Source: Gammaproteobacteria bacterium (GTDB lineage: Bacteria; Pseudomonadota; Gammaproteobacteria; G965209235). Taken from it: DNA of 64,000 nucleotides. Location: contig OZ242382.1 of assembly GCA_965209235.1 (NCBI GenBank), positions 10,613 to 74,612 of the forward strand. Reading direction: 5' to 3'. This document shows, piece after piece, positions 1 through 64,000 of the stretch (position 1 is the stretch's first letter; each line of letters begins with the position of its first letter). A program made the position numbers and the translations under genes. Under the pieces are notes generated by a model. The model worked only from the letters and a program-made list of their open reading frames with translations. It searched no databases and was not told the DNA's origin.

Positions 1-1
1 C

Positions 2-943
2 ATTGATATTTCAAGGATTGCGGACAAACACACAGAGGAAGCCGGGCTGTCGTTGATTGACCTCTTTGACTCCGTGCGCATTGCCACGCAACCCAAAGAC
101 GAACCATCTGCCATGGTTGGGTTTCACTTACTTGAGCCGGCAGATACCGGTGAACCTGCAGATGATGAAGCACAAACACCGGACACGCCTCTCACATCTC
201 GCACATGGTTTCGCCCCCTTCCAGACTCGAAGCTAACGTTCCGTACGCTCGAACGATCGCTAGATGCGCACGCTGGCATCACACCCTTGACCGTCCTCGG
301 GTGGGATCAACCGCGGGTGGCCATTCATGAAGCGCCGGCGATTGTGCTGCACGGAGAAGTCAGTGTTGAGAGCGCAGGACGAACATATATTCATCGATTA
401 ACGGGCTTAATCCAGTTGCACTCCCGCGGGTTTGATCACGTGCGCATTCACGCATGGCACCACGTCTATGAGGTGGACCCAATTTTCCCCCAAATGCCTG
501 AACCACTAACGTACTCGTGGATGCTGACAGATGTGGGTGACTTAATTCATGCGTCTCGCATCCAGACCCTCGTAACCAGAGCCTTGGAAGCATCAGGCGA
601 TCGCGAAGGGGACCCAAAGACCGGACTGACGATCGCTCAAACGACAACCGACCTTGGCACATACGTATCTCGATTGTTGCGTGACCCATCGTTTGAAACG
701 ACACTCAATCTGATGAAACGGACCGACGAGCCTTCGGTGGCTCGCGAAACCCGCCACAGCAAGCGCGCCCAACTTTTCCCACAGGACGCCAATGCGACGG
801 TGACCTTCGAACTCCACGCCGAGCGTCGCGTGCGAGATGGGGATGTCATTTATTTCGATCATCCGATGTTTGGATTTCTGATTGATATCCAGTACTTGGC
901 ATCCGAACAGCCATCATCACCCACAGCATCCCAAACGCCGTAG
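2..943 (+). CDS. CsiV-family peptidoglycan-binding protein, 5'-partial
   Basis: Frame is open from position 2. C-terminal 'ERRVRDGDVIYFDHPMFGFLIDI' resembles the recalled CsiV RR.R.GE..Y.DHP.FG.L motif. Confidence 0.6.
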   Translation: MDISRIADKHTEEAGLSLIDLFDSVRIATQPKDEPSAMVGFHLLEPADTGEPADDEAQTPDTPLTSRTWFRPLPDSKLTFRTLERSLDAHAGITPLTVLGWDQPRVAIHEAPAIVLHGEVSVESAGRTYIHRLTGLIQLHSRGFDHVRIHAWHHVYEVDPIFPQMPEPLTYSWMLTDVGDLIHASRIQTLVTRALEASGDREGDPKTGLTIAQTTTDLGTYVSRLLRDPSFETTLNLMKRTDEPSVARETRHSKRAQLFPQDANATVTFELHAERRVRDGDVIYFDHPMFGFLIDIQYLASEQPSSPTASQTP

Positions 944-1008
944 TCGATGCGCATTAGCCGGCAAATGTGATTCCTTAGAATCACGAGCGGCTCTGTCTCC
1001 AAACGCTG

Positions 1009-3156
1009 ATGCCTCAAGCCCCAGCACTTCTCGTTGCGATGGCACTGTTTGTCACCGCGTGTGGGACAGCACATGTCTCCAATTCTGAGCCTGGGCCACC
1101 CGCGCCTACACCAGCGCCTCCAAGCGGCGGCGGTGGTGGCGGTGGCGGCGGAACAGCCTTGAATTGTCAAAGTGCAGGCACGACCCAATCCGGCACTACC
1201 TATCAGCCACGGTCATTCATACCCAACTGTTACCAACAATTCCTCGCTCGAGTCGATGACGCTCGGACAGCCAGTCAGATACCGAGTGGCTCTCGAGGCC
1301 GGACAATCATCGTCGATGAATTTGTTGACATCGATGGGGAACCTGCCACAGCGCTCAACCTGCGAAACCTCTTCCCAACCCTGAGTTGGGTGACAACCTC
1401 GCTTTCAGCCTTTCCGTTCGCCGTATCGCAAGCAGCGCACGGTTGGCGGGTGAATCAGTCATGGGAACTTGCCAGCATCGAAGGCTTGGCCCCTCAAGCG
1501 TTCGTTCAAGTCGTTCCCAGCACCAGACTTATGGGCGGCGTACCCACGCCGACAGGTAGCTTCTTCATCGACCCGTCGGACACCCTTGCTGCATGGCAAG
1601 CTGGCGTTGAAGCGAACCCGTTATTTGACGACACAACACAACTGGCCAATACGACGGCCATCGTCAATATCTCTGCGACCGGTGGGTTTCGCAGTTATTT
1701 GGAGCTGGCATTTACGGCGTCGCGGTCCAATGTGCAAGCGCGCGGTCAGTCATTCGACTTCATCCTGACGGTGGCCGCTCAAAACGGTGATCGCGCACAG
1801 TCACCAGACTTCCGCGTGTTGCCAACGGTGCACTCATCCGCACTCCCCACCTCCGTCGCAAACTCGTTGTCTGAGACATCCGGGCATCTTCGTATTGTTC
1901 CAAGAGCAGGGTCGACGATCCGCGAGCTCGCCATTCATCGAGAGGTGGATGACTTCATTTCTGCCCTCGACACCATGACGTTAGAGCAAATTGCGCGATC
2001 TCCCTCGGTGACAACGCAAGACCCACAGAGCTGGCAGCAATTTATTGATGCCAGCAGTGCATCCTCGCTTGTCGTCGAAGCTCTGAATGAACTCAACAGC
2101 CTCTCCATTGAGTTTCCCAATCTCACAAACGGCCGTTTAACCAACACCACCGTGCTTGCCGGCTTGGCAGAGTTAGCACTGGCCGCGCGCGGCGATCGCT
2201 TCTTAGTGGTCAGTCACTTGAATCCCGCTGGCAATGGCCCTGAATGGGGAAATGCCTGTACTGTCACCCGCGATTCTTGTATTTTTGTGTCATATCTGGC
2301 CAATGGCACGAGCTTTGCGGCTCCTCGTGTCGCCGCTGCCATCGACCACTTGTGGCTGTTGTGGCCATCACTCAGTCGGCGTAGCGTTCTGGATTTGTTG
2401 TTCGGCTGTACCTCTGATATCGGAGCCTCTGGTGTGGATGGGGTGTACGGCCAAGGACTGCTGGACTTCGGCGGGACCGGCGGCGAATGCGTCTTCAGTC
2501 CTAACGGCGCATTGCGCGATCCCACCTCCGGAAGCGTCACCGCTGGTGCTTTATCTTTGAGCGGGACATCTGAGTCGGCGTACCGCCCTATTGACTCATT
2601 CGGACGCGACTTCTCCTACACGGTTGTTTCTCCGAACGCAGTGCGGGCCAGTTGGGAAAAAGCCTCTGTCTCCGGTGAATTGCTCAGCGCGAGCCGCATG
2701 ACCTTGCACGCCGGTGCGGGCGAGGGGTTCGGTTCGACATGGCTGCAGTTTGCTTTGGGATCGATCCAAGTCCAACTAGAAATGCGCTACGAACCCGATG
2801 GCTTGCTGGGCGCATTGGGCAGCGGCTCTTTCCAACTCTCAGATGGTCTCAGCTTGGCCTCCTCATTTTCGTGGAATCGGCAGCTCTCAGATTCATGGCG
2901 TTTCTCCGCCGAAATCGGCCACGCCATCGGATCCGCCCAAGGAGCTCAAGGCAGCATCATCCAGGATATTTCTCTGGAACTCTCCCAAGTGAAGGTGACA
3001 TTTGACTGGCAAGTGCCGGATGCCATGTGGGGCATTCAAGCGTACGCATCCTGCAATACAGGTCAAACAGGTCAAGCATTCCTGCCCTCTGCAGCGATTG
3101 CCATCCAGGGGTTGTCATCGTGTTCATCCAATGCGCGGGTTTCTCGCCGCTTCTAA
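1009..3156 (+). CDS. Lipoprotein S8 (subtilisin-like) serine protease with probable C-terminal outer-membrane beta-barrel, copy 1
   Basis: Lipobox VTAC; Pro/Gly linker; candidate D103 (IIVDE), H144 (AHG), oxyanion N259 (AAQNG), S435 (GTSFAAP); 'D.G..GVD.VYGQGLLD' S8 C-terminal motif; beta-rich tail ending in Phe. Confidence 0.75.
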   Translation: MPQAPALLVAMALFVTACGTAHVSNSEPGPPAPTPAPPSGGGGGGGGGTALNCQSAGTTQSGTTYQPRSFIPNCYQQFLARVDDARTASQIPSGSRGRTIIVDEFVDIDGEPATALNLRNLFPTLSWVTTSLSAFPFAVSQAAHGWRVNQSWELASIEGLAPQAFVQVVPSTRLMGGVPTPTGSFFIDPSDTLAAWQAGVEANPLFDDTTQLANTTAIVNISATGGFRSYLELAFTASRSNVQARGQSFDFILTVAAQNGDRAQSPDFRVLPTVHSSALPTSVANSLSETSGHLRIVPRAGSTIRELAIHREVDDFISALDTMTLEQIARSPSVTTQDPQSWQQFIDASSASSLVVEALNELNSLSIEFPNLTNGRLTNTTVLAGLAELALAARGDRFLVVSHLNPAGNGPEWGNACTVTRDSCIFVSYLANGTSFAAPRVAAAIDHLWLLWPSLSRRSVLDLLFGCTSDIGASGVDGVYGQGLLDFGGTGGECVFSPNGALRDPTSGSVTAGALSLSGTSESAYRPIDSFGRDFSYTVVSPNAVRASWEKASVSGELLSASRMTLHAGAGEGFGSTWLQFALGSIQVQLEMRYEPDGLLGALGSGSFQLSDGLSLASSFSWNRQLSDSWRFSAEIGHAIGSAQGAQGSIIQDISLELSQVKVTFDWQVPDAMWGIQAYASCNTGQTGQAFLPSAAIAIQGLSSCSSNARVSRRF
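1126..1152 (+). repeat. GGN tract encoding a 9-Gly linker in subtilase copy 1
   Basis: ggc ggc ggt ggt ggc ggt ggc ggc gga, in frame after a Pro-rich stretch. Confidence 0.8.
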
Positions 3157-3248
3157 GTGAACTCTACGGGCGCATCAGTCTCAAACAGTGGGTCTGCCGC
3201 ACCAAACGTGCCTCGATACGCATGAACCCTGAAGCAACCTGTGCTGCG

Positions 3249-5375
3249 ATGGCTCGGCTATCTCAGGTCTTCGTGCCATGCTTTGTGGCCGGGCTATTCC
3301 TCGCTGCATGTGGGTCATCACCCTCAGCCGGACAACCAGCGCCGCCTGCGGGGGGTGCTGGGGACGGTGCCTTTGATTGCGAGAGTGTGGTCGTGGCAAG
3401 CTCGGGAATCGGCTACGAACCGAGCCGGGCCCTGCCTAACTGTTATCAACAATTCCTCGCGCGGGTTGACGACGCAAGGTCAAGAGGTGACTTCCCAAAC
3501 GGATCACGAGGACGAACGATCATCATTGATGACTTCGTGGACTTCACGCGGTACCCCGATACCACCAGAGATCTCGCTAATCTCTTTCCATCTAACGAAT
3601 GGGTCGCAATCACGTATGAAGATTTCCCATTCTTCATCCCAGAGTCAGCGCATGGACTGAATGTCCATCGTGCGTGGCAGCTTGCGAGCATTGAAGGGTT
3701 ACGCCCTCTCAGCTTGGTAGAGATCACCCCGCAATTCACTTTCACGAATGGAGTGCGCACACCGAGTGGAAACGGGTTATTTCGGTTTTCGGAGTCCCTT
3801 GAGGCATGGCGCCTTGGGGTCGAAAGTAACCCCTTGTTTGATGATCCATCGCAACTCGCCAATACCACCGCGATCATCAACCTCTCTTTTGGCGACGGCT
3901 TTCACTACTTCTTAGAGCTTGATGATCTGGCAAAAACCAGAACAGCCACTGCACGCAACAGAGGTTTTGACTTTTTGTTCGTCACCGGTGCGGGCAATGG
4001 TAGTTTCCCAGCCAGTGGGACTTTTCGCGTCTTGCCTTCACTATCAACCGCCGCGTTGTCACAAAGCACGGTCGAGACTCTCTCGCAGTCGGAAGGCCAC
4101 CTTCGACTCGTACCCCAAGATCGGGATGATGACATCAGCAATATTCATCTCGCCATTCCCCTGGTGGTTGACGATTTCATCGCGAGCCTCACCACGGAGA
4201 CGCTCGGACAGTTAGCCCGCTCGGGTGAGGTGACCGTGAGCGAACCACGAAGCTGGCGTACTGTGATTGATGAGGCGACCGTGGAAGCAAGCGTGGCTGA
4301 ATCGCTGGACGCTTTGCAAGGGATCGAAACCCTTGATCGCATCCCGGAAGCCAACCGGACAGGTCGATCCTCGGTGCTATCGCTGCTCGCCGAATTTGCA
4401 CTGATGGCGCGCGGCGACAGACTGCTGATCGTCAGCCACCTGAGAGCCGATGGCCGTAGGCGTTTTGGAAATGTGTGTGCGGTTGCTCGGGATGCCTGTA
4501 TCTATCTGCCCTACCTCGCTGACGGCACCAGCTTCGCGACACCGCGTGCGTCAGCAGTCATCGATCAGCTATGGCTCCTTTGGCCGTCACTGACGCGGCG
4601 TGATGTCCTTGATCTCTTGTTCGGATGCACAGAGGACCTGGGTCGACCTGGCATTGACGGCGTTTTTGGCCAAGGGTTACTGGACTTTAGCGGGACCGGC
4701 GGTGCGTGCGTGTTTACGCCAACAGGAACCTTGCGTGATCCGACAACGGGCAACGTGGCATCAGGAGCCTTGGCGCTGAGTGGAACATCAAGCTCTGCCT
4801 ATCTCCCCGTGGATGAATTTGCGCGTGACTTTCCGTACTCGGTCGTCTCCCGCAACACGTCATTGGCTGGCTGGGCAGAAGCGACGGTATCAGGCAAGCT
4901 GATGGGGTCTAACCATATCGCGCTGTATGCGGGTGGCGGGCATGGCTTTGCCGCCGCGTGGGTTGAATTCCATCTGGGGTCCATCATCGCGCAACTGGAG
5001 CTACGACATGAGCCAGATGGACTGTTGGGAGCACTGGGCAGCGGCTCTTTTCAGCTTTCTAACGGGCTGAGCCTCGCGTCTCGCCTGTCATGGGCGACAC
5101 AGATCTCCGATTCCCTGCAGTTCGTTGCCGAAGTAGCACACGCCGTTGGATCAGCAGACGGGGCCCAGGGTAGCATCATCCGTGACATTGATCTCGCGAC
5201 ATCGCACGTGAGATTGGCGATGGAATGGCAGTGGCCGGGGTTAGGTTGGGGAATTCACGCCTACGCCACATGCCATACAGGCCAATCTGGGGATGTCGCG
5301 TTGCCATCAACATCGCTCACTGTGCGCGGTCAGTCGTCATGCTCAACCAACGCCAGTCTCTCGCGGCGCTTCTAA
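3249..5375 (+). CDS. Lipoprotein S8 serine protease with probable C-terminal beta-barrel, copy 2 (tandem paralog)
   Basis: Likely start ATG 3249 (MARLSQ...LAAC lipobox) inside ORF 3027..5375. Motifs IIIDD, AHG, GAGNG, GTSFATP. Shares blocks with copy 1 (NCYQQFLARVDDAR, QLANTTAI, EPDGLLGALGSGSFQLS, final SRRF). Confidence 0.75.
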   Translation: MARLSQVFVPCFVAGLFLAACGSSPSAGQPAPPAGGAGDGAFDCESVVVASSGIGYEPSRALPNCYQQFLARVDDARSRGDFPNGSRGRTIIIDDFVDFTRYPDTTRDLANLFPSNEWVAITYEDFPFFIPESAHGLNVHRAWQLASIEGLRPLSLVEITPQFTFTNGVRTPSGNGLFRFSESLEAWRLGVESNPLFDDPSQLANTTAIINLSFGDGFHYFLELDDLAKTRTATARNRGFDFLFVTGAGNGSFPASGTFRVLPSLSTAALSQSTVETLSQSEGHLRLVPQDRDDDISNIHLAIPLVVDDFIASLTTETLGQLARSGEVTVSEPRSWRTVIDEATVEASVAESLDALQGIETLDRIPEANRTGRSSVLSLLAEFALMARGDRLLIVSHLRADGRRRFGNVCAVARDACIYLPYLADGTSFATPRASAVIDQLWLLWPSLTRRDVLDLLFGCTEDLGRPGIDGVFGQGLLDFSGTGGACVFTPTGTLRDPTTGNVASGALALSGTSSSAYLPVDEFARDFPYSVVSRNTSLAGWAEATVSGKLMGSNHIALYAGGGHGFAAAWVEFHLGSIIAQLELRHEPDGLLGALGSGSFQLSNGLSLASRLSWATQISDSLQFVAEVAHAVGSADGAQGSIIRDIDLATSHVRLAMEWQWPGLGWGIHAYATCHTGQSGDVALPSTSLTVRGQSSCSTNASLSRRF

Positions 5376-8300
5376 GCGTCAAACTCCACATGGAGCAGTT
5401 TTCCCACGGCTGTGGAATAAATCGCACACTGAACGGACACAACATCTGGTAGCACGGCCGTCATGGCGTCGCCATAGCGCTGCAATTGCGCGGTATGGTC
5501 GCGCTTCAGCGTGTCTTCAAACCCTTCAATGTTGGCGCCATCAACAGGGAGATCAGACTTGTAGTCGATGATCCAGCACACGCCATCATCAATAAAGACC
5601 CGGTCAATGCGATGCACCGTCCCATCCGACGATGTCAGTTCATACTCGCGCTCATCCAGTCCTTCCGAGTGAACGGACAAAATCCACTTCAAGACGGGAT
5701 CGCTCTTGATATGCACCACCGTATCAACCACGTCGCGCGCCATCGCGTCGCGATCATCCTCTGCGCAGCCAACCGTTCGCAGCCGTGCATGGGCGGCCGT
5801 CAGCAAATCTGCCCGATCCGGTAGCGCGAGTAAGGTTGTCTCCGTCATCTTGGACAACCACTCGTGAATCACGGTACCTCGAGATCGCGGGCCAAAATCT
5901 AGGTCGATGCGCTTGGGTTTGTCAGTCCGTTGAGGCGGAAGGCCCGTAAGTTCAATCGGTGTGGCTCGTTGCCACTTCCGTGGTCCCGCTGATGGGCGTT
6001 GAGACATCTCTGCCGCATCGTCGCCACTCGGTTGGTGCTCTTCCATCCGCTCAACGATATGTGCGAGAACTTGAGGACCGTTTTTACTTTTAGGCACAGC
6101 TAACACCCACAATCGCTCTCGCGCTCTGGTGCAAGCGACGTACAGCAGACGGATAGCCTCAGACAGCAAACGCGCTTTCGTCACCAGTTTTTGATACTCC
6201 CGCATGGTGTTGTCTTCACCAGCTTGGCTGGGCAAAAACTCCCTCAAGCTGCGTTCACGGCGGAAAGGCACCTCCAAGTCCTCCAAGCTTACGCTTTTTT
6301 CTGACTCTTCCCAGACAATCACATCATCCCACTCAAGTCCTTTGGCCGCGTGAATCGTCATCGCTTCAATACACGGGGTGCCTGCATCAGAGGGCGGCAA
6401 AAAATACCCCTTGTCGAGCAAGACATCCAGGCGATCGCCCATCCACTCGGACGGACAAACGCGCGCCGCATCAAAGTACGCTTCGAAACTGACCTTATCA
6501 GTCGCTAGCCCAGGCTGGCTGCTGACGGGGCTGGCAACTTCGCGCTCGACCACCTGCCATGCGGCGCGCAGCGCGGCATCTCGTGCCCCTGAATGCTGGG
6601 TGAATGCTGACATCGCATGTTCAATCACCTGATAGTCGCGGTGACCCTGGGACGCCAGCCCTCTCAATAGGTCGCCATCGGCATGGTCAGCACAAACAGC
6701 GAACTCCTGCGCTGACCACCCAAACACGGGTAACCGAAGTAAGCAGGCCATCGCGACACCGTCCATCTCATCGACACAAACCCGGTGCAGAGCGTGCAAG
6801 GATTGAATCGCGATAGAAGCGGCAATCTTCCCGCCGCCAACACCCAAACGCAGATCGATGCCGCGCTCCATCGCTACCCGTAAAAGCGGCTCGACACTAT
6901 TCTTTGTCCGATACAGAATAGCTGCTGTTCGGTTCTGGGCGATGCTCGCCTTGAGCTCCTGTAAAGCATAGCGCGCGGCCCCAACACGCGCCGCAGCGAT
7001 ATTGCCATACCCTTCCTTGAAACGAATAACCGGAATCGTTTGATAGTCTTTGCACTCTTGCCCCTGTCCTTTCGACAGAAGAGGCTCGTTGAGGTGCGCC
7101 CAGTTATTGGTATCAAACGTCTGCGGCCCCAGCGCCCGATCGAAACTGCTCCGTGGCACCCTGCACAGTTCGCCGACGTCTTGAACGAGGCGGTCATGAG
7201 TCCGGAAGTTGCATATCAGTGTTAAGTCACGGGCCCCTAGTCTGGCCTTGAACTCACGTCTGGCATCATCAAATACCGTTTCTTCAGCCCCGCGCCACGC
7301 ATACACGAGTTGCATCTCATCGCCGACCGCAAAAAAGGTGCGTCCATCGCCAGGCACCCATCCTTCTGTCAGAGCGAGCAATGTACGGTACTGAGCGCGT
7401 GAGCAGTCTTGAAACTCATCCACCAAGAGATGGCGAATGCGCTCCCCCACCTCGAGGCCCTTATCCTCCGGAAATCCTGTGCCGCCGACCGCAGACAGCG
7501 CAGCGATCGTGCGCGCTGAGTGATCCACTTCGCCGCGATCCAACATTTCCCAGTCCATCGCTGCGAGGAGGCCACGCCAGACCTGATTCCAAGCCACAAT
7601 AGCCGGCGCGGCGACCGCCGCCGTGACTTCAGTTGTGGTTGGGAGCCTTACTGTCATCAAGGCCAGCATGCCATCCACGCTGGCGGGATCAATCTCGTGG
7701 CCACGAATCAGCAAATCAAAAAGAACCCTGACCGCTGGCGGAGCTTTCTTCGCACAGACCTTGCGAAGCCGGTATGCCTTGGTGGCGATCCATCCCATTA
7801 ACTGCGCGACACTGCCGGCAGCCTGAATGGCTCCTTCGACTTCTGCAATCTCAATACCCAGCGACTCTGCCGCCTGATCTCTTCCATAGGTAAGGCGTTT
7901 GTCAATCGATCTGAAGTAAGCGACTGTGCTATCCCCTGCCGATCCGTCCTGCATCTCAGCAAAGTCAATCGCCCACGCTGCACGGGCCAAAATTCTCTGC
8001 ATTAACCAATCGGTCAACTTTGAGAGATTGCCATGAAACGGTGCGGCAAGCGCCTCTAAGATGGCGCTCGCACCTGCCGCATCTGTTGATAAAAAGGTCG
8101 GGGCTTCGTTCATGAAGCGGCGCGCCCCAGCGAGTGCCAATCCCGCAAGATCGCTGGCGACGGGACGCCCGGTCACAATCGGATTCGACCCCACGATGTT
8201 GCAGATGCTGCCGCTTAAGGAGTCCAGCGTCATCACCCGCAGTCGCTGAGTGTTGCGATCAAGCGCCCACTTCCGCACGTGTTCATGTCGGATGGCTTCA

Positions 8301-8575
8301 CAGGCCGCTTGATATTCCGGTTCAGACGTGTTGGAGCGATGCTGCTTCGCCGCATCGATGAGCGCCGATGACACCCGCTGGCGCATCTCGTTGGCGGCTT
8401 TCACCGTAAAAGTCGTGCACACCAAGTCCTCGGGATGCTCAACCACAGGGAGAAGATGAAGCATACGCGCGACAAGCAGGGATGTCTTTCCTGCCCCCGC
8501 AGGCGCTCGCACAATTGCGCTGAGATGAGGCGATACGGCCTGACTCCTAGCCTCTTGATCCGGAAGCGATCTCAT
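5372..8575 (-). CDS. addA: AddA-like UvrD helicase with PD-(D/E)XK nuclease domain
   Basis: Walker A APAGAGKT, LVDEFQD, VGD..Q.VY.WRGA, MTIHAAKGLEWD, RLLYVACTRARE; C-terminal RIDRV...IIDYKS...QLQRY. Confidence 0.85.
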   Translation of the reverse strand: MRSLPDQEARSQAVSPHLSAIVRAPAGAGKTSLLVARMLHLLPVVEHPEDLVCTTFTVKAANEMRQRVSSALIDAAKQHRSNTSEPEYQAACEAIRHEHVRKWALDRNTQRLRVMTLDSLSGSICNIVGSNPIVTGRPVASDLAGLALAGARRFMNEAPTFLSTDAAGASAILEALAAPFHGNLSKLTDWLMQRILARAAWAIDFAEMQDGSAGDSTVAYFRSIDKRLTYGRDQAAESLGIEIAEVEGAIQAAGSVAQLMGWIATKAYRLRKVCAKKAPPAVRVLFDLLIRGHEIDPASVDGMLALMTVRLPTTTEVTAAVAAPAIVAWNQVWRGLLAAMDWEMLDRGEVDHSARTIAALSAVGGTGFPEDKGLEVGERIRHLLVDEFQDCSRAQYRTLLALTEGWVPGDGRTFFAVGDEMQLVYAWRGAEETVFDDARREFKARLGARDLTLICNFRTHDRLVQDVGELCRVPRSSFDRALGPQTFDTNNWAHLNEPLLSKGQGQECKDYQTIPVIRFKEGYGNIAAARVGAARYALQELKASIAQNRTAAILYRTKNSVEPLLRVAMERGIDLRLGVGGGKIAASIAIQSLHALHRVCVDEMDGVAMACLLRLPVFGWSAQEFAVCADHADGDLLRGLASQGHRDYQVIEHAMSAFTQHSGARDAALRAAWQVVEREVASPVSSQPGLATDKVSFEAYFDAARVCPSEWMGDRLDVLLDKGYFLPPSDAGTPCIEAMTIHAAKGLEWDDVIVWEESEKSVSLEDLEVPFRRERSLREFLPSQAGEDNTMREYQKLVTKARLLSEAIRLLYVACTRARERLWVLAVPKSKNGPQVLAHIVERMEEHQPSGDDAAEMSQRPSAGPRKWQRATPIELTGLPPQRTDKPKRIDLDFGPRSRGTVIHEWLSKMTETTLLALPDRADLLTAAHARLRTVGCAEDDRDAMARDVVDTVVHIKSDPVLKWILSVHSEGLDEREYELTSSDGTVHRIDRVFIDDGVCWIIDYKSDLPVDGANIEGFEDTLKRDHTAQLQRYGDAMTAVLPDVVSVQCAIYSTAVGKLLHVEFDA

Positions 8576-11298
8576 ACTGTTTTGACCGGTCTAAGGGTGC
8601 GCCACAAAATGTCGAATGCTGACAGATAACGCTCGTCCCTCAGCTTGTCTTTCGCGAGCGTACTCAGGCGAGCGTCTGCAAATTCCGCAGCTATCGCCAG
8701 AAGTGTCTGCTCGACTCTCTCCTGGGACACGGGCGGCGCAGGATCACCTGGCTTCAATGCGGAAGGCGCAGCGAGGACCGCCGCATGCCGTCGGGGAGCG
8801 CGCACCGGAAATAAGATCCCAACGCCACCGACGTCTTGACCGGCTGACTGATGAAGCGCGCAGGCGTAGCACAGGAGTTGCATGACCTCAGGTACAACCT
8901 GGGTATGTTCAAGGTCCCCCATCCAATCAGCCATCGATTCCAGACTCTTTTTGACGTTGGTTCGTGCGTTCGCGCTCTCTGATGATTTCCAGTCCCAAAT
9001 GATGTATCTGGGTGCCGTTGGTTCTTCGTTCACCACATCCACTCGATCAATGCGCCCACGGGCCACCATACCCGCGCCATTGCTGATAGGAATCTTCAAT
9101 TCGATATCGAGTTCAGATTGATGCGGTTGTCCGGCTGCAAACGGCGCTCCCTCCAAACTGTTCTCCACCTCAACCCACTCTGTCAGGGCTGCGAAAATAC
9201 GTGATTGCTCGACGCTCCGCAAATGCGGCGGCACGGTCGCATCTCGTATGGCTCGCTCACATGCTTGGCGAATGGCGTCATCATCAACTGTCGCCCATGA
9301 AGAATCTCCCTCAATCATGTCTTGCAGCAGAGCGTGCACCACTTGGTGAAGCCACATGCCATGGCTGAGAGCATCCACCGGCACCTGTTGGAGCTCAGCA
9401 ACGCCGGCGCGTAATCGATGATTGCGAAACGCTGTCCATGGATCATTCACCTGCTCCGAAAACATGGTGATACGTGTGCGGTACGGCGCGCCGCTACCTA
9501 TCTCCAGCGGAGCACTCACATCTTGAATAAGATCGCTAGCGATCACGACCTCCCCGGAAACACGTAGATGCTTTGTCCACTGGACAGCCTTCAGCCACAG
9601 GCACTGCGGGACCTCATTCCCGGAGAGTACAGACATCTCTGACGTTGAAACTGTGACCGCAGGCGCGCTGCGCACGAGCAATGCAAACGCGTCGTAGTGC
9701 CGGGCTGCAAACTCTCCCGGATCACCCCCTGGCACCTTGAAATAATGCGCGATACTCGAATCCCAGTTTGCTGGTGATGACCAAGATTGCGCCGCTGAGT
9801 CCTCACTCACCCCTGTCACAAATAGGTGATCCAATGGGGTGTACGTTGCTTCTTCCATCGAATAAAACGAGACCTGTTCCACTGTGGAGGGGTGAAACGC
9901 GCTCAATCGGTCGGCGAGATGTGTCACGAACTGACGTGCTGTCATCAGACCTAGGACGTCCGATGCTGTTTGAATGTTTGCGATCTGAGTATGGACGTGT
10001 TGAATCCACTGATCGCGAAACGCCGTACCAGGCGGCACGATATCCCCGCATCGCGCTAACACATCCGCCGCTCCGCGAACCCACGTCGCCGCTAAGTGAC
10101 GGTCGCGTCGACGGTGAAAGAGTTTTGGAAGCTCCGCCACACCGCGCGCGCGCCCCTGTGACTGCTCCCACGCTTCTTGGAGTGTCGACGTCGCATACGC
10201 GTGCCTCGCCACCCATCGCCTCATCCGTTGCCAGTGACTCGGCATTCCGACAAGTGGGTCAAGGTGCATGACACTCGTCAGCACTTGGGTGGCCTGCTCA
10301 CCCTCCAAGCCAATCCAGATCCATTCCAAGATTCGACCGTACAACACCGACCACCCGCTCATGTCGGTGCTGAGCGCTGCTTCAGCATGCGAGAGCCCAG
10401 CGCGCCGCATTGCAGCGCGTAGCATCGGTTCAGCGGAAAGCGTGCAAACCCCAATGCGCTCACCGGGATGATTCCGCAAACACTCTGCGATCTTGGTGGC
10501 CGCTCCTTCCGCTTCTTCAATGGTTGAAGCGTAGCAATCAAACGCGACATGCGGCACTTCATCAAACGAACCCTCTTCACCGATGGGCAGTTCTTCAGTT
10601 GAGTGAAACAGGCTTGTAATCAAGCGCAATTCCGGCCCGGAAAAACGTGTAGGATCGACCACAACACACTCAGGGCCAAGCGTTCGCTCACGCTCGAGCA
10701 TTTGGGTGGCGTACATCTGCCACGTGCCCGTCTTCCACTCAGCGCAGCGAGCCTCAAATGCCTCAATCGTCGATGTGACATCGACAACCATACTCTCCAC
10801 GTGTTGAAACCGTTGTGATTCTCGAAGAGACAGGCGTTCAATGGCCTCCCCTCGCGGACGATCCGACAAGACCAGCATTCCGTGAAACTGCGCTAGTCTC
10901 GTGGCCAATGCAGCAAATGACTGAACACCGCCGATGTCTTGGCCCAGTTGCGCCAGCCGCGATTCACGCACCAGCTTCAACCACATCTGTTGGGCATCGA
11001 TTGCCGATAGCAACCCACCTGACCAGCGACCAAACATGCTCTGGGCATCCTGATGCCAATCCTCATTTATCAACGATCGAAGTCGATGAACCCGTGGCGA
11101 AATCTGGGTGTTTGTGCTGTCGAGGGAAAGAGCCCTCTTGCGAATGGATGTGGCCGAAGCGAGGTTTGGCGCCAAAACAAGAGCGCCGCGCCGAAGCACG
11201 CGGTCAAGCTGAGCTAGATGCTGACTTCCACTCACAGGAACCGCCTTAGAATCCGTGTGATGTCCATCGGGTAGGTGCCGTGAAAAACGTGCTATCAA
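8572..11298 (-). CDS. addB: AddB-like inactive helicase / PD-(D/E)XK nuclease
   Basis: ATGA-coupled to addA; nuclease motif RGRIDRVD...IWDWKS...QLLCYA; no Walker A. True start may be GTG 11235. Confidence 0.7.
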   Translation of the reverse strand: MIARFSRHLPDGHHTDSKAVPVSGSQHLAQLDRVLRRGALVLAPNLASATSIRKRALSLDSTNTQISPRVHRLRSLINEDWHQDAQSMFGRWSGGLLSAIDAQQMWLKLVRESRLAQLGQDIGGVQSFAALATRLAQFHGMLVLSDRPRGEAIERLSLRESQRFQHVESMVVDVTSTIEAFEARCAEWKTGTWQMYATQMLERERTLGPECVVVDPTRFSGPELRLITSLFHSTEELPIGEEGSFDEVPHVAFDCYASTIEEAEGAATKIAECLRNHPGERIGVCTLSAEPMLRAAMRRAGLSHAEAALSTDMSGWSVLYGRILEWIWIGLEGEQATQVLTSVMHLDPLVGMPSHWQRMRRWVARHAYATSTLQEAWEQSQGRARGVAELPKLFHRRRDRHLAATWVRGAADVLARCGDIVPPGTAFRDQWIQHVHTQIANIQTASDVLGLMTARQFVTHLADRLSAFHPSTVEQVSFYSMEEATYTPLDHLFVTGVSEDSAAQSWSSPANWDSSIAHYFKVPGGDPGEFAARHYDAFALLVRSAPAVTVSTSEMSVLSGNEVPQCLWLKAVQWTKHLRVSGEVVIASDLIQDVSAPLEIGSGAPYRTRITMFSEQVNDPWTAFRNHRLRAGVAELQQVPVDALSHGMWLHQVVHALLQDMIEGDSSWATVDDDAIRQACERAIRDATVPPHLRSVEQSRIFAALTEWVEVENSLEGAPFAAGQPHQSELDIELKIPISNGAGMVARGRIDRVDVVNEEPTAPRYIIWDWKSSESANARTNVKKSLESMADWMGDLEHTQVVPEVMQLLCYACALHQSAGQDVGGVGILFPVRAPRRHAAVLAAPSALKPGDPAPPVSQERVEQTLLAIAAEFADARLSTLAKDKLRDERYLSAFDILWRTLRPVKTV

Positions 11299-11462
11299 CG
11301 GTCAAGAGTGTATGTGCAGCGGCGATGGGCGTCAGCACTAACAAAATGCGTGAGCAGGATTTCTCCTCGCAGTCCCCATACCGCTTCATCATCGGCGGTT
11401 TGATCTTTACTGTGGCGTTTGTCGTGTTCTTCGCTGTCATCGCCGGGTTATTGGCCTCATAA
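11280..11462 (+). CDS. DUF2970-family small membrane protein
   Basis: 'SV.AA..GV......EQDFS..SP..FII.GL.F...FV' pattern, 60 aa, one C-terminal TM segment. Confidence 0.75.
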   Translation: MKNVLSTVKSVCAAAMGVSTNKMREQDFSSQSPYRFIIGGLIFTVAFVVFFAVIAGLLAS

Positions 11463-11472
11463 CAACACAAAT

Positions 11473-12102
11473 CTACTGGTAGTACGCCTGGCTGCGATCG
11501 GTGTGATCTGTGACATCAAGCACCTTCTCGACCTCAGGCATGTGTTCTTTCAACGTTTTTTCAATACCTTCGCGTAGCGTGACGTCCACCATGCCGCAAC
11601 CCTGGCATCCTCCGCCAAACTGCAGCACCACGGTCCCCTCGTTGGCTTCGACCAGCGTGACGGTCCCTCCGTGGCTAGCGAGATTGGGGTTGACCACCGA
11701 CCAAAGGACATAGTTCACCCGTTCTTCAAAGCTTGCGTTGTCTGGCAGTTTCGGCGTCCGGGCATAGGGTGCGCGAATGGTCAGTTGACCACCAAACTCA
11801 TCTTGTAGATAGTCGACAGTTGCTTCGAGCAAGAATGCCTGACTGCGATGACAAACCCACACAGTGAGGTCGCCATACGACACAGCGGCATCCTTGCTGT
11901 CCACATCTGATTCCACGCAGTACGCGATGCACGTTTCCGCTTGCGGCGTGCCAGGGGAATCCACAAACATCCGAATGCCGATGATTTTTGAATCCTTCTT
12001 GTCAGCGACAAGGTTGTTCAAATAATGGATGGCTGCCTCAGACATCAGGGGATCCTGATCCGTCGCAACTCTCGGCGAAACTCCGTTGACCGCGCTCGTC
12101 AT
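11473..12102 (-). CDS. nfuA: Fe/S biogenesis protein NfuA
   Basis: N-terminal degenerate A-type domain (PGTPQAETCIAYC, GGQLTIRAP) plus NifU-C domain NPNLASHGG...FGGGCQGC. Confidence 0.93.
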   Translation of the reverse strand: MTSAVNGVSPRVATDQDPLMSEAAIHYLNNLVADKKDSKIIGIRMFVDSPGTPQAETCIAYCVESDVDSKDAAVSYGDLTVWVCHRSQAFLLEATVDYLQDEFGGQLTIRAPYARTPKLPDNASFEERVNYVLWSVVNPNLASHGGTVTLVEANEGTVVLQFGGGCQGCGMVDVTLREGIEKTLKEHMPEVEKVLDVTDHTDRSQAYYQ

Positions 12103-13034
12103 TACAACTTGCTTTCGAATTCCGGAACGGCTTCGAACAAGTCAGCAACCAGTCCATAGTCCGCAACCTGAAAGATCGGTGCGTCTGGGTCTTTATTGAT
12201 GGCAACAATGACCTTACTGTCTTTCATCCCCGCGAGATGCTGGATCGCTCCAGAAATCCCAACGGCAATGTACAACTTGGGCGCGACCACCTTACCGGTT
12301 TGGCCAACCTGAAGATCGTTTGGCGCGAATCCCGAGTCAACCGCAGCGCGAGACGCACCAACAGCAGCACCGAGTTTGTCGGCAACACTCTCCAAGATCT
12401 TGAAGTTGTCGGCATTTTGCATACCCCGGCCACCTGATATCACAACATCTGCTGCCGTCAAGTCAGGACGGTCACGCTCCACCGCTTCGGAGTTCACAAA
12501 TACGCTTTGGCCTGATGTCTCTCCTGCGGAGATCTCTTTGACAGTCCCAGCGTCGCCATCACCCACGGGATCAAACGCGGTGGCGCGCACTGTTGCGACC
12601 AGCACGCTATCGGAGCTTGTCACCGTCGCAATCAGGTTCCCAGCGTAAACGGGACGCTTGGCCTGACGCGGGGACAAAAACTCAATCACCTCAGTGAGGG
12701 GTTGCACATCTAGCATCACCGCCACGCGTGGCATGAGGTCTTTACCCACTACCGTTGCGCCTATGAGGACTTGCGCGTAGCCGCCTTCCTTCACGAGTTG
12801 CGTGACGATCGGCGCCACATCCTCGGCTAGCGGATACGACAGATGATCGGCAGATGCACAAAACACCGTCGCAACCCCATCGCAGGCCGCCAGTTCCGCC
12901 GCCGCAGACGCAATGTCTCCACCGGCAAGGATCGCATCAACGGGTTCACCAATGGACTTGGCTGCCGCAATCGCTGAGCGCGTTGCGCGAGACAGGGTCC
13001 CGCCTGCAACCTCTCCTACAACAAGAGTCGTCAT
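12102..13034 (-). CDS. etfA: Electron transfer flavoprotein alpha subunit
   Basis: [41 protein letters not shown]. Confidence 0.97.
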
Positions 13035-13783
13035 GAAATCACCTTCGCTTCAGTTTTCAGTTTCTGGACCAGTTCGTCCACAGTTTCGACCATCACGCCG
13101 GCTTGTCGCTCGGGGACAGGTCCCACACTATCGACGGTCAGGCGAGGCGCGACGTCAACGCCGAGATCATCCGCACTCATCACGTCCAGGGGCTTACGCC
13201 GCGCCTTCATGATGTTTGGTAGTGAGGGATACCGAGGCGTGTTGAGACGCAAGTCCGCACTCACAACGGCGGGCATTCCCAATTGAATGGTGTCGATACC
13301 ACCATCCACTTCCCGCGAAACCGTCACCTTGCCGCCGTCAATCTTAACTTCGGATGCGTAGGTCGCCTGTGGTTGCCCTAAAAGCGCAGCCACCATCTGA
13401 GGCACGTGGTTGTTATCGCCGTCAATGGACTGTTTACCAGCCATCACCAATTCGACGCCCTCTTTTTTGGCAACTGCGGCAATCACTTTCGAGACTGCAA
13501 GCGTTTCAACGTCCGCATCCACGGTCACATGAATCGCGCGATCAATGCCCATGGCCATGGCAGCTCGTAGTTGCTCTTGTGCCTCTTTTGGCGCAACCGT
13601 AATCGCGATCGTCTCAGAGGCGGTCCCTGCTTCCTTCAACTGGATGGCGGCTTCAACCGCGATTTCACAAAATGGATTCATGGCCATTTTGACATTAGCG
13701 AGATCCGGACCGGAGTGATCCGACTTTGCTCTCACCTTCACGTTGTAGTCCACAACGCGCTTGATTGGCACAAGCACCTTCAC
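13031..13783 (-). CDS. etfB: Electron transfer flavoprotein beta subunit
   Basis: [46 protein letters not shown]. Confidence 0.97.
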
Positions 13784-13834
13784 GACAAGTTGTCCCTAAG
13801 AAATTGACGATACCTATCCGATTCTATGGCAGTC

Positions 13835-13863
13835 TGCACAATATGCGGCGAGCTTTTTATAAT
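13835..13863 (+). promoter_or_regulatory. Candidate sigma70 promoter for ETF-QO in the divergent etfB/ETF-QO spacer
   Basis: TGCACA-17 nt-TATAAT (perfect -10 at 13858-13863, 4/6 -35). Confidence 0.35.
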
Positions 13864-13990
13864 TCATCAGTCCTAGCGTCAAATTCGCAGTCGGGTCGAC
13901 GTTAGGGCTGCATCGGGAAAGCAATCACCTCCGTTGTCGCTGGGCGCGACGGGCGGAGGGTCACCATAAAGAGTTGGGAGATCCCCGCAT

Positions 13991-15628
13991 ATGCCCAGTT
14001 CTGCGCAACCTGACCGCGATGTCATGGAATTTGATGTCGTGGTCGTTGGAGGTGGCCCAGCTGGGCTATCCACCGCCATCCGATTGAAACAACTGCGACC
14101 TGAAGCCAGCATCTGTGTCGTTGAAAAATCCGCAGAGATTGGCGGGCATATCCTCTCGGGCGCCTGCTTCGACCCCCGCGCTCTGAATGAATTGATTCCC
14201 GACTGGGCCGAAAAAGGCGCACCTCTCGATGTCCCGGTCACAGAAGACGAAGTGCGGCTTTTGACCAAAGGTCGATCGGTTCGCGTGCCAGTGATGTTTG
14301 CACCATGGTTACACAACAAAGGCAACTACATCGTCAGTCTTGGGGCCGTCTGCCGGTGGCTGGCAGAACAAGCGGAAGCTCTAGAAATTGATATCTTCCC
14401 GGGCTTTGCGGCATCCGATCTGATTGATGGCCCTGGCGATACCGTGGCTGGTGTACGCATCGGCGACTTTGGTGTCGATCACAACGGCGACCAAAAACAA
14501 CAGTTCACCCCGGGCATGGATCTAATGGCCAAGACCACTGTTCTGTCTGAAGGGTGCCGTGGACATTTGGGGAAACGCGTCATACGGCGCTTTGGACTTG
14601 ATCTCGGCCGCGATCCGCAGCACTACGGGATTGGCCTGAAGGAAATCTGGAACGTCCAGCCTGAGAATCACCGCCAAGGATTGATCCTGCACTCGATCGG
14701 TTGGCCAGCCGCCAAAGGTGTGGTGAGCGGATCATTTATGTATCACGGCGCGAACAATCAGGTGTACGTCGGGTACGTCGTGCCGCTGAGTTATGCCAAC
14801 CCCCATTTGCAACCATTTGCGGAATTCCAACAGTGGAAAACCCACCCCTCTATTGCTCGCACGCTACAGGGCGGTGAACGCGTGGCCTACGGGGCGCGTG
14901 CCCTGATTAAAGGCGGCCCCCAGTCTCGCCCCTCCATGGTTTTCCCGGGTGGCCTTTTGATTGGCGACGATGCCGGAACACTGAACTTTGCAAGGATCAA
15001 AGGGTCTCATACGGCGATGAAGTCTGGTATGTTGGCAGCTGAGGCCATCGCTGCGCATCAGCAAGATGGCGGGTCCCTTACACCTTATGACCACTCATTT
15101 GAGACGTCGTGGGCCGGTCAGGAGTTACGGAAATTCCGCAACTTCGGAGCGCTGGTGAAGTCTTTTGGTGGTATCTTGGGCGGAGGTGCGTTCCTCTCTG
15201 AACAAATCATCAGTTTCGGTAAAGGTCTCGGGACGCTGCGCGATTCAAAACCCGATCATGCAACGTTAAAGGCAGCATCAGACTGCCCCGTGATCCAGTA
15301 CCCGAAGCCAGATGGCAAGATCTCCTTTGATCGCCTGAGCTCCGTCTTCCTGTCAGCCACAAATCATGAGGAAGATCAGCCGTGCCATCTGACTCTGGCC
15401 GACCCTGAGACGCCAATTCGAGACAACTTACCTCTGTATGGCGAGCCTGCGCGGCACTATTGCCCTGCCGGCGTATATGAAGTAGTGACAGACAAGGATT
15501 CATCACAATTCGTGATTAATGCACAGAATTGCGTGCATTGCAAAACATGTGACATCAAGGATCCTGCCCAAAACATTACATGGGTCACGCCAGAAGGTGG
15601 AGGCGGACCAAACTACCCCAATATGTGA
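13991..15628 (+). CDS. ETF-ubiquinone oxidoreductase
   Basis: GGGPAG FAD motif, GGHILSGA, KGSHTAMKSG, C-terminal CPAGVYE...NCVHCKTCDIKDP 4Fe-4S; divergent from etfBA. Confidence 0.96.
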   Translation: MPSSAQPDRDVMEFDVVVVGGGPAGLSTAIRLKQLRPEASICVVEKSAEIGGHILSGACFDPRALNELIPDWAEKGAPLDVPVTEDEVRLLTKGRSVRVPVMFAPWLHNKGNYIVSLGAVCRWLAEQAEALEIDIFPGFAASDLIDGPGDTVAGVRIGDFGVDHNGDQKQQFTPGMDLMAKTTVLSEGCRGHLGKRVIRRFGLDLGRDPQHYGIGLKEIWNVQPENHRQGLILHSIGWPAAKGVVSGSFMYHGANNQVYVGYVVPLSYANPHLQPFAEFQQWKTHPSIARTLQGGERVAYGARALIKGGPQSRPSMVFPGGLLIGDDAGTLNFARIKGSHTAMKSGMLAAEAIAAHQQDGGSLTPYDHSFETSWAGQELRKFRNFGALVKSFGGILGGGAFLSEQIISFGKGLGTLRDSKPDHATLKAASDCPVIQYPKPDGKISFDRLSSVFLSATNHEEDQPCHLTLADPETPIRDNLPLYGEPARHYCPAGVYEVVTDKDSSQFVINAQNCVHCKTCDIKDPAQNITWVTPEGGGGPNYPNM

Positions 15629-15658
15629 TTATTTCGGATAGGGACGTAAGGAGAGAAA

Positions 15659-16174
15659 ATGAACATTTACTTGATCGGGCCGATGGGAGCAGGGAAGACG
15701 ACCACAGGGAAAGTGGTCGCGCAACAATGCGGAATGGCCTTCCATGACACGGATGATGTGCTAGAAAAGCGCACGGGTGTGGATATCAACTGGATCTACA
15801 CCCAAGAAGGTGAAGAAGGCTTTCGCGAACGCGAGCGCAAGATTATTGACGAGCTCACCCAGATGAGGCGCGTCGTACTGGCCACTGGCGGTGGTTGTGT
15901 CAGCGATGAAGAAACGCGAGATATGCTGTCAGCCCGCGGCTACGTTGTCTACTTGGCAACGCCTGTCAGCGTGCAGTATGAGCGCGTGATGCATGACACG
16001 AATCGCCCTGGGTTAGACGGCGCTCAAGACCCTCGAACGTACCTTGAAGCTCTCCATGCTGAGCGAGATGGTCAGTACCGAAAAATTGCTGACTTAGTCG
16101 TGGACAATCGCCAGAAGAATGGTCGTCTGATTGCGAAAGAAATCCTAGAAAACGTACGGTTCTCGGTGTCGTAA
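15659..16174 (+). CDS. aroK: Shikimate kinase
   Basis: IGPMGAGKTT, D.D, EGEEGFRERE, ATGGG, RP.L; strong RBS AAGGAG upstream. Confidence 0.93.
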   Translation: MNIYLIGPMGAGKTTTGKVVAQQCGMAFHDTDDVLEKRTGVDINWIYTQEGEEGFRERERKIIDELTQMRRVVLATGGGCVSDEETRDMLSARGYVVYLATPVSVQYERVMHDTNRPGLDGAQDPRTYLEALHAERDGQYRKIADLVVDNRQKNGRLIAKEILENVRFSVS

Positions 16175-16422
16175 GACACCCGTCTCACACTCACTGCCTC
16201 ATCCATTGAGGCAGTTGCGGTCCCTGCGAGCTTGCCGACATGCGTCGAACGCAGAGACGGCACCTGCGTCTCGAAGCGAGCAAACGTACATCACAATTGC
16301 GCAACTGGTACATCTAGCCCGACCTAACAGGCGCCAGACTCAGACTATCTGATCACGTACGGCCACTTCAAGGCATCAAAGAGTAATTGAACCTTGAAAT
16401 GGCCGCGATTCTCGCGAGCCGA

Positions 16423-17649
16423 TTAGCTGGCGCCGCGAGGAACGTCCTTGAAGGGAATGCCCTTATCAGCCCGCGGATCTTGTGGCAACCCGAGCACGCG
16501 CTCAGCGATGATATTCCGCAAAATCTCATCCGTTCCACCCGCAATGCGCAGACCAGGTGCGGCAAGGTATGCCAACTGGAACATGCTGCTGTCATCTCCG
16601 GGAATGCGCGCGTTCGCCACCGACCCGCAGAGGTCGAGGCCAAAAGCGCCAATCGCTTGCAATTTGTTCGCGCTCACAATCTTGGTGATGCTCGCTTCTG
16701 GGCCTGGCGTTTGCCCGCGGGACAACGCCGAGATGTTACGGAACTTGGTATAACGCAAACCTGACATTTCACAGTACCACTGCGCAAGCTTCGCTCTCAC
16801 CTCGCCATCATCTAACGCACGATGGTTACCCACCATCGTGGATGACGCGAGATCGAACGCCTCGTCAAAATCAGGTCCAGAGGCATCACCCACAGCTAAC
16901 CGCTCATTCATCAGCGTTGTCAGCGACACTTTCCATCCATCACCGACAGCGCCTAACCGCTGGGAATCTGGGATACGCAGGTCTGTGAAGTACACCTCAT
17001 TGAAGTTACTACCACCGCTGATCTGCTTGATCGAGCGCACTTCAACGCCCGGTGACTTCATGTCGAAGAAAAAGTAGGTCAACCCTTGGTGCTTCGGCAA
17101 GCTGGGATCGTGACGCGTCACGATGATGCCGTAGTCTGAGAAATGTGCACCCGACGTCCAGATCTTCTGACCGTTAATGATCCAGTCACCGTTGTCTTGC
17201 TGCACGGCCTTGGTTTCAAGTCCGGCGAGATCCGAACCGGCGCTGGGTTCGCTAAACAGCTGACACCACACCTTTTCGCCGGCGGCCATCGGAGTCAGAT
17301 GCTCTTTCTTTTGCTCATCGGTGGCATATGTCATCATGACAGGGCCAGCCATCCCTTGACCGATCTCAAAGAATCCGCCGGGAATCTTGTACTTCGCAAG
17401 TTCTTGGGACCAAATCACTCGTTCCATGGGCGAAGCGCCACGGCCACCGTATTCCTTGGGCCAGTGCAAGCAAGCCCAACCGGCGCTTTGTAACTTCCGT
17501 TGCCACTCCTTGGCTTCCGCAAGCCCCCCATCATTACCGGAAGCTCGCCAAATATCACGAGCGTGTTGCTTTCTCTCTGCATTCGCAGAGAGCCATTCAG
17601 ATGCTTCTTTTCGAAACTTTGCTTCGGATGCGTTATCAGCAAAATCCAT
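16423..17649 (-). CDS. Acyl-CoA dehydrogenase, catalytic-type subunit of a heteromeric pair
   Basis: WCQLFSEPSAGSDLA, NGQKIWTS, FNEVYF.D, IAGGTDEILRNIIAERVLGLP. Confidence 0.92.
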   Translation of the reverse strand: MDFADNASEAKFRKEASEWLSANAERKQHARDIWRASGNDGGLAEAKEWQRKLQSAGWACLHWPKEYGGRGASPMERVIWSQELAKYKIPGGFFEIGQGMAGPVMMTYATDEQKKEHLTPMAAGEKVWCQLFSEPSAGSDLAGLETKAVQQDNGDWIINGQKIWTSGAHFSDYGIIVTRHDPSLPKHQGLTYFFFDMKSPGVEVRSIKQISGGSNFNEVYFTDLRIPDSQRLGAVGDGWKVSLTTLMNERLAVGDASGPDFDEAFDLASSTMVGNHRALDDGEVRAKLAQWYCEMSGLRYTKFRNISALSRGQTPGPEASITKIVSANKLQAIGAFGLDLCGSVANARIPGDDSSMFQLAYLAAPGLRIAGGTDEILRNIIAERVLGLPQDPRADKGIPFKDVPRGAS

Positions 17650-17671
17650 GATCGTCTCCTCTTCCGTGTTG

Positions 17672-18751
17672 TTATGCAGCGACGGCGCGGCGTTGTGCCA
17701 CAGCGTCGATCAGTCGGTCTCGCCAAAGCATTGAGTTGCCGACATGGGTCGCGAGCAGCCGGTTTCGGCGGTAGTAAAGATGGCAGTCAAACTCCCATGT
17801 GAAACCCATCCCGCCGTGAATCTGAATGCCTTCTTTCGTACAAAACGTGCCCGCTTCCATCGACGACAGTCGCGCTGCTGACGCAGCTTCTGTCAGTTCA
17901 TCTGCACACGTTGCTGATGCCCATGCGGCTCGGTAGCAGTTAGACCGCGCCAACTCAATCTTGACGTACATGTCCACCAAGCGATGCTTGACGGCCTGAT
18001 ATGTTGCAATTGGCCGTCCAAAGGCATACCGCTCCAGTGCATAGGACTTGGCGATATCCATAGCAGCCTCGGCGACGCCAAGTTGTTCAAACGCGAGGTA
18101 CGTGCCTGCATGGTCAATCAGACGATCAACCGCTTCCGCTCCGCCGACCTTCTTGGCCTTTGCTCCTGTAAACGTCACTTTGGCCAGCGACCGCGACGGA
18201 TCCATGCTGTCATACACAGAGACGCTGACGTCGGAACCCGCTTCAACAAAAAATAAACCACGACCTTCGCTTCCGTCCGCCGTCACCAAATAGCCATTGG
18301 CTGAGCCGCCATCAACAACGCCAACCTTTGAACCGGTCAGTGTCTCGCCGTCGTAGTGCACGGGATTAGATCCGTCTTGCTCGGCGTACGCTGCGATCAT
18401 AGAGCCATTGGCAATGGACGGAATTACTTCAGACGCAAGCCTTTCGTCCTCTCGAACAAGAGTTGCGCCAACGATCGCCACTGAAGAGCCGAATGGCACC
18501 GGCGCAATATGGCGCCCCATCTCTTCCCCGATCAAACAGGTTTCATACTCAGATAGCCCTGCGCCCCCCATCGATTCGGGGAACGGCGTGGCTAGCCAGC
18601 CATGCTCTGCGAGAGAAGTCCACAGCGAGCGATCGTACCCCCCTGCGTTGTCGAGTTGCTCACGCATCTTCCCGACAGACCCTTCTTGCTCCAATAGTCG
18701 ACGCACCTCGTCGCGAACGACGAGCTGGTCTTGAGAAAATTCAAAGTTCAC
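17672..18751 (-). CDS. Acyl-CoA dehydrogenase, partner subunit
   Basis: PE..GGAGL, YALER.AFGRPI..YQAVKH, IQIHGGMGFTWE.DCHLYYRR. Likely start GTG 18751. Confidence 0.9.
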   Translation of the reverse strand: MNFEFSQDQLVVRDEVRRLLEQEGSVGKMREQLDNAGGYDRSLWTSLAEHGWLATPFPESMGGAGLSEYETCLIGEEMGRHIAPVPFGSSVAIVGATLVREDERLASEVIPSIANGSMIAAYAEQDGSNPVHYDGETLTGSKVGVVDGGSANGYLVTADGSEGRGLFFVEAGSDVSVSVYDSMDPSRSLAKVTFTGAKAKKVGGAEAVDRLIDHAGTYLAFEQLGVAEAAMDIAKSYALERYAFGRPIATYQAVKHRLVDMYVKIELARSNCYRAAWASATCADELTEAASAARLSSMEAGTFCTKEGIQIHGGMGFTWEFDCHLYYRRNRLLATHVGNSMLWRDRLIDAVAQRRAVAA

Positions 18752-18831
18752 GATGCCCAAACTTGTGGCGAAACGTCAAACGAATTGTAGGACTGCCACC
18801 CAATCATCACAACCGCAGCGGTCAAGCTCCT

Positions 18832-20283
18832 TTACGGCAGTTCGACAAACCGTGAGATATTCTTGCGGAATTGATACGGAATGACCCCAGTCTGTCCATG
18901 GCGATTCTTCATGACCCGCAACCGAACGGCTTCTCCTTGATCGCGAGCGGGCGCCTCAGCAGCGGAATCGATGTCTCCAGAGTCTTTCGTGCCCAGCTTG
19001 CCTGTGGTATCGCTGTCGAGAAACAGCACGACATCCGCATCTTGCTCCAATGCCCCTGAGTCTCGAAGATCCGACAGCTCCGCATCCCGCATCGGGACAT
19101 TCCCTTGCCGAACGACGGGATTACGGTTCAGCTGCGACAGCGCCAGAACGGGCACTTGCAGTTCGAGAGACAGCAACTTCAAGTCACGAGAGATGGATGC
19201 CACCTCTTGCTGTCGATTACTGCTCTTCTCGTTGGGCGACATCAGTTGCAGGTAGTCAATCACAATCAGGTCGAGTCCGGTGGGTTTGGCATGCATCTCA
19301 CGCGCAATCCCCTTCAACCGACGTGGCGTGAGATCAATGGAATCGATCGTATGGATTCCGCTGTGACTCAACCGCTCCATTCCGCGTTCAATCTTGCTCT
19401 TGGTCATATCGGTATCGTAGATTGGGTGGCGAAAAACGCTCAAATTCACCTGCTCGGTCAACGCGATAATGCGATGAAACAACTGAACGGCCGGCATCTC
19501 CAAGCTAGCCACGAGAATCTGACCTGGCACGTCTGTACCACTCGACGGCATCCCTGCTGACGCTGCAACGTTGAGGCTAAACGCGGTCTTTCCCATCCCT
19601 GGGCGAGCAGCGAGAATGATCAATTCAGAGCCATGGAACCCTTGAGTGATGTTGTCAAGACGATGAAAGCCGGTGGCTAACCCAACGACACGCCGCGTGC
19701 CGTCTGCCAAACGCTGCCGCGTTTTCTCCATATCGTCATTCAGTTGTTGAACAACCTTCAGAGGCGACTTAAGTGCACCTCCTGCTTCTTGCCTGCGTAA
19801 GACAAAGAGTTGTGAGACTGCTTCCTCGACTGCTTCCTCAACCGCTTTTTGCTCGCCAATACTGTGGCGCCGCAGCAACTCTTTGAGCGTGGTCTCGTAT
19901 CCGCGCTGCGCCGCCAGATCAATCAGTTGCTCGGCGTAGCCGTACGTGGCCTGAATAGATCCCACGCCCATCGCCAATTCGCGCAAGCGCGCGGCGCCAC
20001 CAGAGCTGGTGAGGTCTTGCGGCTGTGCTGCTGACAGAAAACGCTCAAGCGTGGGTACGTTTGAGTCTTCGTTTAAGTCAAGTTTCTCCAAGCACCGATA
20101 GAGCACCTGATTGCGCTCTTCGGAGAAGTGGTTCGCTTCGAAAGCGCTCGGAAGAGACATCGCTGCTTGCTTGTAATCAAGTAGCAGGGCGCCGAGAACT
20201 TGACTCTCAGCAGATTCGGAAACGTATCGGTGTACGGCTTGTGGTTGTGTCGCAGTTGGTGACTGCGATGTCGTTCGCGCCAC
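18832..20283 (-). CDS. dnaB: Replicative DNA helicase DnaB
   Basis: AARPGMGKT, SLEM, IDYLQLM, LSQLNR, DLRDSGALEQDADVV, KNRHG. Confidence 0.95.
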   Translation of the reverse strand: MARTTSQSPTATQPQAVHRYVSESAESQVLGALLLDYKQAAMSLPSAFEANHFSEERNQVLYRCLEKLDLNEDSNVPTLERFLSAAQPQDLTSSGGAARLRELAMGVGSIQATYGYAEQLIDLAAQRGYETTLKELLRRHSIGEQKAVEEAVEEAVSQLFVLRRQEAGGALKSPLKVVQQLNDDMEKTRQRLADGTRRVVGLATGFHRLDNITQGFHGSELIILAARPGMGKTAFSLNVAASAGMPSSGTDVPGQILVASLEMPAVQLFHRIIALTEQVNLSVFRHPIYDTDMTKSKIERGMERLSHSGIHTIDSIDLTPRRLKGIAREMHAKPTGLDLIVIDYLQLMSPNEKSSNRQQEVASISRDLKLLSLELQVPVLALSQLNRNPVVRQGNVPMRDAELSDLRDSGALEQDADVVLFLDSDTTGKLGTKDSGDIDSAAEAPARDQGEAVRLRVMKNRHGQTGVIPYQFRKNISRFVELP

Positions 20284-20300
20284 TCAAGCACTCAGTCGAG

Positions 20301-20750
20301 CTAGAGCGCTGTGACGGACACCTTGATCGTGACAGAGCGTTCAGGGTGCGGCACGACCTCGATACCTTCCGCGTCCCCAATGGCACGAATAGGCCCGGAT
20401 GGCATGCGAATCATCTGCGGTACCAAGTCAATGCCCTGTGCTTTCGCTTCTGTCGCGATTTCACGAGCACCGATGGAGCCGTACAAGCGGCCGCTGGCCA
20501 AAGCTCGAGCGGATATCACCAATTCAACAGAGGAGCACTGTTCAAGCACACGATCGGCCAGCTCCATGCGCTGCAGCGCGGCACGCTCAAGCTCCTTCCG
20601 TCGATGCATCACCATCTTTTGGTTTTCCGGCGTACACCTGACAGCAGCACCGCTCGGTAGCAGATAGTTGCGGCCATACCCGTCTTTGACGGCGACTTCA
20701 TCGCCAACGCCGCCCAAGTTAGCAAGGCGCTCCATCAAAATCACTTTCAT
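20301..20750 (-). CDS. rplI: 50S ribosomal protein L9
   Basis: MKVIL...LG..GD.V.VKDGYGRNYLLP, GRLYGSI. Confidence 0.96.
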   Translation of the reverse strand: MKVILMERLANLGGVGDEVAVKDGYGRNYLLPSGAAVRCTPENQKMVMHRRKELERAALQRMELADRVLEQCSSVELVISARALASGRLYGSIGAREIATEAKAQGIDLVPQMIRMPSGPIRAIGDAEGIEVVPHPERSVTIKVSVTAL

Positions 20751-21700
20751 GCTTTATCTCCTTGATTGTCAATCGCCAACCGCATCTGCGGAAGGCCTTC
20801 GGCGATTACATACACACATATCACACCAATTAGCGCGATAGCTGCCCACGTTGTCGGTTCCATTCCCAGTCCACCCAAGTACAAGCCTGCCGGGATCGCC
20901 GGCAAGAATGTGGGCGGAATTGAGGACAAAACAAACGCTAAAGTTGGCCGCATTCCGCGCTTGCAGAGCACGACCCACAGTGCTCGCCAAAGCACCGTAG
21001 GCGCTAGTATAGCCACAACGGACTCATTGCCATGTAGGAACGCAACTAGGCACCCAACCGCAACGATGCCAAATGAGATCAACTTCGTGCCTGCCAGTTG
21101 GATATTTCGAAGAACAATGTTGATGCGGGCATAGAAAACGCCTAAGCCTGCATCCATCAGCCCTGCGATGGATACCGCTGCCAACCCAACGGCTGCAATG
21201 AGTCCATCGAGCAATGAATCTCCCAACGACAACGCAGCCTGAAGATCAACAAGTACTGTTTCAATCTGTTGAAGCGCCAAGGTATCGAAATCCAAGACGC
21301 CATCAGCCACTAAAGCGGTCACTGGGAATCCCAGCAATAATACGCTCCATCGCAAGCGGCGAGTCAAACCCACTCTTCGGATCGTTGACAGCACGACAAG
21401 CACAGGCATCGCCAAGAGAAATGTCGGGTCTAGAGCATCAGCAAAGAGCCACTCTGCCATGGCAATAGCGACCAGACTGGCCACCAAACCAAGGAAAAGT
21501 GAGCCAATGCCCAGAGCGGCAGCCGCCGCCAACGTGATTGCAACGGTGAGGAGGGATACGCCGTACCCCGCCAACGTGTCAGCACTTGTCCACACAATCG
21601 CCTTTGCTGCTAACGCAACAAGCGATATAGAGGTGACCCCTCCAGCGATCCAGTTAGTCCAGCGATACGCGTGCGACACACGCCTGGCTTTGGAGATCAG
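20747..21700 (-). CDS. Polytopic membrane protein between rpsR and rplI (YybS/DUF2232-like position)
   Basis: Multiple hydrophobic segments and a conserved syntenic slot. Start uncertain: CTG 21700 overlapping the rpsR stop, or GTG 21679. Confidence 0.6.
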
Positions 21701-21918
21701 TCTGTGTAGGGAAGCAATCCCAAAAAGCGAGCACGACGCACTTCCTTCGCAAGTTTGCGCTGAGCTTTCGCGGTCAAGCCACATCGACGAATCGGGACGA
21801 TCTTCCCTGAATCAGTGAGGTACCCACGTAGCAACGAGATATTCTTGTAATCAATATCCGCTAGCGATGGCTTTTCATGCTTGATGGGATCAGCTGTCCT
21901 GGTAAAACGCTCTTTCAC
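21697..21918 (-). CDS. rpsR: 30S ribosomal protein S18
   Basis: IDYKN..LL..Y....GKI.P.R..G..AK.QR.L...[11 protein letters not shown]. Confidence 0.95.
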
Positions 21919-22358
21919 GATTCTTTGCCCTCTTCAGCATCATCAACGCCGATTTCAGCGTCGTCACTATCACTATCACTGTCACGATCGTTGCGGTCGG
22001 GTGTGTCGCCAACAGACTGTCGGCCTTCGCGCTCAGCACGCACTTGCATCAGCAACTGCGACTCACCCGACTCCAGTTCATCCTCACGGCGCACGATCAT
22101 ATGGCGCACCACTACATCACTGACGCGCAACATCTCGTCAAGTTCTTCGCGAGCCTCATGCGCACAACTAAAGTTGACAAGATAGTAGTCAGCCTTGTGC
22201 AAGCGCTGCATTTCGTAGGCCAGCGTTCGCCGGCCGATATCTTCGCTACGATGGATCGTGCCATCTTTCTCAATAATTTTTAGAGCTCTTTCGATACTCG
22301 CACCCCTTCGCTCAAGCATATCAGGGTGGGTGAGAAAGACAAGTTCGTAGGTGCGCAT
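21915..22358 (-). CDS. rpsF: 30S ribosomal protein S6
   Basis: MR.YE.VF..HPD, ED.GRR.LAY...LHKA.Y.L.N, V.R.MI; acidic C-terminal tail. Confidence 0.95.
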
Positions 22359-22373
22359 TCAAAGCCAAGACAA

Positions 22374-22394
22374 CCCATGCGGCACACGCATGGG
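22374..22394 (-). terminator. Hairpin between the dcw cluster end and rpsF (terminator or rpsF leader element)
   Basis: 8-bp stem CCCATGCG/CGCATGGG with 5-nt loop, followed on the minus strand by TTGTCTT; only 15 nt before the rpsF ATG. Confidence 0.4.
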
Positions 22395-22410
22395 CCGCTT
22401 TCATTGCGAA

Positions 22411-22992
22411 TTATATGGTGCGGAGCACATCGATTCGATGAACATCCCTTTGAAGGGTGCGCGCACGCGCAATTGATGCGGCATCCGTGGTCGAAATTTG
22501 CTCACCACGAACGAAGAGTTTGAACACTTGTCTTTCCCGTCTGGAGCGGCCGATATCCCAGATACTAGGGTCGGCATCTGCCGTGTTGTCACACAAGTGC
22601 ACTTCACCTGGGCATCGTCCCTCGACCACGTCAACCAGTTCCATCGCATCTGACCACCACGGCTCAAGGGCCCGAATTCGCGCGTGCTTCAGGTTGAGCT
22701 CGCGTGCGTGGTGCAACACCGCGTCGCAGTAGCCGACATCCTCACGAGAACCCAGGTCAGCGAATAACGCCGTGACTGCAGGCACCTGCCCCCAGTGGTC
22801 ATGCAACCACGGCGGCAAGTCATCGGTTGTACGCTCCACCGAGCCAGGAAAGCGCGCAAGGTGTGCTATCTCAAAGCTTTCCAGTGGTGGGCGGGTCGCC
22901 GACAGCAAGACAGGTCGATGTTTTCGCCAGACCGCATCTGGCGACCCATCAGTCAACGGTGAGGTTCCAATCACGATGGCATGTGTGGCCAT
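22411..22992 (-). CDS. Highly degenerate, truncated FtsZ-like protein (193 aa) in the ftsZ slot
   Basis: Last gene of the dcw cluster. HAIVIGT ~ IKVIGVG; TALFADLGSREDVGYCDAVLHHARELNL ~ [28 protein letters not shown]; LEPW ~ TKPF; EVHLCDN ~ SLITIPN. Likely start ATG 22992. Confidence 0.55.
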   Translation of the reverse strand: MATHAIVIGTSPLTDGSPDAVWRKHRPVLLSATRPPLESFEIAHLARFPGSVERTTDDLPPWLHDHWGQVPAVTALFADLGSREDVGYCDAVLHHARELNLKHARIRALEPWWSDAMELVDVVEGRCPGEVHLCDNTADADPSIWDIGRSRRERQVFKLFVRGEQISTTDAASIARARTLQRDVHRIDVLRTI

Positions 22993-22996
22993 GACT

Positions 22997-23833
22997 TTAG
23001 TGCAATCCTCGCATGCAGGCACCCAAGAGCGCTAATAAGCCGGTGTTGGATTCGATGACAGTCTGCAACGCGCCAGTCTCGAGCCGAGATCCAAACGTCG
23101 CTTGCGTCGCCTCCAGTGCTCCGACATGCACAGCATCTCCCGTCGCCGGGCTCGGCAAAAGTCCGACTTTGATCGTCGATCGCTTGGGCCTGTTGGCGCC
23201 TGAAAACAACTCTTCGAACAATGTCTCAAACGCCTCGCGATAGCGCATGCGATCGACGCGCCCGTCCAACGTGGCATCATCAACCCACCCTGCGTCATCA
23301 GAGCCCCCGGCCCCACTCACGAAAACGCACGACGCACTGACAAACGTCCAACCCGTATCACTTCGTACCCAGGACGCTCCAGATACATACCCCTCATCGG
23401 CCAAGAGTGTGAGTAGCTGTGTTGCCGCCTCACGACTAGCGCGAAGAGGTGCGAGCAATTTCCACGCCACGGGATAGTTCACGACCCCCTGCCGTTCTTG
23501 ACTCCACACCGCAGCAATGGCGTCGTGCCATTGCTGCGCATCCTCACCCGAAGTGAGATAGGTCTTTAGAGGCGGGACGCCCCAATACGCGGTGTACTCC
23601 GCAATCACCGGGGACGAGTCTGGCACGCGGACCCCTTGTCTCCACCGAAAGTGAACCAAAGACAACTCTTGCTGTTTTTCCTTTGGCAGCCGTGACACGA
23701 CAGACGTCAACCACTCAGCAGCATGATTCGATGTCTCGGGCGCCGCAGTGATGCCATACACCTTCACTTGTGTTCGTGCCTGCATCGCCAATATCCAGTA
23801 CCTCTCAGTCAATAAGAGAAGGCAGCTTCTCAC
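22997..23833 (-). CDS. Highly degenerate FtsA-like protein (278 aa) in the ftsA slot
   Basis: GTGA-coupled to ftsQ. RYREAFETLFEEL ~ RYTELLNLVNEEI; TGDA ~ TGGA; GALEATQATFGSRLETGA ~ GLAACAQRVFHTQVRIGA; VKVYGITAAP ~ VNIIGVGSCP. Confidence 0.65.
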   Translation of the reverse strand: MRSCLLLLTERYWILAMQARTQVKVYGITAAPETSNHAAEWLTSVVSRLPKEKQQELSLVHFRWRQGVRVPDSSPVIAEYTAYWGVPPLKTYLTSGEDAQQWHDAIAAVWSQERQGVVNYPVAWKLLAPLRASREAATQLLTLLADEGYVSGASWVRSDTGWTFVSASCVFVSGAGGSDDAGWVDDATLDGRVDRMRYREAFETLFEELFSGANRPKRSTIKVGLLPSPATGDAVHVGALEATQATFGSRLETGALQTVIESNTGLLALLGACMRGLH

Positions 23834-24591
23834 GCGTCTACAGTGCGCCGACAGTGAACGGCGTAAAGATCCGGCGCCGTTGTGACACCCGCAGAATAGG
23901 TTGTTACCACACGAATGTTCCGCCGATCCGGTGCGTAAGCAAGATATGCCAACGCCCGAGCCAAACGTGTGGGAAATTCGCGGCGACCCAGTTCAATACG
24001 CCTCGCCCCGTTTACGACAACCGCCCAAGACGTTACAGCGTCACTGGGCACACACACAGCATCCACAGAAATACCGTTAGATGCCATGTGGACAGCTGTG
24101 ATCAACGAAATCGCTGTAAGGACGTCGTCATGGGCGAGCTCTCGATCGGAATCGATAACTGGCAGGCGCGCGATGAGGTCGTCGATCAGCGGCGGCGGCA
24201 AAATCGTGGCATCGGCAAAAATAAGCCGATGTCGCTTGGTAATCGCAATCGGCGGTGCGTTACGCACCACGACATCAATCCCGCGGTCAAACGTGAGCTT
24301 GGCCTTGATGTACTCCGCACTGGGCAAGATGTCATTGAAGAGACCAATGGCATCTTGCGTGAGACACGTCCGTTGTTTCTTGCAGCGTTGGAAAAACTGC
24401 TGAGCAACAGCCTCTGGGTCAAACCAGATCGCTTCTTCTTGATGGGCATCTGTGACGCTTATCCGCATCCACATCGGCTCATACGTCATCACGGCCATAA
24501 TCAAAATCATGAGCGGCGACACAACCGCCGCCACCCACAAGATGACCGTATTGCTCCGAACTGTCGGGAGCGAGTACTCGTGACTACGCAT
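23830..24591 (-). CDS. ftsQ: Divergent cell division protein FtsQ
   Basis: Follows ddl; single N-terminal TM; POTRA-like LP...I.....D.GI.V.V....PIA; SW.VVVNG...IELGR....RL.R; terminal Y..G. Likely start ATG 24591. Confidence 0.65.
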   Translation of the reverse strand: MRSHEYSLPTVRSNTVILWVAAVVSPLMILIMAVMTYEPMWMRISVTDAHQEEAIWFDPEAVAQQFFQRCKKQRTCLTQDAIGLFNDILPSAEYIKAKLTFDRGIDVVVRNAPPIAITKRHRLIFADATILPPPLIDDLIARLPVIDSDRELAHDDVLTAISLITAVHMASNGISVDAVCVPSDAVTSWAVVVNGARRIELGRREFPTRLARALAYLAYAPDRRNIRVVTTYSAGVTTAPDLYAVHCRRTVDA

Positions 24592-25483
24592 CAAGGCAAT
24601 CACCAACCGCCAAGGAGATGAGTTTGTCAATCACATCCTCGAATGACCATCCCCTAAGAAGAGCGGCTTTCGGGACGAGTGACTGAGCCGTCATTCCCGG
24701 CGTGGCGTTAATCTCCAGCAGATGTAGCGCGTCGTTGTGAACAATCAAGTCGACGCGTGACCAGTGTCGCAGCCCAATCAGCCGATGGGCTTCCAGCGCA
24801 ACACGCTGGGCTTGTATGATCACGGATGACTCGGTTACAGGCACGTATTGCGTGTCGCGCCGAGAGTATTTCGCGTCGTAGTCATAAAACGCATTTGCTG
24901 CGCTAATCCATAACGGCTGAAGTGGGCAGTTGTCTATGATGGCAACCGTGCATTCGCGTCCGTCAGCCACGCATTCGGCGAGCACATCCCCATGTTTAGC
25001 AGCCATGTCAAACGCCTCATCAATCGGCGCGTGGTTTCGTCCGGCAATTGACATGCCCACCGATGACCCTCCGCAGTTGGGCTTGATGAAGGCTGTGCCG
25101 CCAAACGCCTGACAGGCTTGTTGAGCTTCTTCGATCGAAGTCACTAAGCGCCCATCCAGTACCGGCAACCCACACCTTCCCCATAGCGACAAGCAGGCAA
25201 ACTTGTTCATCGCTAACGCCGAGGGACTAGCGGCGCTCCCGGTGTACGGGACCTTGAACATCTCTGCGATCGTGGCTACAGCCCCGGACTCGCCCGGAGC
25301 GCCGTGGCACGCATTAAAAACCACATCTGGCCTGTCAGACATGAGTTCTCGCCCGAGATCCTCCAACGGAATCAGGACCGGCTGATGTCCCAGTTGGCGG
25401 GCCGCTTGAAAAACCGCATCCGCAGAGCGACGTGAAATATCTGCTTCGCTGCGATTGCCACCCCAAGCGATGGCTACTCTCAT
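24584..25483 (-). CDS. ddl: D-alanine--D-alanine ligase
   Basis: GG..SE..IS..S, HG.PGE.G, IKP..GGSSVG, FYDYDAKY omega loop, RVD, LEINATPGMT. Confidence 0.93.
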   Translation of the reverse strand: MRVAIAWGGNRSEADISRRSADAVFQAARQLGHQPVLIPLEDLGRELMSDRPDVVFNACHGAPGESGAVATIAEMFKVPYTGSAASPSALAMNKFACLSLWGRCGLPVLDGRLVTSIEEAQQACQAFGGTAFIKPNCGGSSVGMSIAGRNHAPIDEAFDMAAKHGDVLAECVADGRECTVAIIDNCPLQPLWISAANAFYDYDAKYSRRDTQYVPVTESSVIIQAQRVALEAHRLIGLRHWSRVDLIVHNDALHLLEINATPGMTAQSLVPKAALLRGWSFEDVIDKLISLAVGDCLDA

Positions 25484-26895
25484 TGCGAGGGGGACATCAA
25501 CGACGAGGCCAGATTGCTCACGTCACCGGCCCCTTGGATCAAAATGACGTCGTCTTCTTTGACAATCGCTTTCAACGCATCCATTACTCGACTCAACGTT
25601 TTGGGAAAGACGGGAGTGACTTGACGCTGCTCACGGATCACCCGGCACAAGTCCTCCGTGGTCCCGCCTTGATGAATCGACTCTCCAGCCGGATACACGT
25701 CCAGCAACACGAGCTCATCCACACTCGCCAGCGTGGATGCAAAGGCATCGAGATGAAACGATGTGCGGCTGTACCGATGCGGCTGGAACACCACCACCAA
25801 TCGCCTCTCTGGCCAGCTCGCGCGCACGGCGGCAAAAGTGGCTTCCAATTCCGTCGGATGATGTCCGTAGTCGTCAACAACCAGTGTCTTCACACCGAGC
25901 GCCGTCGTCTCCCCGCGCACCTCCATGCGCCGATGAACCCCTTCGAAGCTCATGAGCGCAGACAAAGCCGCGTCGCGCTCAACCCCTTCAATACTGGCTA
26001 TCGTCAAAGCTGCCACCGCATTCAACACCATGTGCTGCCCGCGCAGCGGCGTTGATACCTCAGTGGGCCCTCCGCCAAAGATGCCATGGGTCACAAAGGT
26101 TGCGCCATCTTGCTTCAGTTCGATGTCTGTGACACGGACGTCAGCATCAGGATGCGCGCCGTAGGTCACAACTTTTCGAGGCACCCGCGCAGCCATCTGC
26201 CTGAGTACGGCACTGTCCGTCCCCACCACGGCATAGCCAAAAAAAGGCAACCGATGCAAAAACGCTTCGAAGTGCGCGATAAGCTTCTTCATGTCACCGT
26301 CAAATTTCTCGAGGTGATCAGCATCAAGGTTGGTGACGATCGTGATATCGGGCGCCAAACTTTCAAAAGTCCCATCGCTCTCATCAGCTTCTGCCACCAT
26401 CCAACCATGACGGACCAGCGCTCGTCCTTTCCCTAGTCCTGCCAGCAGCCCTCCGACAACAGATGTTGTCGGCATCCCGCCGTGAGACAGAAGATGTGAG
26501 ACCATGCCGGTGGTCGTCGTTTTGCCGTGCGTGCCCGCCACCGCAATGCCGTTGTAGAGACGCATTAATCCCGACAACATCTCAGCGCGAGGAATGACGG
26601 TCGCAACCGTTCTGGCGTATGCGAGTTCAAGATTGGTATCCGGTACCGCTGGCGAATACACCACCAAGTCAGCACCGCGCGCAGCGTGCGTTTGATGCCC
26701 TATGGCAACATCAACACCTAACGCGACAAGTCGGCGCGTTTGCGGGGATGGGTTGGCATCAGATCCCGTGATGTGATAGCCCATGTGATACATGAGCTCA
26801 GCGATCCCGCACATCCCTGAGCCGCCAATCCCAATGAAGTGCACACGGCGAATACGCGCAAGTGGGCCGTGCGCGTCTCGCGCATGATCCCTCAC
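25480..26895 (-). CDS. murC: UDP-N-acetylmuramate--L-alanine ligase
   Basis: HFIGIGGSGM, AGTHGKTTTT, EADESD, DDYGHHPTE, FQPHRYSRT. Confidence 0.96.
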   Translation of the reverse strand: MRDHARDAHGPLARIRRVHFIGIGGSGMCGIAELMYHMGYHITGSDANPSPQTRRLVALGVDVAIGHQTHAARGADLVVYSPAVPDTNLELAYARTVATVIPRAEMLSGLMRLYNGIAVAGTHGKTTTTGMVSHLLSHGGMPTTSVVGGLLAGLGKGRALVRHGWMVAEADESDGTFESLAPDITIVTNLDADHLEKFDGDMKKLIAHFEAFLHRLPFFGYAVVGTDSAVLRQMAARVPRKVVTYGAHPDADVRVTDIELKQDGATFVTHGIFGGGPTEVSTPLRGQHMVLNAVAALTIASIEGVERDAALSALMSFEGVHRRMEVRGETTALGVKTLVVDDYGHHPTELEATFAAVRASWPERRLVVVFQPHRYSRTSFHLDAFASTLASVDELVLLDVYPAGESIHQGGTTEDLCRVIREQRQVTPVFPKTLSRVMDALKAIVKEDDVILIQGAGDVSNLASSLMSPSQ

Positions 26896-27956
26896 GCGTT
26901 CAGTCGCTCAACAATTTGCTGCGCAATCCGTCGCGCGGCTGCGACAGAAGCCACTTTCTCATCAATGTCAACAGGGTTGGGTATCACGCGGATCTCTTCG
27001 ATCGCGTCATGCAAAGCCTCACCTCCATCCGCTTGCTCAACGATCTTCACCCAAGGGCGACCAGCGACAAACTGGGCATTCGCGCGCTGATGATCTTTAG
27101 CAGCATGAGGCAGCGGAACAACGATGGCCTTCCGGGGAGCGCTCACAATCTCAGCCAACGCTGACGCACCGCCACGCGTCACGATGACGTCAGACTTCGC
27201 GATGTCATCTTGGATATCCGTCGCGTACTCCACCAAATCCACGGTCACGGTCTTTGACATGCGCGAAGACAGCGCCTTAAGTTCCCGACGCACCGTTTCA
27301 TGAAGAAGCCGCCCTGTTACCCAAGTCACATGTAAATCATGCCCGTGGAACAACGAGTGCCACAGCAAGGTGAACAGCCCTTGAGCGCCACTGCTACCAC
27401 CGACGACGAGAACACGACACGCTTTTTTGTTTGGGGGAGGAGCCATCCCCTCAAAAGCCGCGCGCAGCGGTATCCCCTCTCTGTGGTACTTTTTCCCTTG
27501 CAGCGTTTGATTAAATCCGAGATAAACCCGTTCACTAAATGGGGTCAGGGCCTTGATTACCATGCCGGAAAAAGCATTTTGCTCAAGAAGCCATATCGGA
27601 CGACGAGCGCCAACCGCGGCAAAGCTCCCAGGGGTGGCTGCATACCCTCCCGATGAAAACACAAGATCTGCATCACACCGCTTCAAAATTTGGCGTCCCC
27701 GCAACAAAGGGATCAGCGCCAGTTTCAGAATGCGGACGGCGATATTTGCGTTACCAGGTATCAAATCGGAGCACTTTATCGCCGGAATACCGGCCTCCTT
27801 AGCGAGATTCCTTTCAACTGCGGTCATGCTGAGCCAACAACTGTCGACACCGAGAAGTTTGAGTTGCTCGGCAATCGCCAGCAACGGATACACGTGTCCA
27901 GCTGTCCCGCCACCCGCGAAGGCGACAGTGAAACGTCGAGATTTGGATCGCGGCAT
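26892..27956 (-). CDS. murG: Lipid II GlcNAc transferase MurG
   Basis: GGGTAGHVYP, GGY, EQN, GGSSGA, RGGASALAE, HQRANA. Likely start ATG 27956. Confidence 0.92.
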   Translation of the reverse strand: MPRSKSRRFTVAFAGGGTAGHVYPLLAIAEQLKLLGVDSCWLSMTAVERNLAKEAGIPAIKCSDLIPGNANIAVRILKLALIPLLRGRQILKRCDADLVFSSGGYAATPGSFAAVGARRPIWLLEQNAFSGMVIKALTPFSERVYLGFNQTLQGKKYHREGIPLRAAFEGMAPPPNKKACRVLVVGGSSGAQGLFTLLWHSLFHGHDLHVTWVTGRLLHETVRRELKALSSRMSKTVTVDLVEYATDIQDDIAKSDVIVTRGGASALAEIVSAPRKAIVVPLPHAAKDHQRANAQFVAGRPWVKIVEQADGGEALHDAIEEIRVIPNPVDIDEKVASVAAARRIAQQIVERLNA

Positions 27957-27963
27957 ATGAAGG

Positions 27964-29088
27964 CTAGTCGGGGCGGTTGAGAGAGAGGCCAATCAAGAAC
28001 GAGGCTGACACCATGAATGTCCCTCCTCGCGACGCCATAAAAACCGGTTGTCCGGTGACCGGCATCCATCCATAGTTGACAAGAATGTGAATGACCGCTG
28101 GCACCGCAATGAGCATTGCTGCTCCGGTCGCGACAACGGCACGCCATTCATCGCGCACATCACGGTCGCCCATGCTACGAGAGACGAGCACAAACACCAG
28201 TAGCGCGACAAGTGATTGTATGAGCGCCGCCCAAGCTGTTCCCCAATTCCGGTGCGCCGCGGCCAGCATGAAGTCAGAGTCAGCATCAGGGATACTCGCT
28301 TTTCTGCGTCCTTCTTCCAATCCCAGACCACTCAGCCCGCCAGCGTCGATCGCCTCGCTAGCTTTTGTGGCTTGAAATGACGGCACTGCATCTTGAGAAG
28401 TAAAGGCCTCTAGACGGCGCTGGACGTGTGCATCTGCATAGTCGCTCATGATGAAAGCCACACAAGCCACCAACAGGGCAACCGCACTCGGAACCACCCA
28501 CTTCCAAGGTGGGTCGGCCATCATGACAGTGAAACCAATCACGGCCATCAAGACGAGCGCTCCCGACGTGTCTGGCTGCAACGCCGTCAAGACTGCGATG
28601 ATGATTGACATGACGCCCACACTCAACCATCGAAACAGACAGGTATCGTCGCGCCGTTGTTGTCGCAGCCCTTGCCGCGAAAGCGCCAACATGGCAATGG
28701 CAAAAATCATGGCCAGCTTGGCCAATTCACTTGGCTGCACGCTCACGCCGGCCCCGGGAATGGCGATCCAGCGGAATGCTCCCTTCGTGCTCGTCCCGGC
28801 AATAAACGGCGCCAGCGCCAGTGCAAGACTGATCCCAAGTGCAACCCAAAACCAGAAAGTGCGGGTCAACCACGGCCGCGGTATCCGCCAACCGACTATC
28901 AGTGCGACCCCCGCAATGGCGTAGTACAAGAGCAACTTGAAGCCTGGCGCCGTGACGCTGGCCTGAGACGCGATGCCGTACTGCGTCGCAAACCCGACCA
29001 CCGCCAAGCTGCCCAAGACCGCAAGTAACGTACGGTCCCAGTACGCCCAGCGCGGAATAGCGATCACAGTGCGCCTCGTTCCATCCAT
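27964..29088 (-). CDS. ftsW: SEDS peptidoglycan glycosyltransferase FtsW (divergent)
   Basis: GA.RWI, QPSELAKL, QPD, PDADSDF (catalytic Asp position), PVTG..S.GG; lies between murD and murG. Confidence 0.85.
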   Translation of the reverse strand: MDGTRRTVIAIPRWAYWDRTLLAVLGSLAVVGFATQYGIASQASVTAPGFKLLLYYAIAGVALIVGWRIPRPWLTRTFWFWVALGISLALALAPFIAGTSTKGAFRWIAIPGAGVSVQPSELAKLAMIFAIAMLALSRQGLRQQRRDDTCLFRWLSVGVMSIIIAVLTALQPDTSGALVLMAVIGFTVMMADPPWKWVVPSAVALLVACVAFIMSDYADAHVQRRLEAFTSQDAVPSFQATKASEAIDAGGLSGLGLEEGRRKASIPDADSDFMLAAAHRNWGTAWAALIQSLVALLVFVLVSRSMGDRDVRDEWRAVVATGAAMLIAVPAVIHILVNYGWMPVTGQPVFMASRGGTFMVSASFLIGLSLNRPD

Positions 29089-30302
29089 TGGACAAATTGC
29101 CGACCTCGCTCAGCGAAATCTGAAAACTCATCCTGGCTCGCTCCCCCTGGAGACAACACGATATTTCGCTTCGTATCGATGGCGCGCGTCCTCACCGAAT
29201 GCGCAGCACCGCGCAGCGAATCAAATCGGGTGATCGGGAAATGGTGCTCCTGCGCCATCTGTTCTAGCGACTCACCGCTTTCACCAAAACACACCACTTC
29301 GCACCCATAGGCGCACAAACGCCGCATTAAAGACACATCGGGCAATTGCTTCCAGCGTCCCCCAAGCAACCAAATGGGCGGAATAGCATCGCTCTGTTCA
29401 ATGGCCCGTAACCTCTGCTCGACGGCAGCAACATTGGTCGCTTTGGAGTCGTCAATGACGTGAAAATCGGCCATGGAGTGTGTTTGACCGCGATGAGGCA
29501 ACCCCCGCCACGCGCGCGCGACCTGATCCACATAGTGATGGGGTACTCCCATGACCGTCGCAACGGCCGACGCGACCGCACCTGGCGTTTCGAGGCGCGC
29601 AGCTACCGCGCATGGATGACCGTCTTCAGGCATGGTTCTGAGATCGCGCTCATTAAAGATCGCCCGAGACGAACATCGATGAAGGCCTCGTTTTGTTTTT
29701 GCATAGTGATCCATCGTGCCATGGACATCCAGATGATCCTCCTGAACGTTGAGTACAACAGACACCTCACACGCAAAAGGCGCCTGCGTTTCCAGCTGAA
29801 AGCTCGACAGCTCCACCACCGCCCACTCCGGGCGCAGTGAGAAAGCGGACAGTATCGGATATCCATAGTTACCGCACTCAACTACAGCTGCGCGCGGTTG
29901 ATACGCTCGGAGAACAGCGGCAATAAAAGACACGGCTGATGACTTGCCGTTTGTTCCCGTCACAGCGATGACATGTCGGGGAGCGGGCATCCATGCTGAC
30001 GCGAGGTCAAGAATTCCAAGCACCGTTCGTTGTTGCGCCGTCACCGACTGTACGAGCTGATGCCTCATTGACAGACCAGGTGACTTCACAATGAGAGAGC
30101 AATCACCAAGTTCGCCCACATCGCTGACTCCAGTCTGCACAGACAGGTTCGGAAAGACATCGCGCGCCAGCGGGAGAAGCGGTGGGTGCTCCCGAGTGTC
30201 CACACAACGGACAGTCATTCCGCGCACCATTGCAAAGCGCGCGGCGTCCATCGTCTCCTCGCCGAGACCGAGCAACAACAGTTGAGGAAGTGCTGACTTC
30301 AA
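29064..30302 (-). CDS. murD: UDP-MurNAc-L-Ala--D-Glu ligase
   Basis: TGTNGKS, ELSSFQLE, LNVQEDHLD.H, DDSKATN, SPGGASQDEF..F.ERG. Likely start TTG 30302 (TTGA overlap with the mraY stop). Confidence 0.93.
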   Translation of the reverse strand: MKSALPQLLLLGLGEETMDAARFAMVRGMTVRCVDTREHPPLLPLARDVFPNLSVQTGVSDVGELGDCSLIVKSPGLSMRHQLVQSVTAQQRTVLGILDLASAWMPAPRHVIAVTGTNGKSSAVSFIAAVLRAYQPRAAVVECGNYGYPILSAFSLRPEWAVVELSSFQLETQAPFACEVSVVLNVQEDHLDVHGTMDHYAKTKRGLHRCSSRAIFNERDLRTMPEDGHPCAVAARLETPGAVASAVATVMGVPHHYVDQVARAWRGLPHRGQTHSMADFHVIDDSKATNVAAVEQRLRAIEQSDAIPPIWLLGGRWKQLPDVSLMRRLCAYGCEVVCFGESGESLEQMAQEHHFPITRFDSLRGAAHSVRTRAIDTKRNIVLSPGGASQDEFSDFAERGRQFVQWMERGAL

Positions 30303-31273
30303 GACGCAATACTCCAGGCCGCAAGCAAGCAGCCTGCAACCGTCAAGATCCACAGGCGAGCCACCAACCGCGGCTCGGGTACGCCGCCAAGCTCCCAGTG
30401 ATGATGAATCGGCGCCATGCGAAGCACACGTTTCTTATTGCGTAACTTGTACGAACCCACTTGGGCAATCACTGACAGCGCTTCGATCACAAATAACACG
30501 CCAGCAATCGGAAGAAGGAACACTGCGCCTTGCAAGATCGCCGTTGTGGCAACCATGCCACCAAGAAAAAACGATCCGCTGTCACCCATGAAAACACGCG
30601 CGGGATGAGCATTGACACAGACAAACGCGAGGCAACCACCCGCGGCCCCAGCTGAAATCACCGCGACATCACCATGCGCAAAACTCAGCGATAAGGGAAG
30701 AAGAGCGGCTGCAAAGAACACGACGGCACACGCCCCTCCCGCCAGTCCATCCATACCGTCGGAGAGATTGACGGCATTGGTTGTCCCGACGATCACGACC
30801 ACACCAATCGCACCTACAACCAGCGCGCCCAACGAGATGGATCCCAGCCACGGAACAGCCTGAAGTGTTGGCAGTCCACCAGGCGCAAACGCCAATCCCG
30901 CCATGAACGCAACGCCAATGAGTATGAGACCAAGCATTTTGTAGCGCGGCTTAAGACCGTCGTGCGACCGACCAATGAGCTTCAGAGCATCATCGAGTCC
31001 GCCAAGCCCCCCGCAAGCCATCCCAACAGCAAGGACAGCCCAACCACGCCAACTCAGTGCAGACGCATGGACTGCCGCACTCGCGAGTGCGCCCATCATG
31101 ATGATGACACCCCCCATCGTTGGTGTACCCGCGCGGTCGTAGTGACTTTTGGGACCGACTTGACGGATCTGTTGCCCAATCCGCAAACGCTGGATTGTTT
31201 TGATCGTGACGTTGGAGACCAACAGACCCGCAAGCAGCCCGACCAGCGTGGCTGTGGCAATGGTTCCCGTCAT
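30299..31273 (-). CDS. mraY: Phospho-MurNAc-pentapeptide transferase
   Basis: GTPTMGG, LDD..K, NAVNLSDGMDGL, VFMGDSGS, MAPIHHHWE. Confidence 0.96.
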   Translation of the reverse strand: MTGTIATATLVGLLAGLLVSNVTIKTIQRLRIGQQIRQVGPKSHYDRAGTPTMGGVIIMMGALASAAVHASALSWRGWAVLAVGMACGGLGGLDDALKLIGRSHDGLKPRYKMLGLILIGVAFMAGLAFAPGGLPTLQAVPWLGSISLGALVVGAIGVVVIVGTTNAVNLSDGMDGLAGGACAVVFFAAALLPLSLSFAHGDVAVISAGAAGGCLAFVCVNAHPARVFMGDSGSFFLGGMVATTAILQGAVFLLPIAGVLFVIEALSVIAQVGSYKLRNKKRVLRMAPIHHHWELGGVPEPRLVARLWILTVAGCLLAAWSIAS

Positions 31274-32634
31274 GATGGCCGTTTCACCAAAGCATCCACG
31301 ACCTGATCAAGACCGGTGGCCCGAGACCCCTTGACCAGAATCGCGCCGCACTCTCGCGCCTGTTCAGTGGCCACACGGGCGGCTTGTTCAACAGTGACCT
31401 CAAGCCACGTGCCACCACATCGCGAGAACACCTGCCCCATTTCTCTCGCCAGCGATCCCACTGTGAGTACCGCGTCTATACCCAAATCAGCAGCTTCACG
31501 TCCCATCTGTTTGTGCCACTCAACACTCGATGGACCCAGCTCCAACATGTCTCCCACAATCGCCACCTTCGGTGTCTGTTCTTTGGCGAATCGTTCAAGC
31601 GCTGACCGCAACGAGACGGGATTGCTGTTGTAACTATCGTCAATCACAATCGCACCTGTATCGCGAAACCGGCGTTGGAAGCGTCTGGGCTCCATGTCGG
31701 CCAGCGCAATATCGCGCGCACATTGAGGGAGCGCCTCTCCTGCCAGAACAGCCGCCGCCAGCGCAGCCGCCCAGTTTCCCGCCTCAATGGCGTCACTTGG
31801 CACGACCGGAAGCTCCGCACTTTCGCCCCCCACGGACACCGTCGCTGTCTCCCGGTCGACGTGAGAAAAGGCCGCTTGATCACTGGCAAAGGTCTGGACG
31901 CCGTCAATGCAGAGTTCTCGGGCCAACGCTAGCAGTGTCGGATCCGCCTGCGGCAACAACGCAGCGATGTGAGATGGGAGAAGTCCTTTTGATTGCTCCG
32001 CGAGGCGCAGCTTCTCGCGCCTCACCGTCTGAATACTTCCCAATCCTTCGAGATGCGCCGCGCCGACATTGACCACGATGGCAAGGTCGGGTCTGACAGC
32101 ACGCGCCAGCTCAGACATATCCCCGCGCTCACTAATTCCCACTTCGCAAACGAGTGCCGCCGCGTGTTCAGGGGTGTTGAGCAGCGTTAATGCGACACCT
32201 AGTCGATTGTTGTAGCTGCGTTTTGATGCGCAAACAAGTCCTTTTGATCGCAAGGCTGCCGCGATCAGCTGCCGCACGGTCGTCTTGCCAGCTGAGCCGG
32301 TGACGCCAATGACTGGGCAGCTCAGTGTTGAGCGATACCAAGAAGCGATGGCAATGAGCGCGTCTCCCACATCATCGACAGCAATCAGTGTCATCCCGTG
32401 GGAGATGGTCGGGTTATCGGTGATCTGTGACCGGCAAACAAGAGCAACAACGGCGCCGCTGCTTCGTGCGTGAGACAGGTAACCGTGACCATCTGTACGC
32501 TGACCTGGCAGCGCTGCAAACATCACGCCATCCGCAACATCACGACTATCATGCGCGACGCCGGACCACGTGACGTTCGGTCCATGCACCTCGCACGCGT
32601 CGAGGACGGCGGCGCATTGCGCAACGGTGGGCAT
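31270..32634 (-). CDS. murF: UDP-MurNAc-tripeptide--D-Ala-D-Ala ligase
   Basis: DSR, TGSAGKTT, YNN.LG, AHLEG, DDSYNSNP, GDMLELG, VKGSR. Confidence 0.94.
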   Translation of the reverse strand: MPTVAQCAAVLDACEVHGPNVTWSGVAHDSRDVADGVMFAALPGQRTDGHGYLSHARSSGAVVALVCRSQITDNPTISHGMTLIAVDDVGDALIAIASWYRSTLSCPVIGVTGSAGKTTVRQLIAAALRSKGLVCASKRSYNNRLGVALTLLNTPEHAAALVCEVGISERGDMSELARAVRPDLAIVVNVGAAHLEGLGSIQTVRREKLRLAEQSKGLLPSHIAALLPQADPTLLALARELCIDGVQTFASDQAAFSHVDRETATVSVGGESAELPVVPSDAIEAGNWAAALAAAVLAGEALPQCARDIALADMEPRRFQRRFRDTGAIVIDDSYNSNPVSLRSALERFAKEQTPKVAIVGDMLELGPSSVEWHKQMGREAADLGIDAVLTVGSLAREMGQVFSRCGGTWLEVTVEQAARVATEQARECGAILVKGSRATGLDQVVDALVKRPS

Positions 32635-34169
32635 TAGCGAGCTCTCGCTGCCAGCGCCCGTGATGCGACATCCGCATCATGCAGCGGAACAAGCTTCGGT
32701 TCCCCGCGATCGAGCCATTTCTCCATTCCACGTCCGAGTATCAACACCACATCACCAGGGTGAGCACTGGCCACAGCAGCTTCAATGGCACGCTGTCGAT
32801 CCAAAATGAGCCGTACATCACCTCCCTTTCGTCTCACAGACTGTGCCATGACATTGGCAATGGCCGCTCGATCTTCCGTTCGTGAATTGTCTTCAGTCAC
32901 AATCAATACATCCGCTTGACCACAAACTCGACCCAACCCCTGACGTCTCGCGATCGGCCGACAGCCCCCGCCTCCGACAACGCACACAAGGCGCCCACCT
33001 AATTGTGGTTTCCACTCAGACATCACCTGCCAGGCAGCACCGCCGGTGTGGGCATCATCAATCACGATGGTCACATCGTCAGCTCGAAGAACTTGCGCAC
33101 GCCCAGGTGGCGGCGGGACGTTTGATAGGGCTGCGACCGCATCCGACGCATTCACGCCTTGTGACCAAAGCGCTCCCACTGATAGCGCAAAGCTCGCGAC
33201 TGACAGACGACCACTCGTGCGCACGAGTGCTTCACAGACTTCGCTGCCAACACGCAAGCGCACACAGGAACCTGTCGCGTTATCAGCAATGCTCTCAATC
33301 ACAACATCAGCACTTTGGTGATGAGTGCTACGAACACCAGGAAGCAGTGGTATTTGCGACTTCACTCGCACCACTTGTGCTCCCGATGCGATCGCTCGGG
33401 ACGCCATGCGCGGTGCGTATCGGCACGGCGACCATATCACGGCCGAACGCAAACCATAGGCCGCCCACAGCTGTGCTTTGGCCTCGACGTATGCACCCAT
33501 CGTTCGATGCAGATCAAGGTGATCCCGGCGTATCCCCGTAAAAACACCACACTGCACCGTGACATCGGCCATTCGACGCTCCAACAGCGCTTGGGAGCTC
33601 ACTTCCGCCGATAACCACCAAGACTGCCCGGCCTGAGCATCAAAATCAGATAACAATCGAGGCCACGCGGCGCGCGTGGGTGTGGTTTCCGTCGCTGTTC
33701 GCAATGTTTGTCCAATCAATCCCACACCTAACCCGCCAACCATTGCGCTGGGGTTTCCCATCTCATGCAAGGCATGCCCACACATCCACATCACAGTTGA
33801 CTTACCGTTGGTGCCTGTCACCGCAATGGTGCGATAGGGATGGCGCGGGGTGCGGTACACGTGGCGCGTCATCTCATGAGCCATCTTCGAGAGATGAGGA
33901 GACACAAGGCACGGCAATGTGGTACAGGCACCCTGACGGTCAGTCACAACCGCAACCGCTCCATTACGTTGGGCCTGATCCAGTGCGCGATCTGTTATGC
34001 GGTGAGATGCACCGACAAGCACAAGCACATCACCCGGCCGCACGTGCGCGGAATGGTGCGCGATTCCCGAAAACTCACGAGGCGGCGGATGAGACCAAGA
34101 GTGCACCCCACACAACGCCTCAATAATCCCGCACGGATACGCTCGGGATCGTGGCTCACTGCTCGGCAC
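32634..34169 (-). CDS. murE: UDP-MurNAc-dipeptide--meso-DAP ligase (divergent)
   Basis: TGTNGKST, TTP, EVSS, RDHLD.H, D.AHT, DNSR (for DNPR), GRG.E (for GKGHE). Confidence 0.88.
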   Translation of the reverse strand: MPSSEPRSRAYPCGIIEALCGVHSWSHPPPREFSGIAHHSAHVRPGDVLVLVGASHRITDRALDQAQRNGAVAVVTDRQGACTTLPCLVSPHLSKMAHEMTRHVYRTPRHPYRTIAVTGTNGKSTVMWMCGHALHEMGNPSAMVGGLGVGLIGQTLRTATETTPTRAAWPRLLSDFDAQAGQSWWLSAEVSSQALLERRMADVTVQCGVFTGIRRDHLDLHRTMGAYVEAKAQLWAAYGLRSAVIWSPCRYAPRMASRAIASGAQVVRVKSQIPLLPGVRSTHHQSADVVIESIADNATGSCVRLRVGSEVCEALVRTSGRLSVASFALSVGALWSQGVNASDAVAALSNVPPPPGRAQVLRADDVTIVIDDAHTGGAAWQVMSEWKPQLGGRLVCVVGGGGCRPIARRQGLGRVCGQADVLIVTEDNSRTEDRAAIANVMAQSVRRKGGDVRLILDRQRAIEAAVASAHPGDVVLILGRGMEKWLDRGEPKLVPLHDADVASRALAARAR

Positions 34170-36027
34170 TGGCGACGCTAAACGTCGGCACTAAGCCATA
34201 ACGCGCCACAAGTGCCTTTGAGATATCTCGAAAAATGGGACCCGCCACTAGCTGTGCATCGGAAACTGTGGATGCTGGAACGCACTCAACCGCAATGGCA
34301 ACCGCAAAGCGCGGTTGATGCACCGGAAAGAACCCAGCGATTAGAACGTGTTGAATGTGCTTTGGAACGCGCTTGCCAGCCGGCGGCTCGATGTTGCAAT
34401 GACGGCGAATAAGCTTTTCAGACAGATACCGGTCATCCTCATCACCGTCCTCTGCCACCGCGATCTGAACCGTTCCGGTCTTCGCAGCGATCTCAAATCC
34501 TGGAAGATCTGCGCGATCCCCCGTGCCTCCGATAACAACGGAACGCATCCAACGGGTCACCGTTTCGACATTGTCTTCTGACGCAATATGCGAGAGACAA
34601 GGTTGTGCCGGGATTGGCGCTCCCTTAGAACGGCTTGTGGTGGAAGCGTCCAGTCCCAGCAAAATCGGAGCCAGTGCTTTGTAGCACCCCTTACGAGCGA
34701 GTGCCGCGTAGGCGTTAACTAAGTGAACAAGCGGAATAAGCTTGCCGTGCCCATAAGACAGCCTCACGAACTCTCGCTTGGTGGATCCCGTGGATGGCAG
34801 CGAGCATTTGGCACGACCGCGAATATGCTCTTGGCTACAGATGCCCGCTTTGAGCAGCAGATCCGTAAATGGTGCGCCTCGGCGCTCGCCAACCTCCGCG
34901 TCACCATAAATCCGCTCTGCCAGAGCGATGGCAACGTCCTGAGATGAAATCTGCAGCGCTTTACGGAGAGAGATGAACTCGGGTTCAGAGGGTTTATGAG
35001 ATGTGTGATGAAACTGGTCTGACGGCTTCGTCACCTTTGATTCCAGCGCGGACAGATAAAGAAATGGTTTCATCGTTGACGCCGGTTCAAGTGCTGAGTC
35101 CATCGGGCGATTCACCTGAAAATCCGTAGATTCTCCGGAGTTTAAGCTCCAACCAGGCACAGATACACTGGCAATAACGCTCGACGTGGGAATGTCTACG
35201 ACGACCGCTTGCGCTGCTAATCCGAGCGACCGTTTTAATCCTCGTTTAAGCGCGTGATACGTCACGCATGAGACGGGCGCATCAAGCGTTGTCCACGCCA
35301 CGTGATGACGATCTAATCCCCACTGTAGCGTAGCTGTGTCCGCACGATCTGGCTGAACGAGATTCTGTAAATCCCATTCCATTTGCGTGAGAATCCATCG
35401 CGACTCATCTTGGAGTGGTGCGCGTCCAATGATCGTTCCGAGACATGATCCTTGCGGCGAGTACCGCTCGCGCACAAAACGAATATCAAGAGCGCGCCAG
35501 ATGCGGGTGGACCCGGCATCGCGATGTAACTGAGGTAAGGCGGCAAGCTCCATAGGGTCATCCGTGAGCGCAAACCACTTTTGCCCGCTCTCCCAAGCAG
35601 AGTGAGCCGCTTGACGCAACTGCTCGGTGTCACCGTAGTCTTGCAGTTCCATCACCCATGAGCTGTCGTTGACTAACTCGACGAGTGGGTCGACAGCAGG
35701 TTCATCTGTTTTCGCTTCTTCGCACCCTAACCCCAAGAGGTCGCATTGCGGATCATCCCCGAAAACGGATCGAGCTCTTTGTCGAATGTGGTCAAACGCC
35801 GACATGTCACGCTCGCTGGCCAACGCATCGGCCTCAGTCTGCCGGATACCGTACACGGCTTCCAGATCAAGCACGAGTGTGAATGAAGTTCGATCGACAG
35901 CGATGGGTGTTCCAGTGCGATCAACAATAGTTGGCCGGATGCCTTCCAGAGGGACAGGAATCTTCGGTGCGGCTTGAGCAGCGAACGTCAAAAGACATAC
36001 CACCGCACCAACAGTTGTCTTGTACAC
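34156..36027 (-). CDS. ftsI: Class B penicillin-binding protein FtsI/PBP3 (divergent)
   Basis: R.TIVDRTG.PIA, R.Y, TTLD, EPASTMK (SxxK), SSQ, SYGHG, AKTGT; position before murE; GAGGT RBS. Confidence 0.82.
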   Translation of the reverse strand: MYKTTVGAVVCLLTFAAQAAPKIPVPLEGIRPTIVDRTGTPIAVDRTSFTLVLDLEAVYGIRQTEADALASERDMSAFDHIRQRARSVFGDDPQCDLLGLGCEEAKTDEPAVDPLVELVNDSSWVMELQDYGDTEQLRQAAHSAWESGQKWFALTDDPMELAALPQLHRDAGSTRIWRALDIRFVRERYSPQGSCLGTIIGRAPLQDESRWILTQMEWDLQNLVQPDRADTATLQWGLDRHHVAWTTLDAPVSCVTYHALKRGLKRSLGLAAQAVVVDIPTSSVIASVSVPGWSLNSGESTDFQVNRPMDSALEPASTMKPFLYLSALESKVTKPSDQFHHTSHKPSEPEFISLRKALQISSQDVAIALAERIYGDAEVGERRGAPFTDLLLKAGICSQEHIRGRAKCSLPSTGSTKREFVRLSYGHGKLIPLVHLVNAYAALARKGCYKALAPILLGLDASTTSRSKGAPIPAQPCLSHIASEDNVETVTRWMRSVVIGGTGDRADLPGFEIAAKTGTVQIAVAEDGDEDDRYLSEKLIRRHCNIEPPAGKRVPKHIQHVLIAGFFPVHQPRFAVAIAVECVPASTVSDAQLVAGPIFRDISKALVARYGLVPTFSVASAEQ

Positions 36028-36031
36028 AGTC

Positions 36032-36472
36032 TTACCTCATTGCGTGAGTTCGCGACGTCGCGTCGAGTTGTTCACTCACCGCTTCGCCAATCGTTTGAGC
36101 TGCTGTCACGGCGTGTGGCTCATCAATGGCAAAAATCGTGCCCGCGATGATGGCTTCGAGATTGATTGCCTTACGCTGCATAACAGGCAGAGGATCGTTC
36201 ACAGCAATCCCAGCCGGATCACAAAAAACGGACGCACTCGGCACCCGTCCAGTGTTATCCGCATCTCCCCTCAATGTCTTTTCACAACCCGCTAGTTGGG
36301 ATCTCTCAGTGCTCAGATTGACGTCAACCACATGAAACCCAAGCATGGCGACACTGAGAGTGGCATTAATAACCCAAAGAGATCGCGTCAGTCTGCGCGG
36401 GTTGATCACGCGTCGCTGGACTGTCTCGCGAGGATCACGACGTTCCCAAGAATGATTTGGAGGTCTATACAT
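36032..36472 (-). CDS. Single-TM protein in the ftsL slot (possible divergent FtsL)
   Basis: Arg-rich N-terminus, one hydrophobic segment, short possible coiled coil; directly upstream of ftsI. Confidence 0.4.
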   Translation of the reverse strand: MYRPPNHSWERRDPRETVQRRVINPRRLTRSLWVINATLSVAMLGFHVVDVNLSTERSQLAGCEKTLRGDADNTGRVPSASVFCDPAGIAVNDPLPVMQRKAINLEAIIAGTIFAIDEPHAVTAAQTIGEAVSEQLDATSRTHAMR

Positions 36473-36475
36473 GTG

Positions 36476-37045
36476 TCAGGCCGCCTCCCGCGGATACTCA
36501 TGACATGGTGACTGCCAAAGATGCTCACACAGCGCCTTGCGCGTGGGCTCTGAACACAGTGGCAGAAGAGAGTGCCCTGCATCTTCTGGCGGAGCAAACA
36601 TGACTTTTGTAAACGTCTCAAGACCCCACAAGGAGATCACTGAACGCTCTAAGGAGACATGCAAATTGCGAGGCTGCGCATCACTCATGGCTAAGTGAAA
36701 ACGATGAATCTGCGGAATAACAAGCGTCGCTCCGGATGTTTCCAACCGAACTGCCAGTACTTGCACGGTATTCAGTCGCAACAAGATCTCTCGATCGCCG
36801 CGCAGTGACTGATCGGCCGCTTCTCGGACAGCGTTGTAGGAGCGATCAAAGTGTTCGCGACTCATGACGTTGACGCAAGGCAGAGACGGATCCAAGCACA
36901 CAGCTAATTCGCCTGTGTTGTCGCCGCCAAACCAGTTTGACGAGACATAACGACGCACTTCAATCGGAAGAGTAAGACGTCCCTTGGGGTCTAACACGAC
37001 GACTTGGGACTGCGCGTGCATGCCATTCGTAGTGGGGGCAGTCAT
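36476..37045 (-). CDS. mraZ: MraZ-like transcriptional regulator (divergent)
   Basis: LDPKGRLTLP first AbrB repeat; second repeat degenerate (LETSGATLVIP); first gene after rnpB. Likely start ATG 37045. Confidence 0.72.
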   Translation of the reverse strand: MTAPTTNGMHAQSQVVVLDPKGRLTLPIEVRRYVSSNWFGGDNTGELAVCLDPSLPCVNVMSREHFDRSYNAVREAADQSLRGDREILLRLNTVQVLAVRLETSGATLVIPQIHRFHLAMSDAQPRNLHVSLERSVISLWGLETFTKVMFAPPEDAGHSLLPLCSEPTRKALCEHLWQSPCHEYPREAA

Positions 37046-37158
37046 GTGCTTGCGCCAACATCGAGGCGAACGCAAGACTTTACATCATTTGCACATTCTG
37101 GCGCAAGTCTCTGACATTTTGGTTCATTATTGAAGCATTCTCCAACAATTCCCTTGGT

Positions 37159-37502
<344 letters not shown>

Positions 37503-37544
37503 AAACGGGATTGTAAGGCGCCAATAGCGCACGAACCCATTTCC

Positions 37545-38162
37545 TTAGAGCGTCAGTCTCGTGGCTTCGGTCACAATCTCTGCGCGAACCGCTTCAGCGG
37601 CGCAAGCACCCCGGAAAACGGTTGTACGAGTACGACATCTTGATTCTTTGACACCGCGTAGCCGCATACAAAAGTGCTCGGCATCCAGAACAATACCGAC
37701 GCCATCGCAAGCCACGGCGCGTTCCAGCGCATTTGCGATTTCCAGAGTCAATCCCTCTTGAACCGTGAGCTTCGCAGCACAGGCTTTGACAATACGCGAC
37801 AGCTTGGACAGCCCAACGATCTCTCCTTTTGGATGATAGCCAATCGTGGCTGATCCGACGATGGGTAGCATGTGGTGCTCGCACCAGCTGAGTACCTCAA
37901 TGCCCCGCACCACGACCGTGCCGCTGTACTCATCCTTAAATGCGGTGACTTCAACAGTCTCCGCGCCCGCTTCGTAGCCGGTAAAGAACTCATCGTACGC
38001 GCGAACAACACGAGCTGGCGTCTCTAGCAAGCTTGATCGTGTGGGGTCGTCGCCAATGTAACGAATAAGCGTGCGTACCGCTTCTTCTGCGTCAGCCCGC
38101 GTTGGCCGCGAGTCGCGGACTGGAGCTTCTAACGGCTTGACAGCACCACGAACGTCCGTCAC
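37545..38162 (-). CDS. folE: GTP cyclohydrolase I
   Basis: L.ETP.RV, S.CEHH.LP, GLSKL.R, QE.LT, H.CM..RG. Confidence 0.94.
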
Positions 38163-39178
38163 GGTGTTTTCCCAGAGACAGTTGGGCTGGTCAACATCTC
38201 ATGGCGAACCTTGGCTTCGATCTCTGCTCGAACTTCCGGGTTTTCGGTCAAATATTCGCAGGCCCTTGGCTTCCCCTGCCCCAATCGCGTATCCCCATAG
38301 GAATACCACGTGCCCGATCGTTTGATCACGCCATGGTGCGTTCCGAGTTCAACCAATTCATCTTCCATATTGACGCCGCGGCCAAACTCAATCATGAATT
38401 TGGCCGTTCGAAACGGCGGAGCCATCTTGTTCTTGACGACGCGCACGCGCGTTTCAGCCTGTCGTGCTTCTTCGTCGTACTTCGCACCAACTTTCCTAAT
38501 GTCCAGGCGAATCGACGCATAGAACTTCAGAGCGTTCCCGCCGGGCGTGGTCTCGGGGTTGCCATACATCACACCCACCTTGAGGCGAATCTGATTGATA
38601 AACACCACCAGTGTGCCGGATTTTTGAATATGGCCTGCGAGTTTGCGCAGCGCCTGCGACATGAGACGCGCTTGCAGCCCGACGTGCGTATCTCCCATCT
38701 CGCCTTCAATTTCTGCTCGTGGCGTCAAAGCTGCCACTGAGTCAACGACCACCACTGCGATGGATCCAGAGGACACCAGCATGTCAGCCAGTTCGAGAGC
38801 TTGTTCACCGGTATCAGGTTGGGAGACGAGAAGTGCATCGACATCAACACCCAGCTTTGCGGCATACGCCGGGTCAAGAGCGTGCTCGGCATCAATAAAT
38901 GCAGCCGTGCCACCGCACGCCTGCGCTTCAGCAACAACTTGCAGCGCCAGAGTCGTCTTCCCTGACGACTCTGGGCCGTAGATCTCGACAACACGACCGC
39001 GCGGAAGACCGCCGATTCCCAGTGCAGCATCCAGCGACAACGAGCGGGTCGACACAACCTCGACGGGGCGCCGTGACGCTTCGCCAAGACGCATGATCGC
39101 TCCTGCGCCGTATTGCCGCTCAATCTGTTTCATCACGCCATCAAGCGCGTGTTCCCGTGACTTATCTTCGGCAGGCAT
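38159..39178 (-). CDS. recA: Recombinase A
   Basis: [46 protein letters not shown]. Confidence 0.98.
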
Positions 39179-39288
39179 TCAAAGGGGCAAAGCACCAACA
39201 CAGCGATTGTACTTTCACCCGGCAGATTACGAATGCGATGAATCACAACCTACAATCCAACGCTAAAGTGGCATGCGGCCTGCATACG

Positions 39289-40926
39289 ATGAGAGTTGTG
39301 ATTCTCGGCGCCGGGTTCGGCGGCGTCTTCGCTGCCAAGGAATTGGCAAAACGTGCTCCTGCTGAAGTCTCGATTGAGCTCATTAGCGAACGCAACTACT
39401 TCACCTTTCAGCCTCTCTTACCGGAAGTTGCCGGTGGGGTTCTGGCCGCACAAGACGCCGTGGCTCCTGTCCGCCTGCTGTTGCCCAAGCGCGTCCAATT
39501 TCATCAGGCCATTGCAAAAAAGATTGACGAGGAGGGCAAAAAGGTTGTCGTTGTGCAGGGCCAACAGCACAGACTGATTGATGTGCCTTACGACCGCTTG
39601 ATTCTGGCGACAGGCTGCGTGCCGAATACTGCGATTGTTCCTGGGTTTTCGGAGCACGCGTTCACCCTCAAGACACTGGCAGACGCGTTTGACATCCGCA
39701 ATCACATCCTGCAGTGCCTCGAATGGGCGGACGCAACCAAAAACCCTGACATTAAGAAACGCTTGCTGACGTTCGTCGTGGTTGGCGCTGGCTTCTCCGG
39801 TGTGGAGCTGGTCGGCGAAATCCAAGACATGATCAGACGATGCGTTGCACACTTCCCGCGTATTGACGCGACAAGCATCCGCATTTGCGTGGTACAGCGA
39901 GGCGATCGCGTGCTACCTGAGCTTTCGCCTTCCCTGTCTGACTACACCAAAGGCGAACTGGAGAGACGCGGCGTTGAAGTGCTCACCCAATCTGGGGTTG
40001 CCGCTGTCTCTCGTACGGCAGTGACACTGGCTGATGGCACCGTTGTTCCTACCGCCACTGTCGTGACCACCGCAGGAAACAAACCAACAGCAGTCGTGAC
40101 CGATCTCGAAGTCACGAAAGCCAACCGCGGCCGCCTCAAGACAGATATCTTTTTGCGCGTTGAAAGCATGAACAACACTTGGGCCCTTGGGGACGCTGCT
40201 CTTGTGCCGCGCGCCAAAGGATCCGACGACTTCTGCCCCCCTACAGCGCAATTTGCAACACGACAGGCCGTATTTGCGGCGCGCAACGTGATTGCAAGCA
40301 TCGTTGGCAAGAACATGAACGAGTGGAGTTTCACTCCCAAGGGATCGCTGGCCTCCCTTGGTGGCTACCGCGGTGTCGGCAGTGCCTACGGCATTCCGCT
40401 TCGCGGCGTGATGGGTTGGGCTGTGTGGCGTGGCTTCTACATGATGAAGCTGCCTGGATTCGTCACGAAATTACGTGTTGCCTTGAACTGGTTTTTGGAC
40501 TACTTCATTCCACGAAATATCGTAGAGCTCGAAAACTCCTCATCCAATGCTGTTCACTTCCTGCGCTTTGCTGGCGGCGACATCCTCTATGAAAAAGGAG
40601 AGTTGCTCGACGCTTGGCATGTCGTTGTGGAGGGTCAAGTAGAAATTACTCGTCTGATCGATGAGAAGATGGTCACCGTCGAACTGGGTCCGGGCGAGAG
40701 CTTCGGCAACCATGTCAATGGGTTTGGCGAACTCGCGCGCGGCTCCATCAAGGCCATCGAAAACACACGAGTCATGGTGATCGGATGGCAAGACTTCCAG
40801 TCAATCCGCGATTCGTCACCTGACCTGAACAAGTTCTTCACTGACGCTAGCAAGCGGCGTGACGAGCTGTTCGAAAAAGCGCGCACAGCATCCAGCCACA
40901 TAAGTAAGGAGGGTCCATCCCAATGA
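39289..40926 (+). CDS. Type II NAD(P)H:quinone oxidoreductase fused to a C-terminal cyclic-nucleotide-binding domain
   Basis: GAGFGG, FQPLLPEVA, GAGFSGVE, WALGD, AQFATRQ quinone motif; C-terminal GD.LY.KG...VVVEG.V...LGPGESFG...R..I.A. Likely start ATG 39289. Confidence 0.85.
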   Translation: MRVVILGAGFGGVFAAKELAKRAPAEVSIELISERNYFTFQPLLPEVAGGVLAAQDAVAPVRLLLPKRVQFHQAIAKKIDEEGKKVVVVQGQQHRLIDVPYDRLILATGCVPNTAIVPGFSEHAFTLKTLADAFDIRNHILQCLEWADATKNPDIKKRLLTFVVVGAGFSGVELVGEIQDMIRRCVAHFPRIDATSIRICVVQRGDRVLPELSPSLSDYTKGELERRGVEVLTQSGVAAVSRTAVTLADGTVVPTATVVTTAGNKPTAVVTDLEVTKANRGRLKTDIFLRVESMNNTWALGDAALVPRAKGSDDFCPPTAQFATRQAVFAARNVIASIVGKNMNEWSFTPKGSLASLGGYRGVGSAYGIPLRGVMGWAVWRGFYMMKLPGFVTKLRVALNWFLDYFIPRNIVELENSSSNAVHFLRFAGGDILYEKGELLDAWHVVVEGQVEITRLIDEKMVTVELGPGESFGNHVNGFGELARGSIKAIENTRVMVIGWQDFQSIRDSSPDLNKFFTDASKRRDELFEKARTASSHISKEGPSQ

Positions 40927-42095
40927 ACTTCAACAAACTCGCTCTTGAGCTTCACCGTGATCTCGGCGGCAAGATCTCTGTTAACGCTGATCTCACCGTT
41001 CGCAACGCAGACGATCTATCTCTGGCATACACCCCAGGTGTTGCTGCAGTTTGCGAAGCTATTCGAGACGACCGCAAAGAAGCTGCTCAACTCACCATCG
41101 CCGGACGTACGGTGGCTGTGGTCACTGACGGAACCGCCGTCCTTGGACTTGGCAATATTGGTCCTGCAGCAGCCATGCCTGTTATGGAAGGGAAATGCTT
41201 GTTGCTCAAAGAGCTTGGCGGTATTAACGCTTGGCCTCTCTGTATGAATGTGAATTCTGACGAAGAGCTCATTGCGGCTGTCAAAGCCATCGCACCCAGC
41301 TTCGCGGGCATTTTGCTCGAAGACATTGGGGCACCGCGGTGTTTCGTGGTCGAGGACTCACTTCAAGATCTCGGCATTCCCGTCTGGCATGATGATCAGC
41401 ACGGCACGGCGATCGTGGCTGCTGCAGCTGCCATTAATGCCACACGCGCATTGGATCTCGATTGGTCAGACCACAAGGTGGTGATTGCTGGCGCCGGTGC
41501 CGCGGGCATCGCCATCGGCCGTCTTTTCATGAGTGATGCTCTAGCTGAAACGATGGGTTCTAAGCCGAAAGATGTGATTTTGTGCGATCGCAAGGGCGCG
41601 ATCTCCAGTAGCCGCACTGACTTAACGGATGTCAAGCAAAAAACACTCGCTTGGTCGAACCAGACCAGTGCGACAGGCACCCTCGTGGAGGCTGCCGAAG
41701 GCGCCACGATCATTATTGGCGTGAGTGGACCAGGCGCCATCCCAGCAGCTGCAGTCTCTAAGATGGCGGATAACGCGATTGTCTTTGCTTTAGCAAACCC
41801 CATTCCCGAAATCATGCCCGACGATGCGTTTGCAGCTGGAGCCGTGATCGTGGGGACGGGTCGTAGTGATCTTCCGAATCAGATCAACAATGTTCTGGCA
41901 TTCCCGGGCGTGTTTAAAGGCATGCTCGATGCCGGCGCACAGCGAGTCACCGACTCAATGAAGTCATCCGCAGCCTACGCGCTCGCTATGGCGCTGCCGG
42001 TGCCATCACCCGAATGTATTCTGCCGGCTCCGCTCGACCCCGATTTACCGAAGCTCGTTGCGGCGGCCGTCACCGCCGCATACAAAGCGAGCTAA
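40923..42095 (+). CDS. Small NAD(P)-dependent malic enzyme (no PTA domain)
   Basis: LSLAYTPGVA, DGTAVLGLG, PVMEGK, LEDI, HDDQHGTA, GAGAAG, ALANP.PE, NQINNVLAFPG; ATGA-coupled, RBS AAGGAGG. Confidence 0.93.
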   Translation: MNFNKLALELHRDLGGKISVNADLTVRNADDLSLAYTPGVAAVCEAIRDDRKEAAQLTIAGRTVAVVTDGTAVLGLGNIGPAAAMPVMEGKCLLLKELGGINAWPLCMNVNSDEELIAAVKAIAPSFAGILLEDIGAPRCFVVEDSLQDLGIPVWHDDQHGTAIVAAAAAINATRALDLDWSDHKVVIAGAGAAGIAIGRLFMSDALAETMGSKPKDVILCDRKGAISSSRTDLTDVKQKTLAWSNQTSATGTLVEAAEGATIIIGVSGPGAIPAAAVSKMADNAIVFALANPIPEIMPDDAFAAGAVIVGTGRSDLPNQINNVLAFPGVFKGMLDAGAQRVTDSMKSSAAYALAMALPVPSPECILPAPLDPDLPKLVAAAVTAAYKAS

Positions 42096-42097
42096 CA

Positions 42098-42607
42098 TCA
42101 AACCAGCGCGTCTAAACACCCTGCGAGCGCTCGCCGCACGGTGCGAAGGCGCACTTCGCTTCGATCACCAGGAAAGACCTCCCGCGAGGACGTAACGCCA
42201 GCGGGAGTGGACCACGCTAACCATACGGTTCCGAGCGGCTTGTCATCGGACCCACCCGTCGGTCCCGCAATACCGGAAACTGCGACAACGAGCTGCGAGG
42301 ATGATTGCGCCGTTGCGCCAGCGCACATCGCTTCCACGCATGCTTGAGAGACGGCACCATGCCCCCTCATCACATGCGGCGGAACATTGAGGCGCTTTTG
42401 CTTCGCATCGTTGCTGTACACCACCCAAGACTGGTGAAGCCATACCGATGAACCAGCGATCTCCGTGATCGCGCCGGCAATCAGTCCGCCTGTGCATGAC
42501 TCAGCCGTTGAGATGACCCACCGACGTTCACGCAGTGCGTCGCCAAGGTCGGACGCGAGCGTCCTTAACTCTTCCCACGATGGAGGGGATGCCTGATCTG
42601 TGTACAT
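42098..42607 (-). CDS. pncC: CinA C-terminal domain / NMN deamidase PncC
   Basis: TAESCTGG, AGSS, YSN.AK, HGAVS, SGIAGP.GG...KP.GTV. Likely start ATG 42607. Confidence 0.9.
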   Translation of the reverse strand: MYTDQASPPSWEELRTLASDLGDALRERRWVISTAESCTGGLIAGAITEIAGSSVWLHQSWVVYSNDAKQKRLNVPPHVMRGHGAVSQACVEAMCAGATAQSSSQLVVAVSGIAGPTGGSDDKPLGTVWLAWSTPAGVTSSREVFPGDRSEVRLRTVRRALAGCLDALV

Positions 42608-42611
42608 GACG

Positions 42612-43157
42612 TCAGTTTGCAGCGCGTTCCCGCCACACTGCGGCGAGAGCGGGATCGCGTCCAACGCCATCACCCTTCTCATATGCACGGGCGACCGCCA
42701 GCTGTGCTCTTTTGTGACCAAGTTGCGCCGCCTGTGCCCAGTACTTCACAGCCAACCTCCGGCTGCGACGCACGTGGTTCCCTTGATAGTGCATCTGACC
42801 TTTCGTGAACAACGAGGGGGGATGTAGGGCACTGATGGCGCTTTCAAGGTGGCTGAGTCCCAGCTTGCGGTTGCGCTTCACGCGTTTACCGTTGAGGTAC
42901 AGCTTGGCCAGATTGAAACGAGCGCTCACGACACCCGCATCGGCAGCCCGCTGGTACCAAATCACTGCTTGGTCAATGCTTGTTGCAACGCCCACACCTT
43001 CAGCGTGCTTCACGCCTAATATGAAGAATGCGTCGTTGTTTCCCTGCTCTCCTGCTGTCGTCAGTGATTGGACGCTGTCATGCACATCAACGGCATACAC
43101 CGATAACGGAGCCATGAAACAGGCGATGATGGCAGATAGCCGGATGAACTGATGCAT
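42612..43157 (-). CDS. Secreted Sel1-repeat protein
   Basis: Signal peptide (..SVYA); repeats A.F.LG....G.GV.....A..WY..AA..G. Likely start ATG 43157. Confidence 0.85.
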   Translation of the reverse strand: MHQFIRLSAIIACFMAPLSVYAVDVHDSVQSLTTAGEQGNNDAFFILGVKHAEGVGVATSIDQAVIWYQRAADAGVVSARFNLAKLYLNGKRVKRNRKLGLSHLESAISALHPPSLFTKGQMHYQGNHVRRSRRLAVKYWAQAAQLGHKRAQLAVARAYEKGDGVGRDPALAAVWRERAAN

Positions 43158-43264
43158 AAATGTAGGCGTTTTTGCTCTCCAAAATTGTACGAGAGCACAC
43201 TGCCTCGATAGCAAAACTTACAATCGGCCCCGCTCGCGTCTTGCGGACACCTCCTGTCAAGCTC

Positions 43265-45727
43265 GTGACCAGCTCAACTGACATTTCGGCTCTCACGCCC
43301 ATGATGCAACAGTACATGAGCATCAAAGAACAACATCAAGACAAGTTCATCTTCTTTCGTCTCGGCGACTTCTATGAACTGTTTTTCGATGACGCCGTCA
43401 ACGGCGCGAAGCTGTTGGATCTCACCCTCACCACCCGTGATCGGGCAGCAAAACACCCTATTCCGATGGCAGGCGTCCCGTATCACGCGGCGACGAACTA
43501 CTTCAAGAAGTTGCTGGACTGCGGTGAGAGCATTGTTGTCTGTGAGCAAGTCGGCGAACGACTGGTTGGCCAACCCATGCGCAGAGAAGTGGCGCGCGTT
43601 CTCACTCCAGGCACGATCGTCGACGACGACTTCATCGAAGATGGCACAGCACCTGCGATTAGCGCACTCACCGCATCACCGCAGTCTCGCGGTAACACCG
43701 AATATGGCATCGCAACCAGTATCGCGATTGACGGCATCATGTGCGTGGAAGAAGTGACCGGCCCAGACGACGCTGCTGACTGCATCTCAAGACATCACCC
43801 CAAGGAACTTGTGATTCCTGACTCGCTGGCACGCGACCCGGCGGTCATTACGATTCGCAAGTCCCTTCCTGATCTCCCCATTCGTTGGGTGTCATCATGG
43901 GCAACGGACGAAAGGCAAGCCACCACCTTGGTACTGTCATCGGCTGGTGCGTCGTCATTACGCGCCATTGACCTAGAGGACTGCACCACTGGCGTCGTCG
44001 CTTGTGGAACCATGTTGAGCTATCGATCGAAGGCCGGACACCCGCCACTGCATATTCGTACCGTTGAACGGGTGAGATCAGGCGATTTTCTGGAATGTGA
44101 CGCGAACACCGCTCAGCAACTTGGCCTGAGCGACCGAGCATCACCGGCAGCATTAGATGCCACGCTTGACGTGTGTTCGACCCACAGCGGAAGCGCGTCG
44201 CTGCGATCTTGGTTGAAAACACCGACACTGATACCGCGCATCCGCGATGAACGCTTGCAAGGGATCACCGGCTTGCGGCACGATGCGGCTTTGGATCAGA
44301 TCCGCGACGTTCTGCGCGGCCTCCCGGATATTCGGCGCCATGTGACGCGCCTGTCTGCCAGTATCCATCGACCCACCGATGCTGGTGCCGTTCGGCGCGC
44401 TCTCAACACACTGAGCGACTTGGCTCAGCTTGCAACCAACAGCTCAGCTGCGCCATTGCAACGAGTGCGTGAGGTCAGTGACGCGCTGAAAGATCTGCAG
44501 TTGACACTCAATACGTATCTGGTTGAGATGCCACCCCGAGAGCTTGGCGATGACTATGTCATTGCGCCAGGCGCGGATTCACAACTTGACCAGCTGCGCA
44601 CCCACTCCGAACAGTCGCGACAACTAATGGATGATCTCCAAGTCGACTTGCGATCTCGCAGCGGCAACCCCAATCTAAAGGTCATCCGTCACCAGAGCCA
44701 TGGGGTCATCGTTGAAGCCAAGAAGCAAGATGCTGATCGCATGCCGGACGAATTCCGTCGTATTCAGACTCTCAAACATGCCGAGCGTTACCTCCATACG
44801 GATACCACAGCGCTTGACTCGCGCTTGACCGTTGCTGCCGCCGCAGTGCATGAGCGCGAAAAGCTGCTCCTTGAGCAGGTGATCGATGGTATTTGTCGCA
44901 ACGCAACACAGCTCGATCTTGCGGGACATGCGGCAACGACGCTTGACGTTCTCGCAGCGATCGCCTACCAAGCTCGCTTACGGAATTGGCAAAACCCAAC
45001 GTACAGCGACCGCCCGTTCGTCTCCATCTCCGATGGGCGCCACCCTTATCTGGATCTCACCGCGCCACCCGAATCGATTACCGGCAACGACTGTGATCTC
45101 GGTCATGATTACCCGACGGCATCGGTGATTACCGGCCCAAATATGAGCGGAAAGAGCACGTATTTGCGCACCGCAGCACTCCTTGTCATCATGGCGGCTT
45201 GCGGCTTTCCGGTGCCGGCTGCTCACCTGCGCATGGGCGCTATTCACCGCATCATGTGCCGGATGGGCGCTGATGATGCGCTTGAGCGGCATCAATCGAC
45301 TTTCATGGTCGAAATGATCGAAACGGCGCGCATTTTGCGCACTGCTCATCAGCACTCGTTGGTCATTGTGGATGAGGTCGGCCGCGGCACAGGGACTGCG
45401 GACGGTCGAGCCATCGCCCGCGCCGTGTTTGAAGACATCATCAGATCACGCGCACTCACCCTCTTCGCAACGCACGATCTTGAACTCGCGCATGAAGTGC
45501 GACGTGATGGGGATGCCGCCACATGGTTTTTCCCTGTGAATGTTTCACCGGACGACGAAGTGTGTTTCACCCATCACGTCCGAGAAGGGGTTTCGCCGGG
45601 GAGCTACGGCGTGGAGGTGGCGCGAATGGCTGGCGTTCCCGAGCGCGTGATTACCCGTGCCCGGAACTTATTGAAGTTGCAACCTGATATCTCACCTTCA
45701 CCGACCGAACCCAAGCTTAAGTTCTGA
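43265..45727 (+). CDS. mutS: DNA mismatch repair protein MutS
   Basis: TPMMQQY, FFRLGDFYELF, GPNMSGKST, STFMVEM, DEVGRGT, FATH, SYG..VA. Likely start GTG 43265. Confidence 0.94.
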   Translation: MTSSTDISALTPMMQQYMSIKEQHQDKFIFFRLGDFYELFFDDAVNGAKLLDLTLTTRDRAAKHPIPMAGVPYHAATNYFKKLLDCGESIVVCEQVGERLVGQPMRREVARVLTPGTIVDDDFIEDGTAPAISALTASPQSRGNTEYGIATSIAIDGIMCVEEVTGPDDAADCISRHHPKELVIPDSLARDPAVITIRKSLPDLPIRWVSSWATDERQATTLVLSSAGASSLRAIDLEDCTTGVVACGTMLSYRSKAGHPPLHIRTVERVRSGDFLECDANTAQQLGLSDRASPAALDATLDVCSTHSGSASLRSWLKTPTLIPRIRDERLQGITGLRHDAALDQIRDVLRGLPDIRRHVTRLSASIHRPTDAGAVRRALNTLSDLAQLATNSSAAPLQRVREVSDALKDLQLTLNTYLVEMPPRELGDDYVIAPGADSQLDQLRTHSEQSRQLMDDLQVDLRSRSGNPNLKVIRHQSHGVIVEAKKQDADRMPDEFRRIQTLKHAERYLHTDTTALDSRLTVAAAAVHEREKLLLEQVIDGICRNATQLDLAGHAATTLDVLAAIAYQARLRNWQNPTYSDRPFVSISDGRHPYLDLTAPPESITGNDCDLGHDYPTASVITGPNMSGKSTYLRTAALLVIMAACGFPVPAAHLRMGAIHRIMCRMGADDALERHQSTFMVEMIETARILRTAHQHSLVIVDEVGRGTGTADGRAIARAVFEDIIRSRALTLFATHDLELAHEVRRDGDAATWFFPVNVSPDDEVCFTHHVREGVSPGSYGVEVARMAGVPERVITRARNLLKLQPDISPSPTEPKLKF

Positions 45728-45761
45728 CGTCCGCGCGTAGAATCCGGGTAGTTCATATGCC

Positions 45762-47528
45762 TTGTTGCCAGTGACTCTCCTCTCTCGAATTCGAGTGCAT
45801 TCTGTGCTTTTCGTGTTCTGCGCGATCCTATTGACCCCCAGCGCAGCCGCACAATCAGCGATTATTCGCGGGTCAGCGCTATCTCATCCTGAAGTTGGGG
45901 ACTATGGAGCGGTATCGACGCAGCACTACCTCGCATCCCGGACCGGCGCAAAAATTCTTCGCCAGGGCGGCAATGCGGTGGATGCAGCTGTTGCAACGGC
46001 GCTCACGCTGACGGCTGTGCTACCACGTGCCGGAAATCTTGGCGGCGGCGGCTTTATGTTGGTGTATTTGGCTGAAGAAGACAGAACCATTGCCATTGAC
46101 TATCGTGAAGTGGCTCCAGCCCAAGCGACGCGAGACATGTTCCTAGACAGCAACGGCGAAGTAGTTCAGAAACGCTCTCGCTACTCCCCCAAGGCAGCTG
46201 GTGTCCCTGGTACCGTCTACGGACTATGGCACGCACTAACAAAGTACGGCACGATGTCATGGAAAGATGTGTCTCAAGATGCCATTCGCTACGCTCGGCA
46301 TGGCTTTGAACTTCATCCTGAGCAAGCGGATGCCTTCAAACGAGCCACCCACCTTGGAGACGACCCAGAGTCGCGGCGCATTTTCCTTCGCAACTGGCGC
46401 TTTTACGAAGTGGGTGAGCGGTTTGTTCAACCTGACTTAGCCAAAACGCTTCAATTGATGGCCGATAAAGGTCCTATCGAAGCGTTTTACCACGGTGAGA
46501 TCGGCCGGGCCATTCATGATCAGATGATCGCAACTGACGGTTTGATCACCATTAACGACTTACGAGCGTATCGCGCGGTTGAACGCACTCCCGTGACAAC
46601 GACATTCCGCGACGCTGATATTTATCTGTTTCCCCTACCGAGCAGCGGCGGTGTCATGATCAAGCAAATGCTGTCAGTATTGGACAGGTTTGATTTAGAT
46701 GCCTATTCCCCACTGAGCGCTGATTGGATCCACGTGTTGGCAGAAACGACGAAGCTCAGCTTTGCAGATCGTTCAGCCCACATGGGTGACCCCGAGTTTT
46801 GGGACGTACCGACAGATTGGCTGACCAGTCGCAAGTACACAGCCTCGTTGGCACGTAGCATTGATATGAATACAGCGCGCCCGGCGTCTGACATTCGCCC
46901 ATCAGTTGTCCCCCATCGCGAGAGCCCTGATACCACGCATTTCTCCATCGTGGATCGACACGGCAACGCAGTATCCAACACGTACACGCTGAATTTCAGC
47001 TTTGGCTCCGGCATCATGCTCAAAGGGTTTGGCTTCTTGTTGAACAATGAAATGGATGACTTCGCAGCACGGCCCGGCACCCCCAATGCCTATGGCTTGC
47101 TTGGCGGAGATGCCAACGCGGTGGAGCCCATGAAGCGACCATTAAGCTCTATGACGCCCGTCATTGCTGTGCGAGATGGACGTCCGGCACTGGTCACCGG
47201 AAGCCCTGGCGGAAGCCGAATCATTAGCGCGGTGCTGCACAACTTAATCCGTGTCTTTGTACATGGCGATAACCTCAAAGAAGCCGTTTCTGCCCCTCGC
47301 ACCCACCATCAATGGGCCCCCGATGCTGTCTTTGTGGAGCGAGGCGTCTCAACTGACACCATCGACATATTGCGCAAGCGCGGACACCATGTGGAAGTCA
47401 CGCGAACCATTGGCGCCATACAAAGCGTCGGCATGATCGCCGATGGCGTATTCTTAGGAGCATCTGATCCGCGCCGGCCGACCGGTCGTGCCATTGGTGT
47501 TCAGGCTCCGAAATCGCAAAAGCACTGA
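45762..47528 (+). CDS. ggt: Gamma-glutamyltranspeptidase
   Basis: GGNAVDAAVA, GGGGFM, IDYRE.AP, autoproteolysis site D/TTHFS, LNNEMDDF, RPLSSM.P, GSPGG.RI, ASDPR. Confidence 0.95.
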   Translation: MLPVTLLSRIRVHSVLFVFCAILLTPSAAAQSAIIRGSALSHPEVGDYGAVSTQHYLASRTGAKILRQGGNAVDAAVATALTLTAVLPRAGNLGGGGFMLVYLAEEDRTIAIDYREVAPAQATRDMFLDSNGEVVQKRSRYSPKAAGVPGTVYGLWHALTKYGTMSWKDVSQDAIRYARHGFELHPEQADAFKRATHLGDDPESRRIFLRNWRFYEVGERFVQPDLAKTLQLMADKGPIEAFYHGEIGRAIHDQMIATDGLITINDLRAYRAVERTPVTTTFRDADIYLFPLPSSGGVMIKQMLSVLDRFDLDAYSPLSADWIHVLAETTKLSFADRSAHMGDPEFWDVPTDWLTSRKYTASLARSIDMNTARPASDIRPSVVPHRESPDTTHFSIVDRHGNAVSNTYTLNFSFGSGIMLKGFGFLLNNEMDDFAARPGTPNAYGLLGGDANAVEPMKRPLSSMTPVIAVRDGRPALVTGSPGGSRIISAVLHNLIRVFVHGDNLKEAVSAPRTHHQWAPDAVFVERGVSTDTIDILRKRGHHVEVTRTIGAIQSVGMIADGVFLGASDPRRPTGRAIGVQAPKSQKH

Positions 47529-49183
47529 ACCAACGACGCAACCTTGGCGCTTCCAGACCCCTTATTGGGGTTCTGGCGAGCGTCATCGTTAGCGGTTGCA
47601 TGACAGGCGCGGTTTCAGTCCAAGACCAACCCGCGGGCCCAACGGAAAGGTTTGTGTTCGAAACCGCCTCTGGGCAGCTAGCCGCCGTCGATCCGTCGTC
47701 GGCAGACACACGAGTCGAATATAGCGCTGAAGCACTACTCACCTTAGCGGTCTCAGAGACCTCGCGGCAGTATGTTCGCCAAGCGCTCCATATGCTTGTC
47801 TTCGATTCAAAAACAGACGCGTGGACGCCTCGCCAAGCTGTACGAATTGCAGCGCGCCATGGTGATTACTCTGACAGACTTCGCGCATTGTTGTACGCGT
47901 ACGAGCGGCAACGGCGAAGTATTCGTGCGCGCATACAGCCGGATATCGTTCGCAATCTCATACTCGCGGCCACTCGATCGTCCCCATCGGAGCTCCTCTC
48001 AACGCTTCCGGAGGCGTGGCAAGCCCCTCTAAGATCCCATTTGGTGTGGCGCACGCCCTTTGAACAAGTCGATGAGCGCGCACGGTGGATTGCGCGATTT
48101 GACAACCATGCGGGCCGTCTATTGTGGTCCAACCGGGCAAACGATAACAAAAAGCTTCCAGCCCGTATACGAGTTTTGCTGCCACTCACCGGGGATCGTG
48201 CCCCAGCAGGCCTTGCCATTGCCCACGGCATTTCTGATGCGTATCTAGAAACGACGGATCTCGACGCCCATTCCGTCCAACTCGACTTTATTGATACAGA
48301 ACGGACCGAACCTTCAATTCTTGCGCGGTATGTCAGAGAAAGCGGCCGCATCCCCGTTATCGGGCCATTATTCAAAGACCGCATTGAAGAATCGCTACCG
48401 CGCGCTGGCCGCGGTTACCATGCTGTCGTCCTCAATTCGCCGCCAAGCACCTCGCTGCCCAGCGGAATCAAGACACTGTCCCTACCCATTGAAGACGACA
48501 TTCAAGCATTAGCAACTGCGATTGGAGAGCGAGACGGCCGTGCATTACTGGTGCTTGCGAGAGATGCTTGGGCCGAACGCGTGAGGGAAACTGCAGCGGA
48601 TGCCATCGAAACAGCCGGCGGTCAGCTGTCAGCTGTCGTCACGGTCACGGGCGCTGATGCCGTACAGGCACTCCGGCCTGTCTTGCATATTGACAGAAGC
48701 GAACGGCGCTCTGCAGAATTGCGCAGATTAGTCGGTCGCACAATGGTCTCAGTTTCGCGACCTAGGCAAGACATTGATGCCATTTTGCTTGCAACCGGCG
48801 CATCGGATGCGCAGCGCATCTTGCCTGCTCTCGCATTTCACTCCGTGAGCGATCTCTCGATATACGCCACGAGCACGATCTATGATCGACGACAAGGACC
48901 GCTCGCCTTTAGTGACCAGCAACACGTGATCGTTGCCGATGCGCCCATTGTGCTGCTTAAGGAGTACGATCTCAATGAAATCGCGCCCTACGCACCAACG
49001 CTCAGTTCAGACGGCCAAATGCGTTTGTACGGACTAGGACACGATGCTTTCCAGGTGCTCGTCGAATCCATCGATTCGCGCCAAGACATCGTTCTTTTCG
49101 GGTTGACTGGTGCGCTGCAGATTGAGCGCGATTCACATCACATCAAACGCACGCCGGCGCTGATCGACGTAACACGCAACTAA
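47525..49183 (+). CDS. lpoA: LpoA/LppC-like penicillin-binding protein activator lipoprotein
   Basis: I.VLLPL.G, IGPL.K, R.D.D.I.L, IYATS, RLYGLG.DA, GLTG.L. In-frame upstream lipoprotein signal ending VSGC begins at CTG 47525 (ORF track start 47600). Confidence 0.78.
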   Translation: MNQRRNLGASRPLIGVLASVIVSGCMTGAVSVQDQPAGPTERFVFETASGQLAAVDPSSADTRVEYSAEALLTLAVSETSRQYVRQALHMLVFDSKTDAWTPRQAVRIAARHGDYSDRLRALLYAYERQRRSIRARIQPDIVRNLILAATRSSPSELLSTLPEAWQAPLRSHLVWRTPFEQVDERARWIARFDNHAGRLLWSNRANDNKKLPARIRVLLPLTGDRAPAGLAIAHGISDAYLETTDLDAHSVQLDFIDTERTEPSILARYVRESGRIPVIGPLFKDRIEESLPRAGRGYHAVVLNSPPSTSLPSGIKTLSLPIEDDIQALATAIGERDGRALLVLARDAWAERVRETAADAIETAGGQLSAVVTVTGADAVQALRPVLHIDRSERRSAELRRLVGRTMVSVSRPRQDIDAILLATGASDAQRILPALAFHSVSDLSIYATSTIYDRRQGPLAFSDQQHVIVADAPIVLLKEYDLNEIAPYAPTLSSDGQMRLYGLGHDAFQVLVESIDSRQDIVLFGLTGALQIERDSHHIKRTPALIDVTRN

Positions 49184-49226
49184 TCCGCTCTAGTGTGAAC
49201 TAATCGCAACAATGTGACGCGCTCGA

Positions 49227-49889
49227 CTATATCGGGTCATCGAAATCGTTGAGCACACGTTCAGCATCCGTAAAGGATTTACGGACAAACTCAAGATCCA
49301 ATACGCGACGCATATAGTCTCGCACGCCCCTTGTCTCCAGTGAGACTGGCAAATGGACGCCAACAGACTTTAAACGCCATAAGATCGGAATGACGGTGCA
49401 ATCCAGCAAAGTAAATGTTTGACTTAAGTAAAACTTGTACGACTCAAATGGATGAATGTCTAGCATGATCCGGCGCAAGAAATCTTCCCTTCGGCGTTCT
49501 TGGACTTGAGGCTTGCTGCGATTTTTCAGCAACACCAAGCTCTCACCCCACATACGGGCAACTTTCACAGCCGCAATTCGAATGCGCGCTTTTTCTGCGG
49601 GAATCATAGGTAAAAGCGGTGGGTGTGGGAAACGATCTTCCAAGTACTCCATCGCGACAACGGCGTCATCCAAAGAAATCTGCCGGTCAGCCAAGATAGG
49701 CAAACGTCCTTCTGGCGTCAACAAAGACAAGTCGTCAAGTGGACGTCCGTTCGGCCATTCCACAAAGTCACACGATGCTTCTTTCTTCCGAAGCATTAAG
49801 CGCAAGCGGTGCGACAACTGGTCGTCCGGCCAATAGTAGCACGTCAAGCCACTCGGTGAAATCAGTTCTTGGGGGTTATTACTAGGCAT
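49227..49889 (-). CDS. sspA: Stringent starvation protein A
   Basis: SHR.R..L..K, LP.L.DR, MEYL..RFPHPPLLP..P, FTL.DC...P.LWRL; follows petC. Likely start ATG 49889. Confidence 0.88.
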   Translation of the reverse strand: MPSNNPQELISPSGLTCYYWPDDQLSHRLRLMLRKKEASCDFVEWPNGRPLDDLSLLTPEGRLPILADRQISLDDAVVAMEYLEDRFPHPPLLPMIPAEKARIRIAAVKVARMWGESLVLLKNRSKPQVQERRREDFLRRIMLDIHPFESYKFYLSQTFTLLDCTVIPILWRLKSVGVHLPVSLETRGVRDYMRRVLDLEFVRKSFTDAERVLNDFDDPI

Positions 49890-50772
49890 CACCTCGCTCC
49901 ACGTCCTTATGAAACTCGCGATAGAGCAACCACGCGAGCGCTGTAAACACGACCAAATACAGCAAGACAAAACCACCAATGCGGTGACTGGTCGCCGCTT
50001 CTGGTTCAGCAAGGTAGGTCAGAAAATGCACAAGGTCCCGAATCAGCTGATCGTACTCATCTTCATTCAACAAGCCGGAGCCTGGAACCGTTTCCAACAC
50101 ACCGCATGTTTCACCGAGTATCGGTTCGCTCGTGATTGGATCTGCCCGGTATCCACCGTTCGCCGTTATCTGCGGACGGTCGGCACATACCAAGCGCTGC
50201 TCGCCTTGAAGGTGCGACAACACATGAGGCATCCCAACATTTGGAAACACCAAGTTATCTGATCCGAACGTCTTCTTCGGGCTACTGTAAAACGTCATCA
50301 TGTACGTGTACAGCCATTCTGGCGAACGCGAGCGCGCAACGAGGGTCAGGTCCGGTGGGGACTTTCCAAACCACGCTTCTCCATCGACCCTTGTCATGGA
50401 AGACGTCATGTGGTCAGACAATTTTGTCGCCGATGAAAACTGCAACAAATCACGCATCACCGACGGCGGTATATCGTAGTCCCGAGAGACAAACTCGAAC
50501 CGATGGTGTTTGGCGCTGTGGCAGCCGAGGCAGTAGTTCGCGAAAACGCCAACCCCTCGTTGCATGGAGGCAGTGTCGCCGAGATCCACGTCGATGTCGT
50601 AGCAATCGCCAGCAGCGCCGCAAGTCGCGGCGGCGCCTGATCCGCTAAACCCTTCTTCAATGGCCTTAGGCACGCTTTCAAAAAGAGACAGAAAAACAGC
50701 GCCAAGAAGCGCGGTGACACCTAAAACGATACAGAATTGGACTTTCGTTAGTGTTGACATGCCGTTCCTCAC
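49882..50772 (-). CDS. petC: Cytochrome c1
   Basis: QRG...F.NYCLGCH, WFG..PPDLTL.AR.R...WLY.Y, MPHVL, C-terminal TM. Confidence 0.94.
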   Translation of the reverse strand: MRNGMSTLTKVQFCIVLGVTALLGAVFLSLFESVPKAIEEGFSGSGAAATCGAAGDCYDIDVDLGDTASMQRGVGVFANYCLGCHSAKHHRFEFVSRDYDIPPSVMRDLLQFSSATKLSDHMTSSMTRVDGEAWFGKSPPDLTLVARSRSPEWLYTYMMTFYSSPKKTFGSDNLVFPNVGMPHVLSHLQGEQRLVCADRPQITANGGYRADPITSEPILGETCGVLETVPGSGLLNEDEYDQLIRDLVHFLTYLAEPEAATSHRIGGFVLLYLVVFTALAWLLYREFHKDVERGDA

Positions 50773-51998
50773 AGTCGCGGAGGAACAGGCTTACATCGTT
50801 CTCGTGCCGTATAGATTGGCATCAAGAGGAAGTAAGAGAAATATCCCAATGTGCAAATCTGCGCGAGTACTTTTCGGAATTCCGTGGTCGGAACTGCACC
50901 TAAATAGCCGAGCATCAAGAAACACACAACGAAGATGCCAAGGAAGACTTTGGTACCCATGCCTCGGTAGCGAATCGAAGATACAGGGCTTCGATCCAAC
51001 CAAGGTAAGAACACAAACATGACCACAGCTAGTCCCATGATGACCAATCCCCAGAACTTGCCATCAATCCCAAGTAACGGGAAAGTGACAGCTCGCAGCA
51101 TCGCGTAATACGGCATGTAGTACCAAACCGGGACGATGTGTTCAGGAGTGCTCAGCGGGTTCGCCTCCTCGTAGTTGGCCGCTTCAATAAAGTAGCCGCC
51201 GACTGTGGGGAAGTAAAACGCAATTCCAAGCATGATGATGAGTGTCACGCCGATCCCAACGATTGCCTGAAGCACTTTGTACGGAAAGAACGGTATGCCG
51301 TCTTTCGGCCTGCCGGTGGCATCCGTATCAGCTTCGATATCAATACCATCAGGGTTGCCAGCACCCACTTCGTGCAGCCCCATCAAGTGGAACAACACAA
51401 AAGCGAGCATGATCAGCGGCACGACAATGGCGTGAAGTGCGAAGAATCGAGACAGTGTCGCATCCGAGATGAGATAGTCACCGCGAACCCAGGTCACCAA
51501 CGTGTCACCTACAAGCGGAATCGCGCCAAAAAGCGAAACAATCACCTGAGCAGCCCAATAGGACATTTGTCCCCAAGGCAAGACGTAACCGAGAAAACCC
51601 TCAGCCATCATCAACAGATACAGGAAGCAGCCGAAGACCCACACAAGTTCGCGCGGTGCTCGATAGGACCCGTAGAGCAGTCCCCGAAACATATGAAGAT
51701 AAATGATCAGAAAGAACATCGATGCACCAGTCGAGTGCAGATAGCGCAAAAGCCATCCAAACTCTACGTCTCTGGCGATATGCTGAACTGACTCAAAAGC
51801 TAGAGCTGGGCTTGGATCGTAGAACATCATGAGCCAGATTCCCGACCCATATTGAATAATCATGACCGTCGCTGCCAACGCTCCAAGCAGATACCACAAG
51901 TTGACCTTCTTGGGCACCATGTGCTTTGACAGATGTCGCTCAAAGGTTGCTGTGACCGGTAGTCTTTGGTCAACCCACGTCATGAATGTACGGAACAT
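50769..51998 (-). CDS. petB: Cytochrome b
   Basis: RYLHSTGAS, HMFRGL.YGSY, GYVLPWGQMS.W, RFFALH, TPEHI.PVWY. Confidence 0.97.
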   Translation of the reverse strand: MFRTFMTWVDQRLPVTATFERHLSKHMVPKKVNLWYLLGALAATVMIIQYGSGIWLMMFYDPSPALAFESVQHIARDVEFGWLLRYLHSTGASMFFLIIYLHMFRGLLYGSYRAPRELVWVFGCFLYLLMMAEGFLGYVLPWGQMSYWAAQVIVSLFGAIPLVGDTLVTWVRGDYLISDATLSRFFALHAIVVPLIMLAFVLFHLMGLHEVGAGNPDGIDIEADTDATGRPKDGIPFFPYKVLQAIVGIGVTLIIMLGIAFYFPTVGGYFIEAANYEEANPLSTPEHIVPVWYYMPYYAMLRAVTFPLLGIDGKFWGLVIMGLAVVMFVFLPWLDRSPVSSIRYRGMGTKVFLGIFVVCFLMLGYLGAVPTTEFRKVLAQICTLGYFSYFLLMPIYTARERCKPVPPRL

Positions 51999-52000
51999 CC

Positions 52001-52600
52001 TTAAACCTCTGGCTCGTCGATTCCGACAACGATCGTGTTCGGCCCTTCGAAGTAATGGGGCGGCACGGAAAGGTTTGTCGGGGCAGGAACGCCGCTATAC
52101 ACACGACCGAGAAGATCAAACTTTGATCCGTGACACGGGCAAAAGAATCCCCCTTTCCATGCGTTATCGAACGGCTGAGGCGACGCTTGGCCGACAAACT
52201 TTGGCGAGCATCCAAGATGCGTGCAAAGCCCCACCAACACGGTGACGTCTTCACGGCGAGAACGGTGCCAATTTTTTGCGTACTCAGGCTGTTCACTCGC
52301 GTCCGATGTCGGGTCCGCAATGTAGCTTTCTGGCGTCTTCAGGCCTGCCATCGTCTCGGCGTCTTGTTTGACCACAAAAATCGGCCGGCCGCGCCAACCA
52401 AACGTGACCAGCTGGCCTTCCATGAGTTGTCCAATTTCTACACGAACAGGTGCACCGGAAGCCCGAGCCCTCGCGCTCGGTTGCCAAGCTCGAAGAAACG
52501 GCCAAACAGCAGCGCCGAAGCCTGCAGCACCAACAGTCGATGTCGCCGCAAGGAGAAACTTACGCCGACCCTGCTCCCGCTTTGAGAGTCGCTTCACCAT
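52001..52600 (-). CDS. petA: Rieske iron-sulfur subunit of the bc1 complex
   Basis: Tat signal RRKFL; CTHLGC and CPCHGS. Likely start ATG 52600. Confidence 0.96.
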   Translation of the reverse strand: MVKRLSKREQGRRKFLLAATSTVGAAGFGAAVWPFLRAWQPSARARASGAPVRVEIGQLMEGQLVTFGWRGRPIFVVKQDAETMAGLKTPESYIADPTSDASEQPEYAKNWHRSRREDVTVLVGLCTHLGCSPKFVGQASPQPFDNAWKGGFFCPCHGSKFDLLGRVYSGVPAPTNLSVPPHYFEGPNTIVVGIDEPEV

Positions 52601-52610
52601 CGTAATGGGA

Positions 52611-53000
52611 TCAGCGTTTCGAGAACTGTGTTGCGCGACGCGCTTTCCGCAATCCGGTCTTTTTCCGTTCAACCATCCGAGGATCACGAGTCAAGTAACC
52701 ACCGGCTTTCAGTGCGGGCCGGAAACTCTCAGAACGCAACTTAAGCGCACGTGCCAAGCCCAGCTGTATGGCATACGCCTGGCCAGAGGCTCCTCCGCCC
52801 TTCACAGTTGCAATCACATCAATGCTACCCGTTAAAGCAACAGCCTCAATGGGAGCGTTAATCGCGATACGTAGGATCTCGCGCGGGAAATACTGATTGA
52901 CTTCGCGCCCGTTAACTTGAATTTTGCCTTCGCCTTGCCGGACGAATACTCGCGCTGTCGCTTCCTTCCGTCGGCCAGTTCCGTAGGTTTGTCCTTCCAT
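52611..53000 (-). CDS. rpsI: 30S ribosomal protein S9
   Basis: GTGRRK, GGG.SGQA, LTRD.R.VERKK.GLRKARR..QFSKR. Confidence 0.98.
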   Translation of the reverse strand: MEGQTYGTGRRKEATARVFVRQGEGKIQVNGREVNQYFPREILRIAINAPIEAVALTGSIDVIATVKGGGASGQAYAIQLGLARALKLRSESFRPALKAGGYLTRDPRMVERKKTGLRKARRATQFSKR

Positions 53001-53002
53001 GG

Positions 53003-53488
53003 TTAACCTGCTCCTTGGTCAGCTTGAACAGCCACAAATGGGCGATGGCCACGAATCGGCGCTAGCTCAATATCCGTCGGCTGTTGGGCGATATGACGTG
53101 CGGCGTCGCTGCCTGCATACACACGCAATCCGCGAAACATCATGCGTCCTGAAGGATTCTTTGGCAACATGCCTTTGATCGCATGCTCAATCACCTTTTC
53201 GGGTTGATGCTTGCGTACCCATGCAAGCGAGCGCTCACGGCCACCACCGGGATAACCGGTGTGCCTGAAATACATATGTTGAGCTTCCTTGTCTCCAGTG
53301 ACTTGGACGTCGGCAGCGTTGGTCACAATCACGTGATCACCGAACTGGACACCGGGCATAAACTCAGCTCGGTGTTTACCGCGCAATATGTAAGCGACAG
53401 CACTTGCTAGGCGACCGAGGCGGTACCCTTTTGCGTCAATACGATACCAATTGCCGACGTTCGTTGGCTTGGGCACAAAGGACTTCAT
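53003..53488 (-). CDS. rplM: 50S ribosomal protein L13
   Basis: W..IDA....LGRLAS..A..LRGKH, GD.VIV.NA, HTGYPGG, GMLPK. Likely start ATG 53488; C-terminal extension. Confidence 0.96.
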   Translation of the reverse strand: MKSFVPKPTNVGNWYRIDAKGYRLGRLASAVAYILRGKHRAEFMPGVQFGDHVIVTNAADVQVTGDKEAQHMYFRHTGYPGGGRERSLAWVRKHQPEKVIEHAIKGMLPKNPSGRMMFRGLRVYAGSDAARHIAQQPTDIELAPIRGHRPFVAVQADQGAG

Positions 53489-53705
53489 ACGAGACAGAAA
53501 ACCACACTTATCCGCCGTCTGCGGATCAACTAAACGTATTGTATGCGGATGCGCAAACTCAATCAACCACCAGAACCCCGACACCGCATTGTTCACGGCG
53601 CTAGAATTGGCGGGTCTAGATGCCGGCACCACTCTTTGGCACCCCCAAAATGCCGAGGGTCGTCTCGTCGCTGTTCAAGAGACCTAGAAGATTTGGAGGT
53701 CGAGA

Positions 53706-54206
53706 GTGGCTAAATCAAATGGAAAGCTAATTGACGCCAAGAGCCTAGAGGATCTGGCGCGGGTTATGCAAGAGTATGAGCTTGATGAGTTGCATCAAGC
53801 CACGGGCGAAGGTGAGTCCTTCACGATCGTACGGCGTCGCGAGCAAACACGTGTCGCTATGCCAATGCACAGCGAAGCGTACGCACACCCCCCGGCGGGA
53901 CATGCAGTTACGGCACCTACGCCTGCGGCAGCATCTAACGATGCCTCACCACCCGAGAGTGACAGCGGAATTAAGATTTCCTCGCCGATGGTTGGCACGT
54001 TCTACGCCTCCCCTTCTCCCGAAGCTGATGCATACGTGAGACGTGGGCAGCAAGTGAAGAAAGGTGACATCATTTGTATTGTTGAGGCGATGAAGATGAT
54101 GAATCACATCAAAAGCGATTTCGCAGGCACGGTTATCAGCGTTGATGTTGAGAATGGCCAACCTGTTGAGTTTGGACAAACCATCGTACGTCTGAAACCC
54201 GAGTAA
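53706..54206 (+). CDS. accB: Acetyl-CoA carboxylase biotin carboxyl carrier protein
   Basis: SPMVGTFY, EAMKMMN biotinylation site; RBS GGAGG. Confidence 0.96.
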   Translation: MAKSNGKLIDAKSLEDLARVMQEYELDELHQATGEGESFTIVRRREQTRVAMPMHSEAYAHPPAGHAVTAPTPAAASNDASPPESDSGIKISSPMVGTFYASPSPEADAYVRRGQQVKKGDIICIVEAMKMMNHIKSDFAGTVISVDVENGQPVEFGQTIVRLKPE

Positions 54207-54211
54207 CGCGC

Positions 54212-55570
54212 GTGCTCAAGAAGGTCCTGATTGCAAATCGAGGCGAAATTGCGCTGCGTGCTATCCGCGCCTGCAGACAGCTAGGCATTAGCACCGTTGC
54301 GGCGTACTCGCAGCCTGACGCTGACCTTATGCACCTGCGCTTCGCAGATGAGGCCGTGTGTATTGGTCCCGCGTCTCCCCATGAGAGTTACCTCAACGGA
54401 CCAGCACTTATTTCGGCACTCGATCTCACGGGCGCCGATGCTCTGTATCCCGGGTATGGGTTCCTAGCAGAAAACGCAGCCTTCGCGCAACAAGTCACGA
54501 ATAGCGGGTTTAAGTTCATCGGTCCCAGCGCCGAGTGCGTTGAACTGATGGGTGACAAAATTGCCTCTAGGAAAAAAGTGTCGTCATTGGATATTCCAAC
54601 GGTTCCCGGCACCAAATCCACGCTGTCATCATCAGTCTGGCGGGCAACATCGGTGGCTGAAAAAATAGGCTACCCCGTGATACTGAAAGCCGCAGCCGGT
54701 GGTGGCGGACGCGGGATGCGGGTCGTGGCCCGTCCCAGCGAACTGCCCACCGCTCTTGAAATCACACGACGAGAGGCAAAAGCCGCCTTTGGCGACGACC
54801 GGCTCTACATGGAGCATTTCCTGACAAACCCTCAACACATTGAGGTTCAAGTCATTGGAGACGGTCGTGGTGGGTGCGTGATTACTGGCGATCGAGACTG
54901 CAGCACCCAAAGACGTCACCAGAAACTGATTGAAGAAGGCCCAGCACATACGCTGACGCCCGAGATTCGCGATGCGATGTACAAGTGTTCGCAACAACTC
55001 GTTGAGGACCTCGCTTATGAAGGCGTGGGAACCTTGGAGTATCTCGTTCAGCGTGATGAGTTTTATTTCTTAGAAATGAATACGCGCATTCAAGTTGAGC
55101 ATCCTGTCACTGAGATGGTGTCTGGGATTGACCATGTTGAGCAACAAATGTTGATCGCTGGCTCTTCGCCCTCTGATGAGTACCAGCTCCCAACGCCGCT
55201 GGTGAGAGGACATGCGATCGAGTGCCGCATCAACGCTGAAGATCCCCGCACGTTCTTCCCCAGCCCTGGACGGGTCGATATTTGGCATCCCCCGGGTGGC
55301 CCTGGTGTGCGAGTGGATTCTCACCTGTACTCGGGATACGAAATTCCCCCGTACTACGACTCGCTGATTGCCAAAGTGATCGTATTCGGGGATACACGAG
55401 GACAAGCCATTCGTCGAGCGCGCCAAGCCTTGTCCGAACTCGCAGTCAATCCCATTAAGACCAATGTTGAACTGTTGCAAGCCGTCTTGCGCGACCCAGC
55501 CTTCGTATCGGGCGACTGGTCCATCGGCTCGTTGGAGCGTAATCTCTCGCACTACAAGCTCGGGGGATGA
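54212..55570 (+). CDS. accC: Biotin carboxylase
   Basis: LIANRGEIA, PGYGFLAEN, GGGGRGMR, EMNTRIQVEHPVTE, YYDSLIAK. Confidence 0.96.
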   Translation: MLKKVLIANRGEIALRAIRACRQLGISTVAAYSQPDADLMHLRFADEAVCIGPASPHESYLNGPALISALDLTGADALYPGYGFLAENAAFAQQVTNSGFKFIGPSAECVELMGDKIASRKKVSSLDIPTVPGTKSTLSSSVWRATSVAEKIGYPVILKAAAGGGGRGMRVVARPSELPTALEITRREAKAAFGDDRLYMEHFLTNPQHIEVQVIGDGRGGCVITGDRDCSTQRRHQKLIEEGPAHTLTPEIRDAMYKCSQQLVEDLAYEGVGTLEYLVQRDEFYFLEMNTRIQVEHPVTEMVSGIDHVEQQMLIAGSSPSDEYQLPTPLVRGHAIECRINAEDPRTFFPSPGRVDIWHPPGGPGVRVDSHLYSGYEIPPYYDSLIAKVIVFGDTRGQAIRRARQALSELAVNPIKTNVELLQAVLRDPAFVSGDWSIGSLERNLSHYKLGG

Positions 55571-58053
55571 CAGCCCCTGCCTCTGGTGCAGCTTGGAATC
55601 CGCGTGCTGCTGAACGTCTTGCGCAGGCTGCGTGGCAAGACAGTCGGGTAGCAGAAGCGCCGCAATCAGCGGGCGAGAATGCTCGTTATGTACTGTCCAT
55701 GTTCCCCTACCCCTCAGGGGCGCTGCACATGGGTCACGTGCGCAATTACTCTGCCGGCGACTGCATAGCCCGCTACCAACGGATGCGCGGACGCCCTGTT
55801 CTTCAACCAATGGGTTGGGATGCTGGAGGACTGCCAGCTGAAAATGCGGCGCTTAAACGAGGGATATCCCCCGGCGATTGGACGCGCGACAACATTGCCC
55901 ATATGCGCTCGCAAATCAAAGAACTTGGGATGCTGGTCGATTGGTCGCGAGAACTCGAAACCATTGCACCGACGTATTACATCTGGGAGCAGTGGCTGTT
56001 CGCCCGAATGTGGGAGATGGGGCTTGTTTACCAAGCCGAAGCACCCGTGAACTGGGATCCCGTCGATAACACAGTGCTAGCGAACGAGCAGGTAATCGAC
56101 GGCCGCGGTTGGCGTTCAGGCGCGTTGATTGAACGCCGCTCCATCAAACAGTGGTACTTGCGTATCACGGACTATGCCGATGAATTGCTGACGCTGCTCG
56201 ATGATCTTGACGGTCAATGGCCGCCGCAAGTCATCGCCATGCAAAGGAATTGGATCGGCAGGTCTGAAGGCCACGACGTGTCGTTTGCGCTGGCTGATGT
56301 ATCGTCGTTGCCAAAGACGTTGCACGCCCCTCTCTCAATCTTCACGACGAGAATCGACACGCTGTTTGGTGCGACATACCTTGCACTTTCACCCGAGCAC
56401 GATATTGCGAAGTATCTGGCAAAGAAAGACGCCACGGTCGCGGCGTTTCTGGAAAAGTGCCGGCAAGCGCCAACCCAAACGGCTGAACTGGCCAAGATGG
56501 AGAAACGAGGTGTCAACAGCGGCCTGCAGGTCATTCATCCGATAACTGGCGAAAAAATGCCCGTGTGGATCGCCAACTTCGTCATTGCAGATTACGGATC
56601 AGGCGTCGTGATGAGCGTGCCTGCGCACGATCAGCGAGACTTCGAATTTGCCGCGCTGTACCACCTGCCGATCTCGACCGTCATCGACTCTCTTCAGGCG
56701 CACGACTACACCACCGCAGCGATGACAGACGAGGGCACGCTCGTGCATTCAGGTGATTTTTCGGGATTGAGTTCATCTGAAGCCAAAACCAAGATTGGTG
56801 AGACGTTAGCAGCTAAGGGTGCGTGCGAGGCGCGCGTGCAGTTTCGACTGAGAGATTGGCTGATCTCCCGCCAGCGCTACTGGGGAACCCCGATTCCAGT
56901 CGTGCATTGCGATGCATGCGGACCGGTTTTGATTCCTGATGACGCCCTCCCTGTCATTCGCCCCGACAGCCTCATCCCAGACGGGCAGGGCAACGCCCTT
57001 GCCAGTTGCCATGAGTTCGTCGAAGTCGTGTGCCCCACTTGTAACGCACCCGCCAAGCGAGAAACTGACACATTTGATACTTTTATCAACTCGGCTTGGT
57101 ACTTTTCGCGCTTCACGACTCCGCATGACGACACCGCGATGGTGGCACACTCGGGGAAGGGGTGGCTGCCGGTCGATACCTACATTGGGGGTATTGAGCA
57201 TGCGATCCTCCACCTTTTGTCCTCTCGTTTCATCTATCTGGTGATGCGCGATCTAGGACTTGTTCCAGGTAGCCAGCCATTTCGGCGACTTATCTGCCAG
57301 GGCATGGTGAGGCTTGGCGGCAGAAAGATGTCCAAGTCCGAAAACAACATTGTTGACCCGCAAGATATGTTCCAGCGCTACGGTGTCGACTCGGTTCGAC
57401 TTGGGATTTTGTTTGCTGCCCCACTCACCCAATCATATGATTGGTCTGAGAAAGTCGTGGTGGGAACTGACCGGTTCTTGCAGCGCCTATGGACCACTGC
57501 CCATGCGATCGGACCGTTGGCCGCCCACTCGCTTTCAAGCAATGATCTGTCTCAAGCAGCATCTCAGTTACGACGTCAGATGAACTCTTGCATCGATTCC
57601 GTCACCAAAGATTTCGAAAGCTGTACAAGTTTGAACACCGCGATCGCGCACTTGATGGAACTGCTTAACCACATCCCGCAATCAAAATACTGGGCGAACG
57701 ACCGATCGTTGCACGCCGTGGCGCACGAAACCATCTCGTCACTGATAGCGATGCTCCAGCCTGCGGCTCCTCATGTCACGCATGTGCTTTGGAATATGCT
57801 CGGACACTCTGGGGATGTGGTATCTGCCTCCTGGCCAGAGGCCAAGATGGTTGCCGAAGAGACGCAAGTCAAACTTGCCATTCAAGTCAATGGACGGATG
57901 CGCAGTGTCATTACAGTGGCCCGCGATACCTCTAAGGAAGATCTGATGACGCATGCCATGGCGTTAGATGGCGTCACACGCGCGATCGGTGATGCATCAA
58001 TCGCTCGATCCATTCACGTACCAGGCCGAATCCTCAACATCGTGACAACGTGA
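55567..58053 (+). CDS. leuS: Leucyl-tRNA synthetase
   Basis: MFPYPSG.LHMGH, TTR.DT editing motif, RDW.ISRQRYWG, GGIEHA, KMSKS. Confidence 0.97.
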   Translation: MTAPASGAAWNPRAAERLAQAAWQDSRVAEAPQSAGENARYVLSMFPYPSGALHMGHVRNYSAGDCIARYQRMRGRPVLQPMGWDAGGLPAENAALKRGISPGDWTRDNIAHMRSQIKELGMLVDWSRELETIAPTYYIWEQWLFARMWEMGLVYQAEAPVNWDPVDNTVLANEQVIDGRGWRSGALIERRSIKQWYLRITDYADELLTLLDDLDGQWPPQVIAMQRNWIGRSEGHDVSFALADVSSLPKTLHAPLSIFTTRIDTLFGATYLALSPEHDIAKYLAKKDATVAAFLEKCRQAPTQTAELAKMEKRGVNSGLQVIHPITGEKMPVWIANFVIADYGSGVVMSVPAHDQRDFEFAALYHLPISTVIDSLQAHDYTTAAMTDEGTLVHSGDFSGLSSSEAKTKIGETLAAKGACEARVQFRLRDWLISRQRYWGTPIPVVHCDACGPVLIPDDALPVIRPDSLIPDGQGNALASCHEFVEVVCPTCNAPAKRETDTFDTFINSAWYFSRFTTPHDDTAMVAHSGKGWLPVDTYIGGIEHAILHLLSSRFIYLVMRDLGLVPGSQPFRRLICQGMVRLGGRKMSKSENNIVDPQDMFQRYGVDSVRLGILFAAPLTQSYDWSEKVVVGTDRFLQRLWTTAHAIGPLAAHSLSSNDLSQAASQLRRQMNSCIDSVTKDFESCTSLNTAIAHLMELLNHIPQSKYWANDRSLHAVAHETISSLIAMLQPAAPHVTHVLWNMLGHSGDVVSASWPEAKMVAEETQVKLAIQVNGRMRSVITVARDTSKEDLMTHAMALDGVTRAIGDASIARSIHVPGRILNIVTT

Positions 58054-58568
58054 AGCGCTATACCTCTGCCTTACTGATCGCAATGAGTGTCGCGACAACA
58101 TCGTGCGCACTCTCCCCATCTCACCCATCTGTGGATACGGAATTTCGCACCAGCGTCGGCTTTGAGCTTCATGAATCATGGGCGGGCACGTCGGCTGGCA
58201 AGGGCATCACAAGTATCTTGGGCAACGTCCGCGAAGCCGCGCCGGGGCACCTCACGATTCGCATCTTGCCGAAACCAAGTGTCGAAGAGGCCAACCCTCA
58301 CATTCTTGACTCCTTCAACGTTGCGATTGAATTCCGAGCGACTGTTGCCCTGCACTTTGAGCTTGTCAGCGCCGAAGGCGAGGTTATTCTGGCGGACACG
58401 GCCACCGCCGTGACTTCATCCTACGAGCCTCATACCAGACCACTCGCCGACCTCGAACAGCGGTCGTGGCTGAGACAAAGAGCCGCCACTCGCGCAGCTC
58501 GGCGAATACTCGGGGAAGCGTATCGGTTGTACCTCATCGAGACAAAACCCCCCAACTCTCAGTCGTGA
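58050..58568 (+). CDS. lptE: LPS assembly lipoprotein LptE (divergent)
   Basis: Lipoprotein-like signal ending TSC; GTGA-coupled between leuS and holA. Confidence 0.6.
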   Translation: MKRYTSALLIAMSVATTSCALSPSHPSVDTEFRTSVGFELHESWAGTSAGKGITSILGNVREAAPGHLTIRILPKPSVEEANPHILDSFNVAIEFRATVALHFELVSAEGEVILADTATAVTSSYEPHTRPLADLEQRSWLRQRAATRAARRILGEAYRLYLIETKPPNSQS

Positions 58569-59542
58569 TCAAACAGCTAAGCGACTGGAAATTAGCTCTT
58601 ACATCCGAGCGTGCGCCGGCGCCAGCGCTGGTTCTTGTCTCTGACACTCCGGAAATAATCTCCCTTTTGTGGAGAGAGGCACGGCATCAATGGTTGCCTG
58701 CTGCCGGTCAGGAAACCTTTTTGGCGACAACCGTATCGGTGTGGGACGATGTGTTAAACGGACTGCAAACAGCATCCATGTTCGGCGACCAACAAGTGAT
58801 GTACGTCCGGATGCCTGCCCAAGGCGCGATACCCCCATCGGTCGTCGCGGCCATCAATAAGGCGGTGCATGCCGCAACTCCCGAGCGGTCACTTTGCATC
58901 GCTGTCGACACAGCTTCATACCCTCTTCCCGCATGGGTCAAGCGTCTCACCGGAGATGCATTCGCGCTGCAGGAAAACAAGCCACCCTTTTGGAAACCAC
59001 AAGACGTCATCGGCTGGGCGAAAAGACGGGCCGCAATGATGAAGAGTCCGCCAGATGATCATCGGATCGCCAAGCTTGTTCAGGAATCGGAACACGATAT
59101 CGAGACGATCGACCAAACTCTCCTGCGTGCGGAGTTTGGTGCCGAAGAACTCTCCCCTCAGTCCTCCCAAGGGGATGAGCGGATTTTCGGCCTCATCAAC
59201 AGCGTACTCACAGGGAATCAAAGCGACGTCGGCCGCGATCTGCTGAATTGTGTGAATGAGAACACCTTGCACCTGCTGTACTCTCAGGTGGCCGGCATTC
59301 TCGCAGAAGCGCAGGGACTATCTCCACCTTCACCGCGGGGGCAGCGTACCGCAATGTCCCGCAGGCTGACGAGCTCCGTGCCCGTCAGCACCGTTCGTCG
59401 CTGGACGGTCGAGCTGGCACGCATCGAGCGCGCGTCCAAACTGAGTGATGTCCGGCGAGCGCCAGATGTCACTGCAACGATGCGTCTCCTTGGCGAGATG
59501 GCCGGCGCTTGCTCGACAACGCCGTCGTCAGCAACTCGGTAA
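58565..59542 (+). CDS. holA: DNA polymerase III delta subunit (divergent)
   Basis: W........SMFG motif, IF.L...L.G, L..IE...K; canonical leuS-lptE-holA order. Start GTG 58565. Confidence 0.72.
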   Translation: MIKQLSDWKLALTSERAPAPALVLVSDTPEIISLLWREARHQWLPAAGQETFLATTVSVWDDVLNGLQTASMFGDQQVMYVRMPAQGAIPPSVVAAINKAVHAATPERSLCIAVDTASYPLPAWVKRLTGDAFALQENKPPFWKPQDVIGWAKRRAAMMKSPPDDHRIAKLVQESEHDIETIDQTLLRAEFGAEELSPQSSQGDERIFGLINSVLTGNQSDVGRDLLNCVNENTLHLLYSQVAGILAEAQGLSPPSPRGQRTAMSRRLTSSVPVSTVRRWTVELARIERASKLSDVRRAPDVTATMRLLGEMAGACSTTPSSATR

Positions 59543-60317
59543 TCGGCCCGGGAGCTTTATCCAACAGCGTCGCATCTACAGAGGCCACCGGCCGCACTCC
59601 TTTGAGAGCTGCGGTGAGCCACATTTCATCAAACTGCGCCACATCATCCGCAAAGATCTCAGTCTCCTTGACGGTGACTCCGAGACTGCGAAGCGCATCA
59701 ATCGTGAGGTGACGGGTACAGCCAGGAAGAAGCTGCTGTGTCAGCGGAGGTGTCAGCACGACACCGTCTTTCGCAGCGAAAATATTTGCGCTGCTGGCTT
59801 CATTAATCGAGCCGTCTGCGTTCACCCAAAGCCAGTCGTCGTAAGGTCCCAACGATGCTTGAACAAGAACAGATGCCGTGAGCCCCACGGACTTAATATC
59901 CCGGCGCCCCCAACGAATGTCGGGATGCACCGTTAAGTGAGCTGGCGGCAAGGCCGAATAATCACACTGAACGGCCATCGCAAAGCAGGTCGGCTCCATC
60001 GGTGCGGTCCATGACAGCGAGCGTCGATCGGAAGCTCCCCGTGAGATCTGCAGGTAGACCCCCCCATCTGGTGTCGGAATTTGAGGCGCAAGACGCTCCA
60101 CAACACCCGCGAAGCGATCACAGACCGCGGGATCAAGCCTGAGTGCTTCAGCGCTCTTGCGGAAACGCGAAAGATGTCGCGCCAACTCGAAGGGCTGGCC
60201 ATCAACCACACCAACGACTTCATAGATCGCATCTGCAAACAGAAATCCGCGGTCTAAAACACTGATACTGAGATCTGCTGCGTCCGCGTACTTCCCGTTG
60301 AGCCACGCCGCACTCAC
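59469..60317 (-). CDS. dat: Class IV PLP aminotransferase (D-amino acid aminotransferase-like)
   Basis: DRGFLFAD.IYEV, VYLQ.SRG, RW.R.DIKS, E.SSAN.F, LPG.TR; follows dacA. Confidence 0.85.
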   Translation of the reverse strand: MSAAWLNGKYADAADLSISVLDRGFLFADAIYEVVGVVDGQPFELARHLSRFRKSAEALRLDPAVCDRFAGVVERLAPQIPTPDGGVYLQISRGASDRRSLSWTAPMEPTCFAMAVQCDYSALPPAHLTVHPDIRWGRRDIKSVGLTASVLVQASLGPYDDWLWVNADGSINEASSANIFAAKDGVVLTPPLTQQLLPGCTRHLTIDALRSLGVTVKETEIFADDVAQFDEMWLTAALKGVRPVASVDATLLDKAPGPITELLTTALSSKRRPSRQGDASLQ

Positions 60318-61513
60318 GGCACGAGTTCCCGTTTCTCCAGCATTTCATGTTCAAGATCAAACCATTGCCGAAACTGCAAACTCGTGCTGGCCATCAACGT
60401 TGAAATGAACCCGCCATCGGCCACAGATCGATCTGCCAGCAATGATCCGACAAACCGAGACTGGCCTTCCACAAACACCTCAACCTCACCGAGCGGAGCA
60501 CCTGCTTCCACGGGAGCCACCAACGCGGTCGGTAACCTGATTGCATACTCAACGTCCTTCCGTTGACCTCGTTCCAGAAGCAACCTCACATCCTCACTCA
60601 CGCCAACCGGCAGAAACACTTCGCTGTCCCCGGCACCGAGAACTTTCACACTCCGTGAAAAATCGTCGGCGCTCACGATCACGCTACTGTCAAAGAATCG
60701 GAAGCCGTACTCCAACAATTGCCGCGCAGCCTCATCTCTTGATGCTGGCGTCTCTGCACCAAAGACCACGGCAATCAACCTCATGTCCCCGCGCGCAGCG
60801 GATGCGGCAAGGCAGTACTTCGCAGATTCAGTGTGCCCGGTTTTAATGCCGTCCACCGAGTCATCAATACTCAACAAGCGATTGCGATTGAACTGACGAA
60901 CATTGTTAAAGGTGAATTCGCGGATTTTGTGAAGCGCGTAAACATCAGGAGTCTCATAGATCAGCATCCGGGATAGATGCGCAACATCACGTGCCGACAT
61001 GACATGTTTGAGGTCCTGGTCTTCCGGAGGTAACCCGGTCGCAGTCACAAAATGCGACGACCGCAATCCGACCTCTTCCGCATAGTGATTCATAAACTGC
61101 GCGAAACCTTCCTCGCTGCCAGCAATATGTTCCGCCAATGTAATACTGGCATCGTTTCCTGATTGAATCACCAATCCGCGCATGAGATCATTGACCGACA
61201 CGCGCTGGTTGAGGTTGAGGTAAGACGTTGATCCTGTTTTGCGATACGCCGCTTTGCTCACCGGAACTTGGTCATCCCAGCTGATCTGGCCATCTTTGAG
61301 CAAGCGACCAGCCACATACGCTGTCATGATTTTTGTCATGCTCGCAGGTTCGTACGGCACCTCAGCGTCCTTAGACGCGATGACCGATCCTGTGGCCGCA
61401 TCCATCAGGTAATAACTTTTGACATCAAGCCGCGGAGCCGGCGGCGCAAGTGCCCATGCCAATACCGGAACGTAGCAGAGCGCCCCTGCTAAAACGTAGC
61501 CCAACCTATTCAC
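60314..61513 (-). CDS. dacA: D-alanyl-D-alanine carboxypeptidase (PBP5/6)
   Basis: PASMTK, QSGND, KTGHT. Likely start GTG 61513. Confidence 0.93.
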   Translation of the reverse strand: MNRLGYVLAGALCYVPVLAWALAPPAPRLDVKSYYLMDAATGSVIASKDAEVPYEPASMTKIMTAYVAGRLLKDGQISWDDQVPVSKAAYRKTGSTSYLNLNQRVSVNDLMRGLVIQSGNDASITLAEHIAGSEEGFAQFMNHYAEEVGLRSSHFVTATGLPPEDQDLKHVMSARDVAHLSRMLIYETPDVYALHKIREFTFNNVRQFNRNRLLSIDDSVDGIKTGHTESAKYCLAASAARGDMRLIAVVFGAETPASRDEAARQLLEYGFRFFDSSVIVSADDFSRSVKVLGAGDSEVFLPVGVSEDVRLLLERGQRKDVEYAIRLPTALVAPVEAGAPLGEVEVFVEGQSRFVGSLLADRSVADGGFISTLMASTSLQFRQWFDLEHEMLEKRELVP

Positions 61514-62510
61514 TCTCTGATGTCTCCATAGTGACCGCACGCGAAAGCTCGATGACGGCTCGAACGTACAAACGACTATTGTTGTAGCGCGCTAGAGCGC
61601 GGTAATTCGACAAGCCCAAAAACAACTCAACACCTTCATCGCCGACATACATCAACGGTGTCACACTTTCTCCACTTGGGATTTGCGAGGGATCTTTGGG
61701 CTCAATACCAAATTGCGCCGCTTTTTCGAGCGTTACGCTGCGCTTCAAGCGGTTGTACCGATGCACGGGCTTGGACTCCACCATGAAATCACCGCCGCGG
61801 ACCCATCCATTGCCTGCAAGATACGCCGCAATGCTTCCGATAGCATCCGTCGCATTGCCAAACAGATCTCGTTGCCCGTCGCCATCAAAGTCGATGGCAT
61901 AAGCCCGGTAGCTTGATGCAATGAATTGGCCATATCCCATGGCGCTCCCGTAACTGCCTTTCACCTCAAGAGGATCAAACCCCTCCTCGTCACATAAGAG
62001 CAAGAAATGGACCAATTCGCTACGAAAGAATGTTGCGCGGCGCGGGTAGTGGAAACTCAACGTCAGCAACACGTCAATCATGCGGTCACCACCGATGTTC
62101 GTGCCGTAGCTACTTTCGATTCCCAAGATGGCAGCGACGATACCTTCGGGCACTCCGTACACCTCTTCCGCACGCTCAAACGCTTCGCGGTGCTCTTCCA
62201 GAAAAGCCTTGCCGCGCCGCACCCGGCGGTCACTAATAAGATGCCCACGGTAGCGAGGCCACAGCCACACAGACTCCGGTTGGCGATTCATCAACTCAAC
62301 GACGCGAGGGAGAAACGCGGCCTGCTGTAAGACAGACGTCGCCCACGCGATATCGATACCCGCCTCTGCAACGTCTTGTTTCAGAAAGCTCTGAACATCA
62401 TCAGCCACCTCATCAGATGTCTGTGCCCATGCCGTGGATGCCAAAAAAACGACACCCAGCGAAAGCCAAGTACTCAGCGGTCGCCCGACCATGCTACGTT
62501 CAACCGCCAA
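61506..62510 (-). CDS. mltB: Lytic murein transglycosylase B
   Basis: GIESSYG (catalytic Glu), GSYGSAMGYGQF..SSY, DFDGDG..DL, YN.S.LY. Confidence 0.92.
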   Translation of the reverse strand: MAVERSMVGRPLSTWLSLGVVFLASTAWAQTSDEVADDVQSFLKQDVAEAGIDIAWATSVLQQAAFLPRVVELMNRQPESVWLWPRYRGHLISDRRVRRGKAFLEEHREAFERAEEVYGVPEGIVAAILGIESSYGTNIGGDRMIDVLLTLSFHYPRRATFFRSELVHFLLLCDEEGFDPLEVKGSYGSAMGYGQFIASSYRAYAIDFDGDGQRDLFGNATDAIGSIAAYLAGNGWVRGGDFMVESKPVHRYNRLKRSVTLEKAAQFGIEPKDPSQIPSGESVTPLMYVGDEGVELFLGLSNYRALARYNNSRLYVRAVIELSRAVTMETSESE

Positions 62511-62557
62511 CAGCTAGGGAATTGTAAAAAGAGGCGCGGCGTGAGAGAGGATGTGAC

Positions 62558-62941
62558 CTAAGCGGCAGCGGCTCCATCGCCTTTATCGCCGCCTTCATCG
62601 TCATCAATGTCTACATCCCAAATGCCTTCGATGTCGTAATACTCACGCGCTGGCCATGTCAGCAAGTGAAGCCAGATGTCCCCAAAAGCCAGCATGATCC
62701 ACTGAGACTGCGCTGTGCCTTCCACTGAGGGTCGGCCCTCGGGCCAATCACGACGTTTCAGATGCTCGCTCATGGCGTTGAGATGCCGCTCTGATCGCGC
62801 GCCTGCCACGATCATGCGTGCGACCACGTCCAGACGCCCTTCAACGTCGATCACGATAGGCTCCATCGCGTGCGCATCTTCCAGCGCTTCCAAGATACTC
62901 TGGACGTTCGCCTCAGTATCGTTTAGTTCAACCATTCGCAC
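62558..62941 (-). CDS. rsfS: Ribosome silencing factor RsfS
   Basis: ALED..A..., S.RH, EG.....W....GD...H......R.YY.IE.IW. Confidence 0.9.
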   Translation of the reverse strand: MRMVELNDTEANVQSILEALEDAHAMEPIVIDVEGRLDVVARMIVAGARSERHLNAMSEHLKRRDWPEGRPSVEGTAQSQWIMLAFGDIWLHLLTWPAREYYDIEGIWDVDIDDDEGGDKGDGAAAA

Positions 62942-63507
62942 AGATACCTCGCTGCCTCGCGTACCATCATAAGAGACAAGGCGTCTTGACGCTCAGCAAA
63001 GCGCCGCCCAAGTGCCTCACGAACCTGGGTCGAAGAAACAGGCACTGGTTCCATCGCCAAGACTTCCGTCCTTGAATTGCCACAAGCCCTGACCCCATCG
63101 CGATCTACAACCAGCAAGCTGACGCGCTGCTGCCACTCCTTCGCGCGATGCCAAGTGGACATATTCTGCAAGGAATCAGCACCCAAAACGAGCATGAGAC
63201 GATGTCGGGGAAACCTCTGGGACATCGCCACTACCGTATCCATCATGTACGACGCAGTCTGGCGATCCATCTCAATCGGAGACAACTGCACAGATGGCAC
63301 ACCAGCAAACGTCAGCTGGCAGAGATTCCAGCGCTGGGACGATGGCAGGATATGTGAGGATTTTTGTGGCTGTTGACCCGCAGGCACCACGATCAGGTGA
63401 TCATCGTGTTCCAGGCGTTTGGACACCGCAGTCGCCACGGCTCGGTGCCCGAGATGACAAGGATCAAAACTTCCGCCGTACAAGTACACGGTTGGGCGTT
63501 TTGCCAC
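62923..63507 (-). CDS. nadD: Nicotinate-nucleotide adenylyltransferase
   Basis: GGSFDP.H.GH, SY..DT, GAD.......W, VSST.VR. Confidence 0.92.
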   Translation of the reverse strand: MAKRPTVYLYGGSFDPCHLGHRAVATAVSKRLEHDDHLIVVPAGQQPQKSSHILPSSQRWNLCQLTFAGVPSVQLSPIEMDRQTASYMMDTVVAMSQRFPRHRLMLVLGADSLQNMSTWHRAKEWQQRVSLLVVDRDGVRACGNSRTEVLAMEPVPVSSTQVREALGRRFAERQDALSLMMVREAARYLCEWLN

Positions 63508-63561
63508 GGGCCATCATTCAAGGGGAAATATGAGATACTCTACGATATCAACGAGGCAACT

Positions 63562-64000
63562 CTGATCGACTTCTCGACCCTGTCTGGAACGGCGTTAGCG
63601 TGCGCCATCTTGGTGCTCGCCTTTGTTGAGTCCGCGCCCATCGTTGGCATCATCATTCCTGGTGTTGTCCTTCTGTGGGGTGCAGCGGCGGCAGCGGCAG
63701 CGGCAGGCGTCCCATTGGGAGTAGTACTTGCCGCCGCAGCCGTGGGCGGAATCTGTGGGGACTTGCTTGGATTTGCCGTCGGAAAACGGTACGGCCAAGA
63801 TGCCGTCATTAAGTATTTGGCATGGCTCTCAAAAAAGGGTATCCAGCCTCGGTTTACCTCTCACACCGTCATCTCTCGCTATGCCCTCCCGGTGTTGATC
63901 TTCAGCCGGTTTCTCGGACCCACGAGACCTGTCACGCCGCTGATCGCAGGAAGCTTCGGCATCCCAGTCCGCACCATCGTCATTGCGCTTGTCATCAGCG
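63562..64000 (+). CDS. DedA-family membrane protein, 3'-partial
   Basis: Frame reads IDFSTL...LAFVESAPIVGIIIPG...GDLLGFAVG...SRFLGPTRPVTPLIAG and runs off the window. Start uncertain: CTG 63562 after GAGG, or ATG 63454 overlapping nadD. Confidence 0.85.
   Translation, partial: MIDFSTLSGTALACAILVLAFVESAPIVGIIIPGVVLLWGAAAAAAAAGVPLGVVLAAAAVGGICGDLLGFAVGKRYGQDAVIKYLAWLSKKGIQPRFTSHTVISRYALPVLIFSRFLGPTRPVTPLIAGSFGIPVRTIVIALVIS

What the first reader, a model, noticed from the sequence alone, without database searches (positions are those of the whole stretch)
22411..37045. Candidate novel division system: working peptidoglycan synthesis with a disabled FtsA/FtsZ cytoskeleton
Seen: ancestral dcw order is kept (mraZ, ftsL-like, ftsI, murE, murF, mraY, murD, ftsW, murG, murC, ddl, ftsQ, ftsA-like, ftsZ-like). 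Mur ligases, MraY, MurG and Ddl keep catalytic motifs. FtsQ, FtsL, FtsW and FtsI are strongly drifted, and FtsA and FtsZ have lost nucleotide motifs. LpoA, MltB, DacA and a D-amino acid aminotransferase are also present. Known: FtsZ-less bacteria (Chlamydiae, Planctomycetes, some endosymbionts) typically lack the gene rather than keep an inactive one. Inference: a walled gammaproteobacterium dividing without a treadmilling Z-ring (for example budding, aPBP/LpoA-driven growth, or another scaffold), or an intermediate in FtsZ loss.
Basis: partly seen in the sequence, partly recalled or inferred. Interest (0 to 1): 0.92.

Follow-up and report, generated by a model that had tools for sequence, protein, structure and literature searches.

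The report
Cell-wall operon lacking FtsA and FtsZ
A small, apparently complete gammaproteobacterial genome keeps its cell-wall and late cell-division genes but has no recognisable FtsZ, FtsA or MreB, and two genes found nowhere else sit where ftsA and ftsZ normally lie.

Summary
The gene order is real. On the minus strand lie an mraZ-like gene, an ftsL-like gene, ftsI, murE, murF, mraY, murD, ftsW, murG, murC, ddl and a weak ftsQ-like gene.

The last two ORFs (278 and 203 aa) are not demonstrably FtsA or FtsZ:
- They have no Pfam, PDB or profile match.
- Searches of 5.8 billion clusters (the 278-aa ORF) and 1.84 billion representatives (the 203-aa ORF) returned only the query itself, apart from one repeat-protein hit.

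The genome is one 1.47-Mb contig with a clean GC-skew V and tRNAs for all 20 amino acids.
- Not found in it: FtsZ/tubulin, FtsA, MreB, MreC, a second SEDS protein, MinD, ZapA, ZipA, SPOR domains, Amidase_3 amidases.
- Present: FtsK, FtsW, FtsI, one class A PBP, LpoA, MurA, MurJ, most of Tol-Pal with CpoB, DacA, MltB.

In a sample of its class, 385 of 400 scored genomes have FtsZ.

So "no Z-ring, but peptidoglycan synthesis" is supported, and "disabled FtsA/FtsZ kept" is not shown. FtsZ-less gammaproteobacterial symbionts are already listed in reviews. This is therefore a new lineage and variant of a known phenomenon. The open question is what the two orphan genes do.

The parts
37157..37500 (-). 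RNase P RNA (rnpB), immediately upstream of the cluster
   Evidence: Rfam RF00010, 312.7 bits against a gathering score of 100
36476..37075 (-). mraZ-like gene (199 aa), weakly supported
   Evidence: NCBIfam MraZ E=0.0015, 18.2 bits. Pfam MraZ 11.8 bits. An 'LDPKGRLTLP' stretch can be read; that this resembles MraZ is recalled, not tested.
36032..36472 (-). ftsL-position gene (146 aa), one membrane helix, no family match
   Evidence: No Pfam or NCBIfam match. The sequence shows one hydrophobic stretch at about residues 31-50. No rsmH lies between it and the mraZ-like gene.
34156..36027 (-). ftsI (class B PBP, 623 aa), strongly drifted
   Evidence: PF00905, 76.5 bits. It is 23% identical to E. 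coli FtsI over 386 aa. STMK aligns with STVK, KTGT with KTGT, and SSQ with SSN.
24584..34169 (-). murE, murF, mraY, murD, ftsW, murG, murC, ddl
   Evidence: All match Pfam families above the cut-offs. FtsW is the only SEDS gene in the genome. Its SDF aligns with the TDF of E. coli FtsW; that this Asp is E. coli D297 is recalled.
23830..24630 (-). ftsQ-like gene (266 aa; 253 aa in the protein database), bitopic
   Evidence: Membrane helix at residues 29-47. Best hit in the genome to my FtsQ profile, E=0.056, 13.4 bits. E=1.4e-5 when only this region is searched. hhalign P=0.003 over 140 columns. No Pfam match. Only a self-hit in 5.8 billion clusters.
22997..23833 (-). Orphan gene A in the ftsA position (278 aa from GTG; 262 aa from ATG)
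   Evidence: No Pfam, PDB or FtsA-profile match. Only a self-hit. Codon-usage score is +0.157 in frame and negative in the other five frames. No membrane helix; pI 5.8.
22411..23022 (-). Orphan gene B in the ftsZ position (203 aa from GTG; 193 aa from the ATG at 22992)
   Evidence: No Pfam, PDB or FtsZ-profile match. Only a self-hit plus one repeat-protein hit among 1.84 billion representatives. Codon-usage score +0.101 in frame. The ATG lies 4 nt after the stop codon of gene A.
22370..22398 (-). Terminator-like hairpin between orphan B and rpsF
   Evidence: 12-bp stem with 7 G-C pairs. This is a pattern match only: 10 such sites were found in the 5.4 kb scanned, against 5.5 +/- 2.6 in shuffles.
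47600..49183 (+). lpoA (LppC family), activator of the class A PBP
   Evidence: PF04348, 108.7 bits
59469..62510 (-). D-amino-acid transaminase, dacA, mltB
   Evidence: NCBIfam: 182.9, 276 and 283.8 bits. Only MltB exceeds its cut-off.

Best explanation
[quoted passage not shown] The bacterium has lost the cytoplasmic division and shape cytoskeleton: FtsZ, FtsA, MreB, MinD, ZapA and ZipA.

It keeps the membrane and periplasmic half of the divisome. That half comprises FtsK, the single FtsW-FtsI synthase pair, and drifted genes in the FtsQ, FtsL and FtsB positions. It also keeps a full lipid II pathway, one class A PBP with LpoA, most of Tol-Pal with CpoB, DacA, MltB and M23 peptidases.

The slot where ftsA and ftsZ normally lie holds two tightly packed orphan genes for soluble proteins. 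These are not recognisable as FtsA or FtsZ. Whatever their origin, they cannot be assumed to bind nucleotides or to treadmill.

Inferred mechanism, not shown: the cell is probably coccoid. It would divide without FtsZ by peptidoglycan synthesis directed by FtsWI and the class A PBP. FtsK and/or an unknown scaffold would organise the site, Tol-Pal would draw in the outer membrane, and M23 peptidases and lytic transglycosylases would separate the daughters, since no Amidase_3 amidase was found.
For: Genome completeness:
- One contig with a clean V-shaped cumulative GC skew, 40 tRNAs covering all 20 amino acids, and a tmRNA.
- Completeness by marker genes is 89.07%.

Absences:
- PF00091 Tubulin and PF13809 Tubulin_2 gave no match.
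- My FtsZ and FtsA profiles, built from 20 and 19 relatives, scored against all 29,691 six-frame pieces. The best results were E=2.3 and E=1.2, both at unrelated places.
- E. coli FtsZ, FtsA, FtsQ, FtsL, FtsB, MinC, MinE, MreC, MreD, FtsX, RsmH, MraZ and TolA gave no hit: 13 of 37 queries.
- The only MreB-family matches are two Hsp70 proteins.
- There is one SEDS gene only.
- No MinD above the cut-off, and no ZapA, ZipA, MreC, SPOR, Amidase_3 or bactofilin.

Presences:
- A canonical four-domain FtsK.
- A class A PBP and LpoA.
- MurA, MurJ, TolQ, TolR, TolB, Pal and CpoB.
- Three M23 peptidases.
- A 130-aa bitopic orphan in the eno-[ftsB]-ispD position.

Calibration of drift:
- Ddl keeps 238.6 of a median 481 profile bits, and LpxC keeps 367.5 of 546.
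- FtsZ and FtsA keep none of 622 and 714.

The orphans look like genes:
- Open frames of 278 and 203 codons.
- Positive codon-usage score in frame only.
- A 4-nt gap between them.

The assembly was reproduced by other contigs.
Against: - Small or fast-evolving proteins are unrecognisable in this genome even where synteny says they are present: the FtsQ, FtsL, FtsB, lptE and holA positions. Negative searches for ZapA, ZipA, MinE, FtsN and the like are therefore weak.
- Marker completeness is 89%, and a separate replicon would not be seen.
- FtsI carries SSQ where SSN is expected. Whether it is active is not known.
- No expression data exist: no RNA run is listed.
- Nothing about cell shape, the presence of a wall or the mode of division is observed. 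All of that is inference from gene content.
- In Planctopirus, ftsI and ftsW can be deleted without a growth defect (passages). Retaining these genes therefore does not prove that they drive division.
Confidence: 0.7

Rival explanations
1. The two ORFs are direct descendants of ftsA and ftsZ. They have lost nucleotide binding and 35-47% of their length, but are kept, perhaps for a new or residual scaffolding role.
For: - There are exactly two cytoplasmic-type genes, in the right place and order, with the first longer than the second. They sit between the ftsQ-like gene and a terminator-like hairpin.
- The same genome holds other genes conserved in position but unrecognisable in sequence: the ftsQ, ftsL, ftsB, lptE and holA positions.
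- Weak leads only: hhalign of orphan A against FtsA gives P=0.076 over 64 C-terminal columns. An Atlas hit at 0.86 is to a cluster in which 63% of members carry PilM_2 (below the tool's 0.9 line). That PilM_2 is an actin-like family is recalled.
Against: - No significant similarity in any test.
- hhalign of orphan B against FtsZ gives P=0.22.
- No run of three glycines occurs in orphan B (sequence). That FtsZ carries a GGGTGS/TG box is recalled.
- FtsZ and FtsA are among the most conserved proteins of the relatives, at 44-75% pairwise identity to the seed. Housekeeping enzymes here keep half or more of their profile score.
- Both single-sequence folds were useless, with pLDDT 34.5 and 37.2.
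Confidence: 0.3
2. The two ORFs have no function. They would be decaying remnants or chance frames, and division would be controlled from outside, for example by a host, as proposed for reduced endosymbionts.
For: - Orphan B's codon score (0.101) lies near the 5th percentile (0.109) of the 570 ORFs of at least 350 aa.
- Neither ORF has a homologue anywhere.
- The genome is small (1.47 Mb), and reviews tie ftsZ loss to a symbiotic life.
- A Sel1-repeat protein and a TraC-like ATPase are present.
Against: - By my estimate from base composition, about 3.7% of random codons would be stops. Frames of 278 and 203 codons would then stay open by chance with probability of about 3e-5 and 5e-4.
- Both frames tile the interval on the operon strand, and their codon scores fall within the range of murE (0.090) and murD (0.130).
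- Greedy ORF cover of the genome is 94.7%, and recA, mutS and addAB-like genes are kept. This is unlike a decaying genome.
- No ADP/ATP translocase was found, but that search's control rang in no genome, so it carries no weight.
Confidence: 0.15
3. FtsZ and FtsA exist but were missed, because of a second replicon, a gap, a chimeric assembly or another genetic code.
For: - Marker completeness is 89.07%.
- In the class sample, two genomes of 100% completeness (G062, G150) lack a tubulin match yet have FtsA. Misses of this kind therefore occur.
Against: - The genome is a single contig with a regular GC-skew V and a full tRNA set.
- All six frames were searched stop-to-stop, so a frameshifted gene would still give partial hits.
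- All three stop codons are in use: TGA 408, TAA 273, TAG 219 among ORFs of at least 250 aa.
- Contigs of 169,805 and 33,272 nt from two runs span the junction with 0 differences.
- The ancestral ftsZ-lpxC link is visibly broken.
Confidence: 0.05

Closest known systems
FtsZ-less gammaproteobacterial endosymbionts listed in reviews (Ca. Vesicomyosocius okutanii, Ca. Ruthia magnifica, Ca. Carsonella ruddii)
   Same: - Same class.
- Reduced genomes with ftsZ absent (Table 1 passage of PMC4164004, passage of PMC6952346).
   Different: - This genome has no kin at genus, family or order level among the genomes held.
- GC is 56.7%.
- It keeps a class A PBP, whereas V. okutanii is listed among bacteria without one (figure-legend passage of PMC8406291).
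- It has two orphan genes in the ftsA-ftsZ slot.
- I did not examine the gene content of those symbionts.
Chlamydiae: FtsZ-less division organised by MreB/RodZ and FtsK with septal peptidoglycan
   Same: No FtsZ, while FtsK, FtsW, FtsI and peptidoglycan synthesis are kept (passages of PMC5147048; abstract opening of PMC11975371 in the listing).
   Different: MreB, the proposed FtsZ substitute in Chlamydiae, is absent here, as are MreC and a second SEDS/bPBP pair. The phylum is also different.
Budding Planctomycetes
   Same: No FtsZ. Some budding members also lack MreB (passage). FtsK is conserved and appears essential (passages).
   Different: - The phylum is different.
- Here the dcw operon is intact and collinear from mraZ to ftsQ, whereas the review describes major losses in the planctomycete dcw cluster.
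- Its Supplementary Table S1, which I could not see, may bear on how many planctomycetes lack both proteins.
Canonical gammaproteobacterial dcw cluster (E. coli mraZ-rsmH-ftsL-ftsI-murE-murF-mraY-murD-ftsW-murG-murC-ddlB-ftsQ-ftsA-ftsZ-lpxC)
   Same: The order from mraZ to ftsQ is the same as in E. coli K-12. The order from murC to ftsQ is the same as in the three class relatives whose ORF maps I printed.
   Different: - rsmH is missing.
- murB, which lies between murC and ddl in those relatives, is elsewhere.
- ftsA and ftsZ are replaced by two orphans.
- lpxC lies about 225 kb away, behind three pilin-like genes.

Membership tests
FtsZ (tubulin/FtsZ GTPase), for the 203-aa ORF at 22411-23022 | Match to the tubulin/FtsZ GTPase domain profile | tested here: not met
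   No Pfam match at E<=10. My FtsZ profile from 20 relatives gave only a negative score in this region, and that score fell on the FtsQ-like ORF. hhalign P=0.22. PDB phmmer found nothing relevant.
FtsZ (tubulin/FtsZ GTPase), for the 203-aa ORF at 22411-23022 | Glycine-rich nucleotide-binding signature (GGGTGS/TG; motif recalled) | tested here: not met
   Reading the sequence directly shows no run of three glycines.
FtsZ (tubulin/FtsZ GTPase), for the 203-aa ORF at 22411-23022 | Two-domain length of about 360-440 aa | tested here: not met
   The ORF is 193-203 aa. The relatives' FtsZ are 364-443 aa.
FtsZ (tubulin/FtsZ GTPase), for the 203-aa ORF at 22411-23022 | Tubulin-like fold | tested here: inconclusive
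   The single-sequence AlphaFold2 model has pLDDT 37.2. The Atlas gave no usable hit.
FtsA (actin-like ATPase), for the 278-aa ORF at 22997-23833 | Match to FtsA or SHS2 profiles | tested here: not met
   No Pfam match at E<=10. PF14450 gave no match in the genome at E<=1. My FtsA profile from 19 relatives gave no hit. PDB phmmer returned 0 sequences.
FtsA (actin-like ATPase), for the 278-aa ORF at 22997-23833 | Actin-like fold | tested here: inconclusive
   AlphaFold2 pLDDT 34.5. hhalign P=0.076. The Atlas lead to a PilM_2-bearing cluster scores 0.86, under the tool's 0.9 line.
FtsQ/DivIB, for the 266-aa ORF at 23830-24630 | Bitopic topology: short cytoplasmic tail, one membrane helix, periplasmic domain of about 220 aa | tested here: met
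   The most hydrophobic 19-mer is at residues 29-47, and no other such stretch occurs.
FtsQ/DivIB, for the 266-aa ORF at 23830-24630 | Sequence match to the POTRA or FtsQ domains | tested here: inconclusive
   No Pfam match. It is nevertheless the best hit in the genome to my FtsQ profile (E=0.056), and hhalign gives P=0.003 over 140 collinear columns.
FtsQ/DivIB, for the 266-aa ORF at 23830-24630 | Position directly after ddl in the dcw operon | tested here: met
FtsZ-less bacteria with peptidoglycan | No ftsZ in a complete genome | tested here: met
   The caveat is 89.07% marker completeness.
FtsZ-less bacteria with peptidoglycan | Lipid II pathway and peptidoglycan synthases encoded | tested here: met
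   MurA, MurC-G, MraY, Ddl and MurJ are present, with a weak MurB (58.5 bits). FtsW, FtsI and a class A PBP are also present. I did not search for MurI, Alr or UppS.
FtsZ-less bacteria with peptidoglycan | Peptidoglycan actually made | not testable with these tools
   This needs labelling with fluorescent D-amino acids or muropeptide analysis.

The most novel reading that the evidence does not exclude
The two orphan proteins encoded in the ftsA-ftsZ slot are a previously unknown cytoplasmic division scaffold of a proteobacterium. They may be remodelled descendants of FtsA/FtsZ or newcomers. They would recruit or position the retained FtsK, FtsQLB-like and FtsWI machinery without tubulin-like or actin-like polymers.
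Probability: 0.2. Interest if true: 0.9.

Novelty: new variant of a known kind. Interest (0 to 1): 0.6.

Why it matters
How walled bacteria divide without FtsZ is an open question. It has been studied almost only in Chlamydiae, where MreB is proposed to substitute, and in Planctomycetes, where the mechanism is unknown.

This genome is a proteobacterial case lacking FtsZ, FtsA and MreB. Its late divisome, Tol-Pal system and dcw operon are still collinear with those of E. coli, so each missing or retained part can be compared gene for gene.

Two co-located orphan genes give a concrete candidate to test. If they prove inert, the organism would still show that FtsK, FtsQLB-like proteins, FtsWI and a class A PBP can persist without any known cytoplasmic organiser.

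Tried and rejected
- Structure prediction of both orphans from single sequences gave pLDDT 34.5 and 37.2. The models were too poor, so I ran no fold search.
- The protein Atlas gave only sub-threshold leads for orphan A and no usable hit for orphan B.
- PDB sequence searches of the three unassigned ORFs found nothing relevant.
- Complex prediction on the FtsQ-like, FtsL-like and FtsB-like proteins returned 'no answer' (score 0.22 against a mark of 0.34). This is no evidence either way.
- The look-up of sequencing runs listed no RNA holder. This says nothing about expression.
- Run X4, from another sample with the same species label, laid 0 reads. That is no test.
- The TLC (ADP/ATP translocase) search found nothing, but its control rang in no genome. 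It is uninformative.
- The idea that a remnant of ftsZ sits upstream of lpxC was rejected. Three pilin-like genes lie there.
- The idea that the orphans belong to a family within the genome was rejected. They have no paralogues.
- I first took 39157-40926 for LpoA. It is a pyridine nucleotide-disulfide oxidoreductase. LpoA is 47600-49183.
- I first thought rpsR was missing between rpsF and rplI. It lies at 21700-21933.
- Literature searches for this organism or for a comparable case found reviews and the Chlamydia and Planctomycetes work. They found no paper on a 1.47-Mb FtsZ-less gammaproteobacterium. That is all I can say about what is in print.
- Papers seen as passages only: PMC4164004, PMC5147048, PMC8406291, PMC6952346.
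- PMC11975371 was seen only as the opening of its abstract in a search listing.
- I did not request supplementary files. Supplementary Table S1 of PMC5147048 may bear on the comparison with Planctomycetes.
- The original genome paper on V. okutanii was not seen.

Full report
**What is in the window.**
The window is G000:C1:10613-74612 of a single 1,473,301-bp contig with 56.7% GC. Between 22411 and 37075, fourteen minus-strand ORFs lie end to end. Nine of them match Pfam families above the curated cut-offs:
- ftsI (34156-36027)
- murE (32634-34169)
- murF (31270-32634)
- mraY (30299-31273)
- murD (29064-30353)
- ftsW (27964-29088)
- murG (26892-27992)
- murC (25480-26895)
- ddl (24584-25483)

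The other five have no Pfam match at E<=0.01. At E<=10, four still have none, and the first ORF scores 11.8 bits to MraZ. RNase P RNA lies just upstream at 37157-37500. Downstream follow rpsF, rpsR, a 345-aa membrane orphan, rplI and dnaB.

- LpoA at 47600-49183
- A D-amino-acid transaminase, DacA and MltB at 59469-62510

**The five unassigned ORFs.**
- The 199-aa ORF has a weak MraZ match (NCBIfam E=0.0015).
- The 146-aa ORF has one membrane helix and sits where ftsL lies in E. coli. rsmH is missing between these two ORFs, and E. coli RsmH finds nothing in the genome.
- The 266-aa ORF after ddl has one membrane helix at residues 29-47. I built an FtsQ profile from 16 class relatives. Against all 29,691 six-frame pieces of the genome, this ORF is its best hit, but only at E=0.056 and 13.4 bits. 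The members' median score is 292 bits. hhalign gives P=0.003 over 140 collinear columns. I accept it as a drifted FtsQ on position, topology and this weak signal.

**The two orphans are not demonstrably FtsA or FtsZ.**
- My FtsA and FtsZ profiles, from 19 and 20 relatives, give no hit to them. This holds even with all filters off, on this region alone, at E<=100.
- hhalign gives P=0.076 for orphan A against FtsA and P=0.22 for orphan B against FtsZ.
- PDB sequence searches find nothing relevant.
- Orphan A finds only itself, as a 262-aa call, among 5.8 billion clusters.
- Orphan B finds only itself, as a 193-aa call, and one repeat protein among 1.84 billion representatives read in full by HMMER.
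- Neither has a paralogue in the genome.
- Single-sequence AlphaFold2 models are useless, with pLDDT 34.5 and 37.2.
- The Atlas gives only sub-threshold leads. One is a cluster in which 63% of members carry PilM_2, at score 0.86.

**The orphans nevertheless look like genes.**
- Their codon-usage log-odds are positive in frame (0.157 and 0.101) and negative in all five other frames. They fall within the range of murD (0.130) and murE (0.090).
- The ATG of orphan B follows the stop codon of orphan A by 4 nt.
- A 12-bp terminator-like hairpin lies between orphan B and rpsF. This is a pattern match only.
- Both are soluble, mildly acidic proteins without membrane helices.

**Whole-genome inventory.**
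The contig looks like a complete circle. Its cumulative GC skew is a clean V with extremes near 650 kb and 1.43 Mb. It has 40 tRNAs covering all 20 amino acids, and a tmRNA. Marker completeness is 89.07%.

Not found:
- Tubulin/FtsZ and Tubulin_2.
- FtsA.
- MreB. The only matches are two Hsp70 proteins.
- MreC.
- A second SEDS protein.
- A third transpeptidase-family match beyond FtsI and the class A PBP, other than a weak one to DacA.
- MinD above its cut-off.
- ZapA, ZipA and DivIC/FtsB.
- SPOR domains, Amidase_3 and bactofilin.
- FtsX domains occur only in 456-aa and 832-aa frames, and E. coli FtsX finds nothing.

Found:
- A canonical FtsK with its 4TM, alpha, motor and gamma domains.
- One class A PBP, in an 876-aa open frame (851 aa from its first start codon), plus a weak transglycosylase match in a 739-aa ORF.
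- Three M23 peptidases.
- With E. coli K-12 queries: MurA, MurJ, TolQ, TolR, TolB, Pal, CpoB, LpxC and all the dcw enzymes. In all, 24 of 37 queries gave a hit and 13 gave none.
- A 130-aa bitopic orphan in the FtsB position, in the order pyrG-kdsA-eno-[it]-ispD-ispF.

**How much weight the negative searches carry.**
This lineage evolves fast.
- RecA is at most 67% identical to any of the 80 kept loci.
- Two ORFs in the lptE and holA positions after leuS have no Pfam match.
- FtsI and FtsW are 23% and 25% identical to the E. coli proteins.

Negative results for small accessory proteins are therefore weak. For FtsZ and FtsA the case differs. Against profiles from the same relatives, Ddl keeps 238.6 of a median 481 bits and LpxC keeps 367.5 of 546. 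FtsZ and FtsA keep nothing of 622 and 714. A working FtsZ or FtsA that had drifted only as far as its neighbours would have been found.

FtsI keeps STMK and KTGT aligned with the E. coli motifs, but has SSQ where E. coli has SSN. In FtsW, SDF aligns with the TDF of E. coli.

**Comparison with relatives.**
The nearest genomes held are related only at class level. None shares the genus, family or order. The ORF maps of three relatives show murC-murB-ddl-ftsQ-ftsA-ftsZ-lpxC and then secA. My searches recovered FtsZ in 20, FtsA in 19 and FtsQ in 16 of the 20 loci fetched around their ftsZ.

In G000 this chain is broken after the second orphan. lpxC, an M23 peptidase gene and secA lie at G000 256-261 kb, behind three pilin-like genes.

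In a sample of the class, 385 of 400 scored genomes have an FtsZ match, and 343 of 348 among those of good quality. One further genome could not be scored. The 15 misses are:
- G000 itself.
- Three genomes of 0.3-0.4 Mb from one family.
- Seven drafts of 58-87% completeness.
- G062 and G150, both 100% complete. They do have FtsA and MreB, so their miss may be a gap.
- G396 and G250 of one family, both 72% complete. They lack FtsZ and a real FtsA, and G396 also lacks MreB.

Four unpublished genomes (G039, G140, G295, G307) are among those counted as having FtsZ.

**Assembly.**
Three runs of one sample and one study hold the stretch. Logan contigs of 169,805 and 33,272 nt from two of them span window 20000-26000 with 0 differences. 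The third covers 26 of 30 bins, with one difference at 20842. This sample may be the assembly's own source. The result therefore excludes an error of one assembler, not an error in the sample.

**Interpretation.**
Shown: a peptidoglycan pathway and the membrane-bound late divisome are encoded. FtsZ, FtsA, MreB, MinD and the Amidase_3 amidases are not.

Inferred:
- The cell is probably coccoid, since it has no MreB and only one SEDS-bPBP pair.
- It builds and splits its wall with FtsWI and the class A PBP with LpoA.
- Tol-Pal and CpoB handle the outer membrane.
- M23 peptidases, MltB and DacA remodel the septum.

What marks the division site is unknown. [quoted passage not shown]

The origin of the orphans is open. 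My rough odds are 30% remodelled ftsA and ftsZ, 15% inert remnants, and the rest unrelated lineage-specific genes.

**Known or new.**
Reviews list FtsZ-less gammaproteobacterial endosymbionts: Ruthia, Vesicomyosocius and Carsonella. MreB is reported absent from some budding Planctomycetes. The phenomenon is therefore known.

What is new here:
- An order-level lineage without sequenced kin.
- Loss of FtsZ, FtsA and MreB together in a proteobacterium that keeps a collinear dcw operon and the late divisome.
- Two orphan genes exactly in the ftsA-ftsZ slot.

Noticed in passing
window 36472-36476 (junction of the mraZ-like and ftsL-like genes): rsmH (mraW), which lies between mraZ and ftsL in E. 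coli, is missing. E. coli RsmH finds nothing anywhere in the genome.
   Followed up: partly
G000 261180-265455 (L123:7181-11456), outside the window: Three adjacent ORFs of 462, 468 and 495 aa lie directly upstream of lpxC, where ftsZ lies in relatives. Two of them begin with a prepilin-type 'GFTVIE' N-terminus. One matches N_methyl and one matches Peptidase_S74.
   Followed up: partly
G000 1172426-1177954 (L124:4427-9955), outside the window: A 1842-aa protein whose only recognised part is a C-terminal FtsK/SpoIIIE ATPase domain (96.6 bits). It is a second, non-canonical member of the FtsK family.
   Followed up: no
G396 and G250 (class relatives, one family): A second lineage of the class lacks FtsZ and a real FtsA. 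G396 (2.5 Mb, one contig, 72% marker completeness) also lacks MreB, and its ddl is not in a dcw cluster. A third genome of the family (G045) has ftsA and ftsZ.
   Followed up: partly
G062 and G150 (class relatives, 100% complete): Neither has a tubulin-family match, although both have FtsA and MreB. In G150, ftsQ is followed by genes on the other strand. In G062, ddl is followed by same-strand ORFs that match none of my FtsQ, FtsA or FtsZ profiles.
   Followed up: partly
window 20747-21784 (-): A 345-aa ORF whose sequence shows many hydrophobic stretches sits between rpsR (21700-21933) and rplI. It has no Pfam match, and its listed start overlaps rpsR. priB was not found.
   Followed up: partly
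window 58050-59542 (+): Two ORFs of 172 and 358 aa follow leuS and have no Pfam match. That lptE and holA usually lie there is recalled. This is another sign of how far accessory proteins have drifted.
   Followed up: no
window 34939-34947 (-) (FtsI residues 361-363): The SxN motif of the transpeptidase reads SSQ, aligned with the SSN of E. coli FtsI. STMK and KTGT are kept.
   Followed up: yes
window 1009-5375 (+): A 715-aa ORF has no family match. It is followed by a 782-aa ORF with a weak subtilase match (25.6 bits).
   Followed up: no
G000 451527-454001 (L029:442-2916) and window 42612-43214 (-): A TraC-like type IV secretion ATPase (824 aa) and a Sel1-repeat protein (200 aa) are present. 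These could be hints of conjugation or host interaction.
   Followed up: no

What the first reader, a model, noticed from the sequence alone, without database searches (positions are those of the whole stretch)
22997..23833. FtsA derivative without ATP loops or membrane helix but keeping the FtsZ-docking residues
Seen: 278 aa (E. coli FtsA ~420), GTGA-coupled to ftsQ. Phosphate-1 LEIGT maps to LLLTE, phosphate-2 DIGGGT to LADEGY, and TGG to TGD. The protein stops right after the final core helix, lacking the amphipathic membrane-targeting tail. The best-conserved patch is RYRE..., matching E. coli R300-Y-T-E303, which I recall as the surface binding the FtsZ C-terminal peptide. Inference: an ATP-independent adaptor that may still bind a partner tail, co-evolving with the mini-FtsZ.
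Basis: partly seen in the sequence, partly recalled or inferred. Interest (0 to 1): 0.85.

Follow-up and report, generated by a model that had tools for sequence, protein, structure and literature searches.

The report
Orphan gene in the ftsA slot
A small, gene-dense bacterial genome with no recognisable FtsZ, FtsA or MreB carries a real but family-less 278-residue gene exactly where ftsA should be, and its claimed likeness to FtsA is no better than chance.

Summary
The ORF is real: window 22997..23833 (-), 278 aa, GTG overlapping the stop of the upstream ORF as GTGA. Its codon usage resembles neighbouring mur/ddl genes. The genome is about 90% coding. The ORF lies in the dcw operon: ddl, a barely recognisable ftsQ, this ORF, a 203-aa orphan in the ftsZ slot, a terminator-like hairpin, then rpsF.

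No method showed FtsA homology. Pfam, NCBIfam, PDB sequences and language-model features gave nothing. A class-specific 29-sequence FtsA profile gave HMMER E 0.14 for one comparison and hhalign P 0.07. On the null, 33 of 331 same-genome frames score as well. AlphaFold models were unusable (pLDDT 36 and 39).

BLASTP pairs RYRE with E. coli RYTE(300-303). hhalign pairs LFEE with it instead, eight residues further on, so "docking residues kept" is not robust. The slot-Z protein lacks the YLDIPAFLR tail kept in 25 of 27 class FtsZ.

No homologue turned up among 1.84 billion representative proteins. The genome also has no detectable FtsA, FtsZ, MreB, ZipA or SepF.

Best reading (about 0.45): a maintained, extremely diverged descendant of ftsA, stripped of all defining features, acting as a nucleotide-independent divisome adaptor. 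Descent is inferred from position alone.

The parts
22997..23833 (-). The ORF of the finding ('slot A'): 278 aa from GTG, or 262 aa from the ATG at 23785..23783. A soluble orphan protein in the ftsA position.
   Evidence: coordinates, GTGA overlap. (codon score 0.109, like ddl and murG at 0.11; shadow ORFs have mean -0.036 and 95th percentile 0.070). (no family). (only itself in the protein collections).
23830..24630 (-). 'Slot Q': 266-aa ORF with one N-terminal hydrophobic helix. A very diverged FtsQ.
   Evidence: sequence. (second-best of 29,691 six-frame segments for an FtsQ profile, E 3.1 genome-wide). (HMMER E 1e-4 for one comparison; hhalign aligns 106-250 colinearly to E. coli FtsQ 107-253, P 0.012). 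(BLASTP E 0.002 to a class FtsQ at matching positions). No Pfam or NCBIfam FtsQ hit.
22411..23022 (-). 'Slot Z': 203-aa ORF (193 aa from the ATG at 22992). An orphan in the ftsZ position, without the tubulin signature or the conserved FtsZ C-terminal peptide.
   Evidence: (no FtsZ/tubulin match). (hhalign P 0.29-0.45, noise level). (C-terminus unlike the YLDIPAFLR tail of 25 of 27 class FtsZ). (codon score 0.07, borderline).
22370..22398 (-). Terminator-like hairpin (12-pair stem) between the slot Z stop and the rpsF start. A likely end of the dcw transcription unit.
   Evidence: consensus scan only; 11 sites found against 5.7 expected in the region, so weak on its own.
24584..37075 (-). The rest of the dcw cluster upstream: mraZ-like ORF, 146-aa one-TM ORF (ftsL slot), a very diverged ftsI, murE, murF, mraY, murD, ftsW, murG, murC, ddl.
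   Evidence: family matches; murE, murF and mraY are over NCBIfam cut-offs; the ftsI-slot ORF scores only 45-71 bits against cut-offs of 455-737. (the 146-aa ORF has no family).
21915..22358 (-). rpsF, the first gene after the cluster. It marks the downstream boundary of the ftsQ/A/Z slots.
   Evidence: Ribosomal_S6, 77 bits. rpsR follows at window 21712-21858.

Best explanation
The ORF is a real, maintained protein-coding gene of the dcw operon. Its start is packed against the ftsQ-like gene upstream (GTGA overlap). Its stop lies 4 nt before the start of the orphan gene in the ftsZ slot.

It is most likely the in-situ, extremely diverged and shortened descendant of ftsA. If so, it has lost every feature that defines FtsA: both phosphate loops, the adenosine motif, about 140 residues including room for subdomain 1C, and the C-terminal membrane helix.

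This lineage has no recognisable FtsZ, FtsA, MreB, ZipA, SepF or MinD. It keeps the whole peptidoglycan-precursor pathway, FtsW, a diverged FtsI, a diverged FtsQ and FtsK.

Inferred mechanism, not shown: a soluble cytoplasmic protein that binds no nucleotide and cannot reach the membrane by itself. It would act as an adaptor between the slot-Z protein and the cytoplasmic parts of the membrane-embedded FtsQ/FtsW/FtsI/FtsK septal synthase.

Shown: gene reality, operon position, absence of the motifs, and absence of other cytoskeletal division genes. Inferred: descent from ftsA (from position only) and the adaptor role.
For: Gene reality:
- A 278-codon open frame; my estimate from base composition is about 2.6e-5 for one such frame by chance.
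- Three consecutive same-strand ORFs tile 22411-24630 without gaps.
- Codon score 0.109 equals ddl and murG and lies above the 95th percentile of 285 shadow ORFs.
- No long antisense ORF that could make it a shadow.
- The genome is about 89.6% coding with about 1174 ORF-genes, so it is not littered with pseudogenes.
- Contigs of two runs of one sample (X1, X3) are identical over the region.

Position:
- The upstream ORF is a weak but colinear FtsQ match.
- In 28 class loci, FtsA is flanked by FtsQ in 26 and by FtsZ in 26.
- 30 of 30 metagenome loci of at least 12 kb, retrieved through ddl, carry a canonical FtsA within 6 kb.
- A terminator-like hairpin follows slot Z.

Loss of the canonical machinery:
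- No FtsA, FtsZ or tubulin at E<=10 or E<=1.
- The MreB model hits only 599- and 650-aa Hsp70-sized frames at 63 and 40 bits.
- No ZipA or SepF, and no MinD over cut-off.
- 39 of 40 class relatives have FtsA over cut-off. 39 of 40 have an FtsZ match at E<=1e-10, 38 of them over cut-off. Both counts include the unpublished genome G039; without it, 38 of 39 for FtsA, and 38 of 39 with a match (37 over cut-off) for FtsZ.

Divergence is specific to division proteins: RecA scores 505 bits and murE, murF and mraY are over cut-off, while the ftsI-slot ORF scores 45-71 bits.

Faint hint: the best local alignment to FtsA is colinear, C-terminal third to C-terminal third. It is not significant.
Against: - No statistical evidence of homology to FtsA or any actin-like family: Pfam and NCBIfam give nothing.
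- The class FtsA profile gives -3 bits, E 0.14 for one comparison.
- hhalign score 20 is reached by 33 of 331 unrelated frames.
- The ORF scores about as well against the FtsQ profile (P 0.089) as against FtsA (P 0.072). An evidently false pair, slot Q against the FtsZ profile, reaches P 0.014.
- Language-model features point to no actin-like family; the best scores are 0.87 and 0.83.
- Both AlphaFold models are uninformative, at pLDDT 35.9 and 39.4.
- No orthologue exists to test constraint.
- No expression data are available.
- Slot Z has a borderline codon score of 0.07.
Confidence: 0.45

Rival explanations
1. It is an unrelated lineage-specific gene, acquired or born de novo, that replaced ftsA in the operon. 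It has no ancestral link to FtsA. Its function may or may not concern division.
For: There is a complete lack of detectable similarity to FtsA by every method. The length is 278 aa against about 411. It has no homologue anywhere. Tryptophan content is 3.6% against a proteome median of 1.4%, above the 95th percentile, which is unusual for an FtsA.
Against: It would require exact replacement of two adjacent, normally essential genes (ftsA and ftsZ) by two orphans, while keeping the tight operon packing and the neighbouring diverged ftsQ. No sign of mobile or phage origin. Composition and codon use are native.
Confidence: 0.25
2. It is a decaying relic of ftsA that happens still to be open. It is no longer functional, in a host-dependent bacterium whose division is run by other means.
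For: All functional motifs are gone. The canonical partners FtsZ, ZipA and MinD are absent. The runs that hold the sequence carry a species label that also labels a 13-gigabase run lacking it, which fits a host-associated bacterium. FtsZ loss in reduced endosymbionts is on record (PMC4164004, passages read).
Against: After divergence beyond recognition, a frame of 278 codons should carry about ten stops (my estimate from composition). Instead three adjacent frames are open and tightly packed. Codon usage is gene-like. The genome is about 90% coding with a median gap of 12 nt, so dead DNA is not being kept.
Confidence: 0.15
3. One reading: an FtsA derivative that keeps the R300/E303 surface and uses it to bind the tail of the mini-FtsZ.
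For: BLASTP's best local alignment pairs RYRE(197-200) with E. coli RYTE(300-303). R, Y and the second E of this motif are kept in 27, 26 and 27 of 29 class FtsA sequences.
Against: The profile alignments use a different register, with LFEE(205-208) on RYTE, so the arginine is not kept there. The similarity is at noise level. The slot-Z C-terminus has nothing like the YLDIPAFLR peptide kept in 25 of 27 class FtsZ. The role of R300/E303 could not be verified in the searchable literature.
Confidence: 0.1
4. It is not a gene at all, only a chance open frame.
For: There are no homologues, no family and no expression data. The language-model recognition value of 2278 is just under the 2300 that 91 in 100 known-family proteins reach. 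Long shadow ORFs are common in this genome: 285 of at least 150 aa.
Against: It overlaps no longer ORF on either strand. It has a gene-like codon score and GC1/GC2/GC3 pattern of 0.60/0.51/0.63 against 0.63/0.46/0.62 for long ORFs. It fits an operon without gaps.
Confidence: 0.05

Closest known systems
FtsA (actin-like divisome anchor; NCBIfam TIGR01174, Pfam FtsA/SHS2_FTSA)
   Same: Same gene position, directly after ftsQ and before the ftsZ slot in the dcw operon. Cytoplasmic with no transmembrane segment. A faint, non-significant colinear resemblance over the last 80 residues.
   Different: About 140 residues shorter. No match to the family model. The phosphate-1, phosphate-2 and adenosine motifs, invariant or nearly so in 29 class FtsA sequences, are absent. 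No C-terminal membrane-targeting helix. No FtsZ with a C-terminal peptide to bind.
Degenerate actin-fold adaptors that bind partner peptides rather than act as ATPases: PilM of type IV pili and the cytoplasmic domain of GspL/EpsL of type II secretion (named from my own recall, not from a call)
   Different: Those families are recognisable by profiles. This ORF matches no Pfam family at E<=1, and its fold is unknown.
FtsZ-less divisomes of Chlamydia and Planctomycetes
   Same: Peptidoglycan synthesis genes, FtsW/FtsI, FtsK and a barely recognisable FtsQ are kept without FtsZ. Chlamydial FtsQ and FtsL were likewise found only by weak similarity (PMC4643143), and FtsK is central there (PMC11975371). 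For both papers I saw only the listing and the start of the abstract.
   Different: Chlamydia uses MreB as organiser (PMC7029139, abstract start), whereas no MreB is detectable here. This bacterium belongs to a class in which 39 of 40 sampled relatives have an FtsZ match at E<=1e-10 and 39 of 40 have FtsA over cut-off. Orphan ORFs still occupy the ftsA and ftsZ slots.
FtsZ-less reduced endosymbionts (Carsonella, Vesicomyosocius, Ruthia, Hodgkinia, Sulcia as tabulated in PMC4164004; passages read)
   Same: A small genome of the same broad proteobacterial group without ftsZ. One sampled class relative of 0.4 Mb (G024) also lacks FtsA and FtsZ.
   Different: The review links ftsZ loss in those endosymbionts to apparent loss of the wall and of other division genes (passages). 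Here the genome is 1.47 Mb and about 90% coding. It has a complete mur/dcw cluster, and maintained ORFs sit in the vacated slots.

Membership tests
FtsA | Significant match to the family profile (TIGR01174 / Pfam FtsA, SHS2_FTSA) | tested here: not met
   No Pfam hit at E<=1. No NCBIfam hit at E<=0.1. The whole-genome six-frame search with TIGR01174 found nothing at E<=10. My 8- and 29-sequence class profiles gave E 0.15 and 0.14 for a single comparison. The ORF was not among hits at E<=10 genome-wide.
FtsA | Phosphate-1 loop (L-D/E-I-G-T-S/A-K near residue 13) | tested here: not met
   The G and T/S are kept in 29 of 29 class FtsA sequences. The ORF has LLLTE at residues 6-10 with no glycine. 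This stretch lies upstream of the alternative Met17 start used by the independent gene call.
FtsA | Phosphate-2 loop (D-I-G-G-G-T) | tested here: not met
   D is kept in 28 of 29 and the first G in 29 of 29 class FtsA sequences. The ORF has LADEGY at 144. No alignment tool paired the two.
FtsA | Adenosine motif (V-L-T-G-G) | tested here: not met
   GG is invariant in 29 of 29. The ORF has TGD at 231. In both hhalign alignments TGD is offset from TGG.
FtsA | Subdomain 1C (SHS2 insert) | tested here: not met
   No SHS2_FTSA hit. The ORF is 278 aa against 403-434 in class FtsA sequences, leaving no room for a full 1C plus 2B.
FtsA | C-terminal amphipathic membrane-targeting helix | tested here: not met
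   26 of the 29 printed FtsA C-termini end in a W..GNF-type tail, and the other three end in variant tails. The ORF stops right after ...GLLALLGACMRGLH.
FtsA | Two-lobed actin/ASKHA fold | tested here: inconclusive
   AlphaFold2 without an alignment gave mean pLDDT 35.9 for the whole protein and 39.4 for residues 133-278. That is too low for a fold search, so none was run. No PDB sequence matched at E<=10.
FtsA | Gene position ftsQ-ftsA-ftsZ in the dcw cluster | tested here: met
   The order is ddl, FtsQ-like ORF, this ORF, slot-Z ORF. The same order with canonical genes was seen in 26 of 28 class loci on each side.
FtsA | Surface on subdomain 2B that binds the FtsZ C-terminal peptide | tested here: inconclusive
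   Two competing registers: RYRE or LFEE on E. coli RYTE 300-303. No canonical FtsZ peptide exists in the genome. The identity of the contact residues is recalled, not verified.
Sel1/TPR-like repeat proteins | Match to the Sel1 repeat profile, in tandem copies | tested here: not met
   The only non-self hit in 1.84 billion representatives is a 1423-aa Sel1-repeat protein (E 2e-6). One 44-residue stretch of the ORF (27-70) matches its near-identical repeats six times, so the score is a sum of dependent hits. Pfam Sel1 does not hit the ORF at E<=1.

The most novel reading that the evidence does not exclude
A proteobacterium has dismantled the whole FtsZ/FtsA/MreB/Min cytoskeletal apparatus while keeping a complete peptidoglycan-synthesis dcw operon. 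The former ftsA and ftsZ genes have been remodelled into short proteins without nucleotide-binding motifs. These are still under selection and form, with the diverged FtsQ, FtsI, FtsW and FtsK, a new division module that works without FtsZ, MreB or nucleotide-binding cytoskeletal proteins.
Probability: 0.25. Interest if true: 0.8.

Novelty: new variant of a known kind. Interest (0 to 1): 0.55.

Why it matters
FtsZ and FtsA are among the most conserved bacterial proteins. The known exceptions either substitute MreB (Chlamydia), divide by budding with unknown machinery (Planctomycetes), or are tiny endosymbionts said to have shed other division genes and apparently the wall.

This genome is 1.47 Mb, about 90% coding, and keeps the wall-precursor pathway. 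It has no recognisable FtsZ, FtsA, MreB, ZipA, SepF or MinD. Even so, it keeps tightly packed open frames in the ftsA and ftsZ slots.

If these proteins are maintained descendants, they would show how far a cytoskeletal protein can be stripped and still serve. They would also give a direct handle on division without FtsZ or MreB. If they are relics, the locus is a snapshot of divisome loss.

The specific claim that FtsZ-docking residues are retained should not be repeated without structural data.

Tried and rejected
Homology searches that gave nothing:
- Pfam, NCBIfam, PHROGs and PADLOC.
- PDB sequences at E<=10.
- The 5.8-billion-cluster word search, which found only itself.
- phmmer over 1.84 billion representatives, which found itself plus one Sel1-repeat protein. 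I rejected that hit because a single 44-residue stretch is counted against six near-identical repeats.
- 40 class relatives searched with the protein; best hit E 0.09.
- ESM Atlas, twice: best 0.87 and 0.83, no actin-like family.

Structure prediction:
- AlphaFold2 on the whole ORF and on residues 133-278 gave pLDDT 35.9 and 39.4.
- I ran no fold search because such models give meaningless matches.
- I did not feed an FtsA alignment to AlphaFold with the ORF as query, because the result would be circular.

Sequencing runs:
- No RNA holder listed.
- Three runs of one sample hold the stretch. The two that were laid (X1, X3) are identical, with no variants. They may be the assembly's source.
- A run of another sample with the same species label laid no read, so there is no population or expression information.

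Relatives in metagenomes:
- The best ddl relatives are only 31-39% identical.
- None of the 80 loci holds anything like slot A (best tblastn E 4.5), slot Z or slot Q.

Other steps:
- hhalign in global mode produced degenerate end-overhang alignments and was dropped.
I repeated it with a prebuilt profile.
- Three full-text searches for FtsA R300/E303 found nothing relevant. Supplements are closed and subscription papers are not held, so the original mutagenesis work may exist unseen.
Full report
WHAT IS THERE

The ORF exists as described: window 22997..23833 on the minus strand, 278 codons from a GTG. The GTG shares its last two bases with the TGA stop of the upstream ORF 23830..24630 (GTGA). 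The TAA stop is followed after four bases by the ATG of the next ORF (22992; the longest form starts at a GTG at 23022). An in-frame ATG at 23785 (Met17) is the start used by the independent gene call held in the protein collections (P0001, 262 aa). Neither start has a well-placed Shine-Dalgarno sequence by eye.

CONTEXT

On the same strand lies a dcw cluster, in this order:
- an mraZ-like ORF
- a 146-aa one-TM ORF in the ftsL slot
- an ftsI-slot ORF that scores only 45-71 bits on penicillin-binding-protein models whose cut-offs are 455-737
- murE, murF, mraY, murD, ftsW, murG, murC, ddl
- three ORFs without any Pfam or NCBIfam family: 266 aa ('slot Q'), 278 aa ('slot A', the finding) and 203 aa ('slot Z')
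- a terminator-like hairpin
- rpsF, rpsR, a membrane ORF and rplI

This order rests. RecA in the same window scores 505 bits, and murE, murF and mraY pass their curated cut-offs. The extreme divergence is therefore specific to the division proteins and not genome-wide.

THE GENOME

The genome is one contig of 1,473,301 bases, with 89% completeness by marker genes. All 40 relatives offered are only 'same class'. Their FtsA is 46-52% identical to that of E. coli. A simple codon-score gene selection gives about 1174 ORF-genes covering 89.6% of the sequence, with a median gap of 12 nt. It is gene-dense, not pseudogene-ridden.

IS IT A GENE?

- Its codon log-odds score is 0.109 per codon. That equals ddl (0.110) and murG (0.110).
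- The score lies between the 5th and 25th percentile of 542 long training ORFs.
- It is above the 95th percentile (0.070) of 285 shadow ORFs of at least 150 aa.
- GC at the three codon positions (0.60/0.51/0.63) follows the coding pattern (0.63/0.46/0.62).
- No ORF longer than 87 aa lies antisense to it, so it is not a shadow.
- From base composition I estimate about 0.038 stops per random codon. That gives about 2.6e-5 for one open 278-codon frame, and far less for three adjacent, co-directional, abutting frames.
- Contigs of two runs of one sample reproduce the region without a difference. These may be the assembly's own data.

I put gene reality at about 0.85-0.9. No expression data exist (see Tried and rejected).

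IS IT FtsA?

By position, yes. By every other test, not demonstrably.

(a) Curated models: no Pfam family at E<=1 and no NCBIfam family at E<=0.1. TIGR01174 run over the whole genome in six frames finds nothing at E<=10, while it finds FtsA over cut-off in 39 of 40 relatives. The count includes the unpublished G039; it is 38 of 39 without it.

(b) Class-specific profiles. I built these from FtsA, FtsQ and FtsZ ORFs cut from 8, and then 28, relatives' loci plus E. coli.
- With all HMMER filters off, the FtsA profile's best hit among 29,691 six-frame segments is an Hsp70-sized frame (E 0.14).
- Slot A is not listed at E<=10.
- Against slot A alone the profile scores -3.4 and -3.1 bits (E 0.15 and 0.14 for a single comparison).

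(c) hhalign gives score 20, P 0.063-0.075, aligning residues 192/193-255/259 to E. coli 287/288-360/364.
- On an empirical null, 33 of 331 six-frame segments of 230-330 aa from the same genome reach 20.0.
- As a cross-control, slot A scores P 0.089 on the FtsQ profile.
- The clearly false pair of slot Q against the FtsZ profile reaches P 0.014.
- So values of this size are noise.

(d) No PDB chain sequence matches at E<=10.

(e) Language-model features find no cluster at 0.9 or more and no actin-like family.

(f) AlphaFold2 without an alignment gives pLDDT 35.9 (whole protein) and 39.4 (residues 133-278). I therefore ran no fold comparison.

THE MOTIF MAPPING

The ORF does contain LLLTE, LADEGY, RYRE and TGD at 6, 144, 197 and 231. 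In 29 class FtsA sequences the corresponding columns are nearly invariant, so the ORF lacks all three nucleotide-binding motifs.

The equivalences themselves are not established, for four reasons.
- BLASTP's best segment pairs RYRE with RYTE (E 0.88 against nine sequences).
- Both profile alignments put L205-F-E-E208 on R300-Y-T-E303 and shift TGD off TGG.
- The ORF carries both RYREAF and LFEELF, each sharing four of six residues with the class consensus RYEELF. The 'conserved docking arginine' therefore depends on an arbitrary choice.
- LLLTE falls before Met17.

26 of the 29 printed FtsA C-termini end in a W..GNF-type helix, and the other three end in variant tails. The ORF stops about ten residues after a GLL-containing hydrophobic stretch that loosely resembles the last core helix.

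THE NEIGHBOURS

Slot Q is probably a true, very diverged FtsQ.
- It has one N-terminal hydrophobic helix.
- It ranks second of 29,691 segments for the FtsQ profile.
- It gives E 1e-4 for the single planned comparison.
- It gives BLASTP E 0.002-0.03 to three FtsQ sequences at matching coordinates.
- It aligns colinearly over 141 columns (106-250 to 107-253).

Slot Z has no FtsZ or tubulin signal (hhalign P 0.29-0.45). Its C-terminus has nothing like the YLDIPAFLR peptide present in 25 of the 27 class FtsZ sequences printed. That peptide is what the FtsA 2B surface binds in canonical systems (recalled). Its absence weakens the idea of a conserved docking pair.

THE REST OF THE DIVISION TOOLKIT

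- No FtsZ or other tubulin.
- The MreB model hits only frames of 599 and 650 aa, at 63 and 40 bits against a cut-off of 366. I take these to be Hsp70 paralogues.
- No ZipA and no SepF.
- No MinD over cut-off; the best hit is 41 bits against 213.
- No significant FtsB/DivIC.
- FtsK is present: 169 bits in a 761-aa frame, plus a 1847-aa frame with an FtsK-type domain.
- Among 40 relatives, 39 have an FtsZ match at E<=1e-10, 38 of them over cut-off. The exception is a 0.4-Mb genome that also lacks FtsA.
- In 28 relatives' loci, FtsA is flanked by FtsQ in 26 and by FtsZ in 26.
- Of 80 metagenome loci found through ddl, 65 carry FtsA, including 30 of 30 loci of at least 12 kb.

INTERPRETATION

The simplest account of three abutting, open, codon-normal ORFs exactly filling the ftsQ-ftsA-ftsZ interval, the first of which still shows FtsQ traces, is in-situ divergence of all three genes after the lineage abandoned the FtsZ ring. 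In a 90%-coding genome, dead genes are expected to be deleted. Frames diverged beyond recognition are expected to be broken. Continued selection on some function is therefore likely.

What that function is cannot be read from the sequence. My best guess is a nucleotide-independent cytoplasmic adaptor working with slot Z and the membrane synthase complex. This is an inference from operon membership and from what FtsA does in other bacteria. I give this whole reading 0.45.

The rivals and their weights:
- an unrelated lineage-specific gene: 0.25
- a still-open relic: 0.15
- a chance ORF: 0.05

COMPARISON WITH THE KNOWN

Loss of FtsZ is known in several groups:
- Chlamydia, where MreB and FtsK organise a polarised division
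- Planctomycetes
- tiny endosymbionts

The sources are PMC4164004 (passages read) and PMC11975371, PMC7029139, PMC6952346 and PMC4643143 (listing and start of abstract only). What differs here is the combination of a proteobacterial class where FtsZ and FtsA are otherwise near-universal, a full wall-precursor pathway, no MreB, and maintained orphan ORFs in the vacated slots. I did not find this described, but my one literature search on FtsZ-less division is not exhaustive.

VERDICT

The physical observation is sound. The FtsA-derivative reading is plausible from position but untested. The 'FtsZ-docking residues kept' claim is not supported. The locus is worth following because of the wider pattern, not because of the motif resemblance.

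Noticed in passing
window 22411-23022 (-): A 203-aa orphan ORF sits in the ftsZ slot (193 aa from the ATG at 22992). It has no tubulin/FtsZ match and no conserved FtsZ C-terminal peptide. Its codon score is borderline at 0.07, and tryptophan is 3.0%. hhalign's best pairing puts residues 88-111 on the T4 loop/helix H4 region of FtsZ, but at P 0.3.
   Followed up: partly
window 34156-36027 (-): The ftsI-slot ORF (623 aa) matches penicillin-binding-protein models at only 45-71 bits against cut-offs of 455-737. Neighbouring mur genes pass their cut-offs and RecA scores 505 bits. Division proteins seem specifically accelerated.
   Followed up: no
window 36032-36472 (-) and 36476-37075 (-): A 146-aa ORF with one hydrophobic helix and no family sits in the ftsL position. 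An ORF with only a weak MraZ match (E 0.0015) lies upstream. No rsmH-sized ORF lies between them.
   Followed up: no
window 20747-21784 (-) and 21712-21858 (-): A 345-aa multi-helix membrane ORF without family lies between rpsR and rplI. Its longest form overlaps the rpsR gene found by the S18 model.
   Followed up: no
G000:C1:1172696-1173169 (-), outside the window: An open frame of 1847 aa carries an FtsK/SpoIIIE-type domain (96 bits), in addition to the ordinary 761-aa FtsK frame. Other frames of 1583 and 1100 aa appeared in other searches, so the genome holds several giant ORFs.
   Followed up: no
whole genome G000: No MreB, ZipA or SepF was detectable, and no MinD over cut-off, in a single-contig 1.47-Mb genome that is about 90% coding with a mean ORF length of about 377 aa.
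   Followed up: partly
window 23770-24621 (+): A 283-aa open frame lies antisense to the ftsQ-like ORF. Its codon score is -0.072, so it is a shadow ORF. It shows that long non-coding frames do occur in this genome.
   Followed up: yes
window 5372-11298 (-) and 12102-18760: An AddA/AddB-like helicase-nuclease pair is followed by an ETF alpha/beta, ETF-ubiquinone oxidoreductase and acyl-CoA dehydrogenase cluster, then DnaB. These suggest an aerobic, fatty-acid- or amino-acid-oxidising metabolism.
   Followed up: no
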